From Candidatus Poribacteria bacterium (GTDB lineage Bacteria; Poribacteria; WGA-4E; JAJDTR01): a stretch of DNA of 64,000 nt. The DNA is taken from assembly GCA_965222225.1 (NCBI GenBank), contig CBDCTK010000002.1, forward strand, positions 3,456,001 through 3,520,000, in the 5' to 3' direction. Under the pieces are notes generated by a model that worked only from the letters and a program-made list of their open reading frames with translations, made no database searches and was not told the origin of the DNA. Shown here piece by piece: positions 1 to 64,000 of this stretch; positions within the stretch are counted from its first letter, which is position 1, and every line of letters begins with the position of its first letter. Both the position numbers and the translations under genes were made by a program.

Positions 1-282
1 CGCCAGAACTGGCTACGCGTTAAACTCGTCGGTGCCAAGAGTAACCGTGATGGCATTGGTGCGCGAATTCGCTTAACGGTGGGTGACGAATCCTGGGCAC
101 AAGAAGTACACGCAGGGCATAGTTACTTGTGCAGCAACGATCCGAGAGTCCTTTTTGGTCTAGGTGATGTCCGAACGGTCGATCACTTGGAAGTTCGCTG
201 GCTCAGTGGAACCGTGCAGGTGCTTGAGCATATCCCTGCAAACCAAGAAATCGTCATTACTGAACCGGATAGCGAGAAGTGA
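1..282 (+). CDS. 3' end of a CRTAC1/ASPIC-UnbV domain protein (truncated by window start)
   Basis: Frame 1 is open from base 1: NWLRVKLVGAKSNRDGIGARI...GHSYLCSNDPRVLFGLG...LEVRW, typical of the ASPIC/UnbV domain. Confidence 0.85.
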   Translation, partial: RQNWLRVKLVGAKSNRDGIGARIRLTVGDESWAQEVHAGHSYLCSNDPRVLFGLGDVRTVDHLEVRWLSGTVQVLEHIPANQEIVITEPDSEK

Positions 283-342
283 CGAAAGTCGGTTATCTGA
301 AACTGCCATTCACTTCAGCGCTGCAATGCGGCGTGAGCATCT

Positions 343-512
343 GTAGGGATCAAACGAACGAATAGTGAGTGCGATAGCAATCTTTGATAACGAAGGATCA
401 AGGGATTGGATAATGACCGCGATAGAGTTCTCATAGAAAATTCCGTAGTGACTGCGATTGGAATCTTCCCCTCGTCCGTTACTCCATGCAGGTCGGCGAA
501 CCAAATCCCTAC
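343..512 (+). repeat. REP-like inverted pair carrying two 35-nt units and truncated units
   Basis: GTAGGGAT (343-350) pairs with ATCCCTAC (505-512); units at 351-385 and 399-433; partial units at 434-470. Confidence 0.75.
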
Positions 513-544
513 GGAACGGAACGCACTGTCAAATGTCAAAAAAC

Positions 545-1252
545 CTAGTTCTCGGGTGGGATATTTTGTGTGGCGTTTATGTGGATTGTGCGTCGACCTG
601 ATTTGGAACTCAACGCGGAGTGAAATAATTTGTGGTTCATAAAGAGCACATCGCCCGGCTCGTTTATCAAATCGTACCGGCCCGGAACTTCCTCAGCCGG
701 TGCTCCCAACGTTTCGATCGATTTGATGCTTCTCTGATCGGGATCCGTGCCTAATGCTTCTCGAAACTGTGTAAAGTGGCTTCCGGGAATCACGCTGAGA
801 CATCCCTCCTCGGGACCGAGCCGATCCAAATAAATCGCCGCGCGCATGGTGAAATAACCCTCTCTAGCCACATTGTCGTGATGCCATCCGCTCCCGCCGG
901 CATGAATCAGTCCTTCGGTCACGGTTACCCTGAAGTCATCACCCATCAAGTTTCTAAAGATAGAGACAATCCGCTCATCATCCAGTAACGGATAAAACAC
1001 GTCCGGGGCATAGTCGAAAAACGGGATATACGGCACTATGGTGTTGTTGACTTGCTGCCTAACCGCGGAATAACCACGGGCGTCTTGGTGAAGTTCTGGT
1101 TCCGTCGCCTCGTTGCGTGCGCTCTTCATCGCGGCGTCAAAGGCGTCGGAAAGCGCTTTCATCTCCTCGGCAGAAAACAACTGCTTGCACATAAGAAACC
1201 CGAACGTATGGAAATGAGTCACCCATTCCGCCATTACCTGTTTCTCTATCAC
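545..1252 (-). CDS. Phytanoyl-CoA dioxygenase (PhyH) family Fe(II)/2OG oxygenase
   Basis: HFHTFGFL N-terminus, WHHD, CLSVIPGSH, PGDVLFMNHKLFH motifs. Confidence 0.9.
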   Translation of the reverse strand: MIEKQVMAEWVTHFHTFGFLMCKQLFSAEEMKALSDAFDAAMKSARNEATEPELHQDARGYSAVRQQVNNTIVPYIPFFDYAPDVFYPLLDDERIVSIFRNLMGDDFRVTVTEGLIHAGGSGWHHDNVAREGYFTMRAAIYLDRLGPEEGCLSVIPGSHFTQFREALGTDPDQRSIKSIETLGAPAEEVPGRYDLINEPGDVLFMNHKLFHSALSSKSGRRTIHINATQNIPPEN

Positions 1253-1267
1253 GGCGAGTCCTCTATC

Positions 1268-1708
1268 CTACTCCTTCACCATCTTAGCTGCCGCCGGATC
1301 GAATCCGTCAGGAAACTGTGTTTGTGAGTTATAATGAACGCCTTCCAAGACTGCTTCATCGAGGTTGGCTTCCCGAAGATCGGCACCACACACAGTTGTT
1401 GGACGAGTATCTGCTCCCTCAAGATTCACTCGACTCAAAGAACGCCAGCGATAAACACCCTCGTTAAGATCGGCGGTACAAAGGTTTGCGTCGCGTAGAT
1501 TCGCCCCACGTAGATTAGCTCCGCGAAGGTCCGCGCCACGTAGATCAGTCCCTGACAAGTCCGCCCCTTGCAGATTCGATCGCGTCAGGAATATCCGATG
1601 CAGATTTGCGCTACTTAGATTTGTGCCATTGAGGTCCATCTCGGCGAGATAAACCCCACGGAGATCCGCTCCCGGTTCAATGACACATCCATTTACAGTT
1701 CGGCTCAT
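1268..1708 (-). CDS. Pentapeptide repeat protein
   Basis: Tandem A(D/N)Lxx repeats (GADLRGANLRGANLRDANL); C-terminal TQFPDGFDP. Confidence 0.92.
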   Translation of the reverse strand: MSRTVNGCVIEPGADLRGVYLAEMDLNGTNLSSANLHRIFLTRSNLQGADLSGTDLRGADLRGANLRGANLRDANLCTADLNEGVYRWRSLSRVNLEGADTRPTTVCGADLREANLDEAVLEGVHYNSQTQFPDGFDPAAAKMVKE

Positions 1709-1718
1709 CTCATATCTT

Positions 1719-2513
1719 CTAATTGGGACCCGAACTCCGTCTTTTAATGGCGCCCCAAGTGGTGGTTACTTTATCACGTGCGGAAACGGCAAGTAACGTC
1801 CCTATACCATTTTCCATAACCTCCCGGACTTCGTCTTCCGACAATGGTCGATTCCAGAAACCGATTTCGTCCAGAGCACCGTTGAACCATTCTGATCTGC
1901 CCTCCCAAGGCAGACGATTACCGAAGTGCATCGGCTTCCCGGTTACAGGAACTTCCCCTAGAATCTTGTTGCCAACTTCCTCGCCATCACGGTACACGAT
2001 ACTCGCTTCATTAGGCTCGTGCGACCATACAACATGATACCATTTCCCGAAGCTCCCGATCGGCTTCCCGTCGGAAAACCCCCAGGCACCTCCAATCCCC
2101 CAGTGGTGACGTTTGTCACCGAGTATATACCACTGAATTCTTGTGCCATCGCCGCCGGATTTATCCATGATTGCGCCGCCCTTCGTTGGCTTCATCCAGT
2201 GGGCAAGAGTGAAACCGTCCGGCAGATCATCAATATCCTTGGAATTCTTGACCGTTATAAGCGATTGTCCTCTGAGGTCGAACGCCTTTCCGACTTGTGC
2301 GTCATCAGTCCACACCCCGTTGTCCATCTCGATTTCGCCATGGTGTTTGCCAACCAAATCGCCCATGATGTCCCCGCGCCCCTCATCGAGTGGCCAATAC
2401 GCCACAAGACCGTCAAGGAGATTGGCGTGCACGCTTGCCTGAGTTACAAGCACGAATACAACCATGAGTAGCGCAAGATTGAATCGGTTCTTGACTGTTA
2501 CTCTCAACATCAT
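1719..2513 (-). CDS. Secreted LamG/concanavalin A-like domain protein with TWGxIK tail
   Basis: GAAGGAGGA RBS before ATG 2513; signal peptide; GLVAYWPLDEG...FNGALDEIGFWNRPLS; ends VSARDKVTTTWGAIKRR. Confidence 0.88.
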   Translation of the reverse strand: MMLRVTVKNRFNLALLMVVFVLVTQASVHANLLDGLVAYWPLDEGRGDIMGDLVGKHHGEIEMDNGVWTDDAQVGKAFDLRGQSLITVKNSKDIDDLPDGFTLAHWMKPTKGGAIMDKSGGDGTRIQWYILGDKRHHWGIGGAWGFSDGKPIGSFGKWYHVVWSHEPNEASIVYRDGEEVGNKILGEVPVTGKPMHFGNRLPWEGRSEWFNGALDEIGFWNRPLSEDEVREVMENGIGTLLAVSARDKVTTTWGAIKRRSSGPN

Positions 2514-2670
2514 CAATCCTCCTTCACAGCCTGAAACAGCCTGAATCGTTGAGTGTCCCAATCGGCAAGCCATTGAGCCTCCCGAATACATGGGGACCGG
2601 GAACACTGCGCACCTGGAATACAACTCGCAAACTTAGCGGGAATCAGTTTTACAAGTGAATCCGCCGACC

Positions 2671-3735
2671 TCATCGATTCGCGGGTAACTTCCGCCCCGA
2701 CTGTTTAATCTCTCCCCACGTTACCGTGCGCTTCGCCTTTGAAGACACCGAAAACGCAATCTTCGGATCAAACCACGATGGGTATGTATCAGACCCGGGA
2801 TCATTCGTCACATTTCTAGGGTTGCTGCCATCCGCGCCCATAATATAGATTTCGTTGTTTCTATCGCGATTTGTGGCAAAAGCAATCTCCTTGCCATTCG
2901 GAGACCACGTGGGGTGTCCGTCCCAGACAAAGATATTCTTGGTCAACTGCTTGGGGTTGCCGCCATCTCTATCCATGACGAAGATCTCGCTATCACCGTC
3001 TAGATCGGACTCAAACACTAACTTGTGGCCCAATGGCGGCTGCCATCCCGGCTTTTTCTCGTTCTTGGGAGTATTTGTAAGATTCTTTTTTTTGTCTCCC
3101 GTTCTGTCCATTACAAAGATGTCGTAATTTCCCGTTCGATTGCTCGACCACGCAATCCGTTTGCCATCGGGCGACCAGGATGGGCTTTCATCTTGCGCAG
3201 AGTGAAAAGTGACTCGAAAACTGGTTTCCTGATCGCCGTCTCCAAGGTCGGCAAACGGAAACGGATCAATATTCTTCTTCCTGTCCTCGACAATGCGGAC
3301 AACCCAAACATCAAAATTCCAGTTGTCGGCCCCGTGTGCGTGTACGACAGCAAGCCAATTCTCATTCGGCGACCATGAAGGCGTGAGATCCCGGTTGCCG
3401 GCTGTGACGACTCTAATGTTCTCTCCATCGTTGTCCATGATGTAGACTCTCTCGAAATGTGATTCCCGATCGGAAGCGAACAGGATTCTGGTTCCATCCC
3501 GAGACCACGAAGGCGATATATCCTGCTTGGCATGCTTCGTTATTCGCTGCACATTCTCCCCATCGGGGTTTATCGCAAAGATATCCTTATTCTTTTTTGC
3601 CTTTCTATCCGACACAAAAACAATGCGCGCAGTCTCCGGAGGCTCTACCGCAATTGCATTTACCACCACCAGTAGCATACTCATGAGAATGACGCCGCAT
3701 AGAACGACACATAGCCGCTTATCAATACGTTGCAT
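2671..3735 (-). CDS. Secreted TolB-like PD40 beta-propeller protein with TWGxIK tail
   Basis: Repeated PSWSPDG/EIFVMDRDG units; signal peptide; ends VSSKAKRTVTWGEIKQ. Confidence 0.9.
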   Translation of the reverse strand: MQRIDKRLCVVLCGVILMSMLLVVVNAIAVEPPETARIVFVSDRKAKKNKDIFAINPDGENVQRITKHAKQDISPSWSRDGTRILFASDRESHFERVYIMDNDGENIRVVTAGNRDLTPSWSPNENWLAVVHAHGADNWNFDVWVVRIVEDRKKNIDPFPFADLGDGDQETSFRVTFHSAQDESPSWSPDGKRIAWSSNRTGNYDIFVMDRTGDKKKNLTNTPKNEKKPGWQPPLGHKLVFESDLDGDSEIFVMDRDGGNPKQLTKNIFVWDGHPTWSPNGKEIAFATNRDRNNEIYIMGADGSNPRNVTNDPGSDTYPSWFDPKIAFSVSSKAKRTVTWGEIKQSGRKLPANR

Positions 3736-3868
3736 TTTGACGTCCTTTGCCGATCAATTGACCGTTAACTCGTAAAATCAAAACCTAATAACCAGTGAAA
3801 GTGAATAAGCGCACCACTAAAATTGCTTTATTCGGAAAAATCTAAAACTTCAACACGTCAATATAAAA

Positions 3869-3900
3869 GAAACCGAGTTTCTTCGAAGAAACTCGGTTTC
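3869..3900. repeat. Perfect 32-bp palindrome (REP-like or terminator-like)
   Basis: GAAACCGAGTTTCTTC-GAAGAAACTCGGTTTC between the two PD40 paralogs. Confidence 0.85.
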
Positions 3901-3991
3901 CTTATTCCTTGCACGGTCAAAATGGGCGGGCTATCGAGACGTATTCCGCCACTTTCTGGCAAAATCAAGTAGTCAAAAATTCAATCGCTCG

Positions 3992-5056
3992 TTATTTCTC
4001 CGCTCGTTTTCGCCCGGACTGCTTTATCTCGCCCCAAGTGACAGTGCGTTTGGTCTTGGGAGAAACCGAAAATGCAATCTTGGGATCGAACCAAGCAGGG
4101 CTCTGATCAGACGCAGCGTTATTCGTCAGATTAACGAGATTGTTGCCGTTGGCATCCATCACATAGATTTCATTGTTTCTGTCACGATTTGTAGCGAAGG
4201 CAATCTCTTTGCCATTCGGCGACCATGTGGCCTGACCATCCCACACGAAGACATTCTTGGTTAACTGTTTGACGTTCCCTCCATTCGCATCCATCACATA
4301 GATTTCACTATCCCCGTCTCGGTCGGACGCGAAAACAATCTTTTCTCCCAACGGCGGCTGCCAATCCGGCCCCTTCTCCCCTTTGGGATTATTCGTAAGA
4401 TTTTTCTTGTTGTCCCCATTTCTATCCATGACGAAAATATCGTAGTTGCCCGTCCGGTTACTTGACCATGCAATCTGTTGCCCGTCCGGCGACCAAGAAG
4501 GGCTTTCGTCTTGCGCCGAGTGCTTCGTAAGTCGAAGACTGTTGATCTCGTCGCCGTTGCCGAGTTCGCTGAATTTATACGCAGCCATCTTCTTCTTCTC
4601 ATCTTGCATGCGAACAATCCAGACATCAAAATTCCAATTGTCATTGACGTTCGCGTGAACACAAGCAATCCAATTCCCGTTCGGCGACCAAGATGGCGTC
4701 AAATCCCGCGTTCCATCCGTGATCGTGATGACGTCCTCCTCTCTATCAACGGCGCTAAGAACGCGGATATGCTCCCACGAATCGTCCCGAACGGCTGCCA
4801 TGGCGAACCGAGTGCCGTCCGGTGACCACGTAGGTGATATATCTGCTTTTGCATGGTCGGTTATTCTATCTACGTTACTCCCATCGGCGTCCATGACAAA
4901 GATATCTTTATTCTTTTTTACTTTTCGGTCTGACTCAAAAAGCATTCGTGCGACCTCCGGAGGCTCCTGGGCAGTCCCACTCGCTACGACGAGGAGCATA
5001 CCCATCAAGCAGACGCCAAGAAGATTCATGCTCAAACATTTCTTATACTCTTGCAT
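3992..5056 (-). CDS. Secreted TolB-like PD40 protein, tandem paralog of 2671-3735
   Basis: Same length (1065 nt) from ATG 5056, which follows AAGGGG; shared blocks HSAQDESPSWSPDG and NGKEIAFATNRDRNNEIY; ends VSPKTKRTVTWGEIKQ. Confidence 0.9.
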   Translation of the reverse strand: MQEYKKCLSMNLLGVCLMGMLLVVASGTAQEPPEVARMLFESDRKVKKNKDIFVMDADGSNVDRITDHAKADISPTWSPDGTRFAMAAVRDDSWEHIRVLSAVDREEDVITITDGTRDLTPSWSPNGNWIACVHANVNDNWNFDVWIVRMQDEKKKMAAYKFSELGNGDEINSLRLTKHSAQDESPSWSPDGQQIAWSSNRTGNYDIFVMDRNGDNKKNLTNNPKGEKGPDWQPPLGEKIVFASDRDGDSEIYVMDANGGNVKQLTKNVFVWDGQATWSPNGKEIAFATNRDRNNEIYVMDANGNNLVNLTNNAASDQSPAWFDPKIAFSVSPKTKRTVTWGEIKQSGRKRAEK

Positions 5057-5191
5057 GTTTTCCCCCTTTATATATTGCAGCCTACAAACCCGTGTGAAGT
5101 TCAGCGAACGTTCAATACTACGTTGTCCGGCCATCAAGGATGATGCCGATTGACACCAAATAGTCAAATTTATCTTAGGAGTTCCGTAAAC

Positions 5192-6064
5192 TCATTCGCG
5201 CGCGTATCCACGTGATTTAATTCTGCCCCATGTAGCTGTGGATTTCCCGCTAGGGGCAACACTTAACTTAATGCTGTTGTTCATGAAGTTTCTCAGTTCA
5301 GTTCGTGTGAGCGCGACATCAAATAGTGCTACCTCATCAATCATGCCACGGAAAGGTTCGCCCGGCGCAGCCACAGACCGCTCGCCGATAACAAAAAGCG
5401 GCTTGCCGTCAAATCCGATTTTGCCCTTGCGGTCGTTGTGATTGGCTACCTCATCCCCGTTTACGTATGAAATCGCCTCTCTCCCCGTGAAGATGAAAGC
5501 AATATGATTCCAATTGCCGGGAAGAATCGACCCGGCATCATATTCCCAATCGGCATCATCTCCATCGGGACCGCCACCCTCGCGTCCGTGAGCAGGCGCT
5601 TTTCCATCCAAGGTAAGCCAAGTCGCCATTTGCCCATTCCGGACACCAATCTGGTGACCAACCCAAGGATTGTCCCAATTCCCGCCAGCATCATACGGCA
5701 CGCCGCAGCAAAACTGGGTTGGCGCAGCGTCATCCGGGTTGACCCACGCCATCAATGACAATTCGTCGGTCAGACGCAGACCATCCGAGTTTCGAATTTC
5801 AACTGCATTCCCGGCTTGTCCTGCAAACTGTACGGCCTCGCCGGCATCGGGAACGGGTGCTTTACTATTAACAAACTTAACATTGCCTTTTTTTCTGCCG
5901 TCATGCCCATTCCCCGTAGCATCGTCATAATCCCCGTTAAACTGCCAGTACGCCAGAAGATTCTCAGGACTCTGCGCAATACCAAGGACGGGAAATAGCA
6001 TACAGATTAAAAAACTGGATATCGCCAATATTGCGACATTGCATCTCGTTAAAGGTATTCTCAT
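5192..6064 (-). CDS. Secreted LamG-like domain protein with TWGxIK tail
   Basis: LLAYWQFNGD...LMAWVN...WNHIAF...FRGMIDEVALF; ends VAPSGKSTATWGRIK. Confidence 0.88.
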   Translation of the reverse strand: MRIPLTRCNVAILAISSFLICMLFPVLGIAQSPENLLAYWQFNGDYDDATGNGHDGRKKGNVKFVNSKAPVPDAGEAVQFAGQAGNAVEIRNSDGLRLTDELSLMAWVNPDDAAPTQFCCGVPYDAGGNWDNPWVGHQIGVRNGQMATWLTLDGKAPAHGREGGGPDGDDADWEYDAGSILPGNWNHIAFIFTGREAISYVNGDEVANHNDRKGKIGFDGKPLFVIGERSVAAPGEPFRGMIDEVALFDVALTRTELRNFMNNSIKLSVAPSGKSTATWGRIKSRGYARE

Positions 6065-6101
6065 TTCACCTTTACTAATTCCAAGAAAACAGTGCTTTAT
6101 T

Positions 6102-6227
6102 TAACCTAAAGTTGCCACCTTTGTAGCACAAGGGATCTCTATCGCACTCGCTATTTGCTCGCTTGATCTGTTAGATTGTGCTTGTGATGCGCAAACTGAC
6201 AGTTTGCGCCAGTAGCAACTTGGGTTA
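6102..6227. mobile_element. MITE-like element with TA-bounded ACCCAAGTTGC-type inverted ends, containing REP hairpins and a 35-nt unit
   Basis: TAACCTAAAGTTGCCA ... TAGCAACTTGGGTTA; unit on the minus strand at 6131-6165; hairpin GCGCAAACTG-A-CAGTTTGCGC at 6189-6209. Confidence 0.65.
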
Positions 6228-6311
6228 ATTATGAAGAGAGAGTTAGGATGGGAAGGTGGAGGCATGGGAAAATAAGATACCCATTCTCCACACAATTGAA
6301 GGTGTTAAAAT

Positions 6312-7175
6312 CTAACGGCCCTTGATGCTACCCCAAGTGGCAGTCAATTTCCCCACAGACTCGACAGCCGTTCCCACGCCCGACAAGTCTGCGCCGTTAC
6401 TCATAACGTCCTTAACCTCGTCCTGTGAAAGCGCCGCATGGTAGATAGCGACCTCGTCAATCAAACCGCCAAACGGTTCGCCCGGTGCGTGCGCAGAACG
6501 TTCGCCGATAATGAACAGGGGAGTTCCGTTAAACCCGATAGCTCCGGTGTGTCCACCCTCCTCCTGAATCACTTCGCCGTTGACATACGCGGTGACGCCA
6601 TCATTGCCATCGAAAACCATACAGATATGTTGCCATTCTCTACTGAGAACCGTGCCATCTGCCGTATTGAATTCCCAATCGGCATCATTGCCATCAGGGC
6701 CGCCGCCTTCGCGCCCTCCTGGAGCAGGAGCCCTGCCGTCAAGAGTTATCCAGTTCGCCATTCCACCACCGCGAACGCCGATCTGTATACCGATCCACGG
6801 ATTGTCCCATTCCGGCTCGTCATCATACGGGAAGCCCGCCGCAAATTGCGTCGGAGCCGCATCATCCGCGTTCACCCACGCCATCAATGTAGCCTTGTCG
6901 GTTGGGTGCAGCCCCACTGAGTTGTCGATGATAATGGCGTTCCCGGGTTCCTGTACAAACGACATGGCAAATCCCGGATTGGCGACCGGAGCGTCGCTCG
7001 GTACCGGTAGGACAGGACCGCTCGGCCTACCGTCACGCCCTGCACCTGTATCATCTTTGGCGGGGTTGTTCTCATCGTTGAATGTCCAATATCCCACCGG
7101 GCTTACCGACATACCAACGAGAGGAAACACCATCGTCAAACTGGCAATAGCCAGTATCGCTACGAAACACTTCAT
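6312..7175 (-). CDS. Secreted LamG-like domain protein, paralog of 5192-6064
   Basis: AGGAGG RBS; shared DDAAPTQF, WDNPW and GREGGGPDGxDADWE; ends VESVGKLTATWGSIKGR. Confidence 0.88.
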   Translation of the reverse strand: MKCFVAILAIASLTMVFPLVGMSVSPVGYWTFNDENNPAKDDTGAGRDGRPSGPVLPVPSDAPVANPGFAMSFVQEPGNAIIIDNSVGLHPTDKATLMAWVNADDAAPTQFAAGFPYDDEPEWDNPWIGIQIGVRGGGMANWITLDGRAPAPGGREGGGPDGNDADWEFNTADGTVLSREWQHICMVFDGNDGVTAYVNGEVIQEEGGHTGAIGFNGTPLFIIGERSAHAPGEPFGGLIDEVAIYHAALSQDEVKDVMSNGADLSGVGTAVESVGKLTATWGSIKGR

Positions 7176-7456
7176 AAAATACCTCCTAATTTTTTTGAAC
7201 CGTGGACATCGGGCGATTTTCCCTAATCCACGGATGAGTTAATCAAAATACGTCGCACGTGGTAGCGTTACTACCTCGTTTGACATATAGCGAATCCGAT
7301 ACATGAGATTCACACCATTCTACTGACTTTAGTCTTTCATGTCAACGAAAAAACTAAGCCGCAGTTTCCGCTTCACCAAATTGACATCTCCCACCATCAC
7401 CTTAGCCGCTTGGTAGATGAAATGGTATGAACGAGCCCAATCTATGTGAGAGCTTT

Positions 7457-8794
7457 TTATGCCAACGCGTCACGGACGGGTCTTCCGCCGCGCGAGAGCA
7501 CAACGCGAACTCCTTCTGGAGATTCGAGACTTTGGTTGTAGTCGATTCCGAGGCAATGATAAATTGTCGCTGACAGATCCTCGGGACGAACCGGAGTTTC
7601 AGCAGGTTCCGTGCCTCGTGGATCCGATGACCCAACAACTGTTCCACCTTTGATTCCGCCGCCAGCCATCATAATGGAGAACACCTTCGGATGATGGTCT
7701 CGTCCTACGTCCCGGTTGATCACCGGGGTTCGTCCAAATTCACCCATTGCGATAACTAGCGTGCTATCTAACAGGCCGCGCTCGGAAAGATCGCCGATAA
7801 GCGCCGACACTGTTTGGTCAAAGCCGCCGAGTTTGCCGGCAAGCGCCGGGAAGATGTTCGTATGAGTGTCCCATCCGCCGTTCGATACGGTGACAAACCC
7901 GACGCCTGATTCAACGAGCCGCCTAGCTAGCAAGCAACTCTGTCCAAAGTCATCACGCCGATACGAATCCCTGACGTTATCCGGCTCTTGCCGGAGATCG
8001 AACGCCTCCCGCGCCTCCGACGAGCTAATCAGGTTGTAAGCCGCAGTATAGAAGTCATCGACACTACGCACTCGTTCACTGCCGCTTTCATGTTTCTTGA
8101 ACGCTGCATCAACCGTCTGGCGCAACGAGCGACGTCGGTCAAGACGCTCCATCGCAATCCCCTTGGGCGGATGGAGATCATGTACTTGGAAGTCATCCCG
8201 CGACGGAGCTCCGCCGACCGAAAACGGATCTAGTGCCGCCCCAAGAAATCCCGCGCCGGAATAATCGAACGCGGTAGGAATCGCGATATAAGGCGGCAGC
8301 GCGGAACGCGATCCTTTTAGTTTTGCAACAACCGATCCGTAACTCGGAACAGCAAATCCGGGTAGCGGTTGGAATCCCGTCATCAAGTAGTGCGTACCAC
8401 GCCCGTGATCTGCCTCTATCGAAGTCATCGATCGAATGACACAGATTTTGTCCATCTGCTTGGCAATTCGTGGCATGTGTTCGCAAATCTCGATTCCGGG
8501 GACATTTGTGCCTATGGGTTTGAAAAATCCGCGAACTTCCTGCGGCGCATCCGGTTTCAGGTCCCACAAATCAAGATGGCTTGGCCCACCGCCCATCCAA
8601 ATCAGAATCACTGACTTTGCGGTTCCCTCTCGACCGTCTGCCGGGGATGCGAACGCTTTAAGCCGGAGGAAATCCGCCATACCGAGCCCAAACAGTCCGA
8701 GAGCGCCAACTTTCAGAAAATCGCGACGGTGAAAACCCTCGCAATCTGTGCAGTGCGCCAAATTTTTTCGCTTCATGGTAATCACCTTTCTCAT
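7457..8794 (-). CDS. DUF1501 family protein with twin-arginine-like N-terminus
   Basis: RRDFLKVG; AKSVILIWMGGGPSHLDLWDLKP; CLLARRLVESGV; GWDTH; MGEFGRTP; GRDHHP. Confidence 0.92.
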   Translation of the reverse strand: MRKVITMKRKNLAHCTDCEGFHRRDFLKVGALGLFGLGMADFLRLKAFASPADGREGTAKSVILIWMGGGPSHLDLWDLKPDAPQEVRGFFKPIGTNVPGIEICEHMPRIAKQMDKICVIRSMTSIEADHGRGTHYLMTGFQPLPGFAVPSYGSVVAKLKGSRSALPPYIAIPTAFDYSGAGFLGAALDPFSVGGAPSRDDFQVHDLHPPKGIAMERLDRRRSLRQTVDAAFKKHESGSERVRSVDDFYTAAYNLISSSEAREAFDLRQEPDNVRDSYRRDDFGQSCLLARRLVESGVGFVTVSNGGWDTHTNIFPALAGKLGGFDQTVSALIGDLSERGLLDSTLVIAMGEFGRTPVINRDVGRDHHPKVFSIMMAGGGIKGGTVVGSSDPRGTEPAETPVRPEDLSATIYHCLGIDYNQSLESPEGVRVVLSRGGRPVRDALA

Positions 8795-8933
8795 TTAGCA
8801 AAATTGCAACTCAAAACAACAGCTTGCGATTCAACTGATTTTATCACATCAATCTACAGAATGTCGCTCATCAATCCCCAAGATTCGCGCTATTCCGAGA
8901 ATTTATCCCGCTTTTGTTTGAGTCCCATTTGAG

Positions 8934-11123
8934 TTAGTTGATAAACAAGAATGATCTGGAAGAAACAACTGCCCAAAGCAAGTCTTCAAAACCTTCCTGT
9001 CGTGATGGACTTCCCGCAATGTATTGATTTGCCTCAGTCAACTCTATTTCTGAGGGCGAACGACTTAAGACCTTGAGATAAAGATCGGTTATTGCCTGTT
9101 CATCCGTCTGCTCGGAACCAATCAGACGCGTGATTATGTTGTTGTCTGCACTAATTTTGTCGTTGACATACGGAGAATTGATAATGTGTAATGCTTGTGT
9201 AAGTGTCGGTTCAAGCTTCGGTTCAAGTTCCGAGAGGACCTCTCGATTCGACATGCCGAAAAGCGATAGAAACCTTCGACCAACCGGCAACGGCAATTGG
9301 ACAGCCCGCGTACCCATCGGATATTGTCCAAAGTTCTCCCGAACTTCCACTACATCGTTCAATGCATCAAGGAACACCTGCGCAAGCATTGGTCGCGGGT
9401 AAAAGCGAGAGAAAAAGCGGTCATCAAGTTCGTTTGTTTCGTTGGGAATGGAAGACAATTGATAAGTCCTCGAATTCAAGATAAGTCTAATAGCGTGTTT
9501 CGTATCGAAACCGCTACGCACAAAATCCTCCGATAACGCTTCCAATAATCCTTCCACGGTCGCAGGCGTAGTTTCGCGCATGTCGTCAACCGGATGAATA
9601 ATCCCTCTGCCGAAATAGTTGCTCCAGAGTCGATTTACCGTCGCCTTGGCAAAAAATGGATTGGTTGGAGAGGTCATCCAGTCTGCGAGTAACTCCACGT
9701 AATCGCCCTGATACCGTTGTTCCACCGGATCGCCACCGAGAACGGTGGGAACCGCTTCCTCCCCTCGGTTGCCCAGCACCGATTGATTGATGACTTGCCC
9801 CGTTGGGTTGTAGTAAATAACTCGTTCTTGGTACAGTTTGCCATCACGCGTCGCAACCTTTCCGCTGAACGCTGCAAAGTTCCAATAATCATCCGTCGTC
9901 CACCGATCAAATGGATGTTTATGGCAGCGCGCACAAGTCAAACGCAATCCGAGAAATGCTTGGGCTGTTGTTTCGGCACGGCCATCGGGATTCACTTCAA
10001 TGCGATAATAATTTGCAGGCCCGACCTGATAGGTGCTACCCCGTGCCATAAGTATCTCTCGAACGAATTGGTCATAAGGTTCGTTTTCTTTAACACTCTT
10101 AAGTATCCACTCGTGAAAGAGGGTTGCGCTCCGCATGTCCAGTCCGGCACCGCCGAGCAACCGCGGATGACACCGCAGCATGTCACCGAGCCTTAACGTA
10201 CGAAGGTCAATAAATTCGGGTCGTTCGAGGAGTTCATCAATCAAAGCCGCTCTCTTGTTGACATCGCGGTTTTCAACAAACGCTTTTAGTTCATCGGGTG
10301 TCGGCAACTTTGCGATGGTATCCAAGTAGACGCGCCGGATGAACTCCTCATCGCTCGAAAGCGCTGATGGAACGACATTAAGCTTTTTCAGCTTCGATCC
10401 GACAAAAGTATCAATAAAGTTGTTTGCTGGAAATTCAGGATAATCATCCAACCCACTCTCGCGCGGCATAGTCACGAATGCGGCGGAAACTTGCCCCAAG
10501 AATCGCGCGAGAATTGCTGTCCCACCCCAACGCATGCTGGTCACTAATCCATCTTCGCTTACCTCTGCAATCGGCTCATCACTCGATTCATAAACCGTTT
10601 TGTGCGTAACATCTTCTACGGATCCATCCGTAAAATACGCCAAAGCCTTGAGTTGTTGAGTGTCGCCAACCGCTGGTAGAACGAATTCGTCCGGATACAC
10701 CTCTAGACGTTCAATGCGCGGATCCGAAGGCGAAAACGGCGCTCCTGCCTCCAGCCAGCGCAGAATCGTGAGATATTCTTCGGAATTGACGCTAAAACGC
10801 ATTCCGCCCTCGTGGCTTACCTGTTCCGTAGGTTTAAGCAGAAACAGACTGCGATCTGGTTCAATTAAATTCACGCGCCTTCCGCGGCTGTCGGTAACAA
10901 TCGGTTGATAATCAGCCTCCGGATCCAGTGTAAGTAGTGAAAGATCAAACCCTCCCTGCCCCCCAAATTTTCCGTGGCAGAGCGCTGTTGAGCACCCGCT
11001 CCGATCCAGTATGGGCGCAACGTCATTGAGAAATCGCGGAACACCATCATCGGTTTTTGCCTGCGCAACTGCCGCGGTGCATACGATGACCACAATCGCC
11101 GTCCACAGAATTGTCCGCACCAT
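8934..11123 (-). CDS. DUF1549/DUF1553 (PSCyt2/PSD1) protein with an Ig-like Big_2 domain
   Basis: GCSTALCHG, DEEFIRRVYLD, LTCARCHKHPFDRWT, VNRLW..YFGRGI; usual partner of DUF1501. Confidence 0.9.
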   Translation of the reverse strand: MVRTILWTAIVVIVCTAAVAQAKTDDGVPRFLNDVAPILDRSGCSTALCHGKFGGQGGFDLSLLTLDPEADYQPIVTDSRGRRVNLIEPDRSLFLLKPTEQVSHEGGMRFSVNSEEYLTILRWLEAGAPFSPSDPRIERLEVYPDEFVLPAVGDTQQLKALAYFTDGSVEDVTHKTVYESSDEPIAEVSEDGLVTSMRWGGTAILARFLGQVSAAFVTMPRESGLDDYPEFPANNFIDTFVGSKLKKLNVVPSALSSDEEFIRRVYLDTIAKLPTPDELKAFVENRDVNKRAALIDELLERPEFIDLRTLRLGDMLRCHPRLLGGAGLDMRSATLFHEWILKSVKENEPYDQFVREILMARGSTYQVGPANYYRIEVNPDGRAETTAQAFLGLRLTCARCHKHPFDRWTTDDYWNFAAFSGKVATRDGKLYQERVIYYNPTGQVINQSVLGNRGEEAVPTVLGGDPVEQRYQGDYVELLADWMTSPTNPFFAKATVNRLWSNYFGRGIIHPVDDMRETTPATVEGLLEALSEDFVRSGFDTKHAIRLILNSRTYQLSSIPNETNELDDRFFSRFYPRPMLAQVFLDALNDVVEVRENFGQYPMGTRAVQLPLPVGRRFLSLFGMSNREVLSELEPKLEPTLTQALHIINSPYVNDKISADNNIITRLIGSEQTDEQAITDLYLKVLSRSPSEIELTEANQYIAGSPSRQEGFEDLLWAVVSSRSFLFIN

Positions 11124-11246
11124 TTTTCCCTCCCGAAATCTTTCTGCAAATCCAAGTCGCTTCGTTTACTGTGTTTTTACAATTTCCACTCGGGCTACCA
11201 ACAACCATCTACGCAAGTATGAGTCCACTTATACCATCCCATCTAA

Positions 11247-11275
11247 AGTATATCATAATACTCCTGCGGTGTCAA
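11247..11275 (-). promoter_or_regulatory. Sigma70-type promoter for the DUF1549-DUF1501 genes
   Basis: Minus strand TTGACA-17 nt-TATACT. Confidence 0.7.
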
Positions 11276-11309
11276 CACCTGACAAGCAAGAAATTTCCTT
11301 TAATTAACC

Positions 11310-11497
11310 TAACCCAAGTTGCTATCCATTCCTGTAGGTCGGGATCAAGCGACTGAAAAAGGAGCGCGATAGAAATCCCTTCTAGCCCGACCCGCAAATA
11401 TGCCATGGATTGGCAATTTACTCCAAGCAGTGATTGGCTCGATTCAACTCACATTCTCCCGGTATGCAACATTTTCTATAAGTAACAACTTGGGGTA
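11310..11497. mobile_element. MITE-like element with the same end family as 6102-6227
   Basis: TAACCCAAGTTGCTA ... TAACAACTTGGGGTA; contains GTAGGTCGGGAT[35-nt unit 11346-11380]TCTAGCCCGAC. Confidence 0.65.
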
Positions 11498-11560
11498 ATT
11501 ATGTGATTTGTGATGTTTGCTTATGATGAGAATTTGACATCGCTGTTACTGCGGACGTCG

Positions 11561-11641
11561 GTAGCAGCGATAAACTGAGCGAATAGATTGAGCGAGCGAA
11601 CGAATAATGAGGGCGATAGAGATTCCTCTCCGGATCGCGAC
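11561..11641 (+). repeat. GTAG-type REP interrupted by a 56-nt insert (partial plus full 35-nt unit)
   Basis: GTAGCAGCGAT[11572-11627]CTCCGGATCGCGAC compared with intact GTAGGAGCGATCTCCGAATCGCGAC at 19408 and 32933. Confidence 0.8.
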
Positions 11642-11719
11642 CTACAGGTTTCTAGCAGCGAATTTCGATCGTCATATCGAAGATGGAATCCCCTCTTTGC
11701 ACGTCCGGTAGGGTATTCA

Positions 11720-11767
11720 TTTAACGATATGCTGTCATTTAAGGATATACTGTTTAAGGATATACTG
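11720..11767 (+). repeat. Three 15-bp direct repeats upstream of the polymerase promoter
   Basis: TTTAACGATATGCTG (11720), TTTAAGGATATACTG (11738), TTTAAGGATATACTG (11753). Confidence 0.8.
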
Positions 11768-11837
11768 GCTGAAAATTTCGATTTTTGTAGAAACGGGCAA
11801 TAAATTGCGCTACCACGAACTTTTTTTCAATTTAGGC

Positions 11838-11866
11838 TTGACATGCTTACGGAGAGAATATACACT
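11838..11866 (+). promoter_or_regulatory. Sigma70-type promoter of the DNA polymerase gene
   Basis: TTGACA-17 nt-TACACT, about 85 nt before the ATG. Confidence 0.7.
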
Positions 11867-11949
11867 TAATGTGTGTTAAGTTTATTTGAATGGGATAATC
11901 TGCGCTGAGAAACCCCTTTCCCCCTACGAAAGGGCTTTAAAGCACGACA

Positions 11950-14052
11950 ATGTATCCATCCACTAATATGAACCCCTCAACCGAATTGGCACAGCGGTTA
12001 ACAGACTGCTCCTCAGGCTGGATAGAAGCCATTGATACTGCCATAGTCCGAGGGACTGCCGAGCCTATTCTACTTGAAGCCACACAATGCTGGCGAGCCG
12101 GGGCGTACGAACACGCTGATTTGCTTGTGGCAATGGGCGAAACGGTAGATCACACCGTCGTCACCGAGAAAGAGACGTTGGCATCGGTCCTTATGCCTCT
12201 TGCGGATGCTGATGTCGTTGCGATTGATACGGAAACGTATGCCCCTTCTGAAGTCCGTACTAGGGCAGAATGTGCGGAATTTGAATTTTCGCACCTAAAG
12301 TCTATGCTTGCACTCGCTAGAGAAACAGTTAGGCTGGCGACAACACAGGCACAAAAGCGGGCGGCGAAAGCCATGTGTGATGCGACTAAAGATCAACTCA
12401 AAGCGGCGAAGGCGAGGCTCAAAAACGCGAAGACATCACTCAAAGAGGCGGGTTTGGATCCGCATCAATCAAGAATCCGGCTGATTCAACTAGTGGCGAA
12501 AAACCAACCCGTGATCGTGGTTGATCTTGATGCCTTTGATAGTGTGAGTGAATTGCAACCACTTCAATGGGTGTTGATGAACGATGCCGTGAAAGTATTT
12601 CACAATGCGAATTTTGACATAAAAATGTTGTGGTCAAGCGGTTTCAATGTGAACGGTCAGATTTTCGACACAATGCTCGCGGCGAGGTTGCTCAGTCCGT
12701 CTGGGCGTGTCACTTTAACCGAAGTTGCCCGCACATATCTTGATATATCGCTGCCTAAAGGAGCGCAGACGAGCGACTGGAGCGGTGATTTGACTGATTC
12801 GCAACTGCTTTACGCCGCCCACGATGCACGGATACTCCTACGTCTGGGAGAATGTTTGAAATCGCGGCTCGCCGATGATGCCCTCACCGAAATTGCAAAG
12901 ATTGAGTTCGATTGTGTTCGGGCGACCGCAGAAATGGAATACTCCGGAATGAAGCTGGACACAGATCAAATAAACCGTTATCGGCGTCGCGTCGAAGCTC
13001 GACGGATGGAACTTCAAACAATTTTATACGGTTATCTGGGAGAGATAAACCTCGCCAGTCCAATCCAACTCAAAACTGCACTGGCAAAAGCCGGTGTTGA
13101 GGCGGAAAGTACATCCCGGCGCGCGCTATATTTCCTGGTCGGTAGTCATCCCTGCATTTCAGCCTTATTGACGTACAAGAAGCTATCCACCCTAATAACT
13201 TCATTCTTTAACCCGGTTCCAAGGGCAACCTCTACCCACACAGGACGCGTACACGCAAATTACTGGCAACTCGGCGCAGCGACGGGTCGATTTTCCTGCT
13301 CCGGTCCAAACTTCCAACAGGTGCCTCGCGACTTGGACGTGCGAAGATGCTTTATCGCTGAATCTGGCAAAACATTGGTAATTGCCGATTATTCACAGAT
13401 TGAATTACGTGTCGCAGCGGCAATCAGCACTGATCGAAAAATGATTGAGGCGTACCGCAACGGTGAGGACTTGCATCGACTGACCGCTTCACTCGTGCAA
13501 AATATCTCTCCAGCGAACGTGACTCAAGAACAACGCAATGCTGCCAAGGCGATTAATTTTGGATTGATTTACGGGATGGGCCCAAAAGGCTTGATGTATT
13601 CGGCGAAAGCTAATTACGGTGTCGAGATGAGTTTGGTGGAAGCCGAGACATTCAAAAGACGTTATTTTGAGGCGTATTCCGGAATTCGCGCGTGGCATCG
13701 GAAATCAGGCTGGGAATTGAAATACACCAACAAGCAGAGAACGCTTTGCGGCAGGCGGTTCGTCTGGCGGGAGCCGCCATCGTTTACGGTCTTTGTGAAT
13801 CGGCAGGTGCAGGGGACAGCCGCTGACATCGCAAAAATTGCCCTGGGGCGCCTTCCATTTGCCCTAAAGGGAACGGAAGCAAAAATCATTGCAATGATTC
13901 ATGATGAAATCATTATCGAAGTCCCGGAAGCGAACGCCCACGACGCCGCTGCGATTCTCCAGCGGACGATGGAAACCGCCGCTAACGAAGTCCTGAAAAC
14001 CGTACCCGTTGTTGCAGAAGCCCGAATCGCTGACAACTGGGCGCAAAAGTAA
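11950..14052 (+). CDS. Family A DNA polymerase with 3'-5' exonuclease and no 5'-3' nuclease domain
   Basis: ExoI AIDTET, ExoII FHNANFD, ExoIII YAAHDA; TGRFSCSGPNFQQVP; motif A ADYSQIELR; motif B RNAAKAINFGLIYG; motif C IHDEI. Confidence 0.95.
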   Translation: MYPSTNMNPSTELAQRLTDCSSGWIEAIDTAIVRGTAEPILLEATQCWRAGAYEHADLLVAMGETVDHTVVTEKETLASVLMPLADADVVAIDTETYAPSEVRTRAECAEFEFSHLKSMLALARETVRLATTQAQKRAAKAMCDATKDQLKAAKARLKNAKTSLKEAGLDPHQSRIRLIQLVAKNQPVIVVDLDAFDSVSELQPLQWVLMNDAVKVFHNANFDIKMLWSSGFNVNGQIFDTMLAARLLSPSGRVTLTEVARTYLDISLPKGAQTSDWSGDLTDSQLLYAAHDARILLRLGECLKSRLADDALTEIAKIEFDCVRATAEMEYSGMKLDTDQINRYRRRVEARRMELQTILYGYLGEINLASPIQLKTALAKAGVEAESTSRRALYFLVGSHPCISALLTYKKLSTLITSFFNPVPRATSTHTGRVHANYWQLGAATGRFSCSGPNFQQVPRDLDVRRCFIAESGKTLVIADYSQIELRVAAAISTDRKMIEAYRNGEDLHRLTASLVQNISPANVTQEQRNAAKAINFGLIYGMGPKGLMYSAKANYGVEMSLVEAETFKRRYFEAYSGIRAWHRKSGWELKYTNKQRTLCGRRFVWREPPSFTVFVNRQVQGTAADIAKIALGRLPFALKGTEAKIIAMIHDEIIIEVPEANAHDAAAILQRTMETAANEVLKTVPVVAEARIADNWAQK

Positions 14053-14108
14053 CAAACACCCGTGTCGGTCAACGGGCGAGTGAGTTTCCCAAACATGCTG
14101 CGCGGTTG

Positions 14109-14137
14109 TTGACATCCTTTTGAATTCCTGATAAAAT
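14109..14137 (+). promoter_or_regulatory. Sigma70-type promoter downstream of the polymerase
   Basis: TTGACA-17 nt-TAAAAT. Confidence 0.6.
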
Positions 14138-14181
14138 ACGCGCACCTAGCCCGAAACAGAACTTCTGCGGTTGAACCCCCG

Positions 14182-14239
14182 GTAGGAGCGATCTCCGAAT
14201 CGATCAACCGAACGAATAGTGAGGGCGATAGCTTTTCTC
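14182..14239 (+). repeat. GTAG-type REP joined to a 35-nt unit
   Basis: GTAGGAGCGATCTCCGAATCGAT followed by CAACCGAACGAATAGTGAGGGCGATAGC (unit 14205-14239). Confidence 0.8.
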
Positions 14240-14363
14240 CAAAACTCATGACATGGATGCACTGTCATTTTAGAGAACTGGTATTATAATTCAGCGATTC
14301 ACCCCGGTTCCCATGCTGCGGGAGCTTTAATAGCCACCGACGACTAATCCTTAAGGACAACAA

Positions 14364-15749
14364 ATGATAGACACAACCTATCTCCTCAACGACAAACAGA
14401 TGCGGGATTTCATCGTTAACGGGTATGTGATTGTCAAGACGGATCTGCCACGGGATTTTCACGATGAGATTTACAAAGCCACAAACACAGTGTTTGAAAA
14501 GGAGGGCAATCCGGGCAACAACCTTTTGCCTCGCATTCCCGAAATTCAGCGTGTGCTCGAAGACCAGACCGTCCGTGGCGCGTTGACGAGTCTCTTAGGC
14601 GCGGATTACTATATGCAGCCCCATCGCCACCCCCATATTAACCCGCCAAAAAGCAAGGGGCAAAACCTGCATCAGGATGGCGGCAAACGCTGGTCGCATC
14701 GGACGCGTCGTTTGCTGGTCTTCTACTATCCACAGGACACGCCGGAAGAGTTGGGCCCCACCAGTATTGTTCCGGGGAGCCACTACTATTGTACCCCTGA
14801 AGGCGGTAAGATTCGGGGCGAAGTTCCACTTTCCGGAGAATCCGGCACCGTGACCATCGCGAACTACGACCTTTGGCATAGGGCTATGCCCAATCGAACC
14901 GACATGCCTCGCTACATGATGAAATTCCTTTCCGCCCGCATGTCGGAACCCGATTCACCTTCATGGAATACTGACCAGCCGGACTGGATGAGCGACACAC
15001 CAATTGGCAACCCCGAGCATCAGACATTGTTCAAGCATGTTTGGGATTGGCACCACGGCAAAACTACTTCAAATACTGAAGCCAACGGTGCTCCCGGTGA
15101 CGCGATAATAAGCAAACTGATAGCAACGCTGTACGATGGCGGCGAGTCGGTATGCCTCCGCGCTGCATATCAACTAGCCGCATTCGGCGTGCTAGCTATT
15201 CCCGACTTGGTAGCGCTGTTGGAGGAAGAATCAGAAGTCGTCCGTCGAAATGTGTGCTATGCCTTGAGTGCCATCGGTGCGCCCGCCGTCGCCCCCCTGA
15301 TTCACGCCCTGGAAGCTAAGAATTGGTGGACCAGTGATAGCGCGGCGGAAGTGCTGGGAGATATGGGACTTGATGCGCAGGAAGCCGTGCCGGCGCTGAT
15401 GCGTGCGGTGCGAGACGAATCGGATGCTGTCCGCTCTCATGCTGCGGAGGCATTGGGAACAACAGGGCAATTATCCGCCGCCGCTGTCCCGGCGCTGATT
15501 ACCGCACTGCAGGATGCGGAAGGATCCGTCCGTCGCAACGCGGTGTTCGCGTTGGCTCAGCTGGGACCGCACGCTAGGGATGCCGTACACGCACTACAGA
15601 ATGTCCTCTTCGACGAAAACCGATATGTGCGTGGAGACGCTGTGAACGCGCTTCATCGTATTGGCACAAAGGAGGCGTCGGATGTGTTGCTTCGCTATCT
15701 AACCATGTTCCGCTGGTGCCCGTTGACCACCCGAGAGAGTACGCATTAA
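14364..15749 (+). CDS. PhyH-family dioxygenase fused to HEAT repeats
   Basis: LHQD, IVPGSH and DLWHRA in the N-terminal half; repeated AVPAL..AL.D....VR..AA.ALG in the C-terminal half. Confidence 0.9.
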   Translation: MIDTTYLLNDKQMRDFIVNGYVIVKTDLPRDFHDEIYKATNTVFEKEGNPGNNLLPRIPEIQRVLEDQTVRGALTSLLGADYYMQPHRHPHINPPKSKGQNLHQDGGKRWSHRTRRLLVFYYPQDTPEELGPTSIVPGSHYYCTPEGGKIRGEVPLSGESGTVTIANYDLWHRAMPNRTDMPRYMMKFLSARMSEPDSPSWNTDQPDWMSDTPIGNPEHQTLFKHVWDWHHGKTTSNTEANGAPGDAIISKLIATLYDGGESVCLRAAYQLAAFGVLAIPDLVALLEEESEVVRRNVCYALSAIGAPAVAPLIHALEAKNWWTSDSAAEVLGDMGLDAQEAVPALMRAVRDESDAVRSHAAEALGTTGQLSAAAVPALITALQDAEGSVRRNAVFALAQLGPHARDAVHALQNVLFDENRYVRGDAVNALHRIGTKEASDVLLRYLTMFRWCPLTTRESTH

Positions 15750-15875
15750 AAAATAACGGAATTAGTAGCTTGTAGCTTTTAGACTGACGACAAACATAAA
15801 ACTTGGTACCCTGTCGTAAATCTTTTCGTCACACGTAGATGTCCATAGTGACTATTCTTCTCGTAGGAGTTTGCT

Positions 15876-16730
15876 ATGGACATTTTGAATCTTATGAAAG
15901 AGTTTCCAAATCAAGAATCTTGTCTCAGATTTATAGAGGAAAAACGTTGGAAGGACGGTGTTTGCTGTATCCACTGTGGCAGTGAAAAAGTTGGACGCAA
16001 GAACAAAAACGACATTACTACTGGTTGGAATTGCTACGATTGTGAATCTAGCTTTTCGGCTACAGCAGGAACCATCTTCCATGGTACCAAGATACCTCTC
16101 CAGAAATGGTTTTTGGCTATCTCAATTCTTTCCAATGCCAAGAAAAGCATATCGAGTTGTCAGCTTGCTCGTGACTTGGACATGAATCAAAAGTCCGCTT
16201 GGTATATGGCAATGCGCCTCCGTGAGAAAATGAGTGATAGTGATGAATTGCTGAAAGGGATAGTTGAAGCGGACGAAACCTATGTCGGCGGCAAACCCAG
16301 AGCAAAATCTAAGAGAGGTAGAGGCACAAATAAATCTCCCGTCATCGGCGTAGTCGAGAGAGGCGGTCGGGTGGTTGCTAAATTCATGAAGGTTCTATCT
16401 GGTGAAAATATCAGAGAATTCATCCTTAGCAATGTCTCACCCGATGAGTCTATTCTTATGACTGATGAATTTCGCTCTTACAATAGTCTGGACGAAGATA
16501 TCGAAAGACATGTTATCCATCACCAAGAGAGATATGTTTCTGAGGACGGCGTAACTCACACCAACACCATCGAGTCGTTTTGGGCTTGTGTCAAGAGGTC
16601 ATTCTACGGAACGCATCATCACTACAGCAAGAAGTGGCTGCCACTGTATATCATGGAGTCTTGCTGGAAATATAATCGCAGAAAAGATGATGAGATTTTC
16701 ATAAGATTTTTTGATGAATGCTTCACCTGA
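15876..16730 (+). mobile_element. IS1595-family (ISXO2-like) transposase
   Basis: Zn ribbon CIHC...CYDC; TAGTIFHGTK.PL.KW; catalytic EADETYVGG, LMTDE, HTNTIESFW; AT-rich relative to neighbours. Confidence 0.92.
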
Positions 16731-17150
16731 GCCACATGAATTGTTTGGCTATCGGTATATTCTGTCAACGACAACATCATGGTGTGCTGAAAATCCCATA
16801 GTGTTGGAAATTAAAATCCCGCAGATAACCCGCAATGCTCCCGCGAGCATGTACAAACGCTTGGTCAACATGATATGCCTCCATTTCTCTCTTATAGAGA
16901 TGTATTTTAGTGTGAATCAAGATTCCGAACACTGTCTAAAATGATTGTACATTAAGAAGAGAAAAGCAAGCAAATCGACCAAAAAGCAGTTAACTACTAA
17001 GTCCCAAAAATAATCATCTGATTTAAAGCAAACTTCGGGAACAAATTTTATGTTCTGACACGGCTCACGGCGCTCCGATTCTCCTGCCGCTCCTGCTAGA
17101 TTAACAAATCCAGCAGATATTGAGTTCGAGTCTCCCGCTCCAGAGTAAAT

Positions 17151-17185
17151 CAAACGACTGGACAGGGAGTGCGATAGAGATCCCC
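17151..17185 (+). repeat. 35-nt dispersed unit
   Basis: CAAACGACTGGACAGGGAGTGCGATAGAGATCCCC. Confidence 0.75.
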
Positions 17186-17648
17186 ATGTTGATAGAAAGC
17201 GTGCATAACTTCAATCTTCTGCTCCAAAGGAGCAGCATGTTTATAGATAACAGTAGACCCATCATCTTCGGAGGGATGACTTATTAAGGATGGCGCGAAA
17301 GAAAATCTTCCACTCTTCCATCCTTCCAATCTTACTGTTCCTAACGAAAGTAGCGTCAATTCTGAGATATCAAATTGTCTTGAGCCGCAACTACGGATTC
17401 ATACCAAAATTTCATACCCCCATTCCCATGGCTTCAATGTCGAAACTGGGTAGAATCCAGTCATAGCACAAGTGTTTCCCCTTTTCTGTCTCTATTGAAA
17501 ACCCGCGTTTGTTATGAAAAGTATGAAAAATATGAAATTTCCCACGACGGCATAACGATGTTTTTCAAGTCGCGCCTAGGACTTTCAAGCAAACTCTAAC
17601 TGTACACCGAACTACATCCCGGCAAAAGTCAATTGAGGTGAAGTTGAA

Positions 17649-18365
17649 ATGGATAAGACGGCAATTATATCCGGTGTTGGTCCCGGTTTGGGAGCTTCGC
17701 TTGCGAGAAAGTTCGCAAAAGAGGGATGGGCGGTTGGTTTGCTTGCACGCTCTTCCGACTACATTGAAAGCCTAGCTCAAGAACTAAATGAGCATGGCGC
17801 AAACGCGCTTGCAATTTCAACGGACATCACGCAATCCAATCAAGTTGCGGACTGTTTTGCGAAGATTCGCAAGCAACTCGGCTCGGTAGATGTTCTGGTA
17901 AATCATGCGGGAAATGCGGTATGGAAAACCTTTACCGACCTAACACCACAGGAGTTCGAACAATCGTGGCGGGTTTGTGCGCTTGGCTCATTTCTCTGTT
18001 CTCAGCACGCCGTGCCGGATATGCTCGCTCGCGGAAGCGGAACGATTCTTTTCACCGGCGCCACCTCTGCGATTCGAGGAAGAGGCGCGGCGTCAGCCTT
18101 CAGCAGCGCGAAATTCGCTGTCCGAGGGCTCGCATGGTCGCTTGCCCGCGAAGTTGGCCCCAAAGGCATTCACGTTGCGCACGTGATCATTGATGGCGTA
18201 ATCGACACCCCCGGTGTCCGATCAAGCCTGTCGGACGACGCGGACGAGCCGCTGCTTAATCCGGACGCCATTGCCCAAACATACTGGAGCCTGGTGCTTC
18301 AAGAGAAAAGCGCCTGGAGTTTCGAGGTTGATTTGCGGCCCCACAATGAAGAATTCTTCACTTAG
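17649..18365 (+). CDS. Short-chain dehydrogenase/reductase
   Basis: SGVGPGLG, VNHAG, FTGATSA, FSSAKFAVRGL, GIHVAHVIIDG. Confidence 0.92.
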   Translation: MDKTAIISGVGPGLGASLARKFAKEGWAVGLLARSSDYIESLAQELNEHGANALAISTDITQSNQVADCFAKIRKQLGSVDVLVNHAGNAVWKTFTDLTPQEFEQSWRVCALGSFLCSQHAVPDMLARGSGTILFTGATSAIRGRGAASAFSSAKFAVRGLAWSLAREVGPKGIHVAHVIIDGVIDTPGVRSSLSDDADEPLLNPDAIAQTYWSLVLQEKSAWSFEVDLRPHNEEFFT

Positions 18366-18406
18366 TTGCGGGCATCACACTATTCTATTGAAGAGGGTTT
18401 CCGACG

Positions 18407-19207
18407 ATGATTAATAACGATCAGGTAAAGTTCTTTTGGGAACACGGTTATCTACACATCCCGCAGGTTTTCACGCCCGAAGAAACAGATGAATTGACCA
18501 GCGAACTTGATTGGCTCATTGATAAATGGGCAAATATTACCCCGGGCTGGTCCGGCCCTTGGCGTCGAAAGTACATGGATGCGGAAACCGAGAAAAAATC
18601 CAAACTGATTGCGATGCACGATTTGTCATTCTATTCCGAGGCGTGGATGAAAGCCGTCACCAATCCCGGTCTATGCGATGCGATGGCTGCCCTGCTAGGT
18701 CCCCGTGCAGAACTTCATCATAGTACCATGCACGTCAAACCGCCGGAAACCGGACATCCATTCCCCATGCACCAAGATTGGGCGTTCTACAAGCATCGAG
18801 ATGGTCGCTATGTCGATCTGTTAGCCCACCTTGATGATACCTGTCACGAAAACGGTGAAATCCGCTTCCTTGATGGGTCGCATAAGGGCGGCGCCCTGGA
18901 ACATATCACCCGGAATCCTGACGGTACGACCTGCACGCCGCATCTGCCTACCGACCAATACAAGCTGGAAGATTCTCTCGCTGTCCCCGCCAAACGAGGC
19001 GATGTCGTATGTTTTAGCCTCCATGCCATCCACGGATCCTACATCAACCAAACAGACAAGAACCGTCGTCTCGTGCGGTTCGGATACCGCCATCCTGAGA
19101 ACGAGCAGTTTGAAGGCCAGAGTTTGGGAAGACCGGGTCTGATGGTTCGCGGCAGTCGCAGACGGGGGATTCATCAGGAGTTGTTTACCAACACGGGACC
19201 TAGATGA
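18407..19207 (+). CDS. PhyH-family dioxygenase
   Basis: FWEHGYL, PMHQD, FLDGSH, GDVVCFSLHAIHGS. Confidence 0.92.
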   Translation: MINNDQVKFFWEHGYLHIPQVFTPEETDELTSELDWLIDKWANITPGWSGPWRRKYMDAETEKKSKLIAMHDLSFYSEAWMKAVTNPGLCDAMAALLGPRAELHHSTMHVKPPETGHPFPMHQDWAFYKHRDGRYVDLLAHLDDTCHENGEIRFLDGSHKGGALEHITRNPDGTTCTPHLPTDQYKLEDSLAVPAKRGDVVCFSLHAIHGSYINQTDKNRRLVRFGYRHPENEQFEGQSLGRPGLMVRGSRRRGIHQELFTNTGPR

Positions 19208-19337
19208 GTTTAACATTTACAGGACAGGTATTGAAGATATTATCATTCTCCCCGTGTTCCGGAATTGTCCTGTTTAGAACTTGCTTCAAATCCATTTTCG
19301 CGTAAAATCATATGCCCTGAAACCGATGAAATGAGAT

Positions 19338-19372
19338 CAAGCGAGTGGATAACGAGCGCGATAGAGATCCCT
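19338..19372 (+). repeat. 35-nt dispersed unit inside a degenerate GAAACCGA...TCGGTTTC palindrome
   Basis: GAT|CAAGCGAGTGGATAACGAGCGCGATAGAGATCCCT|T. Confidence 0.8.
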
Positions 19373-19407
19373 TCTTTCTTCAGAGCTCGGTTTCTTCCGC
19401 AATCACT

Positions 19408-19432
19408 GTAGGAGCGATCTCCGAATCGCGAC
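19408..19432 (+). repeat. Intact GTAG-type REP
   Basis: GTAGGAGCGATCTCCGAATCGCGAC, identical to 32933-32957. Confidence 0.85.
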
Positions 19433-19483
19433 CTCTGCATATTTGAAAAAGCAGTTTCGACGTTTCCGACGAAGGAGACAAGA

Positions 19484-19726
19484 ATGGAAGTGAATAAGGA
19501 TGTCATCATTAGCATGGCGATTGAGACGTGGCGTTTTAGACGGGTTTCTGAGCGTTTGATCGCCAAGCTTGAAACCGGCGAGCAACAGCGATACCAAAGC
19601 CAGTTGCGATGGTTCGAGAAGAAACTGGAGGAGTTTCTGGTGCAGGTTGGTTGGCAGATTGTTGATGTCGAAGGACAGCCCTTCGATCCGGGCATGGCTG
19701 CCACTCAAAAACTCGGAACAAGCTGA
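19484..19726 (+). pseudogene. Probably truncated GrpE-like protein
   Basis: AAGGAG RBS; helical N-terminus, then IVDVEGQPFDPGMAAT (GrpE-type G..FDP motif), ending 6 codons later. Confidence 0.55.
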
Positions 19727-22088
19727 AAAAATCTGTGAATTACTAAAGTCATCCGAAGGGAATTTAGGCGCGTTGGACAAACTGAAGCAAGTCCAAAATC
19801 GTCTCGGCGCAGATGAGCTGATGCCAATCGCCAAATGCAACGTGCTTGCCGCCGGGCTGTCGCGCCTGCCAGTTTGCCCCTCAGATGAGATAGCGACATG
19901 GCTTTTTGAACTTGCTTGGATATCCGAGGATATCAACGCAGAAGAGGTTCGCGCGGTCATCAATACGGATCGCAACGTAGCCGGTTTCCCAAGGGCAAAC
20001 CTACCACATATAGAAGCGGAAATCCAGAATCTCCGAGACTATTATCGACAGGTCATGACATCGGCCCTGGGTAATCTATCCGTTGATGAACGCGCCGAAG
20101 CACTGAACCGGGTAGTCGAACCAGCAACTGACGACGAGAAGCCAACACCTCGCTTGATTGATCGCTTGGTTGACTGGTATGAAGTAGATGCCAACGCATA
20201 TCTTGAGGAGCATGAAACCAAAATCCGGGAATTAGACGAGAAACTCCGATTGGCGGCTGATGAGAAGCATCCGGATTCAGCTCTTGCCGCGTTGATAAAT
20301 CAACTCACTGATGCCATCAACAACTGGCATGCCGTTGCACACCCAATACAGATTAGCAAGAAAATCAAAGGGTTACCTGATGAAGATAGCACGCGTGTAG
20401 CGTGGCGCGTGCGAGACTTGGCAATCCATCTCTTCCATGATTATAGCAAGTTAAGTTTCTGTCAGCAACTTATAGTGATACTCCAAGCGGTGTTCGCAGA
20501 GGTTGTCGAAATTTCTGAAGTTCTTGCTAAGCACACAAGGGAATTAGAGAAAATCACTGGGGTGCGTACGCCGAAAGCACCTAATTCAACCGTTGGGAGG
20601 CGTGAATTGCGCGCGCGCCGAGATATCGAAATACGGGTCCGAAAACTGCGGAAGCTGCTTACCGCCGCGGATTCAGACATGGATTTCATTTTGGCTCTGG
20701 AGAATGGGTTACTCATTCAGTCTGTCAAAAAATGGAAAAACTTGACACAACCAATTACGGCATCGAATGCAGATTGTCGTCATGTCGCAAATCTTGTGAG
20801 AGAATTGGCGCTTTTTCTTTGGAAGGAACACGGTGAACTTGGTGTTTCTCTCCAGCTTCTAAAGATGCTCCAAGAGGAGTTTGCAAGAGTGCGCGAAATT
20901 GCCGCTATTATTGCCGGGGACCTAAAGGCACTAGAAGCGTCAAAGCGTGCGCGCATACAGGTTCAGATTCAGGTTCAGGCTGAGAAACTGCGCGCCGCCG
21001 CTGATGCGAAACAACCCGACTCCGTCTTGAGTGAGATGGTTAACCATCTTATTCAGGCGGTCAATGAATGGGAAACTTTAACACAACCATTTGAGTCATA
21101 CCGCGCAGATTATTATAGCGTGGCAAATCTTGCGATAGAATTGGCGCTCTACCTTTGGCGCGAATGCGGCAAGCTTGATTGTTCGCGCCAACTCCTAAAA
21201 ATGCTCCAGAAAGTATTTGCAGACGTTCATGAAATCGCGACTCTTATATCTGGGGACATAAAGGCGTTAGAATCGCCAGAACGCGCACGTCTAGATGTTA
21301 AAGTCCAGGCTGAGAAACTGCGTGCCGCCGCTGATTCGAAACAACCCGACCCCGTCTTGAGTGAGATGGTTAACCAACTCATTCAGGCGGTCAATGAATG
21401 GAAAGCGTTGGCTCAACCGATTAAAGCGTATTCTGCAGATTATTATCATGTGGCGTATCTCGTGCAGGAATTGGCACGTCATCTTCTGGAGGAACACGGA
21501 AAGCTTGATAATTCTCGTCTTCTCTTTAAGATGCTGCAACAAGAATTTGCGGAGGTTGACCAAATCGCGGCTCTCGTGGCTGAGCACCTAGATGCGCTAG
21601 AGGCTGTAGAGAGTGCATGTCGACATATTGAAATACAAGTCAAGGGACTGCGCGACATCGTTTATGCGAAACACTACCATCCCGATTTGAGTCCGATGGT
21701 AAACCAACTCATTCAGTCTGTCAAAGGATGGAGAGAACTGGCGCAACCGATTAAGGCATATTGTGGAGATTATTGCAGTGTGGCGAAGCTTGTCTTGGAA
21801 TTGGCGGTAAACCTTCGGAACAAAGGAAAACTCCGTTCTTCTCGTCAACTCACCGAGATGCTGCAGGATATATTCGGAGAAATCCCCGAAATTGCCACTC
21901 TTCTTGCTGAGGACGCCAAAACACGAGATGAGACTGTCAAGAAGCACGCACCCCGAGTCGCTAAGGAGCGGTCACGCCGGATTGGAGCTGCGATGGGTCG
22001 CTATGAGCTTACCGACCGGTCCACGCTAATCGTTGCGGTTATAGTAATTGGCACAGTGGCAGGTTTGACGTTAATGGAATTGTTCTAA
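19692..22088 (+). CDS. Large helical repeat protein with a C-terminal TM anchor; 5' end probably lost
   Basis: Open frame 19569-22088 overlaps the GrpE-like gene; five ~110-aa repeats; C-terminal LIVAVIVIGTVAGLTLM. Confidence 0.65.
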   Translation, partial: AWLPLKNSEQAEKICELLKSSEGNLGALDKLKQVQNRLGADELMPIAKCNVLAAGLSRLPVCPSDEIATWLFELAWISEDINAEEVRAVINTDRNVAGFPRANLPHIEAEIQNLRDYYRQVMTSALGNLSVDERAEALNRVVEPATDDEKPTPRLIDRLVDWYEVDANAYLEEHETKIRELDEKLRLAADEKHPDSALAALINQLTDAINNWHAVAHPIQISKKIKGLPDEDSTRVAWRVRDLAIHLFHDYSKLSFCQQLIVILQAVFAEVVEISEVLAKHTRELEKITGVRTPKAPNSTVGRRELRARRDIEIRVRKLRKLLTAADSDMDFILALENGLLIQSVKKWKNLTQPITASNADCRHVANLVRELALFLWKEHGELGVSLQLLKMLQEEFARVREIAAIIAGDLKALEASKRARIQVQIQVQAEKLRAAADAKQPDSVLSEMVNHLIQAVNEWETLTQPFESYRADYYSVANLAIELALYLWRECGKLDCSRQLLKMLQKVFADVHEIATLISGDIKALESPERARLDVKVQAEKLRAAADSKQPDPVLSEMVNQLIQAVNEWKALAQPIKAYSADYYHVAYLVQELARHLLEEHGKLDNSRLLFKMLQQEFAEVDQIAALVAEHLDALEAVESACRHIEIQVKGLRDIVYAKHYHPDLSPMVNQLIQSVKGWRELAQPIKAYCGDYCSVAKLVLELAVNLRNKGKLRSSRQLTEMLQDIFGEIPEIATLLAEDAKTRDETVKKHAPRVAKERSRRIGAAMGRYELTDRSTLIVAVIVIGTVAGLTLMELF

Positions 22089-22273
22089 AGGGACAGCCGT
22101 TGCCATTTGTACAGGCGAGAAAGGTGAGCGCGGGGAACCGACCTTATAACAATTCTGACGGAAGACCAGCGCGAGAAAATATCTAGAAGGCAGGTCTAGG
22201 CCCCTTCTCTAAAAATTAACTCCGTATTTCACTCAAGGCCCTTGAGTTCAGCCTCCCTCAGATATAAACAAGT

Positions 22274-24145
22274 CTATCTATTCCGATGATACACCCACCA
22301 CTCTATCAGCAGCAGCAATATCCCCAAACACGCCGTATATTTCCAAATCTCGCGATTTACCTCTTGTAGATGATCGGCGGGAGGGGTTCCAGCCGGCCCC
22401 GATTCCGCTCCGTCCACCACGAGTTGTGGCGAAGAAATGCCCGATTCCTGGGAATCAAGAAGATTAACCGCAAATCGCCCCACTTGACGATTGTTAACGG
22501 ACACGGAATACAAGCCCACAAGCGACGTGTCCGCGAAAATGATAGGCGTGGCTCCTGATGAGACAGCCGTTACCGAGTCATCGGGCAATTGAACGGTAAC
22601 GTCATCTTCCGCCTCCGGATCACTGAGCAAGATTTTCACGGGAGTCCCAACCTTAGCAACGTCAGGTTGAACGGTCGTATTCGGGACAGCAAGCCACTCA
22701 AGACAGCGAGACAACAGAATCGGTGCCGAAGGAATCAAGAGCGCGAACCGTGAAGTTTCCAGATTGAACGCATCAAATCCAAATACGACGTACTTACGAT
22801 TGGCGTTTTCCCCAGCCCAGATTAACGCCCCCTCCACGGTTTCGGCTAACGGACTTCCCCAACTTGGCAATTGAGCAACAAGCGATCCTTTGACCGACAG
22901 ATCGATTAACGACACGTCACGCATTATGGTGTGGGTTCGGTCTTGGTAAATCACGTGCACAGGTTCCATCTTCGTTTCGGTAACCGGCATGAACGGTAGT
23001 CCGCCAACAGGGTTCAGAAATATAGCATTCGCATCCGGGAGATTTTCAGGCACGTACCTATCAAAAATTACAGTATCTTGGCTTTCCGCACCCCGATAAT
23101 CTTGGGTCTCAATCTCTGCAAGTCCGATTTTTGCATCCGCTTTAAGCATTTTTGACAATAAGGGCTGGGAACGATCGCTCACAAGCAGAACGCGTGACGG
23201 TGTATGGCGATGAAGAAATGCCCAGGCTGTATTATCCAGAGCAAAATCGTCATCTAGCTCAAGATGGAGGCTGACGACCATTCCGTCAAACCCTTTGTCA
23301 TCAATGGGGAACACAATTGACCGATTTTCCCCTGGGGACAAGATTACTGTTTCATCGTCATACCACCTGCCCCCAACCTCTAGGCGCGCTCGAAATTCCC
23401 GCTCCTCCGATCCGAAATTCCGTAGACCCATAAGTACCTGAAATTGACTTGGTTGATTCGGGTTCCGTGAGACATTGAACTGCACGATTCCCACGTTCTC
23501 TCTCTGAGTCCCTACCACGATTTTTTGGAGCGTTGGCGGGGAATTTGGAAATCCTTGGACATCATCGCCTAGATAGATGATTCCCGTGTTCGCACCCTTT
23601 CCATACGCTGTCGCGGATGAAAAAATTGATTCAAAATCGGGTGATGTGTGTAGTGGGGCTATCTCTTGAACTGCGCGACGCAGTTTCTCTTTATCCGAGG
23701 TAAACCCTTGATGAATGTGGCGAGGCGGGCTAGAAGTGTCCATAATCATCATCTGCCCGTTGACGTCGAGCTGGTTGATGAACTCCAATGCTCGCTTCTT
23801 CGCTATTTCAAAACGGCTTTTCCCCAAATCTGTCGATTGCATACTCGCTGAATTTTCGAGGATAAGAACCGACTGTCCGAATAGGGTGCTGTGGTGGCGA
23901 AAGGCAGGACGGGCAACGGTGACTACAGCTAGGGAAAGAAAAAAGAGTTGCAGGATTAACGGAAAAAAACTGCGAATACGCTGAAACGGAACATTGGCTT
24001 TCATATCCTCAACGGCTTCGAGCCAAAACATCACGCTGGGAACAACGTGACGGTTGCGGCGTAGCTTCAGGAAATGCAGTGACGCCACAAGCGGGATAAA
24101 CGCCAATAGATAGAGTGCCGAAGCGTTCAGGAAGTGCATCTTCAT
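22274..24145 (-). CDS. BatA N-terminal plus vWA domain membrane protein
   Basis: HFLN...LHFLK...VPS..FW...LQL...ARP BatA pattern; ILENSASM MIDAS-like motif; C-terminal LLLIEWW. Confidence 0.88.
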   Translation of the reverse strand: MKMHFLNASALYLLAFIPLVASLHFLKLRRNRHVVPSVMFWLEAVEDMKANVPFQRIRSFFPLILQLFFLSLAVVTVARPAFRHHSTLFGQSVLILENSASMQSTDLGKSRFEIAKKRALEFINQLDVNGQMMIMDTSSPPRHIHQGFTSDKEKLRRAVQEIAPLHTSPDFESIFSSATAYGKGANTGIIYLGDDVQGFPNSPPTLQKIVVGTQRENVGIVQFNVSRNPNQPSQFQVLMGLRNFGSEEREFRARLEVGGRWYDDETVILSPGENRSIVFPIDDKGFDGMVVSLHLELDDDFALDNTAWAFLHRHTPSRVLLVSDRSQPLLSKMLKADAKIGLAEIETQDYRGAESQDTVIFDRYVPENLPDANAIFLNPVGGLPFMPVTETKMEPVHVIYQDRTHTIMRDVSLIDLSVKGSLVAQLPSWGSPLAETVEGALIWAGENANRKYVVFGFDAFNLETSRFALLIPSAPILLSRCLEWLAVPNTTVQPDVAKVGTPVKILLSDPEAEDDVTVQLPDDSVTAVSSGATPIIFADTSLVGLYSVSVNNRQVGRFAVNLLDSQESGISSPQLVVDGAESGPAGTPPADHLQEVNREIWKYTACLGILLLLIEWWVYHRNR

Positions 24146-24247
24146 TGAACTCCCGGCATTCAGCGCAACGCACGGAAAACCGATAAATTAGCGGACTAAA
24201 TACGGTGATTTATAACAAACCACAAGAGGGCAATTCGTGTACGCAAT

Positions 24248-24712
24248 CTAGCGTTCAGTTGCGGGTATATCAGATTCAGCGGTATCTCCTGCCGTATCCG
24301 TTTTGCCCGCCTCTATGTCTTGGACTCGCTGCAACAGATCCTCTGCGTCCAGACGCCCTACTTCTCCATATTTTTTCAACTGCTCGCATTTTTCTCGGGC
24401 TTTATCGTATTCATGTTGCTCAAGATAGATTGTCCCAAGATTCCTGTGCATTTCTCGGAACACCCCGGGCCAATTGCGCGCCGATTCCTTGCTGAGTAAC
24501 TGCGTCGCTTTGGCGATGGCGTTATTGACAACCTCATCAAGCGCCGATTTCTCAGTTTCCGGCAAACTGTTTACGTCCTCGCCGTTTTCTTCCATCTGCT
24601 GGATCTTTTCGTTGTGCTCACGCAGTTGATTAATCGCCTTGTCGCAATCGTTATAGGTCTTTTCAATGCTCAACGCCCCTTCAAAGATTTTTGACAAAAA
24701 TCCCAGTTTCAT
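24248..24712 (-). CDS. Hypothetical helical protein with a TPR-like segment
   Basis: GGAGG RBS before MKLGFLSK; HRNLGTIYLEQHEYDKA. Confidence 0.7.
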   Translation of the reverse strand: MKLGFLSKIFEGALSIEKTYNDCDKAINQLREHNEKIQQMEENGEDVNSLPETEKSALDEVVNNAIAKATQLLSKESARNWPGVFREMHRNLGTIYLEQHEYDKAREKCEQLKKYGEVGRLDAEDLLQRVQDIEAGKTDTAGDTAESDIPATER

Positions 24713-24847
24713 AGAATCCTCCGCAATGTTATGCTTTGTACTGCATTGTTGCCTACCGGGTATTATACCAAATGTAAAAAAATAAGACAATGATCGATAT
24801 GGAAATTGTTGTTCGTACGTTCACTATCCTAGATTACGGGAAAACGG

Positions 24848-24876
24848 TTGCATTTGCCATCAAAACAGGTTAAAAT
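24848..24876 (+). promoter_or_regulatory. Candidate sigma70 promoter of pyrK
   Basis: TTGCAT-17 nt-TAAAAT. Confidence 0.5.
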
Positions 24877-24924
24877 ACGCGAAGTCAGTATCAACTGAAA
24901 TCCCTTTAGAAATCCGTCTGTTCT

Positions 24925-25749
24925 ATGTCAACCTCTACCGTCCCTCACACCGGAAAATTTGACACGCGCACCGAGATTATCTCCAATGAGGAGGTTGCTC
25001 AAGGCCACTATTTGCTATATTGTACCTGTCCGAAAATCGCCGAGAGCGCTCTTCCGGGTCAGTTTGTCCACGTACTAATCTTAGACGATTCGGGGCTTCT
25101 ACTGCGCCGTCCGTTCACAATCTACAGCATCCACGGAACGCGAATCTCAATGTTGTACCAAGTCACAGGGGAAGGTACTGCCATGTTGGCGCAGATGCGT
25201 TCCGGGGCGCCGATTCAAGTTCTTGGTCCCCTTGGCAAGGCGTTCCACATCCCTTCGCGCCTCGAAGCGGCAATTCTCGTAGGAGGCGGTGCGGGAATCG
25301 CGTCGCTAATGCTCCTTGCTGCCGAGCTAAAAAAGGTGGGGATACGAACACTAGGGTTGGTCGGTGCCCTCAATTGCGCGCGTCTCTTATCCGTTTCCGA
25401 CTTACAGCGGATCAACGTTGAGACACATATCGCCACCGACGACGGAAGCGTCGGGCATCGCGGTTTTGTTACGGGAATTCTTGGCGACATTTTAGAACGA
25501 CCTCAGACGCATTCACTCCGAAATCCAACCATCTACGCGTGCGGACCACACGAAATGTTGCATGCGGTTACAAAGATGACGCTTTCTCATCATGCTCCGA
25601 CACAACTCGCTATGGAGAATCGAATGGGGTGCGCACTGGGTGTCTGCCTCGGTTGTGTTTGCAGAGTTCGTACCACCTCCGGCGAGGTTGAATATCAGCG
25701 GGTGTGTACGGAAGGACCGGTGTTTAATGCAGAGGACATTGTCTGGTGA
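24925..25749 (+). CDS. pyrK: Dihydroorotate dehydrogenase electron transfer subunit
   Basis: PGQFV, RRPFT, GPLG, GGGAG, ACGP, MGCALGVCLGC...CTEGPVF. Confidence 0.92.
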   Translation: MSTSTVPHTGKFDTRTEIISNEEVAQGHYLLYCTCPKIAESALPGQFVHVLILDDSGLLLRRPFTIYSIHGTRISMLYQVTGEGTAMLAQMRSGAPIQVLGPLGKAFHIPSRLEAAILVGGGAGIASLMLLAAELKKVGIRTLGLVGALNCARLLSVSDLQRINVETHIATDDGSVGHRGFVTGILGDILERPQTHSLRNPTIYACGPHEMLHAVTKMTLSHHAPTQLAMENRMGCALGVCLGCVCRVRTTSGEVEYQRVCTEGPVFNAEDIVW

Positions 25750-25874
25750 GGTGTATCGTAACGCAAAACGTGTACATTGCTAACGATGACATTTCCGCTT
25801 GCGTCCAAAACGAACCGTGGAACAACATAAGGCGTGTCATGAGTAAAAATCTCATATAGAACTTGGGAGAGCCT

Positions 25875-26999
25875 ATGGAAAGCGCATTCTACGATGAACT
25901 CACAGAAAAAAGTATAAACGGGGAAAGACTTCCTGACGAGTTGTGTCTTGAAATTCTGACCTCGCCGCGTGTCGAACTGCTGCGGTTGCTTGACGCTGCC
26001 TATCAAGTACGAAAAAAATACACCGGCAACGAGGTTCAACTCCATATTATAAACAATGCACAAAACGGGGGTTGTCCGGAGGATTGTCACTACTGCACCC
26101 AAGCGAAATCATCGACCACGGGCATCGAAACTTACCCGGTTAAACCTGAAGCGGAAATTTTGGATGAAGCTCAGCGTGCTTATGAGTCGGGAGCTTACCG
26201 ATACTGCATGGTGTTTGCCGGGCGCGGACCATCGAAATCACGAATTAAGCGGCTAGCGGGATTAATCAAGACCATTAAATCCCAATTTCCAATTCAGGTT
26301 TGCCTCTCCGCAGGACTAATCAATCGCGAAGGGGTGGATATTCTAAAGGATGCTGGATTAGATCGGTTGAATCATAACCTCAATACGTCAGAGGTACACT
26401 ATCCAAATGTTTGCACAACCCACACATACACGGATCGAATGGATACCTTGAAAGCCGCGCGAGAAGTTGGAGTCGAATTGTGCTCGGGTCTAATCGTGGG
26501 TATGGGAGAGAACTCCAAGGACATAGTTGAAGTGGCAAAAACGCTGCGAGAACTCCGCGTTTCTTCGATACCCGTTAATTTTCTTCTTCCTTTTGATGGA
26601 AATGTGTTTTCAGCCGCACCCGATATCACTCCGGACTACTGCCTTCGGGTTCTGTGCCTGTTTCGCCTGTTGAATTCAGACGCGGAGATTCGCGTCGCTG
26701 CCGGTCGTGAAGTCCATCTGCGGAGCATGGAGGTTATGGCTCTCTACCCCGCAAACTCACTCTTTATTGACGGTTATCTGAACGCTAAGGGTGCATCTCG
26801 AGCGCGAACCCTTAAAATGATTCAAGATGCGGGCTTTACCATCAAGGCAGATCAATCTTTGGAACACCTGTTGGAAAGAGAGAAAGAGCGCGGCAAATCT
26901 TTGTCGGTTCTCAATGAGGATAAACCGATGAAAAATCTCAATGAGCTGCGACCAAACTTCCGTGTGAGAGATATTCCTAGAGAGAATGATGGGCTCTAA
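25875..26999 (+). CDS. bioB: Biotin synthase
   Basis: CPEDCHYC radical-SAM motif, NHNLNTS, CSGLIVGMGE, SIPVNFL, IRVAAGRE. Confidence 0.93.
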   Translation: MESAFYDELTEKSINGERLPDELCLEILTSPRVELLRLLDAAYQVRKKYTGNEVQLHIINNAQNGGCPEDCHYCTQAKSSTTGIETYPVKPEAEILDEAQRAYESGAYRYCMVFAGRGPSKSRIKRLAGLIKTIKSQFPIQVCLSAGLINREGVDILKDAGLDRLNHNLNTSEVHYPNVCTTHTYTDRMDTLKAAREVGVELCSGLIVGMGENSKDIVEVAKTLRELRVSSIPVNFLLPFDGNVFSAAPDITPDYCLRVLCLFRLLNSDAEIRVAAGREVHLRSMEVMALYPANSLFIDGYLNAKGASRARTLKMIQDAGFTIKADQSLEHLLEREKERGKSLSVLNEDKPMKNLNELRPNFRVRDIPRENDGL

Positions 27000-27864
27000 A
27001 GTCGTTGTGTTGGTCATTGTTGCAGGTGTATGCGTTTTGCTAATGTTTTTTCACAATCAGGCACAGCGGCTGGTTGACAGCTATAAACCGGCGACAGACG
27101 TTCCGTCATTCGCATTGCCCTACGAATGGGCTGGCAACATCTGCCAAACACCCATTGCAGAGCCGTCTGGAATTACCTTCCACACCATTCGCAAAACAAT
27201 ATTTGTCGTCAGTGATGAAGGTGAACTTCATGAGATGCGGACAGATGGCAGACCGGTAAGATCGCAGTCCCTGAACCAGAATGACTTGGAAGGGATTACC
27301 ATGAATCCTTCAACGGGGTTGCTATATGCCGTTGTTGAAGGTGATGACGCAATTCTCGAAATCTCTCCACAGACCTTTGAGATTACGCGAAAATTCGGGA
27401 TAAATCGCGGATTTGAGGGGCGCGAACTGCTACGAAAAGGCGGGATGGGGCTGGAAGCAATTACCTTCGTTGCCAACGCATCCCATCCGGAGGGCGGAAC
27501 ATTTTGGGTGGGCAACCAATCGTTTAGTTTGAAACCAAATGGCGAACCATCAATCGTTTGTGAGGTCGTTGTCCCACTCTCATCAACCAGTCCGACTCCA
27601 CCGGAAGGCAAGATCATTGCCTTCTTCCCACTCAGCATTATTGACATTTCAGGACTTGAGTACGATTCCTCTCGACACTGCCTTGTCGTTGTTAGCGATA
27701 CGACAAACCTTCTGGTGGAAGTCGTGCGTGATGGAACAGTTTTGCGTCAACATCTGTTGCCCGGTAATGATCAGGAAGGAATTACTCTCGATCATCAGGG
27801 GTTCATGTATATCGCTCAAGAAAATGGCGAGGTAATTAAAATTGAAGACCGGCGAGCCCAATAA
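26989..27864 (+). CDS. SdiA-regulated/YjiK-like beta-propeller protein
   Basis: EPSGIT, DLEGIT, GLEAIT, DISGL, DQEGIT repeats; N-terminal anchor. Confidence 0.8.
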   Translation: MGSKVVVLVIVAGVCVLLMFFHNQAQRLVDSYKPATDVPSFALPYEWAGNICQTPIAEPSGITFHTIRKTIFVVSDEGELHEMRTDGRPVRSQSLNQNDLEGITMNPSTGLLYAVVEGDDAILEISPQTFEITRKFGINRGFEGRELLRKGGMGLEAITFVANASHPEGGTFWVGNQSFSLKPNGEPSIVCEVVVPLSSTSPTPPEGKIIAFFPLSIIDISGLEYDSSRHCLVVVSDTTNLLVEVVRDGTVLRQHLLPGNDQEGITLDHQGFMYIAQENGEVIKIEDRRAQ

Positions 27865-27969
27865 GTGTATTCCGGATGAATCGTGCCAGGGTAGCGCTTT
27901 AAGACATCTCAAGGCTTGCAGCGAATTATGCGGCTATCCTTGAAGGGAGGATGACCAAAGCAACCAGAG

Positions 27970-29232
27970 TTGCTAAGGGTAACAAATGCCCGCGTGAAAG
28001 AACTACGGCAGCATGAAAAGCGGAACTTTGCTGTTTTCGCTGTAAATCAGATACTGATGCGGATAGGTTGGGTTTTCAAGACTGAATCAGTAGTTGTACC
28101 GGGCTTCCTTGACACTTATTCCACCTCGGATGTCCTTCGAGGTTTCCTACCTGTCAGCCTGAGACTAGGGCAGAGTCTTCCCCAATTTCTTATCGCACAA
28201 TATGTGACGCAGATTCGGTACAAGCAACCGCTATTCACCATTTCCGCCTTTGGCATTATGGTGCCGTGGTTAGTTATAGCGTTGATATTGAGCGGTACCC
28301 AGTGGTCATCAAGCGTCGTCGTTTGCCTATTTCTCGCGCTGTACACGGTGCACTGGTTCATTTTTGGGTGTCACCTGCTAGCGACAGGTACGTTGCAAGG
28401 AAAGCTAATCCGCGCGGAAAGGCGGGGCTTGTTGCTCGCGTATGCCAATTCTGTCGGTGGTATTCTGGCGATAGGTGCAGCCGCTCTCTTGATGTATCAA
28501 TGGCTCGGCAGCGAAACTCCTCGTTATTCTGCCGTGTTTGGCGCGACAGCGGTATGTTTTGGCTTGGCGGCTATTGCCAGCCTGTATTTTCGCGAACCTC
28601 CCTCTCTGCCCCAACAGCCGCAACCCTTCTTCAAAATCCTCGGCGCAGGACTACTACTATTGCGGTCCGATCGCGATTTTCGAAAGTTTGCCCTAGTCAT
28701 TGTACTGTTTTTTTCAAGTTGGCCCCTTTTTCCGCACTACACTGTTTTCGGTAAGCGCGTGTTGGGATTGGAATCGAGTCACTTCGTCACTTGGATTATC
28801 GTTCAGTACTCCGCGGCTGCGTTGGGCTCTTGGGTAATCGGCGCTATCGCAGATCGCCGAGGTAATCGGATCGCCCTACGAATATTGGTACTTCTCAGTT
28901 CGTGTACCCCCTTGGTCGCCGTTGGCATCAGTCGAGTACCCTTCGGTACCAACCTGTATTGGCTCATATACGCCTTTTTAGGGCTGACACCAGTCATTCA
29001 CCGTATCATCGGAAACTACACATTGGAGATTTCGCCCGAAGAGAAGCAACCACAATATTTGGGGGTGGTGAGTCTCCTAGAGTCTTGTCCACTCTTAGTT
29101 TCGCCACTCGTTGGTTTATTGATCTCGAAGGTCTCGTTTGAGCCGGTGTTCTTGGGAGGTAGCGTTCTTATCGTTGCTGCCGGCATCTTGACGTTCGGGC
29201 TAGTTGAACCCCGTTTTAACGGAGCGCGATGA
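27970..29232 (+). CDS. MFS transporter
   Basis: About 12 hydrophobic segments; GAIADRRGNR motif A. Confidence 0.85.
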   Translation: MLRVTNARVKELRQHEKRNFAVFAVNQILMRIGWVFKTESVVVPGFLDTYSTSDVLRGFLPVSLRLGQSLPQFLIAQYVTQIRYKQPLFTISAFGIMVPWLVIALILSGTQWSSSVVVCLFLALYTVHWFIFGCHLLATGTLQGKLIRAERRGLLLAYANSVGGILAIGAAALLMYQWLGSETPRYSAVFGATAVCFGLAAIASLYFREPPSLPQQPQPFFKILGAGLLLLRSDRDFRKFALVIVLFFSSWPLFPHYTVFGKRVLGLESSHFVTWIIVQYSAAALGSWVIGAIADRRGNRIALRILVLLSSCTPLVAVGISRVPFGTNLYWLIYAFLGLTPVIHRIIGNYTLEISPEEKQPQYLGVVSLLESCPLLVSPLVGLLISKVSFEPVFLGGSVLIVAAGILTFGLVEPRFNGAR

Positions 29233-29368
29233 TTAGTGCTACTACCTCTTTTGAAAAGATACGCCGGTGCGAGACAGGACGCGGACCTAAAGAATCACGT
29301 TTGTATCTCTCGGGGTTGAAAAGACTGGACAACAACGAATTTAGTCTTTCGCCAATTCGTTTGTCTTG

Positions 29369-30295
29369 TTACCCTTCTTCAAATCCCAACATTTTGACCT
29401 CTATCCCGAGATCTACGCCAGTCATTCGTTTAACCTGCTCTTGTACGCGTCGAACAAGACTCAGTACGTCATCGGCGGTTGCGTTGTCGATGTTCAGAAT
29501 GAAATTGCCGTGAACCTTGGAGACCTCGGCGCCACCGATTCTGCACCCCTTCAAACCACACGCATCAATCAATCTCCCCGCGGAGTCATTGGGCGGATTC
29601 TTAAAAATGCACCCCGCATTCTCTTCCGCAAAAGGCTGAGTGGAAATCTTCTTGTTGTATAATTCATGCATCCGGTCGGTTATAATTCTCGCGTCGCCGG
29701 GGGTGAGGCGGAGCACCGCCCCCGTTACACTAAAGTAGTTTCCTAACCCACTGCGACGATAGGCAAACCGCGCTTCATCGTGGCTGAGTTCAATAACTTC
29801 CCCCTTGTTGGTCATCACCTGCACCCGCTCAACCACATCGCCGAAACTTCTCCCCCACGCGCCGGCATTCATAATCAACGCCCCACCGACCGATCCCGGG
29901 ATACCGAGCGCAAACTCAATCCCGCTCAGTCCCTGCCGTGCGGAGACTTTCGACAATCTCGGCAGCGAAACTCCTCCGCCTACCCAAACACGATTCCCGT
30001 CAAATTCCAACTGATCGAAATCCTTAACCAGTCGAAGTATAATACCTTTGTATCCGTTGTCGCTGACGAGTAGGTTCGAACCTCTTCCGATCGTCGCTAC
30101 AGGCAATTTCCAACGTTTTTTTAACTTTGCAACGGCGGCAAGCTCATGGGCGGTGCTCACCTCAAAATATGCTGTCGCCAATCCTCCAATACCGAAAAAA
30201 ACATGTTTCTCCATCGGTTCATTAAATCGTAGTCGCGACGTAGGCGCGTTCCTGTCGGTTTTGACTAATTCAGCAAGTTCTGTGTTCCATTCCAT
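29369..30295 (-). CDS. murB: UDP-N-acetylenolpyruvoylglucosamine reductase
   Basis: GRGSNLL, GIPGSVGGALIMNAGA, AYRRS, AGCIFKNP, SKVHGNFI. Confidence 0.95.
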   Translation of the reverse strand: MEWNTELAELVKTDRNAPTSRLRFNEPMEKHVFFGIGGLATAYFEVSTAHELAAVAKLKKRWKLPVATIGRGSNLLVSDNGYKGIILRLVKDFDQLEFDGNRVWVGGGVSLPRLSKVSARQGLSGIEFALGIPGSVGGALIMNAGAWGRSFGDVVERVQVMTNKGEVIELSHDEARFAYRRSGLGNYFSVTGAVLRLTPGDARIITDRMHELYNKKISTQPFAEENAGCIFKNPPNDSAGRLIDACGLKGCRIGGAEVSKVHGNFILNIDNATADDVLSLVRRVQEQVKRMTGVDLGIEVKMLGFEEG

Positions 30296-30338
30296 GTAAA
30301 TCTATCCAAGAACTATCGTAGTGCGACTCAAAACCGAA

Positions 30339-32864
30339 TTAACCTCTAATAACCAACGCTTGGCTCGTTGACCGTCCCTCGTCATCAACACACGTGAGTC
30401 TATGTTTACCAGCTACAGGTGCCAAGAAAACTTTCTCGGCTGGGTCGCCGCTAAAAATCAACTGGCCATCAAAAAACCAGAAAATCTGCTTTGTTCGATT
30501 CGACACGGACGCTTGGAGCGAAATCTTCTGATTTTCAAGCGGAATCCCGGAACGAATATGGTATTCACTATTTTCTGATGGAGAAATGACAATAGGACTG
30601 TGTCCGGCAACGAGACCGGTGCACGCGGAGAAATGTGCCGGCATCTCAGGAATAGCAAAACCGTTGCGTTTTAACCAAGTTCCTATCGCCACAGGCCACT
30701 CCTCGAAAACTGCATGACGATAAGTCCGGCCAACCCGACAGTGTGAACATAACGTCGTTCCCGTCCCCTCGTCGATATAAATCCCTTTGTGAATCGAGCA
30801 CTCGGTATTGGGGGAAACGCTCGGAATGTAGTAGTCAAACTTTGAAGTAGGGCAATGCGAGGACGGTAACAATCCACTCAACGAGCAGACTTCTCGAGTA
30901 TTCACGCGTCCGAGGCGCGTGAACCAACGATTGGTTGCGGGCGTGGTCAGTGCCGTGAATAAGGAGAAAAGAATTGGTCCTGCGACTTCAGACCCGACAA
31001 GCGAGGAAACACCTGCTCCATTGAAATTGCCGACCCAAACACCAATTGTGAATTCGGGGGTGTAGCCGATGCTCCATGCGTCTTTATGTCCGTAAGAAGT
31101 GCCAGTCTTCCATGCAATCTTTGGAAGATTTGTCGAAGCTTCATACGCCGCAGGCAAATCTGGACGGCGGACTTCGGTGAGCATTTCAGTTAAGATGTAA
31201 CAGGCTTCTCTACTCAAAAGCCGTTTTGCTTGCATGCGACTTTTTGGAATACTCGCGGGGATATCTACACCTTGAAATGTGGAATTAAGGGACATGAACG
31301 CGGGCAGTGCCACGCGCCCGGAATTCCCTTGTCCCGCCCTGTTTTTTGCTGGATTCATTATCAACCGATACTTCGCAAACTCTCCGGAGTTCGCCAATCC
31401 GGCGTAGAGTGTCGTTAATTCAAGCAGTGTCAATTCGCAGCCGCCGAGTATCAACGATAATCCATAATATCCTTTCGATTCCGACAACTTGGAAACCCCG
31501 GCATTTCGCAAGAATGAGTAGATACCGTCATTGCCAAGCTGTGCGTATAGGTTCACCGCTGGTACGTTGAGGGAGTGCGCCAATGCCTCACTTGCAGTCA
31601 CATACCCGCGATACTCTCCATCGTAATTTGCAGGTTTGTATCCTGAGTAATCGATCGGAACGTCGTTCAAGAGGCTCTCGGGGGTAATCAGCCCACGGTC
31701 AATCGCCAATCCGTAGATAAACGGTTTAAGTGTCGATCCGGGAGAGCGACGAGCATTGGTTCCGTCAACCTGTCCTTTGCCGGCTTGGTCGAAAAAACCA
31801 TAGGAGCCAACCAGTGCCAACACCTCGCGGCTCTTTGTGTCCATCACGATGATTGATCCCGTGGAGATACCTTCTCGCCGCAGTGGATGGAGGCACTCTC
31901 GCAGAATTCGCTCGCCGAGTTTCTGAATTCGGCCGTCAATCGTTGAATGGATGCGATTATCCCAAATACCGGCAGGACTAGCGCTCTCTCCGTGCGAGTG
32001 AAGCGAGTGTGAGGGAGCAGAAGACGCAAAAGCCGGTTCAGAATGGGAGCGCTTGAGCAGACGAGTGACATGCGGCGCACTGAACGGCATTGGGAAACGC
32101 GCTGTCGGAATCGGTTCACTAACTGCTTCCCGCAATTCTCCTTTGGAAATCTTGCCGAATGTCACCAAACGTCTCAGGACTTTCTCCCGGGCACGTACCG
32201 CGTTTGCATGGTGGAGGTCCGGGCGCAACAGTGTTGGTGAGTTGGGGATAGCAGCCAATAGGGCGGCTTCACCCAAACTTAGGCGATTTTGTGGTTTGTT
32301 AAAGTAAATGCGAGATGCAGCAGTCGATCCAACGATGTTGCCACCGTACGGAGCCATGTTGAAATAAAGCGTCAAGATTTCATCCTTGGAATAACGAATC
32401 TCAAGTTGGAGCGCGCGAAACGTCTCTATAGCTTTGTTGCGAATCGTTCGAGGTTTCGGCTCCATCATACGCGCGACCTGCATCGTAATGGTGGACCCAC
32501 CCCTGACGACCCTTCCTGCTTTAATGTTCGTGACCAGTGCCTGAGCAATTGAAAATGGGTTGATTCCAAAGTGGTAATAAAACCACCGGTCCTCATACGT
32601 TAGGACAGCTGTCCGCAGCTTCGGAGAAATCTCAGCCAAAGAAGGCTTGGGAATTCGCCACGAACCATCGGATGCAGTAAACACTCTAAGCCATTCGCCA
32701 TGTCGATCCAGCACTACAGTGGAAGACGGCGGATGTAATTTTTCCATTGGTAGCGGGAATACCCCGTTCGCTATAAGAAAAACCAACCCTGAGAGAGCGA
32801 TAGTGGCAACAAACAACATACAAAGAGAGCGTTTGAATCTCTTGAAATCGAACATGTTCCTCAT
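30339..32864 (-). CDS. pbpC: Penicillin-binding protein 1C
   Basis: EDRWF, GGSTITMQ, SPGSTLKPF, SLN, KTGTS, C-terminal beta domain. Confidence 0.93.
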   Translation of the reverse strand: MRNMFDFKRFKRSLCMLFVATIALSGLVFLIANGVFPLPMEKLHPPSSTVVLDRHGEWLRVFTASDGSWRIPKPSLAEISPKLRTAVLTYEDRWFYYHFGINPFSIAQALVTNIKAGRVVRGGSTITMQVARMMEPKPRTIRNKAIETFRALQLEIRYSKDEILTLYFNMAPYGGNIVGSTAASRIYFNKPQNRLSLGEAALLAAIPNSPTLLRPDLHHANAVRAREKVLRRLVTFGKISKGELREAVSEPIPTARFPMPFSAPHVTRLLKRSHSEPAFASSAPSHSLHSHGESASPAGIWDNRIHSTIDGRIQKLGERILRECLHPLRREGISTGSIIVMDTKSREVLALVGSYGFFDQAGKGQVDGTNARRSPGSTLKPFIYGLAIDRGLITPESLLNDVPIDYSGYKPANYDGEYRGYVTASEALAHSLNVPAVNLYAQLGNDGIYSFLRNAGVSKLSESKGYYGLSLILGGCELTLLELTTLYAGLANSGEFAKYRLIMNPAKNRAGQGNSGRVALPAFMSLNSTFQGVDIPASIPKSRMQAKRLLSREACYILTEMLTEVRRPDLPAAYEASTNLPKIAWKTGTSYGHKDAWSIGYTPEFTIGVWVGNFNGAGVSSLVGSEVAGPILFSLFTALTTPATNRWFTRLGRVNTREVCSLSGLLPSSHCPTSKFDYYIPSVSPNTECSIHKGIYIDEGTGTTLCSHCRVGRTYRHAVFEEWPVAIGTWLKRNGFAIPEMPAHFSACTGLVAGHSPIVISPSENSEYHIRSGIPLENQKISLQASVSNRTKQIFWFFDGQLIFSGDPAEKVFLAPVAGKHRLTCVDDEGRSTSQALVIRG

Positions 32865-32932
32865 CGTGGCTACCTGACCTTATTTCCTCGTCATATCGGA
32901 AATTTGGAATTCCCTCATACCAACGATATACG

Positions 32933-32957
32933 GTAGGAGCGATCTCCGAATCGCGAC
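32933..32957 (+). repeat. Intact GTAG-type REP
   Basis: Identical to 19408-19432. Confidence 0.85.
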
Positions 32958-33413
32958 ACTCCTTACTGCTGAAGTCGTGAGTCATTGATTATGCATGTGG
33001 TTAAATTTCAACACCCCCAAAACAGAACGAATAGAGGCGTTCAAAGTCACTCTCAGCTATAAATCTAGTTTGAACCCATTCATCAAAATAGTACGTGCGC
33101 AATTTCTCAAGCGAGCAAATGTCATGCCAGATTGTATCCATCTCCCGAAATTCGGGGAGGACTAACACGCTCCATTAACGTCGATATGGAAATCAATGCC
33201 GTCGAAATTCAGTATATCAGGAGGGTTCTTCAACCTCAAGTCAAAAGCGGTTTGCAGTGAATACGTTGTTCATTCCCAATTCTGCGATTATCAGAGAAAT
33301 GACTTCCATTCGTACCACGGAAGTGATATAATTCTATCTATTAGAGTAGGATTTTGGTGGAACAGTCGGATGTCTACGCAGCAAGACTCGGGAGGCGAGC
33401 AAAGGAAACAAAT

Positions 33414-34073
33414 ATGAACGGCAAGTCTACTGGGTTGTATCTAGTCGGAGGAATCGCGGGATTGCTGAGCGGTATTTTGATGATTGTCTCAGGCTATCTA
33501 GTGATGTTCCATTTAAAAGAAACCTTTATCGGATCCGCGGAGCAGCAGTTGGGATTTATCGCGCATCATCCACTTTCCGGGATTGTGCACGGATTAAGTG
33601 TTGTCAGTCTTATCCTAATCGTGCCCATGATAGTCGCACTGCTCGCCCTACTTGGCACAACGGCGCCCATACGCGGCTTTTTGGGAATCGGTTTCGCCGC
33701 CCTTTGGATTTTTGTCGAAATCGTTGGACACCTGTCCCAAACGGCGCCGCTGCGCGCCCTCGGTGAGTTGTACACTAATCCATCTACCAACGAGATGGCT
33801 TTGTCAATCTATCAAGTGTCCCAAGAGTTCTGGGAAGCACTTTCGATGACAGCAGCATCTTTCTGTGTTCTGATGTGTTTATGCTCCGGCTCCGCGTTGG
33901 TAGCAAAACCAACTCGCTCTTCGGGATACGCGCTTCTAATCGCAGCTATTGCCTTTCCGATAGGCCTGCTGTTTCCCAGCGTTGGGATTCAACTTCATGT
34001 CGCTGTACGTGGATTGGCATTCATCCTCCTCTCAGGCGCGCTGATTCAGATCTCCAGAATCAAAGAAGGATAG
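33414..34073 (+). CDS. Integral membrane protein (DUF4386-like)
   Basis: About 6 TM segments; AAGGA RBS. Confidence 0.7.
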   Translation: MNGKSTGLYLVGGIAGLLSGILMIVSGYLVMFHLKETFIGSAEQQLGFIAHHPLSGIVHGLSVVSLILIVPMIVALLALLGTTAPIRGFLGIGFAALWIFVEIVGHLSQTAPLRALGELYTNPSTNEMALSIYQVSQEFWEALSMTAASFCVLMCLCSGSALVAKPTRSSGYALLIAAIAFPIGLLFPSVGIQLHVAVRGLAFILLSGALIQISRIKEG

Positions 34074-34087
34074 ACCTCTCAGGCTGC

Positions 34088-34609
34088 TCAATAGTTCTTA
34101 TAACCGACCTCAGCGAGACGGGCTGCTTTTTTGGCAACTCCGTCACTCAACTCTGATTTATACGCTTGCAACTTTGATTGAAGTTCCGGAGTTTTCAGGC
34201 TAAGAATTTGGACGGCAAAGATGCCCGCATTTCGCGCGCCGCCAGATCCAATCGCCATCGTTGCCACAGGAACGCCCGGCGGCAGTTGCACGGTTGAATA
34301 AAGCGCATCTACTCCGTTGAGTGGCCCTCCATCAATTGGAACGCCAATTACCGGAAGCGTTGTATGCGCCGCTATCACTCCGGCAAGGTGAGCGGCTCGC
34401 CCGGCACCGGCAATGATTACGTGAATTCCTCTGTCTTTGGCAGTTTTGGCGTATTCCATCGTCAGTTCGGGAGAGCGATGTGCCGATGAAATAGTTATCT
34501 CAAATGGAATCTCGAATTGCTCCAAAATTTGCGCAGCCTCTGCCATTCGATCGAGGTCCGAGTCACTTCCCATCACAATGCTAACAAGCGGGGTTTCCTT
34601 TGAAGTCAT
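34088..34609 (-). CDS. purE: N5-carboxyaminoimidazole ribonucleotide mutase
   Basis: IVMGSDSD, SAHRSP, AGAGRAAHLAG, PVIGVP, VQLPPGVPVAT. Confidence 0.97.
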   Translation of the reverse strand: MTSKETPLVSIVMGSDSDLDRMAEAAQILEQFEIPFEITISSAHRSPELTMEYAKTAKDRGIHVIIAGAGRAAHLAGVIAAHTTLPVIGVPIDGGPLNGVDALYSTVQLPPGVPVATMAIGSGGARNAGIFAVQILSLKTPELQSKLQAYKSELSDGVAKKAARLAEVGYKNY

Positions 34610-34847
34610 GTGGTTATTGAGTCACCTCTGATTACAAGAGTTGGGATTAAACGATGTTCGGAAGCATCATGACTCATGGTGACATGATATACTGCAAACA
34701 TCGTCCTTTGAAAATACATATATAGCACGCGGCAACTACTATGTCAAGCATAACTCATGGCTAAACAACCTAACGGGAATGACGTCTGATATCTTTGCAA
34801 ATCTAAAGGACTGTCCGGTTTTCTTGACTTGAAAAGGGAAAAGAGCA

Positions 34848-35675
34848 ATGAGAGGAACATTAAGGGTTTTATTGGGACTATTGATTTGCGGTTTAGTGCT
34901 GTTATTAGTAATATACGGCTTATACAGCAGTGGTCTCCGAGCCCAGGATAAGGACCGTAATGAGCCGACTGTTCATCGAATTGAAACTAATTCAACAAAA
35001 CCGGCAACTGAAGGTCGGCGTGAAGGCATGGAAATCAACAATGAGTGGCCCTCTCCACGAAGCCAAATGAACGAACCGAGTGACGATTTCTATCAACCGA
35101 TTGTCGAAAACAATCTTTTTCGTCCTCTAGGTTGGAGAAAACCGAACCGCGAATCCGAATATACCTTGATCGGGACATTGATTGAATCAAATAATCAGCG
35201 TGCGAAAGCGTTTTTGATAGAACGGCGATCCAATCAATACTATCCTGTATCGGTTGGTGAAAAGGTCGGTGATGCAGTTGTGGAAAGCATCAAGCCAAAC
35301 GAGGTCAACCTAGGCAAAAATGGAAAAACCGTAACGCTTAGGGCAAATTCCAATCGATTTCTGGATACCTCCGCCGCGATATCCGACAAAGGCAGCGGCC
35401 GTTTCAATGAAGGCCCGCAGCATGCTACGCCCGAAAAGAAGGTGCAGGAGGGGAAGCCTGAGAATCGCGGCGATTGGGGTTTGGGTGAGGACAGAATGCG
35501 AAAAATAGCCGAGCGATTTCGCAATGCCTCACCTGAAGAGCGCGAACGCATGAGGGAAGAATTTCGTCGTCGTGGTCGGGAACAACGCGCCCGCGGACAA
35601 GGGGTGAGAAGAGAGGGCAGGGGAAGAGGTAGAGACACTGATGGAGATAGGGATGGCGGGCGCCGAGATCGCTAA
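34848..35675 (+). CDS. Membrane-anchored protein with a GspC/PilP-like HR domain and Arg/Gly-rich tail
   Basis: N-terminal TM; NNLF; TLIGTL...AFL...VGEKVG..VVESIK...V.L..NGKTVTL. Confidence 0.6.
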   Translation: MRGTLRVLLGLLICGLVLLLVIYGLYSSGLRAQDKDRNEPTVHRIETNSTKPATEGRREGMEINNEWPSPRSQMNEPSDDFYQPIVENNLFRPLGWRKPNRESEYTLIGTLIESNNQRAKAFLIERRSNQYYPVSVGEKVGDAVVESIKPNEVNLGKNGKTVTLRANSNRFLDTSAAISDKGSGRFNEGPQHATPEKKVQEGKPENRGDWGLGEDRMRKIAERFRNASPEERERMREEFRRRGREQRARGQGVRREGRGRGRDTDGDRDGGRRDR

Positions 35676-36030
35676 TCTCTTAAGTCTAGCGTCATTTCCG
35701 TTTGGGTTTAGTCGGATTCGGGCTTTGGTTAAGACGAAGAGAATGTCTCTGCAATTCCCGAGATGGTAAGTAGACCTCAAAGAGCGGTTGTCATCCCGAC
35801 GGTGAAAGGATGAGCATCAACGCCCTTACTCTTTTTATGTTCAATCCATCTGTATTATCTAACACATCAACTAAAGTACCCATCCTTCTTTAATCGGTTT
35901 GTTCTGCAGGCGGCCTGCCTCCATTGCAGTTCCAAAAACCTGAAGACACCACTAGAGGCGGCTTCAGGCTTTTGGCTAGGACTTAAACGTGGAATCGCGG
36001 ACAAACATCGCATCCAAGTCTGGGGCTCCT

Positions 36031-36786
36031 CTAATCCCAGGTAACTGCTCCCCCAGATCCTTTCAACACAAGGTTTTCCGGCTTGAGTAATACCTCCCCT
36101 TCTTTGACTATGGGCATACCGGTAGGATATAAGGCATAGGCAATTCGCCGAGGAAGATGGTTTCCCAAATCTGCCATCATCTCTTTCTCTGTCTTATAAC
36201 GAACCATGTTCCGATTCTCAACTTGGAAGGCGTGCCAATATTTGAGATAGTCCAGAATCTTGTCATCAAAGATGAGCTCCCCAGTTTTGGTGTCGACGAT
36301 TTTTATTCGAGTCTTTACGAGTGCGCTCTGGCGGGCCCGGTTGTAACTGGCAGCGCCTGAGATTCCGCCTTTACGGCCATGTTTCCTGAGCACCGCGTTA
36401 TAGTCCCGACGGCTAAATTTCGGATTCTCCATATTCCCCATGATGATTAAATCCACTTTCAACCCTTGCCCGACCTTCGCGGCTAATGCCGGATCTGTGA
36501 ATATATCGTTGAGCGTCAGCCCGAACTCCTTGAGTTTTGTCGCTACTGGTGCCACCTTCTCAGATTGGTCGTATACCCATTCAGTCTCCTTTAGAGCCAA
36601 TTCAAAACGGGTAGTGAGATTAATTGGCACCCATTTTCCGAGGACGCCGGACTCTTCTTCGCCAAGGAAAGGCGTGACGGCAACAGCAGTTGCTTGTTCT
36701 AATGGTGGCGGTGTGTTAAGACTTGCCCCGCAGCCAACAACTAAAACAAGAATAAACGGAACTAGGAAAAAACGAAGCAAACTCAT
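36031..36786 (-). CDS. Lipoprotein (possibly CsgG/TolB-N-like fold)
   Basis: Lipobox VVGC; AVAVTPF, VGQGLKVDLIIMG, IKIVDTKTGELI. Confidence 0.75.
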   Translation of the reverse strand: MSLLRFFLVPFILVLVVGCGASLNTPPPLEQATAVAVTPFLGEEESGVLGKWVPINLTTRFELALKETEWVYDQSEKVAPVATKLKEFGLTLNDIFTDPALAAKVGQGLKVDLIIMGNMENPKFSRRDYNAVLRKHGRKGGISGAASYNRARQSALVKTRIKIVDTKTGELIFDDKILDYLKYWHAFQVENRNMVRYKTEKEMMADLGNHLPRRIAYALYPTGMPIVKEGEVLLKPENLVLKGSGGAVTWD

Positions 36787-37076
36787 CTGAAACAGTCCTC
36801 CTTTTGTGATATGTTAGAAATGTGCAGCAAATTATTGTTTAAGAATGTCAATGGATTGGTTCGATATCCACCTCAAAATTCCCCTATTGTTAATAGGATA
36901 CCACAAAACCGTATTATGATGAAACACATTTTTGTCCCCCGCGGGGATTTTCAGTTCTCAACACGAGTTATCTAGTCATTGCGTCTTCAACATAGCTTGC
37001 TACCCCACTAGAAACCGAGAATAAATCGGTCAAGCCGAAAGGTCACACTCGCCGTCGCACGCCCTACGGAGTGCTG

Positions 37077-37628
37077 CTACTCAAGAACACGGAACAGCAT
37101 ATCAAATACCATCCGCACATCAACGCGATGCTTGAGTGTCGCATGACATTTTATTATTCGATGTTTTTCATCTTTGAGCGCTAGCCGAATCTTAACTTGA
37201 GGACTAGGAATCAATTCGTCTAGCATGAAAACTTCATAAAAATCCTGCCGCTTCTCCGGTGCAAGCATTACAGGCAGGCTGTTGCGCAGAAGACTGGGAA
37301 AAATAGCAGCTTGAGGCGCTGTGTACTGCTCGGCCGTCTGCCATCTTCGACCGATTTTCGCTTGGAATTGATACCCTTGAATGGTAATAGGAATCTGGTC
37401 GCTGTCATTGTATACTCGGCACGAAATCAGGAACAAGAGATATCCGCCACGCGTAATAAAACAGTTGGTTTGCCCTGTTATCAAATCCACTCGGCTTTGT
37501 GCTCTCCATTGTCGCCGTTGAGGAAACGTCGAGAGTGACTGGCTGCGCAAAAAGTCAAAAAGCCACTTGAATATGGCAAGCAGAATCGCTATAATGCTTA
37601 GGACGAGGGCAATTGTGGCACGGTCCAA
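37077..37628 (-). CDS. Hypothetical protein with an N-terminal TM helix
   Basis: AAGGAGG RBS before TTG; 183-aa ORF. Confidence 0.65.
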   Translation of the reverse strand: MDRATIALVLSIIAILLAIFKWLFDFLRSQSLSTFPQRRQWRAQSRVDLITGQTNCFITRGGYLLFLISCRVYNDSDQIPITIQGYQFQAKIGRRWQTAEQYTAPQAAIFPSLLRNSLPVMLAPEKRQDFYEVFMLDELIPSPQVKIRLALKDEKHRIIKCHATLKHRVDVRMVFDMLFRVLE

Positions 37629-37769
37629 TTCGATTTAACAACCTCCTTGGTAAAGGAGCAAATCAACAGACATTCTTCCAAGAAAACAATCCCGAGCCTC
37701 CATCGTAATAGTGGCAAAACCTATTCATTATCCACTTTTTTCTAGGACTAGCTACACCTCTTGACAACA

Positions 37770-37856
37770 CAATCGACCGAATAGGGAGCACGATAGAAAT
37801 CCCATAGTGACTGCGATAGAGTTCCCATAGAGATCCTAGGGCGATAGAAAATCCTT
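37770..37856 (+). repeat. 35-nt unit followed by three 5'-truncated copies
   Basis: 37770-37804 full unit; TAGTGACTGCGATAGAGTTCCCA; TAGAGATCCT; AGGGCGATAGAAAATCCTT. Confidence 0.8.
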
Positions 37857-38091
37857 TTCTCAATTGATGCCACATCAGAATTACAATTTCTATCTTTATT
37901 GAGTAGTATAGTAATTAAGAGTAATTCATGTCAATTAAATTTAGGACCGTTCCATAGGGCTGTCTCACGATTGTAGTGGACAATCATGGCTGTCCCGACT
38001 GAACGGCGCACAATTTTCAAAAACCAATGCCAATAAAACATTTTGCATAACTCATTTGCAGGTGTGTGGGAATAGACAACAGAGACATACG

Positions 38092-39486
38092 ATGGAGGCG
38101 GGATTGAAAGTGCTGATACGTCTAATTTTTGGTTGTATGCTCTGCTGTATCAGTCATGAGGAAGTCCACGGCTCGGCTAAGGACTCCTCGCTAACAGATC
38201 TACGCACACGAAAAACCGGCAGCGACTGGCAAGGTTTTCTTGGTCCTACCGGAGATGGTTAGTCTCCCGAAAAAGGGTTTCATCTTCCCTGGCCCAAATC
38301 AGGCCCGCCGGTTGTCTGGCATAAAAAGATTGGTACGGGCTATGCTGCACCGTCAGTTTCTCGGGGACGGCTGTTCATGTTCGATAGACACGGGAACAAT
38401 GCCCGTTTAACCTGCATGAGAAGTGAAACCGGGGAGGAATTATGGAGATTTGAATACCAGACAGATTACGAGGACATGTACGGCTATAACAATGGTCCTC
38501 GTGCATGTCCAGTCGTGGACGGAGGTCGCGTTTATGTTTTCGGCGCGGAGGGCATGTTGCATTGCGTTAGTGCGTTGGACGGCGATTTGATTTGGAAGGT
38601 AAATACGACAGAGAGATTTAATGTTGTCAAAAACTTCTTTGGCGTTGCATCGGCGCCAATTGTCGAGCACAATTTGCTAATTGCCCAAATTGGCGGGTCG
38701 CCGCTAGGTAGTCCCAAAGACGTATACGCGGCTCAAGGACAACTCTCGGGGAACGGAAGTGGTATCGTTGCGTTTGACAAATTCACGGGAGAAGTAAAGT
38801 ATAAGATTACTGACGAGTTGGCGAGTTACGCTAGCCCATCGCTGGCGACGATTAACGGCAGACGATGGTGTTTCATGTTTGCGCGGGGCGGGTTGTTCGG
38901 CTTTGAACCGCGTACGGGCAAAGTAGAATTCCATTATCCGTGGCGATCCAAGAAGCTGGAGTCGGTAAACGCTGCCAATCCAGTTGTGGCAGGCAATCTG
39001 GTGTTCATCAGCGAAGCTTACGGACTAGGGAGTTCACTGCTGAAGGTTCATCCGAGCGGATATCAAGTGCTATGGAAAGATGTGCCACGGCGCCGAAACA
39101 AGTCAATGATGTTGCATTGGAACACCGCCATCCATCACAACGGTTATCTCTACGGTTGCAGCGGGCGTCACGCACAGGGTTCGGATTTACGCTGCGTCAA
39201 ACTGGAAACAGGGGAAGTTATGTGGTCGGAACAGATTGATGAACGCACCTCATTACTTTACGCAGACGGCTATTTCGTGGGGTTGGGCGAATACGGTACG
39301 CTGAGCTTGATTCGTGCTACCTCTGCGGAATCGGATGTCGTATCGCGCATTCAAATCGCTGATGAGCAGGAACGGGAACTAATCAGTTATCCTGCCTGGT
39401 CAGCACCGGTACTTTCGAACGGTTTTCTCTACATTCGAGGAAAAGAGCGGTTGGTGTGTTTGGATCTCAGCTTGTCGAGGCGATAG
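38092..39486 (+). pseudogene. PQQ/BamB-like beta-propeller protein interrupted by an in-frame TAG at 38260-38262
   Basis: DWQGFLGPTGDG*SPEKG..LPWP.SGPPVVW...IGTGYAAP continues in frame into ORF 38377-39486. Confidence 0.85.
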
Positions 39487-39627
39487 AGTCGTAGAATTGG
39501 CGATAATGGATGTATGCAACTCACTCTGATAAGGACTTTCCCGCAGACCTTGCATAGTCTCTATCTCTGTGATGAGAGGTATGGTTAAACGGCCACCTGA
39601 GAACACTACCTCAATTTCCTAATGGAG

Positions 39628-40680
39628 TTAGAACTCATTAAACACTCTCACGGGATGCCCTGTCTCAATTGATTCCCAAGCTGCAACTCCGACAGCAACC
39701 GTTTTTGCACCATCAATCACATTTGGAGATGGTTCAAGGTCTTCCTCCAAACACTGTTGGAAGTGCCGCATGTAACGAATTACAGTTTGACCATGCCCGT
39801 AAACACTCGTATCGGTTTCAGGCGGACATGTCATCTCCAAAGGTTCTTTCGCTACCGTTTTGTCCAATACGAGCTTGACCTGCCCACCCTTGTTATCCGT
39901 AAAGTCGCCAATCATCGTGCCTTGCGTGCCGTAGACCGAAACCTGCATCATGGGCATGGGTGGATGAACGATGTCATATAACCCCATCGCGCGTCCTATT
40001 TGTCCCTCCTTAAATTTCAGGTTGAGAAAGAAATTGTTCATTATCGGATATTCAGGAGTGATTTTTCCCTTTGTACCGTAGGCATGTACTTCCTCAACAT
40101 CTCCTAGAAAAGAACGTAGAACATCAACAGGATGCGCAACGCCGCCGAACATGAAGTCTTGTGGGGTGTGCAGCCGCCAAGGGGTGAAGTCGTATACAGG
40201 GCGCATATCGTGGACGTAATAAGCATCCGCCGCCATGATTTCCCCGAGATCTCCATCGTTGAAAAAACGCCGCATCGTCAGAAATTGCAAATCGAACCGC
40301 ATCGTTTGACCCACGAGGAATTTCACCCCGCTAGTCCGAACCAACTCAACTAAGCGCTTAGCATCTTTCAAGTTGGTCACCATTGGCTTTGTGCAGATAA
40401 CGTGTTTGCCCGCTTCTATCGCCCCGACACAGTGCTCGGCGTGTAGGTGGTCCGGTGAATAAACAGCAACTACCTCAATGTCGTCGCGGCGTACCAGCTC
40501 CTGATAGTCGATTGTCCAGAAATCCACCTCAATTTGCTTGGCATACGCCTCTAAAATATCACGTTGCCTTGCACATATCCCTCTCAACTCATATTTTAGA
40601 TCCGGCACATCCTTGAGCAGTGATGTGGTCGACCCCATGTTCGTGGGATTTATCCCGATCACTCCCAATCCAATCGCCAT
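39628..40680 (-). CDS. Gfo/Idh/MocA oxidoreductase
   Basis: GLGVIG, SPDHLH, AGKHVICTKPM, GQTMRF. Confidence 0.92.
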   Translation of the reverse strand: MAIGLGVIGINPTNMGSTTSLLKDVPDLKYELRGICARQRDILEAYAKQIEVDFWTIDYQELVRRDDIEVVAVYSPDHLHAEHCVGAIEAGKHVICTKPMVTNLKDAKRLVELVRTSGVKFLVGQTMRFDLQFLTMRRFFNDGDLGEIMAADAYYVHDMRPVYDFTPWRLHTPQDFMFGGVAHPVDVLRSFLGDVEEVHAYGTKGKITPEYPIMNNFFLNLKFKEGQIGRAMGLYDIVHPPMPMMQVSVYGTQGTMIGDFTDNKGGQVKLVLDKTVAKEPLEMTCPPETDTSVYGHGQTVIRYMRHFQQCLEEDLEPSPNVIDGAKTVAVGVAAWESIETGHPVRVFNEF

Positions 40681-40766
40681 TTTACCTTCTCCCAAACCAG
40701 TTCTTCGTTACTTTGGATTTCTCAACCAAGCACCGCATTATTGTTCGTTCACGATGTAAACGAATT

Positions 40767-42272
40767 CTAAATCTTGCCGCTGTGATTTGACATTTCCAAA
40801 AAACGACGTGCAGCCACTAATGCTTCCTCAGGAGTGTGTATTTTTCCATCAAGCTGAAGTTCTTGGATCTGTTTCAAGATTTCGCCGACTATAGTGCCAG
40901 GTTCCAAGTCTAGTGCATCCATAATCTTATCGCCGGTAATCAACCGTTCCTGCGCCTTCATTGGGAGGATTTCTAGAAAATAACAATCTGCAATCTCCCT
41001 CATCACTTGCTCTACTTTTGATAATTCGGAGGATTCGTGAAGATTTCCTTGCGATGCGCGTAAACCGGCATAAGAGACTAGCAGGACACCGAACCAATCC
41101 TGTTTGGCGGTTTTTAAAAAACGGCTTACTGATCGACGTGTTGGATTAGTTTTCGACAACTCCATGAAGTGACGATGATGCCGCACAAGGCAACTCATCA
41201 ACTTAGCCGCATTACCACCAAGTCGTAGTCGTTTCACAATTCGGACTGCAATCTCCGTCCCATCGTTTTGAGGCCTGATGGACTGTACCATTTCCCGAGA
41301 ATCAGCCGTTTTCGTTACCGGTTTTGCGATGTTGTGCAGAATCAGTGAGAGTTTGAGAATTGTTTCTCGCCTCAATCCATGCACCAGATTCGTGTCGAGG
41401 TAGCCCTCAATCTCACGTTGATATGGGCGCAATGTGTCGGGAGAAGATTGTTCCTCGAACATCCGAAGTGCGAGTAGCGACTGTTCCCACAAATCAAGAT
41501 GATGACAATCATCTCGCTGAAGGCCTCGCGTGGACTCAATTTCCGGCAAGATTTGCGAGAGAATACGGCTGTCGTCCATTTGACGGATGTAAGCAACAGC
41601 ATTCGTAGCGTTCAGGATTTTAATCAATTCATCGCGGATACGCTCCGACGCCACAGCGTCGCGCGGAATCTTGCTAGGCTTCGTTTGGCTCAACAGGTGT
41701 TTATGCCGAGAAATCAGACGAACGGTTTCCTCAGGGATCGCAAAATTCAGTTGTGAGGCAAAGCGGTAGACACGCAGCAATCGAAGTGGGTCATCCAGCA
41801 CGACCCTCTCACTTGGAAAACGCAACTGACCTGATTTTAGGTCTGCTAAGCCGCCACAGGGATCGATAAGGCGCACAGAGGGTTGCGTTATAAGTGACGA
41901 GAGTTCTATGCCAATAGCGTTGATGGTAAGATCTCGAAGGCGTAAATCCCCTTCGATTCCTCCACCGCGGAACTGAGCAAAATCGAGCGTGAGACCTGAT
42001 TCGCGAATGACAACGCGCGCCGTGGGCAATTGTTCTTCCAACGCGACGAAAGCCGCTCCCAAAACATCGGCACAAGCGCGGGAAAATACCAGTGCGTCCT
42101 GTTCCAAAGCGAAGTCGAGATCGCTGATAGGTCGGTTCAATAAAAGATCGCGCACGCAGCCGCCAACGAGGAAAAGTTGCACTCCTCGCGTACTCGCAAA
42201 GGAATTCAATTGATTGATTAGCTTACGCTCCGGCAGGCGCTGAAGTAGCTGCGTGGTTGGGACTTCTTGCAT
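40767..42272 (-). CDS. Class II tRNA nucleotidyltransferase (probably CC-adding type) with a degenerate HD region
   Basis: LVGGCVRDLLL...DLDF, RDLTINA, DDPLRLLR, ERIRDEL; HN in place of HD. Confidence 0.88.
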   Translation of the reverse strand: MQEVPTTQLLQRLPERKLINQLNSFASTRGVQLFLVGGCVRDLLLNRPISDLDFALEQDALVFSRACADVLGAAFVALEEQLPTARVVIRESGLTLDFAQFRGGGIEGDLRLRDLTINAIGIELSSLITQPSVRLIDPCGGLADLKSGQLRFPSERVVLDDPLRLLRVYRFASQLNFAIPEETVRLISRHKHLLSQTKPSKIPRDAVASERIRDELIKILNATNAVAYIRQMDDSRILSQILPEIESTRGLQRDDCHHLDLWEQSLLALRMFEEQSSPDTLRPYQREIEGYLDTNLVHGLRRETILKLSLILHNIAKPVTKTADSREMVQSIRPQNDGTEIAVRIVKRLRLGGNAAKLMSCLVRHHRHFMELSKTNPTRRSVSRFLKTAKQDWFGVLLVSYAGLRASQGNLHESSELSKVEQVMREIADCYFLEILPMKAQERLITGDKIMDALDLEPGTIVGEILKQIQELQLDGKIHTPEEALVAARRFLEMSNHSGKI

Positions 42273-42398
42273 AGGAATGCTGAAGAGGCGATAGGTTTTA
42301 GAAAACCAAGGGAGTGCGCCGATTGGATGAGAGCATTCGCAGATCGCCGTGCGAAACTTGGAGACCGAGATTCGTATGGGCAAGTTCCGCACGCCGTA

Positions 42399-42722
42399 TC
42401 ATCGTACGACTGATTTGGGGGTTGCCTCAAGCCGTGTGACTTTGATTTGACTTCTGTCAATCAACTCACCGACACGATCGGCGATTCCGTTTTTCCATTC
42501 TTGGCTTTCATATACCGCTTCGTAGAGTTGTTGTCTTTCTTCTTCACTCTCAAATCGGCGAATCCAAACGTACAAGTCATCTTCCTCCTCGCCAACAAAC
42601 CTCCCGAGAATTACCATCCCTTTTGAGATTTGGAAGGGGATGACTGTCTCCTCCATGTACTTGACCCAATTCTCGCGTTGGCCCGGTTTGGTGCGATACT
42701 GTCGAAGTTCAAAAAGTGCCAT
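42399..42722 (-). CDS. NIPSNAP family protein
   Basis: FELRQY..KPG, YVWIRRFESEEER. Confidence 0.9.
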   Translation of the reverse strand: MALFELRQYRTKPGQRENWVKYMEETVIPFQISKGMVILGRFVGEEEDDLYVWIRRFESEEERQQLYEAVYESQEWKNGIADRVGELIDRSQIKVTRLEATPKSVVR

Positions 42723-42836
42723 TGTCTTCTTCTCCTTACATTAGACTACTGAATGCGACGCATAATTTCATTATACCGATTTTCCCATCTACGTCAACTG
42801 TTTTCATGTTTGCGAATTAGGACTGGGTACAATGCA

Positions 42837-45434
42837 TCAACCAACCGTCGCCAGTTCCAAATTTTCCTTCCAGTGTGTTCGCAGTACCTGTTTTAACAGT
42901 TGGTGCTCCGGTTGCTGTAGGTTAGGGTCGGCTTGGGCGAGCTGACTCGCCTCGGTTTTCGCGGCTTCAAGTAACGAAGCATCTTGAATAAGGTTCGCAA
43001 TTCTAAGGTTTGGGAGGCCCGATTGGCGAGTGCCGAAAAATTCCCCAGGCCCTCGTAGTGTCAAATCCGCTTCGGCGATTTCGAATCCATCGTTAGTGCG
43101 CGTCATGACTTTCATCCGTTCAAAGCTATCTTTAGACTTCGGCGCCGTAACAAGATAGCAGAAGGACTTGTGTTCTCCACGTCCAACACGTCCCCGCAAC
43201 TGATGGAGTTGCGCCAACCCGAAACGCTCGGCATTCTCAATTACCATAATCGTAGCGTTTGGAACATCAATACCGACCTCAATCACTGTCGTTGAAATCA
43301 AAATGTCGATTTGCCTGGCTTTGAATTGTGCCATCACCTCTTGCTTCTCCAATGACCGCATGCGCCCGTGCAGAAGCCCGAGGCGCAGATGAGGAAAGAC
43401 CTCGCGCTGCAAACGACCTGCCATCTCTGTTGCGGCTTTAATCTCTTCGAGTTTTTCCGACTCCTCTACAAGTGGATACACGATGTACGCTTGTCTGCCG
43501 CGCCGAATCGTATTCTCAATATCCCTGTAGAGTTCGCCTCGTTGTTCCTCTTTCACCCATTTCGTCCCAACCGTTTGCCTACCCGGAGGCATCTCATCAA
43601 TCACCGAGACATTGAGGTCACCATAGACCGTCAGCGCGAGCGTACGCGGAATTGGTGTCGCCGTCATGACGAGAACGTCAGGCGTTATGCCTTTGTCACG
43701 AAGTGTTGCACGCTGCATGACACCAAACCGGTGCTGTTCGTCGATTATCACCAGACCGAGTTGGTGAAAATCAACCCCTTTTTGTATAAGCGCATGAGTT
43801 CCGACGACAATATGTGCCGATCCATCAGCTATATCTGCAAGAACCGTTTCGCGTTCACTCTTCGCCAAATCCCCTTTGAGCAAAACGACATTGAGTCCAA
43901 CGGGCTTGAGTAGTTCCGAGAAGTTGTAAGCGTGCTGTTCGGCGAGGATTTCGGTGGGGACCATCAAGGCGCCTTGATAGCCGGATTGGATAACGCACAG
44001 AAGTGTCATCACTGCGACAATTGTCTTCCCGGATCCAACATCTCCCTGAAGGAGACGGTTCATCGGGTGGGAGTTTTCCATATCTGCTTTGATGGTCGCA
44101 AAGACACGCTTCTGCGCCTCCGTGAGTCGAAACGGTAAAATGCCGATGAACCGGTCTAGCAATCGACTCTCGACTTTGAATGAAATCCCCTTCTCCTTGA
44201 CCTCCCAACGTTTCTTCTTGAGCTCAAGCCCTAGCTCCAGCAAGAAAAATTCATCGAACACGAGGCGTTTTCTCGCCGCCTTGCAATAGGAATCGGACGC
44301 AGGACAGTGAATTTCTTTAATCGCCGTTTTCCGATCAATCAGTTGAAGTCGTTGGCGAATGTCTAAGGGCAAGATTTCAGGAAACATGCCTCCGTATTCA
44401 TCCAACACGTTGTTTATCCATTGACGCAGCATCCGTTGTGTGAGATTTGCCGTCAGCGGATATTTCGCGACGATTCGTCCTGTATGAATTAGATTGGCGT
44501 CCTCATCTTCGAGAATCTCGAACTCATAATCGGTGGTTTGTATTTCGTTGTTACGGCGTCCGAATCTACCGCTTATGACAACGGAAGTCCCCACTTTAAG
44601 CAGGTTTCTCAGGTAACCTACTCGACGCCCGAAGTTGACGAGCACCGCGACCCCAGTTCCGTCATAAACCATAATCTTGCCGACCGTCTTTGCTCCTTTG
44701 CGTGATGGCGTGAATTTGTCGTGATTGACCACCTTGCCTTGGATTGTCTCCGGTTCGCCGCTCCGTCCAACATCGTAGATGTCTCGGATATTCCTACGGT
44801 CGATATAGTCACGGGGATAATACTGCAGCAAATCTCCGAGTGTGCGAATGTCTAGTTCCGCTATCAATTTCTTCGCACGCCGTGTGCCGATTCCTTTGGT
44901 TTCCTCAAGTAGTGTTGCTAAGAAGTCAAGCGTTTTTATGTCTGTCTCAACTGGGGTGTCAGCAATTGTGAGTTTTTCATTCGGTAATGGGTTCTGAATG
45001 CGAGGTACTTGGGATTTGAGAGGAGGGGCGGAGGGCTCTTTTGCAGGGATTGTCGGCGTATGACTAGCTGGTTGGGAGGGGCACAACTCCTCAGTTGGCT
45101 CGCGCGATTGTGCGCGTGGTTGGCGGATGGTCCGTGTTTTGATAGGCGGGTTCACCGACTGCTGAGACGCTATCGTATTAATCTGTGCTGTAGCATCCTC
45201 AATTATCTTCAGGCGATCAGTCGGTGATAATCTATCGTAATTCTCAAAGCAATCGGCAAGTTTGTCAACTGTTTGTTCTTCGGAAAGGTTGAGCGAGAGT
45301 TGGCGAGCCTTTTCAAGCCACAATTTTACATAGCTGCCCAAGCCATTGATGACTACGTTGTCTTGACAACCGTTACGAGTTTCTTGCCGAAAAGGGCGAC
45401 GGATTGTCCTCAAGATCTGTGTAAATTCGTTCAT
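42837..45434 (-). CDS. recG: ATP-dependent DNA helicase RecG with an N-terminal extension
   Basis: QGDVGSGKT, DEQHRFG, MTATPIPRT, QLRGRVGRG, RGPGEFFGTRQSG. Confidence 0.97.
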   Translation of the reverse strand: MNEFTQILRTIRRPFRQETRNGCQDNVVINGLGSYVKLWLEKARQLSLNLSEEQTVDKLADCFENYDRLSPTDRLKIIEDATAQINTIASQQSVNPPIKTRTIRQPRAQSREPTEELCPSQPASHTPTIPAKEPSAPPLKSQVPRIQNPLPNEKLTIADTPVETDIKTLDFLATLLEETKGIGTRRAKKLIAELDIRTLGDLLQYYPRDYIDRRNIRDIYDVGRSGEPETIQGKVVNHDKFTPSRKGAKTVGKIMVYDGTGVAVLVNFGRRVGYLRNLLKVGTSVVISGRFGRRNNEIQTTDYEFEILEDEDANLIHTGRIVAKYPLTANLTQRMLRQWINNVLDEYGGMFPEILPLDIRQRLQLIDRKTAIKEIHCPASDSYCKAARKRLVFDEFFLLELGLELKKKRWEVKEKGISFKVESRLLDRFIGILPFRLTEAQKRVFATIKADMENSHPMNRLLQGDVGSGKTIVAVMTLLCVIQSGYQGALMVPTEILAEQHAYNFSELLKPVGLNVVLLKGDLAKSERETVLADIADGSAHIVVGTHALIQKGVDFHQLGLVIIDEQHRFGVMQRATLRDKGITPDVLVMTATPIPRTLALTVYGDLNVSVIDEMPPGRQTVGTKWVKEEQRGELYRDIENTIRRGRQAYIVYPLVEESEKLEEIKAATEMAGRLQREVFPHLRLGLLHGRMRSLEKQEVMAQFKARQIDILISTTVIEVGIDVPNATIMVIENAERFGLAQLHQLRGRVGRGEHKSFCYLVTAPKSKDSFERMKVMTRTNDGFEIAEADLTLRGPGEFFGTRQSGLPNLRIANLIQDASLLEAAKTEASQLAQADPNLQQPEHQLLKQVLRTHWKENLELATVG

Positions 45435-45494
45435 TATCTCCTCGTCGTCCTCTCAAAATGAACACCTGCATCTCAAGAGGAGCGAGATCGAAAT

Positions 45495-46490
45495 TTACTT
45501 TGCAACCGTCGCCTCAACAGTATGATAGCTGACCGCGCCAGCCGGTTCCGCATCAAATCCCGTCGCTTTCTGAATCAATCCGTCATTGGCAGTGGCTCTA
45601 GCGTAGACTTTAGCGGCTCCCTCTTTATCCGGCACTTGCCACGTGTATTTCCAGAGCGTCCATGCCAAGGGGGTATCGCTCGCCCAAATTTCCGCTGTCT
45701 TCCAGGTTTGTCCCTCATCGACGCTCACTTCAACACTCTTGATTCCACCGTGATTTCCGCTATCGAATGCAGCACCGCTAATCGTGTATGTCTCTCCTGC
45801 TTTAATGGTAGAATCTTTGCCCGGCGTGCCAATCATCGTCGCCAACTTAACGCTCGCCACGGGATCCCACCCCCTTTGCTCCCAGTATCCCACATGCTTC
45901 TTCGCCAATTCTATTGTCACAATCCATTTTGGATTTTTTGTGCCGTAGTGACCGGGATTAAGCAGACGGATGGGAAAACCGTGCTCTTTAGGAAGGGGCA
46001 CACCGTTCATTTTATACGCCAACAGGGTGTCCTCACGCATGGCGTCAGCAATCGGGATAGCGGTATGATAGCTATCCCTGCATCGGAAGACGACGACTTT
46101 CGCCTCCGGTTTGATACCAGCTTTCTGAAGGAAAACGCGCAGCGGGACACCTGCCCACATAGCATTGTTCATCTGATTGGTCCCAATCGGATCTCCGATA
46201 CACTTCAGCGTCCGCATGGCGGTTACTGATGGCAAACTTGTAATATCCTCATAAGTGAAGAGTTCTTTGTTCTCCACCAGCCCTGTAACGAGCAACTGCC
46301 AGTATGTGGAATCAGCGTTAATCTCTGGCTGTTTTCCTATTTGAAGTTCGTAAAAATCGGCATTGCTGGTAATCATAGTGCTGGGGTTGAGTACGGGTTC
46401 CGTTGCTCCCACAGCCTCAAATTGGCGAATCGGTAGTGTAACCCCTGCAGTGCTGATTGCCAGGATCTTTACGAATCTTCTGCGTTGCAT
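45495..46490 (-). CDS. Tat-exported sulfite oxidase-family molybdoenzyme
   Basis: MQRRRFVK; TLKC; AYKMNG..LP.EHGFP.R; GTKNPKW; C-terminal dimerisation domain. Confidence 0.9.
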   Translation of the reverse strand: MQRRRFVKILAISTAGVTLPIRQFEAVGATEPVLNPSTMITSNADFYELQIGKQPEINADSTYWQLLVTGLVENKELFTYEDITSLPSVTAMRTLKCIGDPIGTNQMNNAMWAGVPLRVFLQKAGIKPEAKVVVFRCRDSYHTAIPIADAMREDTLLAYKMNGVPLPKEHGFPIRLLNPGHYGTKNPKWIVTIELAKKHVGYWEQRGWDPVASVKLATMIGTPGKDSTIKAGETYTISGAAFDSGNHGGIKSVEVSVDEGQTWKTAEIWASDTPLAWTLWKYTWQVPDKEGAAKVYARATANDGLIQKATGFDAEPAGAVSYHTVEATVAK

Positions 46491-46509
46491 TGTCTATCTC
46501 CTTAGCTAC

Positions 46510-46719
46510 CTATTTCTTGACGCTGGCGCTACCTTTTCGCATTCGCATTGTAATCCGGACAACCCCTCTAATCATGATTAACGTTCCCGATGTTAAGAAG
46601 ATGACGAGTCCCCATCGCCCAATCTGAGTGGATCGTTGGAACATATAAACCGTAAAAGCAACGACCATAATAAGGATAAAGGTGTTCAGAAGGGTTTTGT
46701 TCTCATAGCATGTTCCCAT
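46510..46719 (-). CDS. Small two-TM hypothetical protein
   Basis: Two hydrophobic segments; co-oriented with neighbours. Confidence 0.55.
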   Translation of the reverse strand: MGTCYENKTLLNTFILIMVVAFTVYMFQRSTQIGRWGLVIFLTSGTLIMIRGVVRITMRMRKGSASVKK

Positions 46720-46784
46720 AACCGTTTTCCTCTGTATATTGACAACTCTTCTGTTGTAGAGTGGCTGCTCTGCGGGTTGTTTCT

Positions 46785-48731
46785 TCAATCTGCTTGGTCT
46801 AAATGAATCTCATTGAAAGGCTTAAATCCAGGAAGGGCAACGGTGTTCACGAGAATATCAATTGCCCGATGACCGGTGTCCGGTGGAATATAAACGACGT
46901 TTCCGGGTTCAAGCGGGATTTGGTCGTACTGCATGAGATTCCGAAAGTCGGGAAAAGTGTGCAGGTAACTTTTCCTGCCATACATATTCAGGGCATACGC
47001 ATTGGGGTCTAAGGTAAAATAGACTTCGTGCTGCGGCTTTCCACCACCAATCGGCGTCGCCGGGTGATAGTGGGGTTTCGAGTATCCCGCTGCCATATCC
47101 ACAACACGGCTGTTGACACTGTTGACTCCATCAGGATTATTCTCTATTTCTGTGTTGCAATGCCAAGCCGCCGATAACCGAAAGAATGTACCCGATTCGG
47201 AATTGCCCCTACCGGTCATATTTCGCATGTAGCGTAAACGACGAGTCTTGGTAAGATGCGTCATAAAACTATTGCTATCTTCAATCCACCAATACCGGAA
47301 GTTCCCACGCACACGAAGCGGTTCATCCGGCTCAACAATCAGTTGATCTCCGGGCCAAATCTCTTCGAACGAAGTCAACTGTTTAGTAGACCAGCCGATA
47401 ATCGAAGAACTTTCCAATAGTAATTCAAAAGTTCGGCGTACTTTTGGACGCGTCAACCATTCCTTAGGCGGCAGTCTGCTTTCCACTGGTGATTGGATAT
47501 CACCAGCAATATCTCCAACAAGCGTACGCCCTGAAATCCGATTCAGAATGGCCTTGACGGGAAATCGAATCTGCTCATGGATAGCATCAAGATTGTCCGC
47601 AAAAGTCTGCAATATATGCCAAGTTTCATCATCACATTCGTCCGGTTCGTAAAAGGAGAGTATTCACACAAAGATAGATAAGGCAATCTGCTGATACCGA
47701 CGGATGACCTCTGGGTCGCTCAAAGCAGTCCATAACTTCATGGCATTGTCCACCATCTCAAGTTTCTTGGATACTATTTTGGTGCGGCGTGTGAATCGTC
47801 CAAGATGATGGCGTGTATTGCTGTTATCACGTTCGACTGTTGCTGTCCCTGATTTCCCGATGTGATGACGCTCCGCAGGAAGCACTTTGGCAATCGCTTA
47901 AGTGTTTCACTTTGTCGAATAGCCGTCTGAAGGTATCAGCATCACGACCACCGATAACCCAGGCAACGGTTTTGCTTGTTTCACGAGAAACTGCTTTGTG
48001 AATCCATCTTTTGTTTTTTTTGACCCGATAAAATGCCACATCTCATCAAATTCCAATTCACGAGTGTTGATTGGAATCTCAGGCTCCGGCAACAGGGCTG
48101 CTTCCTTTGCAAGCCATTTTTGAACGGTGCTTGGCGATACATTAAACAAGTTACCAATAGTGCCATAAGATGCTTTTGCAAGGGAGTAAAGAATTACTGC
48201 AAAAGCACGCTTGATGGTGGTTTGAGGGTTGGTTATCTCGTCCCCCTCAACGAAATTATAACCGCACATTTTACAACGGTATCGCTGTTTGGAACGAACA
48301 AATCCGTTTTTCGTGGCTTCCGAACTATGACAGTTCTTACAGTTTGACATAATGTCTCCTTCCTGACCTTTCTGGTTAGTTAGAAGAATTATATCATAAA
48401 TCTATCTATATGGCAATACTCTCCGCAAAAAGAATGGTAACCTCTCGCCATCTCCCTCCTGTGTTCGATAGCCCAATTCCAACAGAACTTCCCCAACGCC
48501 GTGATCAATCCAGATATATCGGACACCGCCATACTCCGAGACAAGTTAGCCCTCGTCGTCCTCAAAATTTCCACACCCTATTTTGAATCCAGAGTGGTCT
48601 CGCTCGCATGCAGTAAAAACAGGTTCAAGACTTTCGGAATTTTCAATATGTCCAACAACGAGATTCGGCATAGGGCTCTCATGATTTCTTTTGATGACCA
48701 GCTCGGCTAAATTGGCATTATAACGATCCAT
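46785..48731 (-). pseudogene. Cupin-containing gene apparently split by IS1 and carrying a nonsense codon
   Basis: 5' part 48731-48425 (in-frame TAA at 48546-48548); 3' part open from 47654 to 46785 with PHYH...HEVY...LEPG.VVYIPP.TGH. Confidence 0.65.
47655..48424 (-). mobile_element. IS1-family element (770 bp), inactivated
   Basis: Inverted ends GGAGAGTATT..CA.A.AGATAGAT; InsA CKNC...CKMC plus HTH; ELEFDEMWHF; A8 slippery run near 48014-48021; ERDNSNTRHHLGRFTRRT. Confidence 0.88.
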
Positions 48732-48876
48732 CGGAGGTTGGTCAAGCGCTAATTCACAAGCGTTCGGCGGGAAATCCTTTTTGATTGGATCGCTCCTCGC
48801 TTTCTGGTATAATGATGTTGATACTCATGTCACTACAACGAAGGCAGCTAACATCTTCATCCGAAGGTTCTCGATT

Positions 48877-49860
48877 ATGGATTTGGAAGATCGGGCAGGA
48901 CAGTTCCGTGATAATTTTTCCCGCGTAAAAGCGGAAGTGCATAAACGGATTACTGGACAAGACGAGGTTATTGAAGGGGTGCTGTTGTGTCTGCTAGCCA
49001 ACGGACATGTGTTGCTTGAAGGAGTTCCCGGCTTGGGGAAGACACAACTCGTTCATACCTTGAGTGAAGCGCTCAATGTGTCGTTCAGACGGATTCAATT
49101 TACGCCGGACATGATGCCCTCAGACATTACCGGCACAATGCTTCTTGTGGAGGATGCGCAGGGACGAAAGCAGTTTGAATTTCAGCGGGGACCAATCTTT
49201 TCGCAGATTGTGCTTGCCGATGAAATCAATCGTGCGACTCCGCGCACCCAATCCGCATTGCTTGAAGCAATGCAGGAACATACCGTAAGCGTGGCTCAAA
49301 CAAGCCACACGCTGGATGAACCCTTCTGCGTCCTTGCAACTCAAAATCCGTTGGAAATGGAGGGTACGTATCCTTTGCCGGAGGCCCAACTCGATCGATT
49401 TCTTTTCAAACTCCACGTGAATTTTCCGGATGAAGATCAAATTCTTGAAATCTTGAGGCGTACAACGTCAGACAGGGAAATTTCCATCGAAGCAATCATT
49501 GATGCCGAGACGATCAATTGGATGCGCCAGTTGGTGCGCCGCGTCCCAATTGCCGAGCACGTCGAACGCTATATCATTCGTCTCGTCTGTCTGACACACC
49601 CCGATCGTTCAGACGCTCCAGAAATGGTAAAACGCTACGTCGAATTGGGTGCAAGTATTCGCGGTGTACAGGCGATTGCGTTGACCGCCAAAATCAAGGC
49701 ACTGCTCGATGAACGTTATAACGTCGCATTTGACGACATTCGCGCTGTCGCGCTGCCGGCACTACGTCATCGCATTCTTTTAAATTTTGAGGGTGAGGGC
49801 GAAGAGATAAAGACTGATGAGATTATTAATCATGTGTTGAAAACGTTGTCAGAAGCATAA
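48877..49860 (+). CDS. MoxR-family AAA+ ATPase
   Basis: GVPGLGKT, RIQFTPD, LADEINR, ATQNPLEMEGTYPLPEAQLDRF. Confidence 0.95.
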   Translation: MDLEDRAGQFRDNFSRVKAEVHKRITGQDEVIEGVLLCLLANGHVLLEGVPGLGKTQLVHTLSEALNVSFRRIQFTPDMMPSDITGTMLLVEDAQGRKQFEFQRGPIFSQIVLADEINRATPRTQSALLEAMQEHTVSVAQTSHTLDEPFCVLATQNPLEMEGTYPLPEAQLDRFLFKLHVNFPDEDQILEILRRTTSDREISIEAIIDAETINWMRQLVRRVPIAEHVERYIIRLVCLTHPDRSDAPEMVKRYVELGASIRGVQAIALTAKIKALLDERYNVAFDDIRAVALPALRHRILLNFEGEGEEIKTDEIINHVLKTLSEA

Positions 49861-50010
49861 TCACTGTCATTCGTAAAAAAACAGTGCGAGATACAGTCTG
49901 CCTTTGATTTCCAGAGTTCAAAATGCGTAAATTCTAACTCCTTTAGAAGTAGAATGCTCCTTTGCTAGTAAAGATAGGACATAGCGGAGAGGCGAAAAGA
50001 CTGTGCATCG

Positions 50011-51336
50011 TCATCTCGAGGAGCGCGGTAGACCATCTTCCATTTCGTTCAGGCTATCCAGTAACACATCCATCTCAAGTCGCAAGTTTTGCAACTCCTT
50101 GGAAACACCGTCGCTCTCAAAACTGGCGTTGCCAACTTCGGTGGTTTTTATTCGTACAATCATGGCAAGCGCATTATCCAAGGAAATACGAATTGTGGTT
50201 AATTGTGCTCGAATCTTCGCTGCCAAGTTTGTCAAGTGCTCATGATTGGCAAGTCTTTCCTTGAGAGCCTTCAATGCCTCCTCATATTGTAATGCGACCC
50301 CCGCGTTGTTTGCAGTTGTCAGTCTCCCTTCAATTTCGTCCTTCTCGCGATAGAGATTTTGCGCGCTGGAGGTCTGTAGATACTCCTCGATTTGTTGCAA
50401 GCGATCAATTAGGTCTGCCGCTTTCGAGACCACGCCCCCAATGTACTCAATCAAGGATTCTAGCGGCGGTTTAACCCCTTCGTTGGCAGAATCAATCGCC
50501 TCGAAAATCCTATCTCGAAGTTCCCGTATCTGTGAAATCAGTCGAATGTACTGTGCTTTGAGCATGGAAGAATATTGGTTTCCGGGCTTCGCTACATCCC
50601 CTAGCAGAACTTCCTCGGGTTTGAAGATTTCACGATAGGCAATCACTTGTGCGCAGATTGCAAGTGGAAGGGTAATGAATATACCAATGCCAAATGCAAC
50701 GATGCCAATGCAGGCAAGGAACGTCAAAACCAGTCCAAATAGCCAAAACCGCCACCAATTTTTCCATGTCAAAACGGTTTGGAATGCCGTGGACACAGCC
50801 GAAAAAACACTCATCTCTTGGTCAATTAACAGTGGAAATGCCAACATTGCTATTGCGCAAAGAAGCGGAACAACAAAAACACCAACCCCGGTTGAAAATA
50901 AAATAAACATGCCAGTCGGGAAGATGATCCACAAGAACAATCCTCCCCAAAATCGCTCGAACCCTTTGAAGATGTCACGAATGCGCGGCTTTCCGCCGCG
51001 CATTGACTTAAGTCCCATAAAGCATAATCCGGCATAAAGTGGTCCAAACAAAACCATTAACAGCGGTATACAAATCATTGCAACTGGGGCGAAAATCCAC
51101 GGGTACCCCGGGCCATCAAAACTACCCGACCACACAAACGCATCCGAGCGGTACATCCACAATCGGGGTCCCACAACACCAACTATGATTATCGACAGGG
51201 GTGTACAGATTATCGTGCCTAAGAAACTGGCGAAGAAGAAGGTGAAGCGGTACTGTTTATGTATTTTCCTACCCTCGGTGAGCCACTTCTCAATAGCTAC
51301 CGTTGGTTGAATTTTTGATGAGTTCCCCATGTCCAA
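50011..51336 (-). CDS. Multi-pass membrane protein with a C-terminal coiled coil
   Basis: GPLYAGL...DIFKGF...LLIDQEMS membrane domain followed by about 170 aa of heptad-like helix. Confidence 0.75.
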   Translation of the reverse strand: MDMGNSSKIQPTVAIEKWLTEGRKIHKQYRFTFFFASFLGTIICTPLSIIIVGVVGPRLWMYRSDAFVWSGSFDGPGYPWIFAPVAMICIPLLMVLFGPLYAGLCFMGLKSMRGGKPRIRDIFKGFERFWGGLFLWIIFPTGMFILFSTGVGVFVVPLLCAIAMLAFPLLIDQEMSVFSAVSTAFQTVLTWKNWWRFWLFGLVLTFLACIGIVAFGIGIFITLPLAICAQVIAYREIFKPEEVLLGDVAKPGNQYSSMLKAQYIRLISQIRELRDRIFEAIDSANEGVKPPLESLIEYIGGVVSKAADLIDRLQQIEEYLQTSSAQNLYREKDEIEGRLTTANNAGVALQYEEALKALKERLANHEHLTNLAAKIRAQLTTIRISLDNALAMIVRIKTTEVGNASFESDGVSKELQNLRLEMDVLLDSLNEMEDGLPRSSR

Positions 51337-51843
51337 TTTCTCCTAAATGGTGGCAGCGCTTAATTGATATACTGCAAGGAATTCGCCATTTAGAGAATTG
51401 CACGAATCTCAATTTGCTCTTTGGTGTAGTATCCACAATAATCACAAAAGAATTTGTACGCTTATAGTACCGTGTTCGGAGAGGCGTCTCCGCCTCAATC
51501 ATCTAGTTAGTCAATCCTGACAAATGGGAAGGGTGAAGTGGCAAGAAATATGAGGTGCGTTCAAAAAATGGCATTATGTGTATTCCATAATTGTACAGCA
51601 TTGTGTTTGTCCTGTAAAGTCGATTGCTCAATTCCATGCATGTCAGAAGCCTAGTCATCAAGGAACACACTACAAAAGATAGGGACAAAGCACGAGGCAT
51701 AATCAAGTAACGATGCATTATTCGCCGAGATATTTGTTTGATTGTATCTTTTACGATGTGTTAAAATTTTTCGCTATCGGCATTGACAATCACGGTTTTT
51801 TCGTTAAACTCCACGTGTACCTTTAATTGGAGTTTCTACCTGA

Positions 51844-54105
51844 ATGAAATCCATGGAAAAGCGCTTAATTCATCAAATTGCAATCGCCCTATTCATGCTA
51901 CCGCTATATCTTCCTCCTAGTTTTTCTCAGCAATCAACCCCTATTGATGCCGGGATTCTAGGAACAATACTTCATCAAAGAACTAAACAACCCATAGCGG
52001 GGGCAGTGGTTCTCTTGGCCGAATATGAGGAACGTACCACATTAGCTGACGCTAGTGGAAAATTTCAATTCAATAACCTTCCAGCCGGTGAATATAAGAT
52101 TCTCGTATCTGCGGCAGGTTATTACGCCACTGAGGCGCCTGTTGTTACCGTGGAAGCAGGGCAAATCACCCAAGTGCTGGTGTATCTTGAAAAGGTCGAA
52201 TTCCTATTTGACGAAGTTCTTGTTACGACAGAGCGTTTCCCAACTACGGTCAGTCGGCAGAGCATGAAGGCGCTGGAGATTAAGCGCATCCCCGGCACAG
52301 CTGGCGACGCTCTACGCGCTTTGCCGGCACTACCGTCTATCAGTGTCGCTAACGATTTTAACGGGGCATTGTACATCCGCGGTGGCGCCCCTGAAGACAA
52401 TGTATTCTACTTTGACCGTTCGCCCATTGGATACCCGTATCACTTCGGTGGTCTCGTCTCAACGCTGAGTTCCGAGGTAATTGAACGAATCGACGTATAC
52501 GCTGGTGGGTTCGGTGCAGAGTTTGGGGCAGATGCTCAAGCCATAATCGACATCTATTCACGAGGAGGCAACGAGCAGAAGGTCGGCGGAAAACTCAATT
52601 TGAACCTACTTTACTCAGAGGGATTACTAGAAGGACCAATCGGTGAGAAAGGTTCTTGGTATTTCGGTGGGAGGCGGAGCTATGTGGACTTACTCCCTAT
52701 TGAGGTGGATCTGATAACCGCTTTTCCGCGTTTTTGGGATTATCAATTTAAAGCCACGTACGATTTGCACGCGAAGCACATGGTAACCGTAAACGCGTTT
52801 GCCGCCGACGATTTTATGGAACTCAAATTAGGGTTGGATGATGTCAGCGGCGATCCGACCCTAGCGGGTAGGTTCCTTTTTGAGAACGGTTTCGATGGAC
52901 AGGGGATTCACCTGCGATCACTGTTTACAGATCGGCTGATATCTTATCTGTCACTTACGCGTTCCTTCAACCACTTCAATCTCAATTTCGGCGAAGGGTT
53001 GTTCTTGAGGATCGGAGTCTCGAATTATCAATTGCGGCAAGATTTAAGTTTTCGTTTAACGTCCAATCATCGGCTGGAATCCGGACTGTTGCTCGCGACA
53101 GCACCAACGACCGGTGCCGCCTTTTTTCCACGCAGGCCGGATGAAGGAGATCCGGATTTCGATTTCGCATTCGAGGAAAAAATCCGGGGTGATTTCGGAC
53201 TACGTTACAACCGAATTGAAACATATCTGCAACATCGATATCGTCCCTTCCCGTTTTTATCAATTGCCGCAGGTTTTCGGATCGACTACCTAAACTTGAC
53301 CGACGAAATCTCGCTCGGGCCAAGAGCCAGTTTGAAGTTCCGAATTCCAAGCGGCTCCGAAGTTCGCCTCGCTTACGGTAGGTACGAACAAAGCCCACAG
53401 CCACCTCTAAACTTTCCCGACTTTGGCAATCCCAATGTAAAATCAAGCGAAGCAAGCCATTACATCATGGAGTTAGATCGGCAGCTTTCGTCACAGACTG
53501 GATTCAAGGTCGCCGGTTACTACAGAGATTTGAATAATCTCGTTACGAGCGATAGCGAAGAAATCTACCTTAATCAGGGAGATGGCATGGCGCGGGGGTT
53601 AGAACTGTTCCTTCGCCATAACGCAGGCACCAGATTTTTTGGCTGGGCGAGTTACGCTTATGTACGCTCCGAACGTCGCGATCGTCCCGGTGACCCTTGG
53701 CGTTTGTATTCGTTCGATCAGACGCACGTCACAACACTCACGGGAAGTTATAAACTCACGCCGACGTGGGAGATTGGCGCCAAATGGCAATATTCTACAG
53801 GGAATCCGTATACCCCCGTGATTGACGCAACGCTCGAGCGACATCCGACAACCGGACTACCCATCTATCGTCCCATTTACGGAGACATTAATTCCAAGAG
53901 AGTACCGCCATTTCATCGCTTAGACATCCGTGTCAACAAATCGTTTACGTTCAATCGCTGGGAGATGGGGATATACTTGGAACTCCTAAATGCGTACAAT
54001 CGCAAGAACGTGCTCACGGTTGATTATAATTACGACTACACAGAGCAGGATGTGGTTAATCAGCTTCCTTTGATTCCCTATTTGGGGGTAACCGCTGAAT
54101 TCTGA
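51844..54105 (+). CDS. TonB-dependent receptor with an N-terminal carboxypeptidase-regulatory-like domain
   Basis: Plug motifs LYIRGG, IERIDVYAGGFGAEFG; C-terminal RLDIRV...LNAYN...GVTAEF. Confidence 0.92.
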   Translation: MKSMEKRLIHQIAIALFMLPLYLPPSFSQQSTPIDAGILGTILHQRTKQPIAGAVVLLAEYEERTTLADASGKFQFNNLPAGEYKILVSAAGYYATEAPVVTVEAGQITQVLVYLEKVEFLFDEVLVTTERFPTTVSRQSMKALEIKRIPGTAGDALRALPALPSISVANDFNGALYIRGGAPEDNVFYFDRSPIGYPYHFGGLVSTLSSEVIERIDVYAGGFGAEFGADAQAIIDIYSRGGNEQKVGGKLNLNLLYSEGLLEGPIGEKGSWYFGGRRSYVDLLPIEVDLITAFPRFWDYQFKATYDLHAKHMVTVNAFAADDFMELKLGLDDVSGDPTLAGRFLFENGFDGQGIHLRSLFTDRLISYLSLTRSFNHFNLNFGEGLFLRIGVSNYQLRQDLSFRLTSNHRLESGLLLATAPTTGAAFFPRRPDEGDPDFDFAFEEKIRGDFGLRYNRIETYLQHRYRPFPFLSIAAGFRIDYLNLTDEISLGPRASLKFRIPSGSEVRLAYGRYEQSPQPPLNFPDFGNPNVKSSEASHYIMELDRQLSSQTGFKVAGYYRDLNNLVTSDSEEIYLNQGDGMARGLELFLRHNAGTRFFGWASYAYVRSERRDRPGDPWRLYSFDQTHVTTLTGSYKLTPTWEIGAKWQYSTGNPYTPVIDATLERHPTTGLPIYRPIYGDINSKRVPPFHRLDIRVNKSFTFNRWEMGIYLELLNAYNRKNVLTVDYNYDYTEQDVVNQLPLIPYLGVTAEF

Positions 54106-54346
54106 CACAGGATTTCGATGACACCCCCGCATTAAGTTTTGCTAGAACCGGGCATGTGCGCAACTGTCGCCAAATTGATTTGGGGTTGTAGCCTGCGGAC
54201 GTAATGGGGTGCGGGTGTAGGTCAGCGCGAAGATAGGACGCCGAAGTTAATTCTCCACGACAGAGGTCTTTTGCCGCCGCTGACCACAAGCATCTTAAAC
54301 CCAGCCGAATCAGATTTCCAGTGGTGGAGATGGCTGAATAGCCTTA

Positions 54347-54540
54347 GAGCCTGTTTGAATAATCGGTGGCAAAGCAAGTTTTGGTCATTTGTAAAAAGTT
54401 TCTCATGTTTTCATTGTTGGCTGCTACATACCTGTAGGATGTCTATCGCAGTCGCTATTCGCTCCCTTGATCCCACTCTGGGGCTTTTAGAGGCGGGTGC
54501 GCAGTGCGCACCCTACAAACTGTACTTTTCAAACAGGTTC
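54347..54540. mobile_element. MITE-like element with IS5-type ends and a TTA duplication, containing a REP hairpin and a 35-nt unit
   Basis: TTA|GAGCCTGTTTGAA...TTCAAACAGGTTC|TTA; unit on the minus strand at 54435-54469; GGGTGCGCA-G-TGCGCACCCTAC. Confidence 0.7.
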
Positions 54541-54708
54541 TTAGTGAAGCATGGTTTTTGGATAACTTACTTCAAATTCAGCCCCTATCAACGATAGTTA
54601 GTCGAATCTGAAATGTCTGCTCGGTTGGCATGAAAGGTGCTAAACCTACATTCAATGTGCGGTTTCGCATACGTGGTTTACGCTCAACTATTCTTTGCCG
54701 GTGGAGAG

Positions 54709-57054
54709 ATGAGAATGAAAAAACTATTTGGTCCCCTTCTATACCTGTTAATGGTTGTTTCTTCATGGGAACTTTGCACAAACGGCTATGCTAACTTCCC
54801 ATCCGAGATTTTGCTCCCGCACGGAAGTAATGCACTTGAAATCGCCTTTAGCACTGACGGCAAATGGCTTGCGGCTGATGGCAACGATTACAAGATTTAC
54901 ATATGGGATGTGCATACCAAATCGCAAATCCATACGCTCGCCGGACACATAGGAAAAATCACAGGTCTTGTATTCAAACATAACGGAGACCTAATTTCAG
55001 CATCAGAAGATGGAACCGTGCGATTGTGGGATGTCTCGGAGGAACGAGAAATTCGACGGCTTCAAGATGGGTTTGGTCGGGTCACATCGATTGCACTTAG
55101 CACTGACGAACAGCATGTGGTTTTTGGAGCTACTGATGGAACCCTACGGTTATGGGAGGTTGGTACAGGGATACTGCGAAAAGCATTTAGAGGCCATGAA
55201 GATGTTGTTTTGTCCGTTAATTTCAGTAGGGATGGGCAGCAGATTGCCTCTGGATCAGAAGACAACACGGTGCGCCTCTGGGACGTGTCAACGGGTATGC
55301 TGGTCGAGACATTCGTTGGACACGAAAAGCGTGTCTGGTCAGTCGCGATTCATCCCGATGGGGAACAAATCGCCTCAGGGTCATGGGATGGAACTGTACG
55401 CCTATGGAAGGACACATCGGCAATGGAGGCGGTCAACGAAAAAGACGCTTCGAACTTGCCTCTTGCCACATATAATCGGCCAGTGCTCTCCGTAGCATAT
55501 AGCCCGGATGGTCGTCTATTGGCGATTGGGTTGCACAATTCTGAAAATGACAACAGCGTTAAACTGTGGGATGTCGCAACACAACAGGAACTGAGATCGT
55601 TCGATACCAAGTCGAAGCATGACGTGGAATTTAGTCCGGATGGGAGGCAATTTGCAACAACGGACGGAGATAATACGGTAATCCACGTATGGCGTGCAGA
55701 TCCGACGAATCCTGTCCCGCTCTCACCTCAAGAGGGCACACTTATTGATTCTTCAAGCGCGAATCTCCAATGGCAAGCGACTGAAGATACTCTCTATTAC
55801 ACCATCGAAGTTGCGATTGATCCGGATTTCATTGCGGTTATACAATCCACACACGTCTCGGCGAACGAGCTAGCCTTCACCTTTGAGATTAAACGTCCTC
55901 AATACTGGTGGCGTGTGCGTGCAGGGGGATTCGGAAGGGTCAGCGACTGGTCGGCGCCCTTCTCATTTCTTACACGGTTTGAACCACCACGAACCTGCTC
56001 CGTTCAGATGATTCCACGGTACGAGCGGATAGGTTTAGAGGAGGAGTTCGCACTACAAATTCACGCCGATGCTGTTCCAGACCTTGCCGGTTTTCAGTTC
56101 GACCTCCGATGGACGAACCCTGATCTTCTCACATTTGTAACAGTAACCGAATTCAGAAACATTTTTGGCACATCCGGCCTAGGTAAACCGGGAGAAATTC
56201 GCCAAGAGGATGGATTATATAAAGGCGTTGTCGCAACCAAGATCGGAGAAGCAAACATTGATAGTAGCGGAATTCTTTTGGAAGTCCTGTTTCGATCGAA
56301 AACTATTGGTACAAGCAAAATTCAACTGGATAACTTTAAACTTGCCAATTCTGCTCAGGAACCGATTGATTGTCCTGTCGCAGCGGCTACCATTATCGTC
56401 GAGGACCCCCTGCGATTATGGGATGTCAACCGCGATGGTGTCGTTGACGTGTTCGACCTCGTTACAGTTGCAAACTTCAGTGGACAAAAGGTGCCCTTAG
56501 GGCTAGAGATTAATCCTGATGTCAATCGAGATGGTGTTGTTGACATCCTTGATATTACGCTCGTCGGTGCACACTTTGGAGAAATCTATGAGAACGAGGC
56601 ACAAGCGCCATCTGCTATTTCATCCTCGGAAATCAATTTTGAACTCATGCAACCTGTGCTACGTCGAATCTACGCAGAACTAATGCTCTCGTTAGATTCA
56701 TCAGCTCCATTGCTCCGAGCCCTTCGGGCTCTAGAACAGCTCATATCCACATCTCTTCCAGAACGAAATCTGCTGCTACAAAACTATCCTAATCCGTTCA
56801 ATCCTGAAACTTGGATGCCCTTTCTGATAACTTTTACTTCTGATGTAACGATGGACATTCATGACGTTCACGGCTGTCTCGTGCGCCATATCCCGTTGGG
56901 AATTCTCCGACCTGGTCGCTATATATCTCGTGCCGAAGCCGCATATTGGAACGGGAAAAACGGTTTTGGTGAGCCAGTTGCGACCGGAACGTATTTCTAT
57001 ACTATCTCGACTGGGACCTTCCGCGCGACGAAGAAGATGATTGTGATCAAGTAG
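54709..57054 (+). CDS. Secreted WD40 + Fn3-like + cohesin + dockerin protein with a T9SS-A/FlgD-like C-terminal domain
   Basis: GH...SGSEDNTVRLWD repeats; YWWRVRA; LAGFQFDLRW; DVNRDGVVD twice; LLQNYPNPFNPETW...WNGKN..GE.VATGTYFY. Confidence 0.9.
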   Translation: MRMKKLFGPLLYLLMVVSSWELCTNGYANFPSEILLPHGSNALEIAFSTDGKWLAADGNDYKIYIWDVHTKSQIHTLAGHIGKITGLVFKHNGDLISASEDGTVRLWDVSEEREIRRLQDGFGRVTSIALSTDEQHVVFGATDGTLRLWEVGTGILRKAFRGHEDVVLSVNFSRDGQQIASGSEDNTVRLWDVSTGMLVETFVGHEKRVWSVAIHPDGEQIASGSWDGTVRLWKDTSAMEAVNEKDASNLPLATYNRPVLSVAYSPDGRLLAIGLHNSENDNSVKLWDVATQQELRSFDTKSKHDVEFSPDGRQFATTDGDNTVIHVWRADPTNPVPLSPQEGTLIDSSSANLQWQATEDTLYYTIEVAIDPDFIAVIQSTHVSANELAFTFEIKRPQYWWRVRAGGFGRVSDWSAPFSFLTRFEPPRTCSVQMIPRYERIGLEEEFALQIHADAVPDLAGFQFDLRWTNPDLLTFVTVTEFRNIFGTSGLGKPGEIRQEDGLYKGVVATKIGEANIDSSGILLEVLFRSKTIGTSKIQLDNFKLANSAQEPIDCPVAAATIIVEDPLRLWDVNRDGVVDVFDLVTVANFSGQKVPLGLEINPDVNRDGVVDILDITLVGAHFGEIYENEAQAPSAISSSEINFELMQPVLRRIYAELMLSLDSSAPLLRALRALEQLISTSLPERNLLLQNYPNPFNPETWMPFLITFTSDVTMDIHDVHGCLVRHIPLGILRPGRYISRAEAAYWNGKNGFGEPVATGTYFYTISTGTFRATKKMIVIK

Positions 57055-57065
57055 AAAGGAAAGAA

Positions 57066-60000
57066 ATGGATTCAGTGTTGAAAAAGTTCAAGAATCCACT
57101 CATACGGTGTGCCTTCCGCCTTCTTACATTCCTACTTGTCTTCGCTGGTTACTTAGTACCCTTCATAAGTTCCGCTCAACAAAATTTCCAATGGCGTAAT
57201 TTTTCACGTATCGGCGATGGGCTTGGCAGCAATAATGTGCGATCGATTGCGGCTGATCACAGAGGCGGAATCTGGCTGGCGACTAGCGAGGGGCTAAGTT
57301 ACTTTAATGGGTTTTGGCACAATTTTGATGCCCCTAGCGGTGATGTTTCCCAAGTGTTTGAAGACCGCGACGGATTCATTTGGACAACAACAGACATCGG
57401 TATTCATCAAGGCATTTTCAACCGCAATCTTAATCAGATCGATTGGCAACACCATTATTCGATCGAAACTGGTTTAATTGACAATCGTGTTCTTACCGCA
57501 ATTCAGCGTGGTTCCGATGGAGCCACTGGAAACGAAGGTGAGATTTGGGTTGGTACACCTATTGGGGTAATTTGGTCTGATGGAGAGGCTTGGCATCCCG
57601 TGCTGAACGCTGTTGATGGAGGACGTCTCAATGCCGGTGTCCAAACCATCTATGAGGACAAAGCAGGCGGGCTTTGGTTTGGTTTGCTTCCGGGCGACAG
57701 CGATAAGCTAAGTCACTTTGACGGCGTTCAGTGGCGAGTTTTCAGCGGAGATGATGGACTACCTAAAGGGGATGTACACGCGATAGTCGCAGATGACACC
57801 GGTAACCTTTGGGTTGGAACAACTGAAGGTGTAGCGGTTTATGATGGTTCCAACTGGGAGATTTTTACGACCATCAATTCTCCTCTAATCGATAATGATG
57901 TGCAGGCGATGATGCGAGATCGCGAAGGGGTTATATGGATTGGGACAACATCAGGAATTAGCCTCTTTGATCGTGGAGAATGGAGTCAACTGACGAAGGC
58001 AAACGGGTTAGCAAGCAATAACGTCCAGGCAATCTTTGAATCCCAAAACGGCGACATCTGGGTTGGCACACGGGATAACGGTGTAAGTTTCTCTGATCGG
58101 TCTTGGGAACCAATTACGACATACGACGGATTGAATGACAACCAAGTAATAGCGATGTCTACAGATCAGAATAATCAGGTCTGGGTCGGCACGCCAACCG
58201 GGCTAAATCTCTACACACAAAATGGTGTGGAGACAATACCGCATTTGCAGGGACGCGAGATCCGAAAAATAACCGCGGACGTAGAAGTGGATGGGAAAAT
58301 ATGGGTTGGCACCAATCAGGGGCTTGCGATGTTTGACGGCAATGTCTGGGAGTTTCTGCGAATTGAGGCGGAAACCAACGAAATTCAAGCGATTGCGGTC
58401 GATTTGGCTGGAGACGTTTGGGGCAGCACAGGTATTTTGCTTGAGGGCGAACCCGGGTTCCTCTCTAGCCTTAATCGGTACGACGGCGTTCAGTGGCATT
58501 CGGAGCAGGAAATCTTTCAACAGATCGATCGAACCATTGTCGCTATGTTCGTAGATTCACGTGAGCGGATTTATTTTGGTACGCTCAGTAATGGAGGTTC
58601 TGACAGTGGATTATGGGTTTTGGATGTGGAAGTGTTGAAGCGTGTTGACCTTTCTGGGCATGGCGACATTCGCGCTATCATAGAAACTGCAGATGGAACA
58701 ATCTGGATTGGGACCGAGATAGGAATCCGTGTGCTTGATGGGGACACCCTGCATTCTACCGCATGGCTGACAACAAATCAAGGACTAGTGGATAACGACG
58801 TTCAGGTACTCTATCGCGATCGGAGCAATCGCATCTGGATTGGCACGGTGGATGGTGTCAGTTTGTTTCAGGATGGACAATTTACGCGCGAACTGACGGC
58901 ATCTGACGGGCTAAACAGTAACAACATCTCCGCGATTACCCAAGTGGGTGAGACGTTCTGGTTCGGAAGTCCAGACGATGGGATTAGTGTTTTTAATCCG
59001 GAAATGATTCCACCTGACACTCGAATTACAAGTGGACCAACACAGGGCGAAACTATCGGAGACACAAGCGTTATTTTCAAGTTTGAGGGTGGCGATGCAA
59101 GTACTCCGACTGCAGAGCTCCGTTACATTTATCAGATTGATGACAAGGATCCTGTCATGACCGATGATGATGGACACGATAAACGTGTACCCCTGCCAAA
59201 TCTTGACGAGGGCATCCATCATTTCACGGTACGTGCCATTGACAGAGAGGAAAATTATGATCCGGTTGGGGCAATGGCAGAATTTGCCGTAGACTCAATC
59301 CCACCGCGAGTGAACATATCATCCCCCAAGCCAAGCAAGGTAATTCGGGCAACTTACTTGGTTGAAGGCACAGCAACGGATGAAACCGACTTTCTAAACT
59401 ACCAAATCCAGATTTTTGTTGGTGACAGTCTTACCGGCAAACCTGTCCTGGCAACGCCCTTTTTTTCGGCAGATTCAGTCGAAAGCAGTACGCTCTATAG
59501 CTGGGACACCCACACACTATCTGACGGTACATACACAATATGGTTGTCGGCACGGGATACCATTAATGGTAGTTTTGACCAACAACATTATAGCGAGGCA
59601 AGGGTTTCGGTTGAAGTTGACAATACACCTCCAACTATAAACATTCGAAGCCCGCTCCCTACATCTACGATTTCCGGGAGCGCGACAGTGTCAATTGAAC
59701 TTGACGATGCTCACTTAAAACAATATACACTCGAATATGCCCTTCAAGAGGGTACCAATGATGCAGATTGGATTCCGATTCGTGAGGATCAGAATAACGA
59801 ATCGGTGGTTTTTGTAATTTGGGATACTTCGTCCTTAGATGGAAAGATTTATGTTAGGGCAAGCGCTCAAGATCTTGCTGGCAATACTGGCAGATCAGAA
59901 ATTGTTTCTTATCTGCTTGATAATGAGGCTGCGAGACCAATCGTTTCCCTAATCAAACCGGAGGAGGGAGGAACCCCCGTCGCACAGGGACTCAATATCA

Positions 60001-62450
60001 TAGGGACTGTAAATGTTGGAATTGCCGCCGACGCGGTAATTGAGGAGGTTCTTCTTGAGTATCGCAAACTCTCTGAAAATGATACGGAATGGACTGAGAT
60101 TCGTAGCCTTGCAGCGCGTGGACGGCATTTCAACGAAGAAAAAATCGCACAATGGAATACGGTGGAAGTACCGGATGGCGAGTATCAGCTAAGGCTTACC
60201 GCTGTTGATAATCACGGCTACAAATCTGAAACGATGCGCAAATTAATTCTGGACAATACTCACCCCAAGGCATCCATTACATCGCCTCAAGATGGGACAG
60301 TCCTGCCGGCTGGAAATATTGATGTGGTGGGCGTTGCCACGGATAAACATTTCCTTCAATATGAATTGCAAGTCTTGCACGATGAAAACAATGAGGTCAT
60401 CCGCGCCACAAGTACGTCCGTCGAGAATGGATTACTAGGGCAATGGAATGCGGCAAGCCTCGAAGGCGAGTGCACACTCCGACTTACTGTGCGAGACAGA
60501 GCCGGACTCGTGACATCTGCAGAAGTGAACGTCATTCTTGATGCAAGTGAAGTCACCGCCCGAATTAACTCACCAAAGGCGGACGAATTTGTGGAAGAGA
60601 TTGTGCAAATTACCGGTACTGTACAGGACGAAAACTTCAGCCATTTTGAACTCTTGTTCCGACCATCAGATGCGCAGAGCCGGTCTCCTAAGGGAGAAAT
60701 CTCCGTTGTTGATTCCGGTCAGCCGAAGAGTGACGAACCGTTAGCAGATTGGGAAACGCCAAGGCTCGACGAAGCCTACGAACTCCATGTTCTTGCATTC
60801 GATCTCTCTGGCAAGCAATCCGAGCATTCAGTGCCAGTATTTATTGACAATCTCGAGCCAAAGGCAGAGATTATCAGTCCCAATGATGGGAAACCGCTGT
60901 CGGGTACAGTCGAGATTATCGGGACGGCGAACGATGCACATTTTCAGGACTACCAACTGGAAGTTCGTCCCGCAAGTCATGCTAATGACTGGACGCCTAT
61001 CTTGGCGTTTCCGTCAACACAACCGAAGCGAGCTGAGGTTCTCGCATCCTGGGTCACTCCGCCAACCGAGGAGGATTACGATATTCGCCTCACTGTTACA
61101 GATCAGTCGGGAAAATCAAGCACATCTTCTGTGCGCGTGACAGTCGATAACCTATTGCCACGCGTTAAAATCAATTCTCCTGCCAATAACGAGCTCGTGT
61201 CGGGAACAACTGAGATTCGCGGAGTCGCTACAGATACAAACTTGGTTATTCATCGGTTCGATGTGCGAGCCATGGGAGGCGGCGATTGGCAAAAGATCAG
61301 TCAATCCGATGCCTCAGGAGAGGTAACTGCCCAATGGACACCGCCGGAAGTGGAAGGTGAATACACCATCCGCTTGATGGCTGAAGATGAGTCGGGAAAT
61401 CCAGCAACGGAGGCGCACGTCACAGTAGTTGTCGATCGGGTTCCACCTCAAGCGGAAATCCTTTCTCCCATAGAAAACCAACAATTGCCCCAACAAGTCG
61501 AGATTCGTGGGACAGCACACGATCGAAATTTCGGAGAATACGTTATTGAGTACAGTAGCGAAGAATCTCCCGACATCTGGCTGCCCATTTCGAAACCATC
61601 AGCGTTTTTGAATCCCGTCACGCGCAGCACACTGGCAATATGGACCGCCTCTGAATTGGCGGGACTGTTCAGATTGCGACTTCGTGTGGAAGATCGAGCA
61701 GGCCACCGCGCACAGGACGAAGTCCAAGTGTATCTCAGTTCAACTTTAGGACGAACAAGCGGCGGAGTAGTACAAAGTCAGGATGGGCGTGCGCAGATCA
61801 CCTTCCCGTCTAATAGTTTGCCAGATCGCACAGTTGTAACAATTAATCCGGTTTCCGACACCCGGTCAGAAAGGCTAGACGGAATAGATGAAGGGCGAGG
61901 AACTCCCATATTGAGTTTAGATTACGAATTTGCACCGACAGATTTACGTTTACACGATCTGAAGCCTGCTACAATTGAATTTGCGATTGATATGCTCCCC
62001 GACTCTTTCGAATTGACAATCGTCCGGATGAACGGTGGTAGATGGGAGCAAATCGGTGGAACGATTGATAGGCAAGGCGGCAGAATCTCAACAGCCATCT
62101 TGAATCTTGGACGCTTTGCAGTTGCCACGTCGTCACGAGAAGATTCCGTAGGAGTGATTATCAGCAATTTGACATGCCAGCCTCGTCTCTTTTCTCCAAA
62201 TCGCGGCGAGTCGACGGACATCTCTTTTCGACTCTCCCGTAGTACCGATGTCACCATCAAAATCTACAATGAAGCGGGGCGATTACGTCGAGTATTGAAG
62301 AATTCGGAACATCTATTTGCAGGGACCAATGTCCTCAGGTGGGATGGGCGAGCCGATGATGGTCAGCTCGTTGAAAGCAATTTCTATATCGTCACAGTTG
62401 AAGGTGAAGGTAAACTGGGAACGAAAACGGTTGTCGTGAAAAACCACTAG
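57066..62450 (+). CDS. Large secreted protein: Reg_prop beta-propellers, tandem Ig-like repeats, FlgD-Ig C-terminus
   Basis: GL..N.V.AI..D..G.IW.GT..G repeats; many DN..P...I.SP...GTA.D...LRL.V.D..G units; FSPN...IYN.AG...WDGR. Confidence 0.9.
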   Translation: MDSVLKKFKNPLIRCAFRLLTFLLVFAGYLVPFISSAQQNFQWRNFSRIGDGLGSNNVRSIAADHRGGIWLATSEGLSYFNGFWHNFDAPSGDVSQVFEDRDGFIWTTTDIGIHQGIFNRNLNQIDWQHHYSIETGLIDNRVLTAIQRGSDGATGNEGEIWVGTPIGVIWSDGEAWHPVLNAVDGGRLNAGVQTIYEDKAGGLWFGLLPGDSDKLSHFDGVQWRVFSGDDGLPKGDVHAIVADDTGNLWVGTTEGVAVYDGSNWEIFTTINSPLIDNDVQAMMRDREGVIWIGTTSGISLFDRGEWSQLTKANGLASNNVQAIFESQNGDIWVGTRDNGVSFSDRSWEPITTYDGLNDNQVIAMSTDQNNQVWVGTPTGLNLYTQNGVETIPHLQGREIRKITADVEVDGKIWVGTNQGLAMFDGNVWEFLRIEAETNEIQAIAVDLAGDVWGSTGILLEGEPGFLSSLNRYDGVQWHSEQEIFQQIDRTIVAMFVDSRERIYFGTLSNGGSDSGLWVLDVEVLKRVDLSGHGDIRAIIETADGTIWIGTEIGIRVLDGDTLHSTAWLTTNQGLVDNDVQVLYRDRSNRIWIGTVDGVSLFQDGQFTRELTASDGLNSNNISAITQVGETFWFGSPDDGISVFNPEMIPPDTRITSGPTQGETIGDTSVIFKFEGGDASTPTAELRYIYQIDDKDPVMTDDDGHDKRVPLPNLDEGIHHFTVRAIDREENYDPVGAMAEFAVDSIPPRVNISSPKPSKVIRATYLVEGTATDETDFLNYQIQIFVGDSLTGKPVLATPFFSADSVESSTLYSWDTHTLSDGTYTIWLSARDTINGSFDQQHYSEARVSVEVDNTPPTINIRSPLPTSTISGSATVSIELDDAHLKQYTLEYALQEGTNDADWIPIREDQNNESVVFVIWDTSSLDGKIYVRASAQDLAGNTGRSEIVSYLLDNEAARPIVSLIKPEEGGTPVAQGLNIIGTVNVGIAADAVIEEVLLEYRKLSENDTEWTEIRSLAARGRHFNEEKIAQWNTVEVPDGEYQLRLTAVDNHGYKSETMRKLILDNTHPKASITSPQDGTVLPAGNIDVVGVATDKHFLQYELQVLHDENNEVIRATSTSVENGLLGQWNAASLEGECTLRLTVRDRAGLVTSAEVNVILDASEVTARINSPKADEFVEEIVQITGTVQDENFSHFELLFRPSDAQSRSPKGEISVVDSGQPKSDEPLADWETPRLDEAYELHVLAFDLSGKQSEHSVPVFIDNLEPKAEIISPNDGKPLSGTVEIIGTANDAHFQDYQLEVRPASHANDWTPILAFPSTQPKRAEVLASWVTPPTEEDYDIRLTVTDQSGKSSTSSVRVTVDNLLPRVKINSPANNELVSGTTEIRGVATDTNLVIHRFDVRAMGGGDWQKISQSDASGEVTAQWTPPEVEGEYTIRLMAEDESGNPATEAHVTVVVDRVPPQAEILSPIENQQLPQQVEIRGTAHDRNFGEYVIEYSSEESPDIWLPISKPSAFLNPVTRSTLAIWTASELAGLFRLRLRVEDRAGHRAQDEVQVYLSSTLGRTSGGVVQSQDGRAQITFPSNSLPDRTVVTINPVSDTRSERLDGIDEGRGTPILSLDYEFAPTDLRLHDLKPATIEFAIDMLPDSFELTIVRMNGGRWEQIGGTIDRQGGRISTAILNLGRFAVATSSREDSVGVIISNLTCQPRLFSPNRGESTDISFRLSRSTDVTIKIYNEAGRLRRVLKNSEHLFAGTNVLRWDGRADDGQLVESNFYIVTVEGEGKLGTKTVVVKNH

Positions 62451-62718
62451 CTTTATACAGGCCTTGTTCGACATATCAATCAAGAATTTCGACACATTTA
62501 GTCTGCAAGGAATTACACTCTCGTTGGCACGGCCCACAAATCGAATCAATGAAATAGTCCACACCGCCAGATTTGAACCCCGCCGTAATTTTCCGCCGTG
62601 CCCAGCAACATAGGCAAGTTTTCAAGAGACTTGCCCCTCGGAATGGTAGATGCCTACTACTCGCAGGATACGCTTAGGCTGAAAAAAGGGATTGATGAAT
62701 TCTAGTTTTTGAAACCCC

Positions 62719-62748
62719 TTGACAACACCGCAAGCACTCAAACATAAT
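62719..62748 (+). promoter_or_regulatory. Candidate sigma70 promoter
   Basis: TTGACA-18 nt-CATAAT, ending 7 nt before the ATG (possibly a leaderless transcript). Confidence 0.5.
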
Positions 62749-62755
62749 AGGCGAA

Positions 62756-64000
62756 ATGCGATTCTGTCTTTCAATTCCCCTCCTTCTACTAACCGTTACG
62801 ACTTATGCTGTCGAAGAGTACACATTGCCCGGAACCCGTCCAATTGGAATGGGCGGAGCTTACACGGCAAGTGCTGACGATGGTAATATCGTCCGTCGAA
62901 ATCCCGCCGGACTCCCGCGCTTGGGGATTTATACCTTTGAACTTGAACGCACACGTTTATTTGGCCAATTGGAGACGAATTATCTTAGTGCAGTAATTCC
63001 GATTTCCGAAAAATCCGCGCTTGGCACCGACTGGATTAACGTTGGAATTAATGACGATGAACTAAAGGCCGGACGGAGTCGCTTTAACTTTTCTTACGGT
63101 TACCTTCCATCAACATACCTCTCGGTTGGAGTAAATCTCAAATATGTCACTCAATCTGTTTCGCTAGATAAAGAATCGCGAGGTGCGGCAGACGGCTGGG
63201 GCACTGATTTCGGTGTCATAGTTCACCCTACTCGCCGCTGGTCGGTCGGAATTTTTGCCCAAGATGTAATTAGTTTTGGATCGGTTGAAGGGCTCGCGCG
63301 TGGCATGTGGGTTCGTCACGATACGACGGGTTTCAGCGAGGAGATTTCCAACACAGTCTACAAGTTTGGTGTGGCGTATCGTCCAACCTCACGATGGTTA
63401 CTCGCGGCAGATCTGACCGATAGGTTCCACCTCGGAACAGAATTTCTCCCGAATATCAATTTTGCGATACGCGCCGGACTTCAGAAAGATTTAGACATCC
63501 GTGAAGCCCCGACTTATTCTCTGGGAGGCAGTGTGAAATTCAGGTGGCTGAATTTCAACACGGCATATCTGATACCTCCAACATTACCAGCGACGATCTA
63601 TGTCGGGCTATCATTCAATTTCGATTATCGAAAACTGCCAGTGCGCATTGAACACATACGCATGCAGGATCTCTACCCGGTTCATTATCATTACTACGCT
63701 TCCCCCAACCGCGAATCTCAAACTATTACGTACCCTGAACCCAGCGCACCGCCGGTACTTACCGACGCGGACCGAGAACGGTACTACCCGTTGACATCTT
63801 CGGATACTATTGGTAGAATTTGGCTCAAGAATGAAAGCGACAAGCCCAGAACCGTGCATATTAAGCTCTTCATGGACAGTTTTGTTAGCAGAGATGGCAC
63901 GGAAGTTGCTTTAGGTGATATTGAGTTGGCTCCGCGCAAACGTATTTCGGTCCCCATTCGCCAACTTGTTCTAACTTCAAGCGCCGTGGAATTGTCGCAA
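62756..64000 (+). CDS. PorV/PorQ(FadL)-like outer-membrane barrel protein with C-terminal extension (runs off window; absent from ORF track)
   Basis: MRFCLSIPLLLLTVTTYA signal peptide; GTRPIGMGGAYTASADD...NPAGL signature; alternating beta-strand pattern. Confidence 0.8.
   Translation, partial: MRFCLSIPLLLLTVTTYAVEEYTLPGTRPIGMGGAYTASADDGNIVRRNPAGLPRLGIYTFELERTRLFGQLETNYLSAVIPISEKSALGTDWINVGINDDELKAGRSRFNFSYGYLPSTYLSVGVNLKYVTQSVSLDKESRGAADGWGTDFGVIVHPTRRWSVGIFAQDVISFGSVEGLARGMWVRHDTTGFSEEISNTVYKFGVAYRPTSRWLLAADLTDRFHLGTEFLPNINFAIRAGLQKDLDIREAPTYSLGGSVKFRWLNFNTAYLIPPTLPATIYVGLSFNFDYRKLPVRIEHIRMQDLYPVHYHYYASPNRESQTITYPEPSAPPVLTDADRERYYPLTSSDTIGRIWLKNESDKPRTVHIKLFMDSFVSRDGTEVALGDIELAPRKRISVPIRQLVLTSSAVELSQ

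Follow-up and report, generated by a model that had tools for sequence, protein, structure and literature searches.

What is the repeat of about 35 nt that stands at ten places in this window (the whole 64-kb stretch of DNA analysed), and how did it come to be there? A first-pass annotation of the window had recorded ten units, seven of them directly after GAT and one after AAT. A gap-free search with the core pattern CAANNGANNGRAYANNGANNGCGAT, allowing two mismatches or fewer, returned ten matches in the window at the same sites, with every coordinate and strand as annotated (Table 1); chance expectation in 100 dinucleotide shuffles was 0.07 on average and 1 at most. GAT preceded seven of the ten units, and the others followed AAT (17151), GAG (11593) and ACA (37770). 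Several units lay inside longer host repeats, here called REP-A to REP-E. In the alignment of copy 3 with its host, the joint 6130>6166 skipped 35 nt. The host repeat of copy 4 was present in uninterrupted form in a related genome, G005, and the site of copy 6 was without a copy in five of the six other genomes of the genus compared, G005 having copies at different positions. The partial copy at 37804..37837 has the form that would be left by an insertion splitting a copy in its loop.

Table 1. Element copies and a host repeat located in the window.
Feature	Position	Strand	Description
Element copy 1	351..385	+	4/4 stem pairs intact; 7 nt downstream of GTAG (ctgtagGGAT)
Element copy 2	399..433	+	3/4 pairs intact; preceded by a fragment of another copy (..GATAACGAAGGAT); further partial repeat behind it, 438-458
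Element copy 3	6131..6165	-	Clean 35-nt insertion in GTAG-tagged palindromic REP-E, ~6122-6190
Element copy 4	11346..11380	+	Placed in the loop region of a host hairpin, GTAGGTCGGG...CCCGACC; GTAG 11 nt upstream
Element copy 5	11593..11627	+	Degenerate, CGA start, 2/4 pairs intact; behind a truncated copy, then a REP-C-like arm
Element copy 6	14205..14239	+	Inside REP-C (14179-14206) downstream of polA; degenerate tail
Element copy 7	17151..17185	+	AAT before it
Element copy 8	19338..19372	+	Nearest to consensus; every pair intact
Element copy 9	37770..37804	+	ACA before it; 3/4 pairs intact
Partial copy	37804..37837	+	3' half from loop ATAG on, plus tail
Element copy 10	54435..54469	-	Lodged in REP-A (AAGCCCCAGAG, element, CAGGT)
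REP-C host repeat	19405..19432	+	GTAG-tagged, empty; more copies at 14179-14206 and 32930-32957

The profile scan of the genome that the annotation had proposed returned 1179 copies at E<0.01, and the core pattern returned 1109 modules, 633 of them distinct, giving a family of about 1,100 copies. GAT directly preceded 941 of the 1109 modules, and AG directly followed the core module in 94%. The insert is best defined from the T of GAT through ATCCC, leaving GA ahead of it; of the 669 copies whose tail could be recognised, 437 had an insert of 35 nt, 227 one of 36 nt and 5 one of 37 nt, and position -3 was C or G in 86%. The annotated frame was therefore correct to within one base. The unit starts with an invariant TCAA foot and has the layout T-CAA, hairpin, GCGAT-AG-(A/G)(A/G)ATCCC. 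It carries no GTAG tag of its own, and it contains internal ATAG motifs with an 11-12-nt period; 23-nt tandem partial units were also present. Mutual information between flank and tail was about 0, indicating that the left flank is target and not element. Neither this analysis nor the comparisons of empty and filled hosts described below detected covarying terminal inverted repeats in the unit. A miniature element of a DDE transposon (MITE), which needs terminal inverted repeats and a target-site duplication, was rejected because neither was seen, and a CRISPR reading was rejected as well, both as annotated.

Crude gene calls took up 82% of the genome, and most modules (943 of 1109, 85%) lay outside them; the orientation of the modules relative to flanking genes was nearly random (340 same, 290 opposite). 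The 1179 copies formed 774 clusters, and neighbours within 500 nt were head-to-tail on the same strand in 390 pairs versus inverted in 104. Both flanks were unique in the genome for 81 of the 1109 copies, and at least one flank recurred elsewhere for the other 1028. The commonest module was present in 50 copies, and adjacent units differed by compensatory changes. The cumulative GC skew of the genome was weak and irregular and did not mark out the replichores. Metagenome contigs were observed to end at repeats.

The annotation had stated that the unit forms no hairpin, which the alignment of the modules contradicts: four covarying pairs surround a GA/GA core. The hairpin has two helices of 2 bp each, separated by a tandem G-A/A-G mismatch, and its loop of 5 nt reads G(A/G)A(T/C)A; the tandem GA/GA between the stem pairs is invariant. 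Standard pairs occupied the four stem positions in 1031, 1023, 1044 and 1060 of the 1109 modules (92-96%), compared with 579, 586, 548 and 874 (50-79%) expected from column frequencies. The mutual information of the four partners was 0.73, 0.91, 1.10 and 0.40 bit, and that of any other pair of variable columns was at most 0.20 bit. At the outer pair, G-T occurred 263 times versus 12 times for A-C, so that the hairpin folds in one strand only; RNAalifold, run with 300 flanked copies out of 1045 distinct ones, recovered the hairpin on the top strand and none on the complement. The hairpin was no more stable than shuffled sequence (mean -2.42 versus -2.63 kcal/mol with nearest-neighbour DNA parameters). 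The two helices assorted nearly independently, and pairing was kept across the 633 distinct stem variants, which indicates that copies beget copies and are not cast from one master template. Copies diversify with the stem kept paired, and new ones therefore derive from existing ones.

We compared host repeats with and without the element. All five host families were found both empty and filled in the same genome, the difference being a 35-nt insert. Of the 94 REP-C copies with a short loop, 78 read CGAT there; four further copies read CGAT plus 35 nt, and these filled copies carried four different stem sets. The centre of REP-D was of the CGATCG type and empty in 22 cases and carried an additional 35 nt in four scan hits, which amount to two insertions since the palindromic host was scored on each strand. 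For REP-E, 12 empty copies stood against the window copy at 6131-6165; for REP-B there were 78 empty and 14 filled copies, and for REP-A 19 empty and 36 filled. The element also nests in itself: a truncated copy preceded 240 of the 1109 modules, the offset being fixed at 10, 12, 17-19, 23, 25 or 36-38, and removal of the inner copy restored a perfect host in 54 nested cases. In the unambiguous nested cases, the insert started with TCAA after host GA (n=17) or with ATCAA after host G (n=7). The left junction was always GAT, with the host giving G, GA or GAT. Empty and filled forms differed by the insert alone, with a positional ambiguity of at most 1-2 nt and no target duplication. The indel was not clean in REP-A when filled, nor in the most frequent class of nested copies, 1-2 host bases being missing; wherever it was not clean (REP-A, nested copies at offsets 17 and 23, and the window copy at 14205), the loss was confined to the right side. 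The comparison with other genomes, the nearest being only ~85% identical, yielded no orthologous pair of an empty and a filled unique site. The comparisons within the genome show that the element inserts as a discrete piece of 35-36 nt directly 3' of GA and without target duplication, and that it lands in unique intergenic DNA, at each GA within itself and in apical portions of several classical REP hairpins. The annotated picture of an abundant, strand-specific element placed after GA(T), with neither terminal inverted repeats nor target duplication, was thus borne out.

The junctions bear on how the element moves. Microhomology of varying length at the junctions, together with the ATAG motifs every 11-12 nt, the 23-nt tandem partial units, the heavy clustering and the excess of head-to-tail pairs, would fit a spread and rearrangement of the unit with no dedicated enzyme, through switching of replication templates, through slippage or through gene conversion, in each case between hairpin-forming repeats and via the GA, GAT or ATAG microhomologies that recur in the unit. 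We regard this route as unlikely, since 1-3 nt of microhomology is insufficient for exact 35-nt inserts with differing stems at the same position of REP-C or REP-D. Moreover, slippage would yield mostly identical tandems, yet adjacent units differ by compensatory changes, and the 81 copies with both flanks unique are unaccounted for.

The annotation had suggested that the repeat is possibly written by template-directed extension of a 3' end terminating in GAT, for example by a reverse transcriptase with an RNA template encoded elsewhere. In such a process, a nicked 3' end (G, GA or GAT) would copy a short RNA or DNA template to a fixed boundary (..ATCCC), much as happens with telomerase or in target-primed reverse transcription, and the far end would be rejoined with small losses. 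The invariable GAT at the left junction agrees with this proposal, as do the host bases missing on the right side only, the absence of target duplication and the frequent G-T pairs, as an RNA fold would give. The enzyme and the master template found no support. The only RVT_1 match in the genome was an AbiA-type defence reverse transcriptase, which scored 254.8 bits against the AbiA model of PADLOC. The repeat and this gene did not co-occur: it was present in five of the nine other genomes of the genus, in one of the four genomes of a second element-rich genus and in one element-free genome, and several of its copies contained stop codons. The search found no primase-polymerase, and no structured RNA of an Rfam family was detected in the window. 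The 633 paired stem variants with their near-independent helices oppose one master template, and the nearly random orientation relative to flanking genes also speaks against templated extension, which we consider very unlikely.

Approximately one quarter of the copies were lodged in GTAG-tagged REP repeats. In ~290 of the 1109 copies a GTAG preceded the junction at a distance of 6-11, 13 or 18 nt, versus 2.8 expected per position, and this GTAG belongs to the host REP and not to the element. The genome contained five matches to Y1_Tnp and a sixth fragment. Several Y1 genes were each bracketed by a classical REP family of their own, and those REPs were often filled with the element. Y1 genes were flanked by copies, but these were always within the gene's own REP (A, B or C), so that bracketing by the element may be indirect, and no Y1 family searched was co-distributed with the element. 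RAYT-type genes of three other genomes (G015, G009 and G000) were bracketed by the element in the same way, and 76 ordinary genes were also bracketed; among the bracketed genes there was no transposase gene flanked IS-like by same-strand copies.

The 14 filled REP-B copies shared nearly one module, which is the commonest module of the genome, so that the composite must have been amplified as a whole. Together with the filled REPs around Y1 genes, the 1028 copies with a recurrent flank, and the conservation of the GA core, the loop and GCGATAG, all invariant, in both element-rich genera, this would fit a unit that is mainly a passenger, or an apical module, carried by classical REPs, kept for host use, for example as protein-binding DNA or RNA structure, and spread chiefly by the REP's own RAYT. 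Such a role appears improbable for the unit. The bare 35-nt unit was inserted independently and cleanly in five host families and in itself, pairing of host flanks across the insert (stem of at least 6) was barely above controls (10% versus 5.7%), an orientation preference relative to genes was absent, and the element was missing from most genomes with the same REPs and RAYTs.

The distribution of the element in the phylum was narrow. It was abundant in two of the 31 genera, with hundreds of exact matches in all ten genomes of the genus and in all four of the second genus; 156 of the 176 genomes of the phylum had zero matches, and a reversed control pattern had zero everywhere. Five Y1 families were searched for, and none tracked this distribution. 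The IS200-like Y1a, whose best solved-structure match was the ISDra2 transposase, was present in all nine other genomes of the genus and in two of the four of the second genus, and also in 7/7 and 6/10 genomes of two element-free genera. Y1b was found in three of the nine other genomes of the genus. Y1d-like genes occurred in seven of the nine at E<=1e-10, and close matches (at least 69% identity) occurred in only four genomes of three genera. The RAYT family linked to REP-B was present in seven of the ten genomes of the genus, own genome included, in two of the four of the second genus, and in element-free genomes.

We consider it about an even bet (roughly 50%) that the unit is a minimal, non-autonomous mobile element of 35-36 nt, of the REP or IS200 kind, moved in single-stranded form by a Y1 HUH transposase acting in trans. 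Such an enzyme would cleave and rejoin the element in the form of single-stranded DNA, and a resident RAYT or the IS200-like subclass-1.2 enzyme would be the candidate. By analogy with IS200/IS605 and REP-RAYT systems, the hairpin with its GA bulge may serve as the recognition structure, and the flanking TCAA and GCGATAG as guide or cleavage determinants. Against this reading stand the variable junction register (TCAA after GA, ATCAA after G) and the missing host bases, which fixed-site HUH cleavage does not predict. The absence of a GTAG tag, the single hairpin in place of two ends, the lack of an enzyme that tracks the element and a hairpin no more stable than shuffled sequence also count against it.

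The element can be compared with known systems. According to the excerpts of PMC8266576 and PMC6006769, IS200/IS605 elements and their hairpin-bearing derivatives likewise are strand-specific and lack terminal inverted repeats and target duplication. They also insert directly 3' of a short specific sequence that is left outside the element and use an imperfect hairpin as recognition structure, a role that the hairpin here may also have. The element differs in comprising a single hairpin within 35-36 nt, not separate left and right ends, and in a target of only 2-3 nt (GA, with C or G before it in 86%) with a variable register. Neither an autonomous parent copy with the element's ends nor TnpB was found in the genome.

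REP/RAYT REPtrons, as the excerpts of PMC8266576, PMC6006769 and PMC3116915 portray them, are similarly short (20-40 nt), high-copy, intergenic and lineage-specific. They share with the element a single-strand hairpin with an internal stem mismatch, conserved single-stranded bases at its foot, and resident single-copy Y1 genes bracketed by repeats; the stem of Escherichia coli REPs requires a two-mismatch bulge (PMC8266576, excerpt). However, the 5' foot of REPs carries GTAG (or GT[AG]G), whereas that of the element is TCAA, and REPs usually form inverted doublets (REPIN/BIME), whereas the element is mostly head-to-tail. The element enters classical REPs and itself base-exactly 3' of GA, and the excerpts of PMC8266576, PMC6006769 and PMC3116915 describe no such REP junctions. 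A cognate RAYT of the element was not found among the Y1 families searched.

The small dispersed repeats (SDRs) of Nostocaceae, said to have been described by Elhai et al. (2008, Genome Res 18:1484), are reportedly ~21-27 nt long, mobile, and located at HIP1 and within other repeats. To our knowledge, these very small mobile repeats have no known enzyme. The element belongs to another phylum and is longer (35-36 nt versus the reported 21-27 nt), but it may resemble SDRs in that it inserts at sites of the CGA|TCG type, namely the centre of REP-D and the loop of REP-C. As far as can be told from descriptions in citing papers (PMC5861425 and PMC3116915), its sequence is unrelated to SDRs. SDR5 may insert at HIP1 (GCGATCGC), according to the excerpt of PMC5861425.

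The class 3 TnpA-Y1 enzymes, in the excerpt of PMC6006769, are intermediate between IS200 and RAYT and are associated, in Planctomycetes, Acidobacteria and Proteobacteria, with atypical secondary structures whose foot is CnGA and which number ~600 in one genome. The Y1 genes found here included none that was recognised as class 3 (Y motif YV..EQ). By the description in that excerpt (PMC6006769), the class 3 structures resemble the element as high-copy atypical hairpins with a GA-containing foot motif.

All ten units of the element, a dispersed repeat of 35-36 nt, were recovered where the first-pass annotation had placed them. The gap-free core CAA-NN-GA-NN-GRAYA-NN-GA-NN-GCGAT occurred in the window at exactly these ten places with up to two mismatches, and dinucleotide shuffles of the window gave a mean count of 0.07. 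The profile search that the annotation had proposed was carried out on the genome (5.70 Mb, 49.8% G+C, two contigs) and gave 1179 matches at E<0.01 in 774 clusters; a profile made from the genome copies added one partial copy in the window. Genome-wide, the core pattern was found in 1109 copies (modules), with 633 distinct sequences. The majority of the modules (943 of 1109) lay outside crude gene calls, which cover 82% of the DNA, and orientation relative to co-directional neighbour genes was almost even (340 same, 290 opposite). PVC-type domains (PSCyt2, PSD1 and DUF1501) were present in proteins of the window, which spans C2:3456001-3520000.

Comparison of the modules revealed a hairpin, which the first-pass annotation had believed to be absent. 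The variable core dinucleotides covary as two 2-bp helices flanking an invariant GA...GA. The four stem pairs were standard in 1031, 1023, 1044 and 1060 of the 1109 copies, against 579, 586, 548 and 874 expected from column frequencies, and partner columns shared 0.40-1.10 bit of mutual information, whereas no other pair of variable columns exceeded 0.20 bit. Seven of the ten window copies kept all four pairs, with 36 of 40 pairs standard. G-T was frequent at the outer pair (263) and T-G at the inner pair (157), and the corresponding A-C (12) and C-A (24) were rare, indicating that pairing takes place on one strand only, as single-stranded DNA or RNA. For 300 flanked copies out of 1045 distinct ones, RNAalifold returned ((..((.....))..)) on that strand and no structure on the complement. 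The two GA dinucleotides are opposed as 5'-GA/3'-AG, most frequently in the context C-GA-G on both sides, which is the classical setting for tandem sheared G-A pairs. Nearest-neighbour folding rated the hairpin no higher than shuffles; the parameters give sheared G-A pairs in DNA no credit. The hairpin rests on covariation, not on energy. Across ~630 natural variants, the two helices tolerate many sequences, and the tandem GA core, loop and flanks are invariant.

With the core alone as query, GAT preceded 941 of the 1109 modules, in agreement with the GAT preference reported earlier, and AG followed 94% of them, leading into the tail (A/G)(A/G)ATCCC. Target and unit can be written as (C/G)GA^TCAA-hairpin-GCGATAGAGATCCC^N, with carets at the borders. 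A tail could be recognised in 669 copies; among these, the unit measured 35 nt in 437, 36 nt in 227 and 37 nt in 5, and the base preceding GA was C or G in 86%. The expected lack of target duplication was borne out, none being detected beyond a positional ambiguity of 1-2 nt, as was the lack of terminal inverted repeats. Left flank and tail showed no covariation (mutual information ~0), and the apparent GGGAT/ATCCC outer stem was therefore rejected as a terminal inverted repeat of the element.

The borders were examined in classical REP host repeats (REP-A to REP-E) that occur without the element (empty) or with it (filled). REP-C, GTAGGAG-(CGAT)-CTCC, had a four-letter loop in 94 copies, CGAT in 78 of them; in four filled copies, each with its own stem set, CGAT was extended by exactly 35 nt. 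The REP-D repeat, GGGAATAA-(CGATCG-type)-TTATTCCC, was empty in 22 copies, and the 4 scan matches with an additional 35 nt come from 2 insertions, since this palindromic host is matched on either strand. REP-E, the host of one window copy, was empty 12 times and filled once. REP-B was empty in 78 copies and filled in 14, nearly always with the same module, so the composite must have been copied in one piece. REP-A was empty in 19 copies and filled in 36, and was not a clean indel. In REP-C, REP-D and REP-E the insert can be read either as TCAA...ATCCC after GA or as CAA...ATCCCT after GAT.

This ambiguity was resolved by insertions of the element into itself. Of the 1109 modules, 240 stand behind a truncated copy at discrete offsets, either directly following its first GA, second GA, loop GA or the G of GCGAT, or head-to-tail. 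Excising the inner copy restored a perfect host, including all pairs, in 54 cases. At least 24 self-insertions were unambiguous; inserts behind a host GA (17 cases) start with T, and inserts behind a host G (7 cases) start with AT. Since the element splits its own copies in this way, "5'-truncated" pieces, such as the partial copy in the window, are right-hand remainders of split hosts. These results demonstrate that a discrete, strand-specific hairpin element of 35-36 nt enters DNA 3' of GA without duplication, repeatedly and independently, and that its copies serve as sources of further copies.

Individual sites were compared with related genomes and public runs. The copy downstream of polA (at 14205) was not matched by a copy at the corresponding position in any of the 6 other genomes of the genus compared, where the intergenic DNA is too diverged to fix empty-site borders (coding DNA ~82-87% identical). 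Four of 24 listed public runs were examined, and contigs of three skipped exactly the REP-E-hosted copy; their sides matched over 21-22 letters only, at three times the local depth, and we take these contigs to represent empty host repeats from elsewhere rather than an allele of the site. RNA-library contigs cover parts of the window, which does not in itself demonstrate transcription.

The copies were strongly clustered, with 390 same-strand and 104 inverted neighbour pairs within 500 nt. Neighbouring units differ by compensatory changes and therefore are not simple duplications. In ~290 of 1109 copies (2.8 expected per position), GTAG preceded the junction at a distance of 6-11, 13 or 18 nt, so about a quarter of the copies lie just inside GTAG-tagged classical REPs. 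At least one flank recurred in the genome for 1028 of the 1109 copies, and both flanks were unique for 81. Host flanks paired across the insert (stem of at least 6) in 10% of the 669 copies and in 5.7% with shuffled partners, a mild enrichment that argues only weakly for a usual location in host hairpin loops. Element density varied about fivefold between twentieths of the chromosome, and the cumulative GC skew of the whole chromosome C2, weak and irregular, did not clearly outline two replichores.

The distribution of the element was examined with an exact 30-nt pattern in 176 genomes of the phylum, with the reversed pattern as a control. All 10 genomes of the window genus contained 330-860 exact matches each, and each of the 4 genomes of a second genus, from another family, contained 114-137. 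Two further genomes had 14 and 4 matches, four had one or two, and the pattern was absent from 156 of the 176. The reversed pattern gave zero matches in all 176 genomes.

The window contains further repeats and a mobile element. Its IS1595-family insertion sequence recurs in the genome in at least 30 copies that are 99-100% identical. In three public runs, contigs pass directly from 15748 to 17006, sharing 8 letters at the joint; this IS1595 copy is therefore missing in related strains, and it made an 8-bp target duplication. The 126-nt coding tandem repeats are taken as WD40-type from their WD-like words. Rfam gave no match in the window.

Positions of features in the window and elsewhere in the window genome (G000; L numbers denote loci)
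Feature	Position	Size	Remark
Element copy hosted by REP-E	window 6131-6165
Partial element copy	window 37804-37837
REP-C	window 14179-14206, 19405-19432, 32930-32957		classical, GTAG-tagged; very like Pseudomonas-type REPs
IS1595-family insertion sequence	window 15749-17005
ISXO2-like transposase	window 15876-16730	284 aa
Coding tandem repeats	window 20632-21820	~330-nt units	within 839-aa ORF
Coding tandem repeats	window 54997-55415	126-nt units	within 805-aa ORF
Densest element arrays	G000:C2:1527000-1580000	roughly 50 kb	up to 10 head-to-tail units
Truncated RAYT gene	G000:C2:1545570-1545977		inside densest-array region
Y1a (L001)	G000:C2:3080255-3080728	157 aa	IS200-like; orthologues L014-L022
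RAYT gene (L003)	L003 1357-1914 (G000:C2:3088793-3089350)		interrupted by in-frame TAG
RAYT-like gene (L004)			N- and C-terminal parts in different frames
AbiA-type reverse transcriptase (L006)	G000:C2:4499563-4501572		only RVT_1 match in genome

We searched for enzymes that could mobilize the element. Pfam Y1_Tnp gave five matches in the genome and a sixth fragment, and several of the Y1 genes look decayed. Y1a passed the NCBI IS200 model (65.8 bits, cut-off 55), and its nearest solved relatives were the ISDra2 and IS608 transposases. It carries Y---Q--HH, the signature of subclass 1.2 of Quentin et al., which PMC6006769 describes as of low copy number and without IS200 ends. The Y1a orthologues, in three genera, were all bracketed by REP-A, which is often element-filled in the window genus and empty at the orthologous place in one species (G002). 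The bracket is a 23-nt hairpin repeat, AAGCCCCAGMGGGGCGACAGGTG, always forward upstream and inverted downstream in the three genera, and it would give a DNA partner to an enzyme class described as lacking IS-like ends. Y1a occurred in 9 of 9 and 2 of 4 genomes of the two element-rich genera, and in 7 of 7 and 6 of 10 genomes of two genera without the element. Y1a was not established as the cognate enzyme, being bracketed by a different repeat and present in element-free genera.

The Y1c-type gene of the window genome is a pseudogene with an in-frame TAG, and its relatives are RAYT genes bracketed by REP-C; the type was found in 6 of 9 and 2 of 4 genomes of the element-rich genera and is widespread elsewhere. 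REP-B brackets a third family of RAYT genes, and in G015, G009 and the window genome the element is arranged alike around the gene, ~100-150 nt off on both sides. Counting the window genome, this family was present in 7 of 10 genomes of the genus; it also occurred in 2 of 4 of the second element-rich genus and in genomes free of the element. The gene is intact in G015, G002 and G003. Y1b was found in 3 of 9 genomes of the genus and Y1d-like proteins in 7 of 9 at E<=1e-10, with close matches (at least 69% identity) in only 4 genomes from three genera. The distribution of none of these families matches that of the element, and in the co-occurrence search none of the five Y1 families, Y1a included, tracked it.

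Searches for TnpB and primase-polymerase returned none. Genes bracketed by element copies numbered 76. Eight were checked, drawn from recurrent families: one is a DDE transposase, one has no Pfam family and the others are ordinary metabolic enzymes, and on this sample the idea of a recurrent bracketed gene was rejected. The first-pass annotation had suggested that the element might be written by template-directed extension of a 3' end, for example by a reverse transcriptase. The sole reverse transcriptase of the genome is an AbiA-type defence enzyme, which does not track the element. Five other genomes of the genus have the gene, and in four of these the orthologue carries internal stop codons. 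Template-aligned extension as such would give the observed junction-register behaviour and is kept as a rival explanation; however, the lack of any fitting polymerase and the 633 variants that preserve their pairing argue against writing from one master template.

We infer that the element moves as single-stranded DNA via a Y1 HUH enzyme supplied in trans, because it shares the known hallmarks of IS200/IS605 and REP-RAYT systems: it lacks inverted ends, duplicates nothing on insertion, leaves the target outside, and has a mismatched hairpin and a conserved foot (chemistry models are summarised in PMC8266576). The mismatched hairpin would be the recognition structure, and the conserved foot bases could act as a guide. 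A simple version of this HUH mechanism is opposed by the single hairpin, the lack of GTAG, the lack of a matching enzyme among the Y1 families, the variable junction register, and the few host bases lost at REP-A and in the most frequent class of nested copies. It is possible, at roughly one chance in five, that no smaller site-specific mobile DNA has yet been defined to the base, and that the element is a single hairpin parasitising classical REPs and itself, which either hijacks REP-bound RAYTs or is written by an undescribed, register-aligning templated addition at G/GA/GAT 3' ends. If so, an element within classical REPs would be a parasite of parasites. RAYT hijacking would turn hundreds of natural donor-target junctions into the integration rule missing for RAYT-type enzymes, and templated 3'-end addition would represent a novel route by which dispersed repeats arise.

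REP-type cleavage has been demonstrated in vitro, and to our knowledge natural integration junctions of REP-type repeats are scarce. The element is a real feature, and its interest lies in exposing integration junctions for a class whose spread is unexplained; the abstract of PMC8266576 still calls the spread of REP-type repeats poorly understood. One genome here provides many exact junctions: both the unit (35-36 nt) and its target (3' of GA, usually C/G-GA) are defined, and five hosts occur empty and filled. The mechanism of spread thus becomes directly testable at the bench, given short oligonucleotides and the few candidate Y1 enzymes. The element also explains assembly breaks at such sites in these symbiont genomes. 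A search of article texts for Poribacteria repeats returned no description of such repeats in the phylum; related structures may be contained in Table S1 and Figure 7 of PMC6006769.

In its behaviour the element comes closest to a REP or to a miniature element of the IS200 type. Compared with REPs as described, it lacks the GTAG tag and REPIN doublets, and compared with IS200-type elements as described, it lacks two ends and an autonomous parent. It shows the behaviour of a discrete transposable unit far below 100 nt, outside cyanobacteria. The nearest conceptual precedent, as portrayed in the papers that cite them, is the SDR "very small mobile repeated elements" of Nostocaceae. According to a passage of PMC5861425, SDR5 may insert at HIP1, GCGATCGC, a site that resembles the CGA^TCG sites used by the element.

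What the first reader, a model, noticed from the sequence alone, without database searches (positions are those of the whole stretch)
6123..11641. Filled and empty sites: the 35-mer is inserted cleanly into different REP hairpins
Seen: removing 6131-6165 restores the hairpin GTAGCACAATCTGTTAGATTGTGC. Removing 11346-11380 restores GTAGGTCGGGATTCTAGCCCGAC. Removing 11572-11627 gives GTAGCAGCGATCTCCGGATCGCGAC, which differs at two bases from the intact REP at 19408 and 32933. Three different hairpin families are each opened 3' of GAT with no apparent base loss or duplication. Known: GTAG-type REPs are nicked by RAYT (TnpA-REP) HUH nucleases. Inference: nicks or breaks at hairpins may supply the priming ends.
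Basis: partly seen in the sequence, partly recalled or inferred. Interest (0 to 1): 0.88.

Follow-up and report, generated by a model that had tools for sequence, protein, structure and literature searches.

The report
Tiny hairpin element nested inside repeats
A 35-37-base hairpin-carrying DNA unit, present about 900 times in this sponge-symbiont (Poribacteria) genome, has repeatedly been inserted at fixed points inside other small palindromic repeats, which makes it one of the smallest apparently mobile DNA elements and a rare case where its insertion rules can be read from the sequence.

Summary
The '35-mer' is a 37-nt unit, GATCAAnnGAnYGRATARnGAnnGCGATAGARATCCC. G000 has 901 copies (nhmmer E<=1e-3). 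It is abundant only in two Poribacteria genera. Empty copies of all three host hairpins exist in the genome. The 6131 site is clean. The third site holds a partial plus a degenerate unit.

Across the genome the 5' junction is always a host G (or GA, GAT) followed by ATCAAG. The net gain is mostly 35 nt but ranges from 33 to 36, and 1-3 host bases are often lost on the 3' side. In many GTAG REP families the cut lies exactly 6 nt after GTAG.

The unit carries a hairpin with four covarying pairs around a tandem G.A. Its orientation follows GC skew, not gene direction, and empty REPs show the same bias. One orthologous filled/empty pair was found next to a Y1 transposase gene.

Best reading: a very small non-autonomous ssDNA element, comparable to cyanobacterial SDRs or REPs, probably moved by a Y1 HUH nuclease at the replication fork. 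The enzyme is not identified. A reverse transcriptase is unlikely.

The parts
6132..6168 (-). Full 37-nt unit (G1 at 6168, C37 at 6132). The net insert is 35 nt; the register is ambiguous (6130-6164, 6131-6165 or 6132-6166).
   Evidence: L=35, p=3..5, 5 empty paralogues of the junction 22-mer
6123..6181 (+). Host GTAG hairpin GTAGCACAATCTGTTAGATTGTGC, interrupted by the unit. Here the unit lies on the strand opposite to GTAG.
   Evidence: 6 intact copies in the genome
6095..6231 (.). MITE-like carrier with terminal inverted repeats TTAACCTAAAGTTGC / GCAACTTGGGTTAA. It contains the hairpin and the unit. The whole carrier is absent at the orthologous site in 9 congeners (one of them carries a different insert). 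Boundaries are approximate.
   Evidence: Copies that include the unit are found in G005, G001 and G003 at 87-92% identity.
11343..11379 (+). Full 37-nt unit. The true net insert is 11344-11378 (unit positions 2-36), between host G and C.
11334..11391 (+). Host REP GTAGGTCGGG|CTTCTAGCCCGAC. The insertion point is 6 nt after GTAG.
   Evidence: 6+2 intact copies
11300..11502 (.). Second MITE-like carrier of the same terminal-repeat family (TTAACCTAACCCAAGTTGC ... CAACTTGGGGTAATTA). The orthologous region is empty in G001 and G005 and holds different repeat mosaics in five other congeners. Boundaries are approximate.
11561..11641 (+). REP of family C (GTAGCAGCGAT...CTCCGGATCGCGAC) holding a 5' partial unit (11569-11586, positions 1-18), then ATT, then a degenerate full unit (11590-11626).
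19408..19432 (+). Intact (empty) REP of family C, GTAGGAGCGATCTCCGAATCGCGAC.
   Evidence: 38 identical copies in the genome
32933..32957 (+). Intact (empty) REP of family C.
348..460 (+). Array: a unit (positions 1-35), a fragment (14-24) fused to a second full unit, then 3' fragments (27-33, 16-28).
14179..14231 (+). REP family C broken in its 3' arm (…CCGAATC|G) by a unit that matches only positions 1-30. The whole REP+unit is absent from 5 congeners.
17148..17184 (+). Full unit (A at position 1), not in a recognisable hairpin.
19335..19371 (+). Full unit, not in a recognisable hairpin.
37770..37860 (+). A unit (positions 4-37) followed by three fragments that all end at position 37 (15-37, 27-37, 21-37).
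54436..54472 (-). A unit inserted in an 'E' hairpin element (GCCCCAGAGTGG|…|ACAGGTATGTAGC).

Best explanation
The unit is a very small, non-autonomous mobile DNA element of 36-37 nt. Any of many genomic copies can serve as donor. It is copied into single-stranded DNA at the replication fork and lands at particular G residues of hairpin-forming repeats: GTAG REPs, the 'E' hairpins that flank a Y1 gene, MITE hairpins, and other units.

What is shown:
- The unit is discrete and has a fixed 5' junction (host G + ATCAAG).
- The net gain is 33-36 nt, with 35 the mode.
- Insertion is exactly 6 nt 3' of GTAG in many REP families.
- Different unit variants occupy the same site of one host family, and identical units sit in unrelated flanks.
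- Units are nested in units.
- One orthologous filled/empty pair exists.
- An internal hairpin is kept by compensatory change on one strand only.
- Orientation tracks GC skew rather than transcription and is shared with empty REPs.

What is inferred:
- A structure-specific Y1 HUH nuclease (RAYT or TnpA-like, encoded in trans) recognises the unit's imperfect hairpin and the target.
- That enzyme cuts and joins on one strand.
- The 3' join is finished imprecisely.
For: - Discreteness and abundance: 901 hits at E<=1e-3; 711 ungapped full copies have near-invariant positions 1-6, 9-10, 13, 20-21 and 24-30.
- Excision test: joined flanks recur elsewhere in the genome almost only for a removed length of 35 (17, 14, 11 and 8 units at p=2..5), 34, 36 or 41 (two units plus CTGC).
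- Empty REP copies: 38, 62, 48, 14, 6 and 6 per family.
- Target geometry: GTAG-N5-G| in 91 units, and GTAGGAGCG (N4) in about 32-40, against 1-33 at the remaining offsets. The same arrangement (GTAGGCGGGG|ATCAA) is seen in all 4 genomes of the second genus.
- Independent mobility: within one host site there are 8 or more different stem variants. There are 60 pairs of identical 37-mers whose two flanks are both unlike. Nested insertions fall after unit G24 (79), G18 (30), G20 (21) and G13 (19). An orthologous filled/empty hairpin lies downstream of the Y1 gene, and the orthologous units differ by only 2 point changes.
- Structure: mutual information is 1.15, 0.92, 0.65 and 0.45 for pairs 11-19, 8-22, 7-23 and 12-18. 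G.T is common (208+88+22+21) while A.C is rare (8+12+9+11). On 79 units from the window and other Poribacteria records, 95.1% of cells are paired against 66.9% in shuffles, 0 of 500 shuffles reaching that.
- Replication link: units are 102(+):222(-) where skew is positive and 277:105 where it is negative, whatever the neighbouring gene orientation. Empty REPs are biased the same way: 51:19, 55:16, 39:16, 10:3.
- Y1 genes (PF01797) are present in 9 of 9 congeners plus G000 and in 4 of 4 genomes of the second genus. Units often lie within 30-300 nt of them.
- Y1 enzymes recognise imperfect ssDNA hairpins and use the 5' tetranucleotide as a guide (passages of PMC8266576).
Against: - No Y1 subfamily is seen in all unit-bearing genomes. 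The subclass-1.2-like gene was not found in 2 of 4 genomes of the second genus, yet it is present in 3 of 3 genomes of a genus without units. Other RAYT types are patchy or truncated in G000.
- Closeness of units to Y1 genes may be indirect, because those genes are flanked by REPs that attract units.
- Characterised RAYTs cut at CT or CA outside the stem-loop. IS200/IS605-type insertion is exact, whereas here 1-3 host bases are often lost and the unit's 3' tail varies in sequence and length.
- The hairpin is weak by nearest-neighbour energies: -1.2 to -2.2 kcal/mol, no better than shuffles.
- The sense strand lies on the C-rich strand. From my recollection of IS608 this is the opposite of what insertion of the active strand into the lagging-strand template would give.
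- The TAG-N5-G spacing is not required in nested insertions (host position 18 is G in 32 and A in 45).
Confidence: 0.4

Rival explanations
1. Polymerase template switching with no dedicated enzyme. A nascent strand stalls in a hairpin-forming repeat and its 3' G (or GA, GAT) pairs with the start of another unit exposed as single-stranded DNA. It copies about 36 nt and returns to its own template through the C-run, sometimes skipping 1-3 bases.
For: - There is 1-4 nt of shared sequence at the 5' junction (p ranges 2, 3, 3-4 and 3-5).
- The 3' junction is variable and C-rich, with loss of 0-3 host bases.
- Partial units and arrays are abundant.
- Orientation follows the replication strand.
- No enzyme co-occurs strictly with the unit.
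Against: - The ends are sharp at positions 1 and 36-37 in hundreds of copies in unrelated hosts. Copying from genomic donors should often carry donor flanks along.
- Nothing in this model selects for the covarying hairpin.
- It does not explain the exact GTAG+6 position across many REP families.
- It does not explain the restriction to two genera while related genera with the same REPs lack units.
Confidence: 0.25
2. The unit does not move on its own. It was inserted a few times, then spread as a passenger of REPs and MITEs. Gene conversion among copies shuffles its variable stem.
For: - The 6131 and 11346 units arrived together with whole MITEs, and the 14202 unit arrived with its REP.
- Filled copies of the 6109-6209 segment exist in three other species at 87-92% identity.
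- Junctions are identical, and identically imperfect, within a host family.
- 115 pairs of identical 37-mers share both flanks.
Against: - 60 pairs of identical 37-mers have both flanks unlike.
- Units occur in at least ten different GTAG heads, in E hairpins, and in other units.
- An orthologous hairpin is filled in three genomes and empty in six, with its flanks conserved.
- Orthologous units differ only by ordinary point changes, so in-situ shuffling is not evident.
Confidence: 0.12
3. Reverse-transcriptase-mediated, target-primed copying of a small RNA, which is the first reader's implied 'priming ends' model.
For: - G.U-type wobbles are tolerated on one strand only.
- Fragments sharing the 3' end occur in tandem, for example at window 37770-37860.
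- Both junctions show microhomology.
Against: - PF00078 was found at E<=1e-5 in only 3 of 9 congeners and 2 of 4 genomes of the second genus. In G000 there is only one weak match, E 6e-6.
- Orientation is independent of transcription.
- 5' partial units are as common as 3' partial units.
- No RNA data were available: 0 of the runs listed is on record as RNA.
Confidence: 0.05
4. The unit is a host-selected structural or protein-binding motif, for example adding GATC sites or a binding hairpin, maintained in place by selection rather than by selfish propagation.
For: - The invariant positions are highly conserved.
- The hairpin is kept by compensatory change.
- Most units are intergenic: 783 of 901 by crude ORF calls.
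Against: - Units are absent from 134 of 151 genomes sampled in the phylum.
- Presence and absence differ by species at orthologous sites.
- Units are nested and occur as broken copies in arrays.
- They show no fixed position relative to genes.
Confidence: 0.08

Closest known systems
Small dispersed repeats (SDR4-6) of Nostocaceae (Elhai et al. 2008, Genome Res 18:1484)
   Same: Both are very short, high-copy dispersed units that appear as precise inserts in otherwise homologous sequence. Their mobility is inferred and the enzyme is unknown. SDR5 is reported to insert between the third and fourth bases of GCGATCGC, that is after GCG (passages of PMC4390886 and PMC5861425). Here the unit follows a host G and begins ATC.
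   Different: The primary paper is not held. Sizes of 21-27 nt and other details come from my recollection of its abstract. The unit here is 36-37 nt and lies in Poribacteria, not cyanobacteria, in a genome where HIP1 is not enriched (240 strand-counts). PMC5861425 states that no SDR-like repeat was found outside Nostocaceae among HIP1-rich cyanobacteria. Sequence relatedness to SDRs could not be tested.
REP / REPIN elements with RAYT (TnpA-REP) Y1 HUH nucleases
   Same: Both are short, intergenic, hairpin-forming repeats in hundreds of copies. Hairpins are kept by compensatory change. Both act as single-stranded DNA. Y1 genes are present, and here they share a strand bias with the genome's own GTAG REPs.
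   Different: The unit has no 5' GTAG/GTRG tag. Its stem is 4 Watson-Crick pairs around a tandem G.A, with free choice of pair identity (244 variants in 711 copies). It occurs singly, not as inverted doublets. It inserts inside other REPs. Known RAYT cuts are at CT or CA outside the hairpin.
REPs nested in other palindromes (Di Nocera et al. 2013, PMC3733652)
   Same: That paper reports GTAG or CGTC REPs regularly 'inserted within' longer or shorter palindromic sequences in Anabaena variabilis, Thermomicrobium roseum and Halothiobacillus neapolitanus (passages). This is a precedent for small palindromic repeats that target palindromes.
   Different: There the inserted elements are the GTAG REPs themselves. 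Here GTAG REPs are the targets. The insert is a different, untagged element with a defined cut 6 nt from GTAG.
IS200/IS605 insertion sequences and their miniature derivatives
   Same: Both insert 3' of a short target without target duplication. Both recognise imperfect hairpins and show replication-linked orientation bias (background in PMC6006769 and PMC8266576).
   Different: The unit has one hairpin, not separate left and right end hairpins. Its target is reduced to G, GA or GAT. Its 3' junction is imprecise. No parent IS carries the unit at its ends: no long repeat flanks more than 8 units.

Membership tests
SDR (Elhai 2008) | Dispersed repeat in high copy number that appears as an insert in otherwise homologous sequence, without target duplication | tested here: met
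   901 copies. Empty paralogues and one orthologous empty site exist. No duplication was seen at any resolved junction.
SDR (Elhai 2008) | Unit length 21-27 nt (recalled from the abstract) | tested here: not met
   The unit is 37 nt and the net insert is 33-36 nt.
SDR (Elhai 2008) | Sequence similarity to SDR1-8 consensus sequences | not testable with these tools
   The primary paper is not held. No SDR sequence was available from any call.
REP/REPIN-RAYT | Conserved 5' GTAG/GTRG tetranucleotide next to the palindrome | tested here: not met
   The unit consensus on either strand lacks it. GTAG belongs to the host REPs.
REP/REPIN-RAYT | Imperfect palindrome able to form a single-strand hairpin, kept by compensatory change | tested here: met
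   However, the predicted stability is low.
REP/REPIN-RAYT | Cognate RAYT gene flanked by inverted copies (REPtron) | tested here: inconclusive
   Two Y1 loci in G000 have inverted units on both sides. At the intact gene the immediate flanking repeats are E hairpins, one of which holds a unit. Patterns at other RAYT genes are inconsistent.
REP/REPIN-RAYT | Replicative unit is an inverted doublet (REPIN) | not tested
   Arrays seen here are direct or nested. No systematic search for inverted doublets was made.
IS200/IS605-derived miniature element | Distinct left and right subterminal hairpins and exact insertion 3' of a fixed tetra- or pentanucleotide | tested here: not met
   There is a single hairpin. 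The target is G, GA or GAT. The 3' junction loses 0-3 host bases.
Classical MITE | Terminal inverted repeats and target-site duplication | tested here: not met
   The unit ends GATCAA... and ...GATCCC are direct, not inverted. No duplication is present. The carriers at 6095-6231 and 11300-11502 do have terminal inverted repeats.
Retroelement product (retron, DGR or target-primed reverse transcription) | A reverse transcriptase gene in every genome with active copies | tested here: not met
   PF00078 at E<=1e-5 was found in 3 of 9 congeners and 2 of 4 genomes of the second genus, with only a weak match in G000.

The most novel reading that the evidence does not exclude
The unit is a self-propagating 36-nt single-strand hairpin element, the smallest class of mobile DNA. 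It is inserted by a Y1 HUH enzyme, possibly the little-studied subclass-1.2 type, which here turns out to have its own flanking hairpin repeats. Insertion occurs at a position measured from a GTAG/YAR tag (tag-N5-G|) on one replication strand. The four free base pairs of its stem form a neutral 'barcode' that records lineages. If so, it would give the first mechanistic handle on SDR-type elements, whose mobility, as far as I recall and could find, has not been explained since 2008. It would also show REP hairpins acting as landing pads for a second-order parasite.
Probability: 0.25. Interest if true: 0.85.

Novelty: new variant of a known kind. Interest (0 to 1): 0.66.

Why it matters
Elements this small are usually dismissed as non-mobile repeats. 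Here the sequence gives several rules that can be tested directly with oligonucleotides and purified Y1 proteins:
- a fixed 5' junction;
- a cut 6 nt from GTAG;
- dependence on the replication strand;
- a structure kept by covariation.

This could explain how very small dispersed repeats spread, in cyanobacteria as well. It shows repeats parasitising other repeats in an uncultivated sponge symbiont. It offers lineage markers: about 200-1,200 pattern matches per genome (550-1,220 in the home genus, about 190-200 in the second genus), with 244 stem variants among the 711 full units of G000. It also warns annotators and assemblers that intergenic mosaics in Poribacteria are built from nested 37-nt units.

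Tried and rejected
- Mean folding energy over a grid of excision registers gave no sharp optimum. I replaced it with the exact-junction test.
- Rfam found nothing in the window at gathering thresholds, and only chance-level hits around 11200-11760.
- My first guess was a cyanobacterium, with HIP1 and SDR5 involved. I rejected it: record titles name Candidatus Poribacteria and HIP1 is not enriched.
- Orthologous intergenic alignments for five window regions showed only whole-MITE, whole-REP or mosaic differences between species. They showed no unit-only polymorphism.
- Population data were not informative. All four runs laid were Logan contigs that break at the repeats. The '35-nt skips' at 6129/6130 have sides of only 21-22 nt and different depths, so they are paralogous empty hairpins, not alleles. 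One low-depth contig of run X2 spans 11248-11625 with 28 gap letters, which I could not resolve. No run on record as RNA was listed, so expression was not tested.
- No long repeat family flanks more than 8 units. That analysis is inflated by neighbouring units that share flanks.
- A requirement for 'TAG-N5-G' in nested insertions was rejected (host position 18 is G in 32 and A in 45).
- Counting 5'- versus 3'-truncated units to infer the direction of synthesis was inconclusive. Ungapped segmentation misreads units with 1-nt indels in the tail as truncated.
- Low-copy occurrences in other genera look like mis-binned contigs (G132: 19 hits on 4 contigs; G010: 3 hits on short contigs) or single composite relics (G071, G087).
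The Elhai 2008 paper is not held, so statements about SDR size and structure are recalled or taken from citing papers. No supplementary files were consulted.
- I did not use structure prediction, fold search, complex prediction, the protein database searches or the protein-atlas search.

Full report
**What is at the coordinates**

The stretch 6131-6165 lies inside GTAGCACA|…|ATCTGTTAGATTGTGC. The stretches 11346-11380 and 11572-11627 lie inside two further GTAG hairpins. All three contain copies of one repeat. Eight copies were found in the window by the repeat finder (family D5). A ninth lies on the minus strand at 6132-6168, and another at 54436-54472.

A profile built from nine window copies finds 1,592 matches in the 5.70-Mb genome at E<=10, 901 at E<=1e-3 and 443 at E<=1e-6. 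A degenerate pattern with one mismatch allowed finds 829 matches, against 0 for the same pattern read backwards.

From 711 ungapped full-length copies the unit is 37 nt: G1 A T C A A n n G A n Y G R A T A R n G A n n G C G A T A G A R A T C C C37. Positions 2-6, 9-10, 13, 17, 20-21 and 24-30 are 94-99% conserved. Positions 7, 8, 11, 12, 14, 18, 19, 22 and 23 are free.

**The organism**

The genome is 49.8% G+C. The cyanobacterial palindrome GCGATCGC is not enriched (240 strand-counts), so my first idea of a cyanobacterial SDR/HIP1 system was wrong as to host.

**Check of the three sites**

I removed every window of 26-45 nt starting at 14 offsets around each of the 711 units. I then asked whether the joined 22-mer (11+11) occurs elsewhere in the genome.

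- Hits concentrate at a removed length of 35, with the first removed base at unit position 2, 3, 4 or 5 (17, 14, 11 and 8 units).
- Smaller classes appear at 34 (7 units at p=2), at 36, and at 41. The 41 class is two units separated by CTGC.
- Other cells hold 0-2 units. An 18-mer version gives the same picture.

Site 1 (6131) is clean. The restored 24-mer has 6 intact copies, and the register is ambiguous over 3 positions.

Site 2 (11346) is also a 35-nt insert, but between G and C. The intact copies are GTAGGTCGGGCTTCTAGCCCGAC (6) and GTAGGTCGGGCTTCCAGCCCGAC (2).

Site 3 restores a REP two bases from the 38-copy family GTAGGAGCGATCTCCGAATCGCGAC. The 56 nt removed are a 5' partial unit, then ATT, then a degenerate unit.

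**Junction rules**

In every resolved case the host supplies the G (or GA, GAT, GATC) that completes GATC at the 5' side (p ranges). The 3' side is less regular. Compared with the abundant intact copies, the outcomes are:

| Host family | Intact copies | Filled form | Host bases lost |
|---|---|---|---|
| GTAGGGTGCG\|CACTGCGCACC | 62 | …ATCCC\|CTGCGCACC; a minority …ATCCA\|CTGC (clean 34) | CA |
| GTAGGGTGGG\|CACTGCCCACC | 48 | same behaviour | CA |
| GTAGGCGGGG\|CATCTTGCCCCGC | 14 | (not listed) | CAT |
| E hairpin GCCCCAGCGGGG\|CGACAGGT | (not counted) | …ATCCC\|ACAGGT, …ATCCT\|GACAGGT or …ATCCT\|ACAGGT | variable |

The second site in the first family (CTGCG|CACCAGCC) is a clean 35-nt insert.

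When a unit sits inside another unit, the host unit is broken after G24 (79 cases), G18 (30), G20 (21), G13 (19) or G11 (12). It usually resumes three positions later (24→27 in 27 cases, 18→21 in 9).

So the net gain is 33-36 nt with a mode of 35. 'No loss' holds for some families only.

**Where the insertion point lies**

The number of bases between the nearest upstream GTAG and the insertion point peaks sharply.

- 91 units have GTAG-N5-G|.
- 32-40 have GTAGGAGCG (N4 by this count, N6 if the A is counted as host).
- 31-33 have the second site of family A (N12).
- All other distances from 0 to 15 hold 1-15 units.

At least ten different GTAG heads are involved. At the same offset, other hosts carry CCAG (42, E hairpins), ATAA (43) and ATAG (36, host units). 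Host position 18 is not enriched for G among insertions after G24 (32 G, 45 A), so a TAG tag is not obligatory.

The four genomes of the second unit-bearing genus show the same GTAGGCGGGG|ATCAA and ATAGnGAnnG|ATCAA junctions, with 20-40 matches each and reversed control 0.

After excision, hairpin potential across the junction is only modestly higher than at random intergenic GC dinucleotides:

| Measure | Units | Random sites |
|---|---|---|
| Mean dG (kcal/mol) | -3.60 | -3.00 |
| At least 6 bp spanning the junction | 37% | 29% |
| dG <= -6 | 15% | 9.5% |

These figures come from 711 units and 1,500 controls. The controls lie in REP-rich intergenic DNA.

**Internal structure**

Mutual information singles out pairs 11-19 (1.15 bits), 8-22 (0.92), 7-23 (0.65) and 12-18 (0.45). 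The next value is 0.16.

All Watson-Crick types occur at each pair. G.T is frequent, for example 208 at 7-23 and 88 T.G at 12-18, while A.C is rare. The pairing therefore works on the GATCAA strand only. Positions 9.21 and 10.20 are an invariant tandem G.A/A.G. The loop is GRATA. There are 244 stem/loop variants among the 711 units, with weak linkage between pairs.

On an independent set of 79 units (8 from the window, 71 from other Poribacteria records; 71 distinct rows):

- 95.1% of cells pair, against 66.9% in shuffles (0 of 500 as high) and 21-62% when the partner is slid;
- all four pairs show changes on both sides.

The search pattern used to collect those loci fixed Y12 and R18 but left positions 7, 8, 11, 19, 22 and 23 free.

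By nearest-neighbour DNA energies the hairpin is weak: -1.2 to -2.2 kcal/mol, with z from -0.23 to +0.59. From general knowledge, such parameters give little credit to tandem sheared G.A. Either way, the covariation argues for recognition of a structure rather than for intrinsic stability.

**Is the unit mobile by itself?**

For:

- One host site carries many different unit variants, for example at least 8 in GTAGGCGGGG|…|CTTGCCCCGC.
- 60 pairs of identical 37-mers have both 12-nt flanks unlike. Another 115 pairs share flanks, which indicates passenger copies.
- Units are nested in units.
- An orthologous case exists. The hairpin just downstream of the stop codon of a Y1 gene reads CACCTGTCGCCCC(G/T)CTGGGGCTTT in G001b, G002a, G009 and G004a, with one- or two-base variants of it in G012 and G018. 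In G000, G001a and G005 it holds a unit between …ACAGG(T/G)G and CCC(G/T)CTGGGG. The three orthologous units differ at two positions only, one being a G.T/A-T change.

- The 6131 unit sits in a MITE of about 135 bp, and the 11346 unit in a MITE of about 200 bp of the same terminal-repeat family.
- The first MITE is absent from the orthologous spacer in all 9 congeners (one has another insert). The second region is empty in G001 and G005 and holds unrelated repeat mosaics in five others.
- The REP+unit at 14179 is likewise absent as a block from 5 congeners.
- Copies of the first MITE that include the unit occur in three other species at 87-92% identity.

Both processes therefore operate: unit insertion, and carriage by larger repeats.

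**Replication link**

With crude ORF calls (at least 100 aa; 81% coding), 783 of 901 units are intergenic.

- Orientation does not follow the flanking genes: 180:131 in ++ contexts and 114:101 in -- contexts.
- It does follow local GC skew (100-kb window): 102(+):222(-) where skew is positive and 277:105 where it is negative. The same holds within each gene context.
- The sense strand thus lies on the C-rich strand in about 70% of cases.
- Empty GTAG REPs have the same bias for their GTAG strand (51:19, 55:16, 39:16, 10:3). So do units away from GTAG (284:131). The motif GTAGG in general is unbiased (3,202:3,108).

The skew curve of this contig changes sign many times, so replichores were not defined.

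**Candidate enzymes**

PF01797 (Y1 transposase) matches occur in 25 of 31 related genomes, including all 10 of the home genus and all 4 of the second genus. They also occur in genera without units.

The intact 157-aa gene at C2:3080255-3080728 has the motifs DHIH, WQ and YIKNQEAHH. It therefore resembles 'subclass 1.2' of PMC6006769, which that paper's Table 1 lists as having no REP. Here, and in congeners, it is flanked by inverted E hairpins of the form AAAGCCCCAGnGGGGCGACAGGTG. Paralogues have analogous CACTCCAGAGGAGTGAnATGTCAATAG elements.

Its relatives were found in 9 of 9 congeners, in 2 of 4 genomes of the second genus, and in 3 of 3 genomes of a unit-free genus. It is therefore neither necessary nor sufficient by this test.

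Other RAYT types (…YIHYNP…, …YCYENP…, …YIKNNP…) often have units within 30-300 nt. They are patchy, and several are truncated in G000.

PF00078 (reverse transcriptase) was found at E<=1e-5 in only 3 of 9 congeners and 2 of 4 genomes of the second genus. G000 has one weak match.

**Distribution**

Among 151 genomes sampled across the phylum, the pattern is abundant only in the home genus (8 of 8 plus G000; 536-1,223 matches each) and in one genus of another family (4 of 4; 185-202 matches).

- Four further genomes hold 1-19 matches. G132's 19 lie on 4 contigs and G010's 3 on short contigs, suggesting mis-binning. G071 and G087 hold single composite loci.
- 134 genomes have none.

The sister genus g6 has the same REP and E hairpins and the Y1 gene, but essentially no units.

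**Interpretation**

The unit behaves as a second-order parasite of hairpin repeats. It is discrete, structure-constrained, strand-specific and target-specific, with many donor lineages.

I rank the explanations as follows:

1. Mobilisation by a structure-specific single-strand nuclease/transferase of the Y1 HUH kind (0.40). Such enzymes read imperfect hairpins and use a 5' tetranucleotide to choose the cut (passages of PMC8266576), and REPs share the strand bias. Against this, the known enzymes cut outside the hairpin at CT or CA, the 3' join here is imprecise, and no subfamily co-occurs strictly with the unit.
2. Microhomology-guided template switching (0.25). It explains the junctions but not the sharp ends, the covariation or the GTAG+6 rule.
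3. Pure passenger spread (0.12).
4. A host-selected motif (0.08).
5. A reverse-transcriptase route (0.05).

**Relation to the literature**

The closest described phenomenon is the SDR families of Nostocaceae. I could read only what citing papers say of them. My searches for 'Poribacteria' plus 'repetitive extragenic palindromic' (1 irrelevant paper) and for papers citing the SDR title (8 papers) found no description of such an element in Poribacteria. Di Nocera et al. 2013 report REPs inserted within other palindromes (passages). I therefore file this as a new variant of a known kind.

Noticed in passing
window 15743-17015: An IS1595-family insertion sequence (284-aa ORF 15876-16730; Pfam DDE_Tnp_IS1595 plus zinc ribbon). 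At least 30 further copies at 99-100% identity are listed in G000, and 90-97% copies occur in congeners. It appears to be a recently active IS.
   Followed up: partly
window 6095-6231 and 11300-11502: A MITE-like family with terminal inverted repeats TTAACCyAA(CC)AAGTTGC. Each copy carries a GTAG hairpin, and each is a species-specific insertion relative to congeners.
   Followed up: partly
G000 C2:3080000-3081100 (outside the window); loci L148-L171: A subclass-1.2-like Y1 (IS200-like) gene is flanked by inverted 'E' hairpin repeats (AAAGCCCCAGnGGGGCGACAGGTG). The arrangement is conserved across three genera, and paralogues have their own variant hairpins. PMC6006769 lists this subclass as having no REP, so this looks like an undescribed REPtron type.
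   Followed up: partly
G000 C2:3560150-3560650 (outside the window): A C-terminal fragment of a RAYT (…LWQRSFYDHVIRDDESLDDIRAYIKNNP…) lacks its N-terminal half and is bracketed by inverted units. An intact 193-aa relative is present in G001.
   Followed up: partly
window 20632-21820 and 2690-4722: In-frame tandem repeats inside long ORFs: a period of about 330 nt in ORF 19569-22088, and a period of 135 nt in ORFs 2671-3735 and 3992-5167. These are probably repeat-domain proteins.
   Followed up: no
G000 contig C2, whole: GC skew changes sign many times along the 5.6-Mb contig (cumulative minimum at 2.51 Mb, maximum at 0.85 Mb). This points to rearrangements or assembly joins. Gene strand bias is seen only in the positive-skew parts.
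   Followed up: no
G132 contigs C72, C83, C91, C116; G010 contigs C38, C42, C43: In these two MAGs of otherwise unit-free genera, the units lie on a few contigs only. Those contigs may be mis-binned from a unit-bearing genus.
   Followed up: partly
window 11248-11625 (run X2, record 22): A low-depth contig from a related strain spans this unit-bearing stretch with 28 gap letters. It may be a strain-level indel near the units, but the tool output did not resolve it.
   Followed up: no
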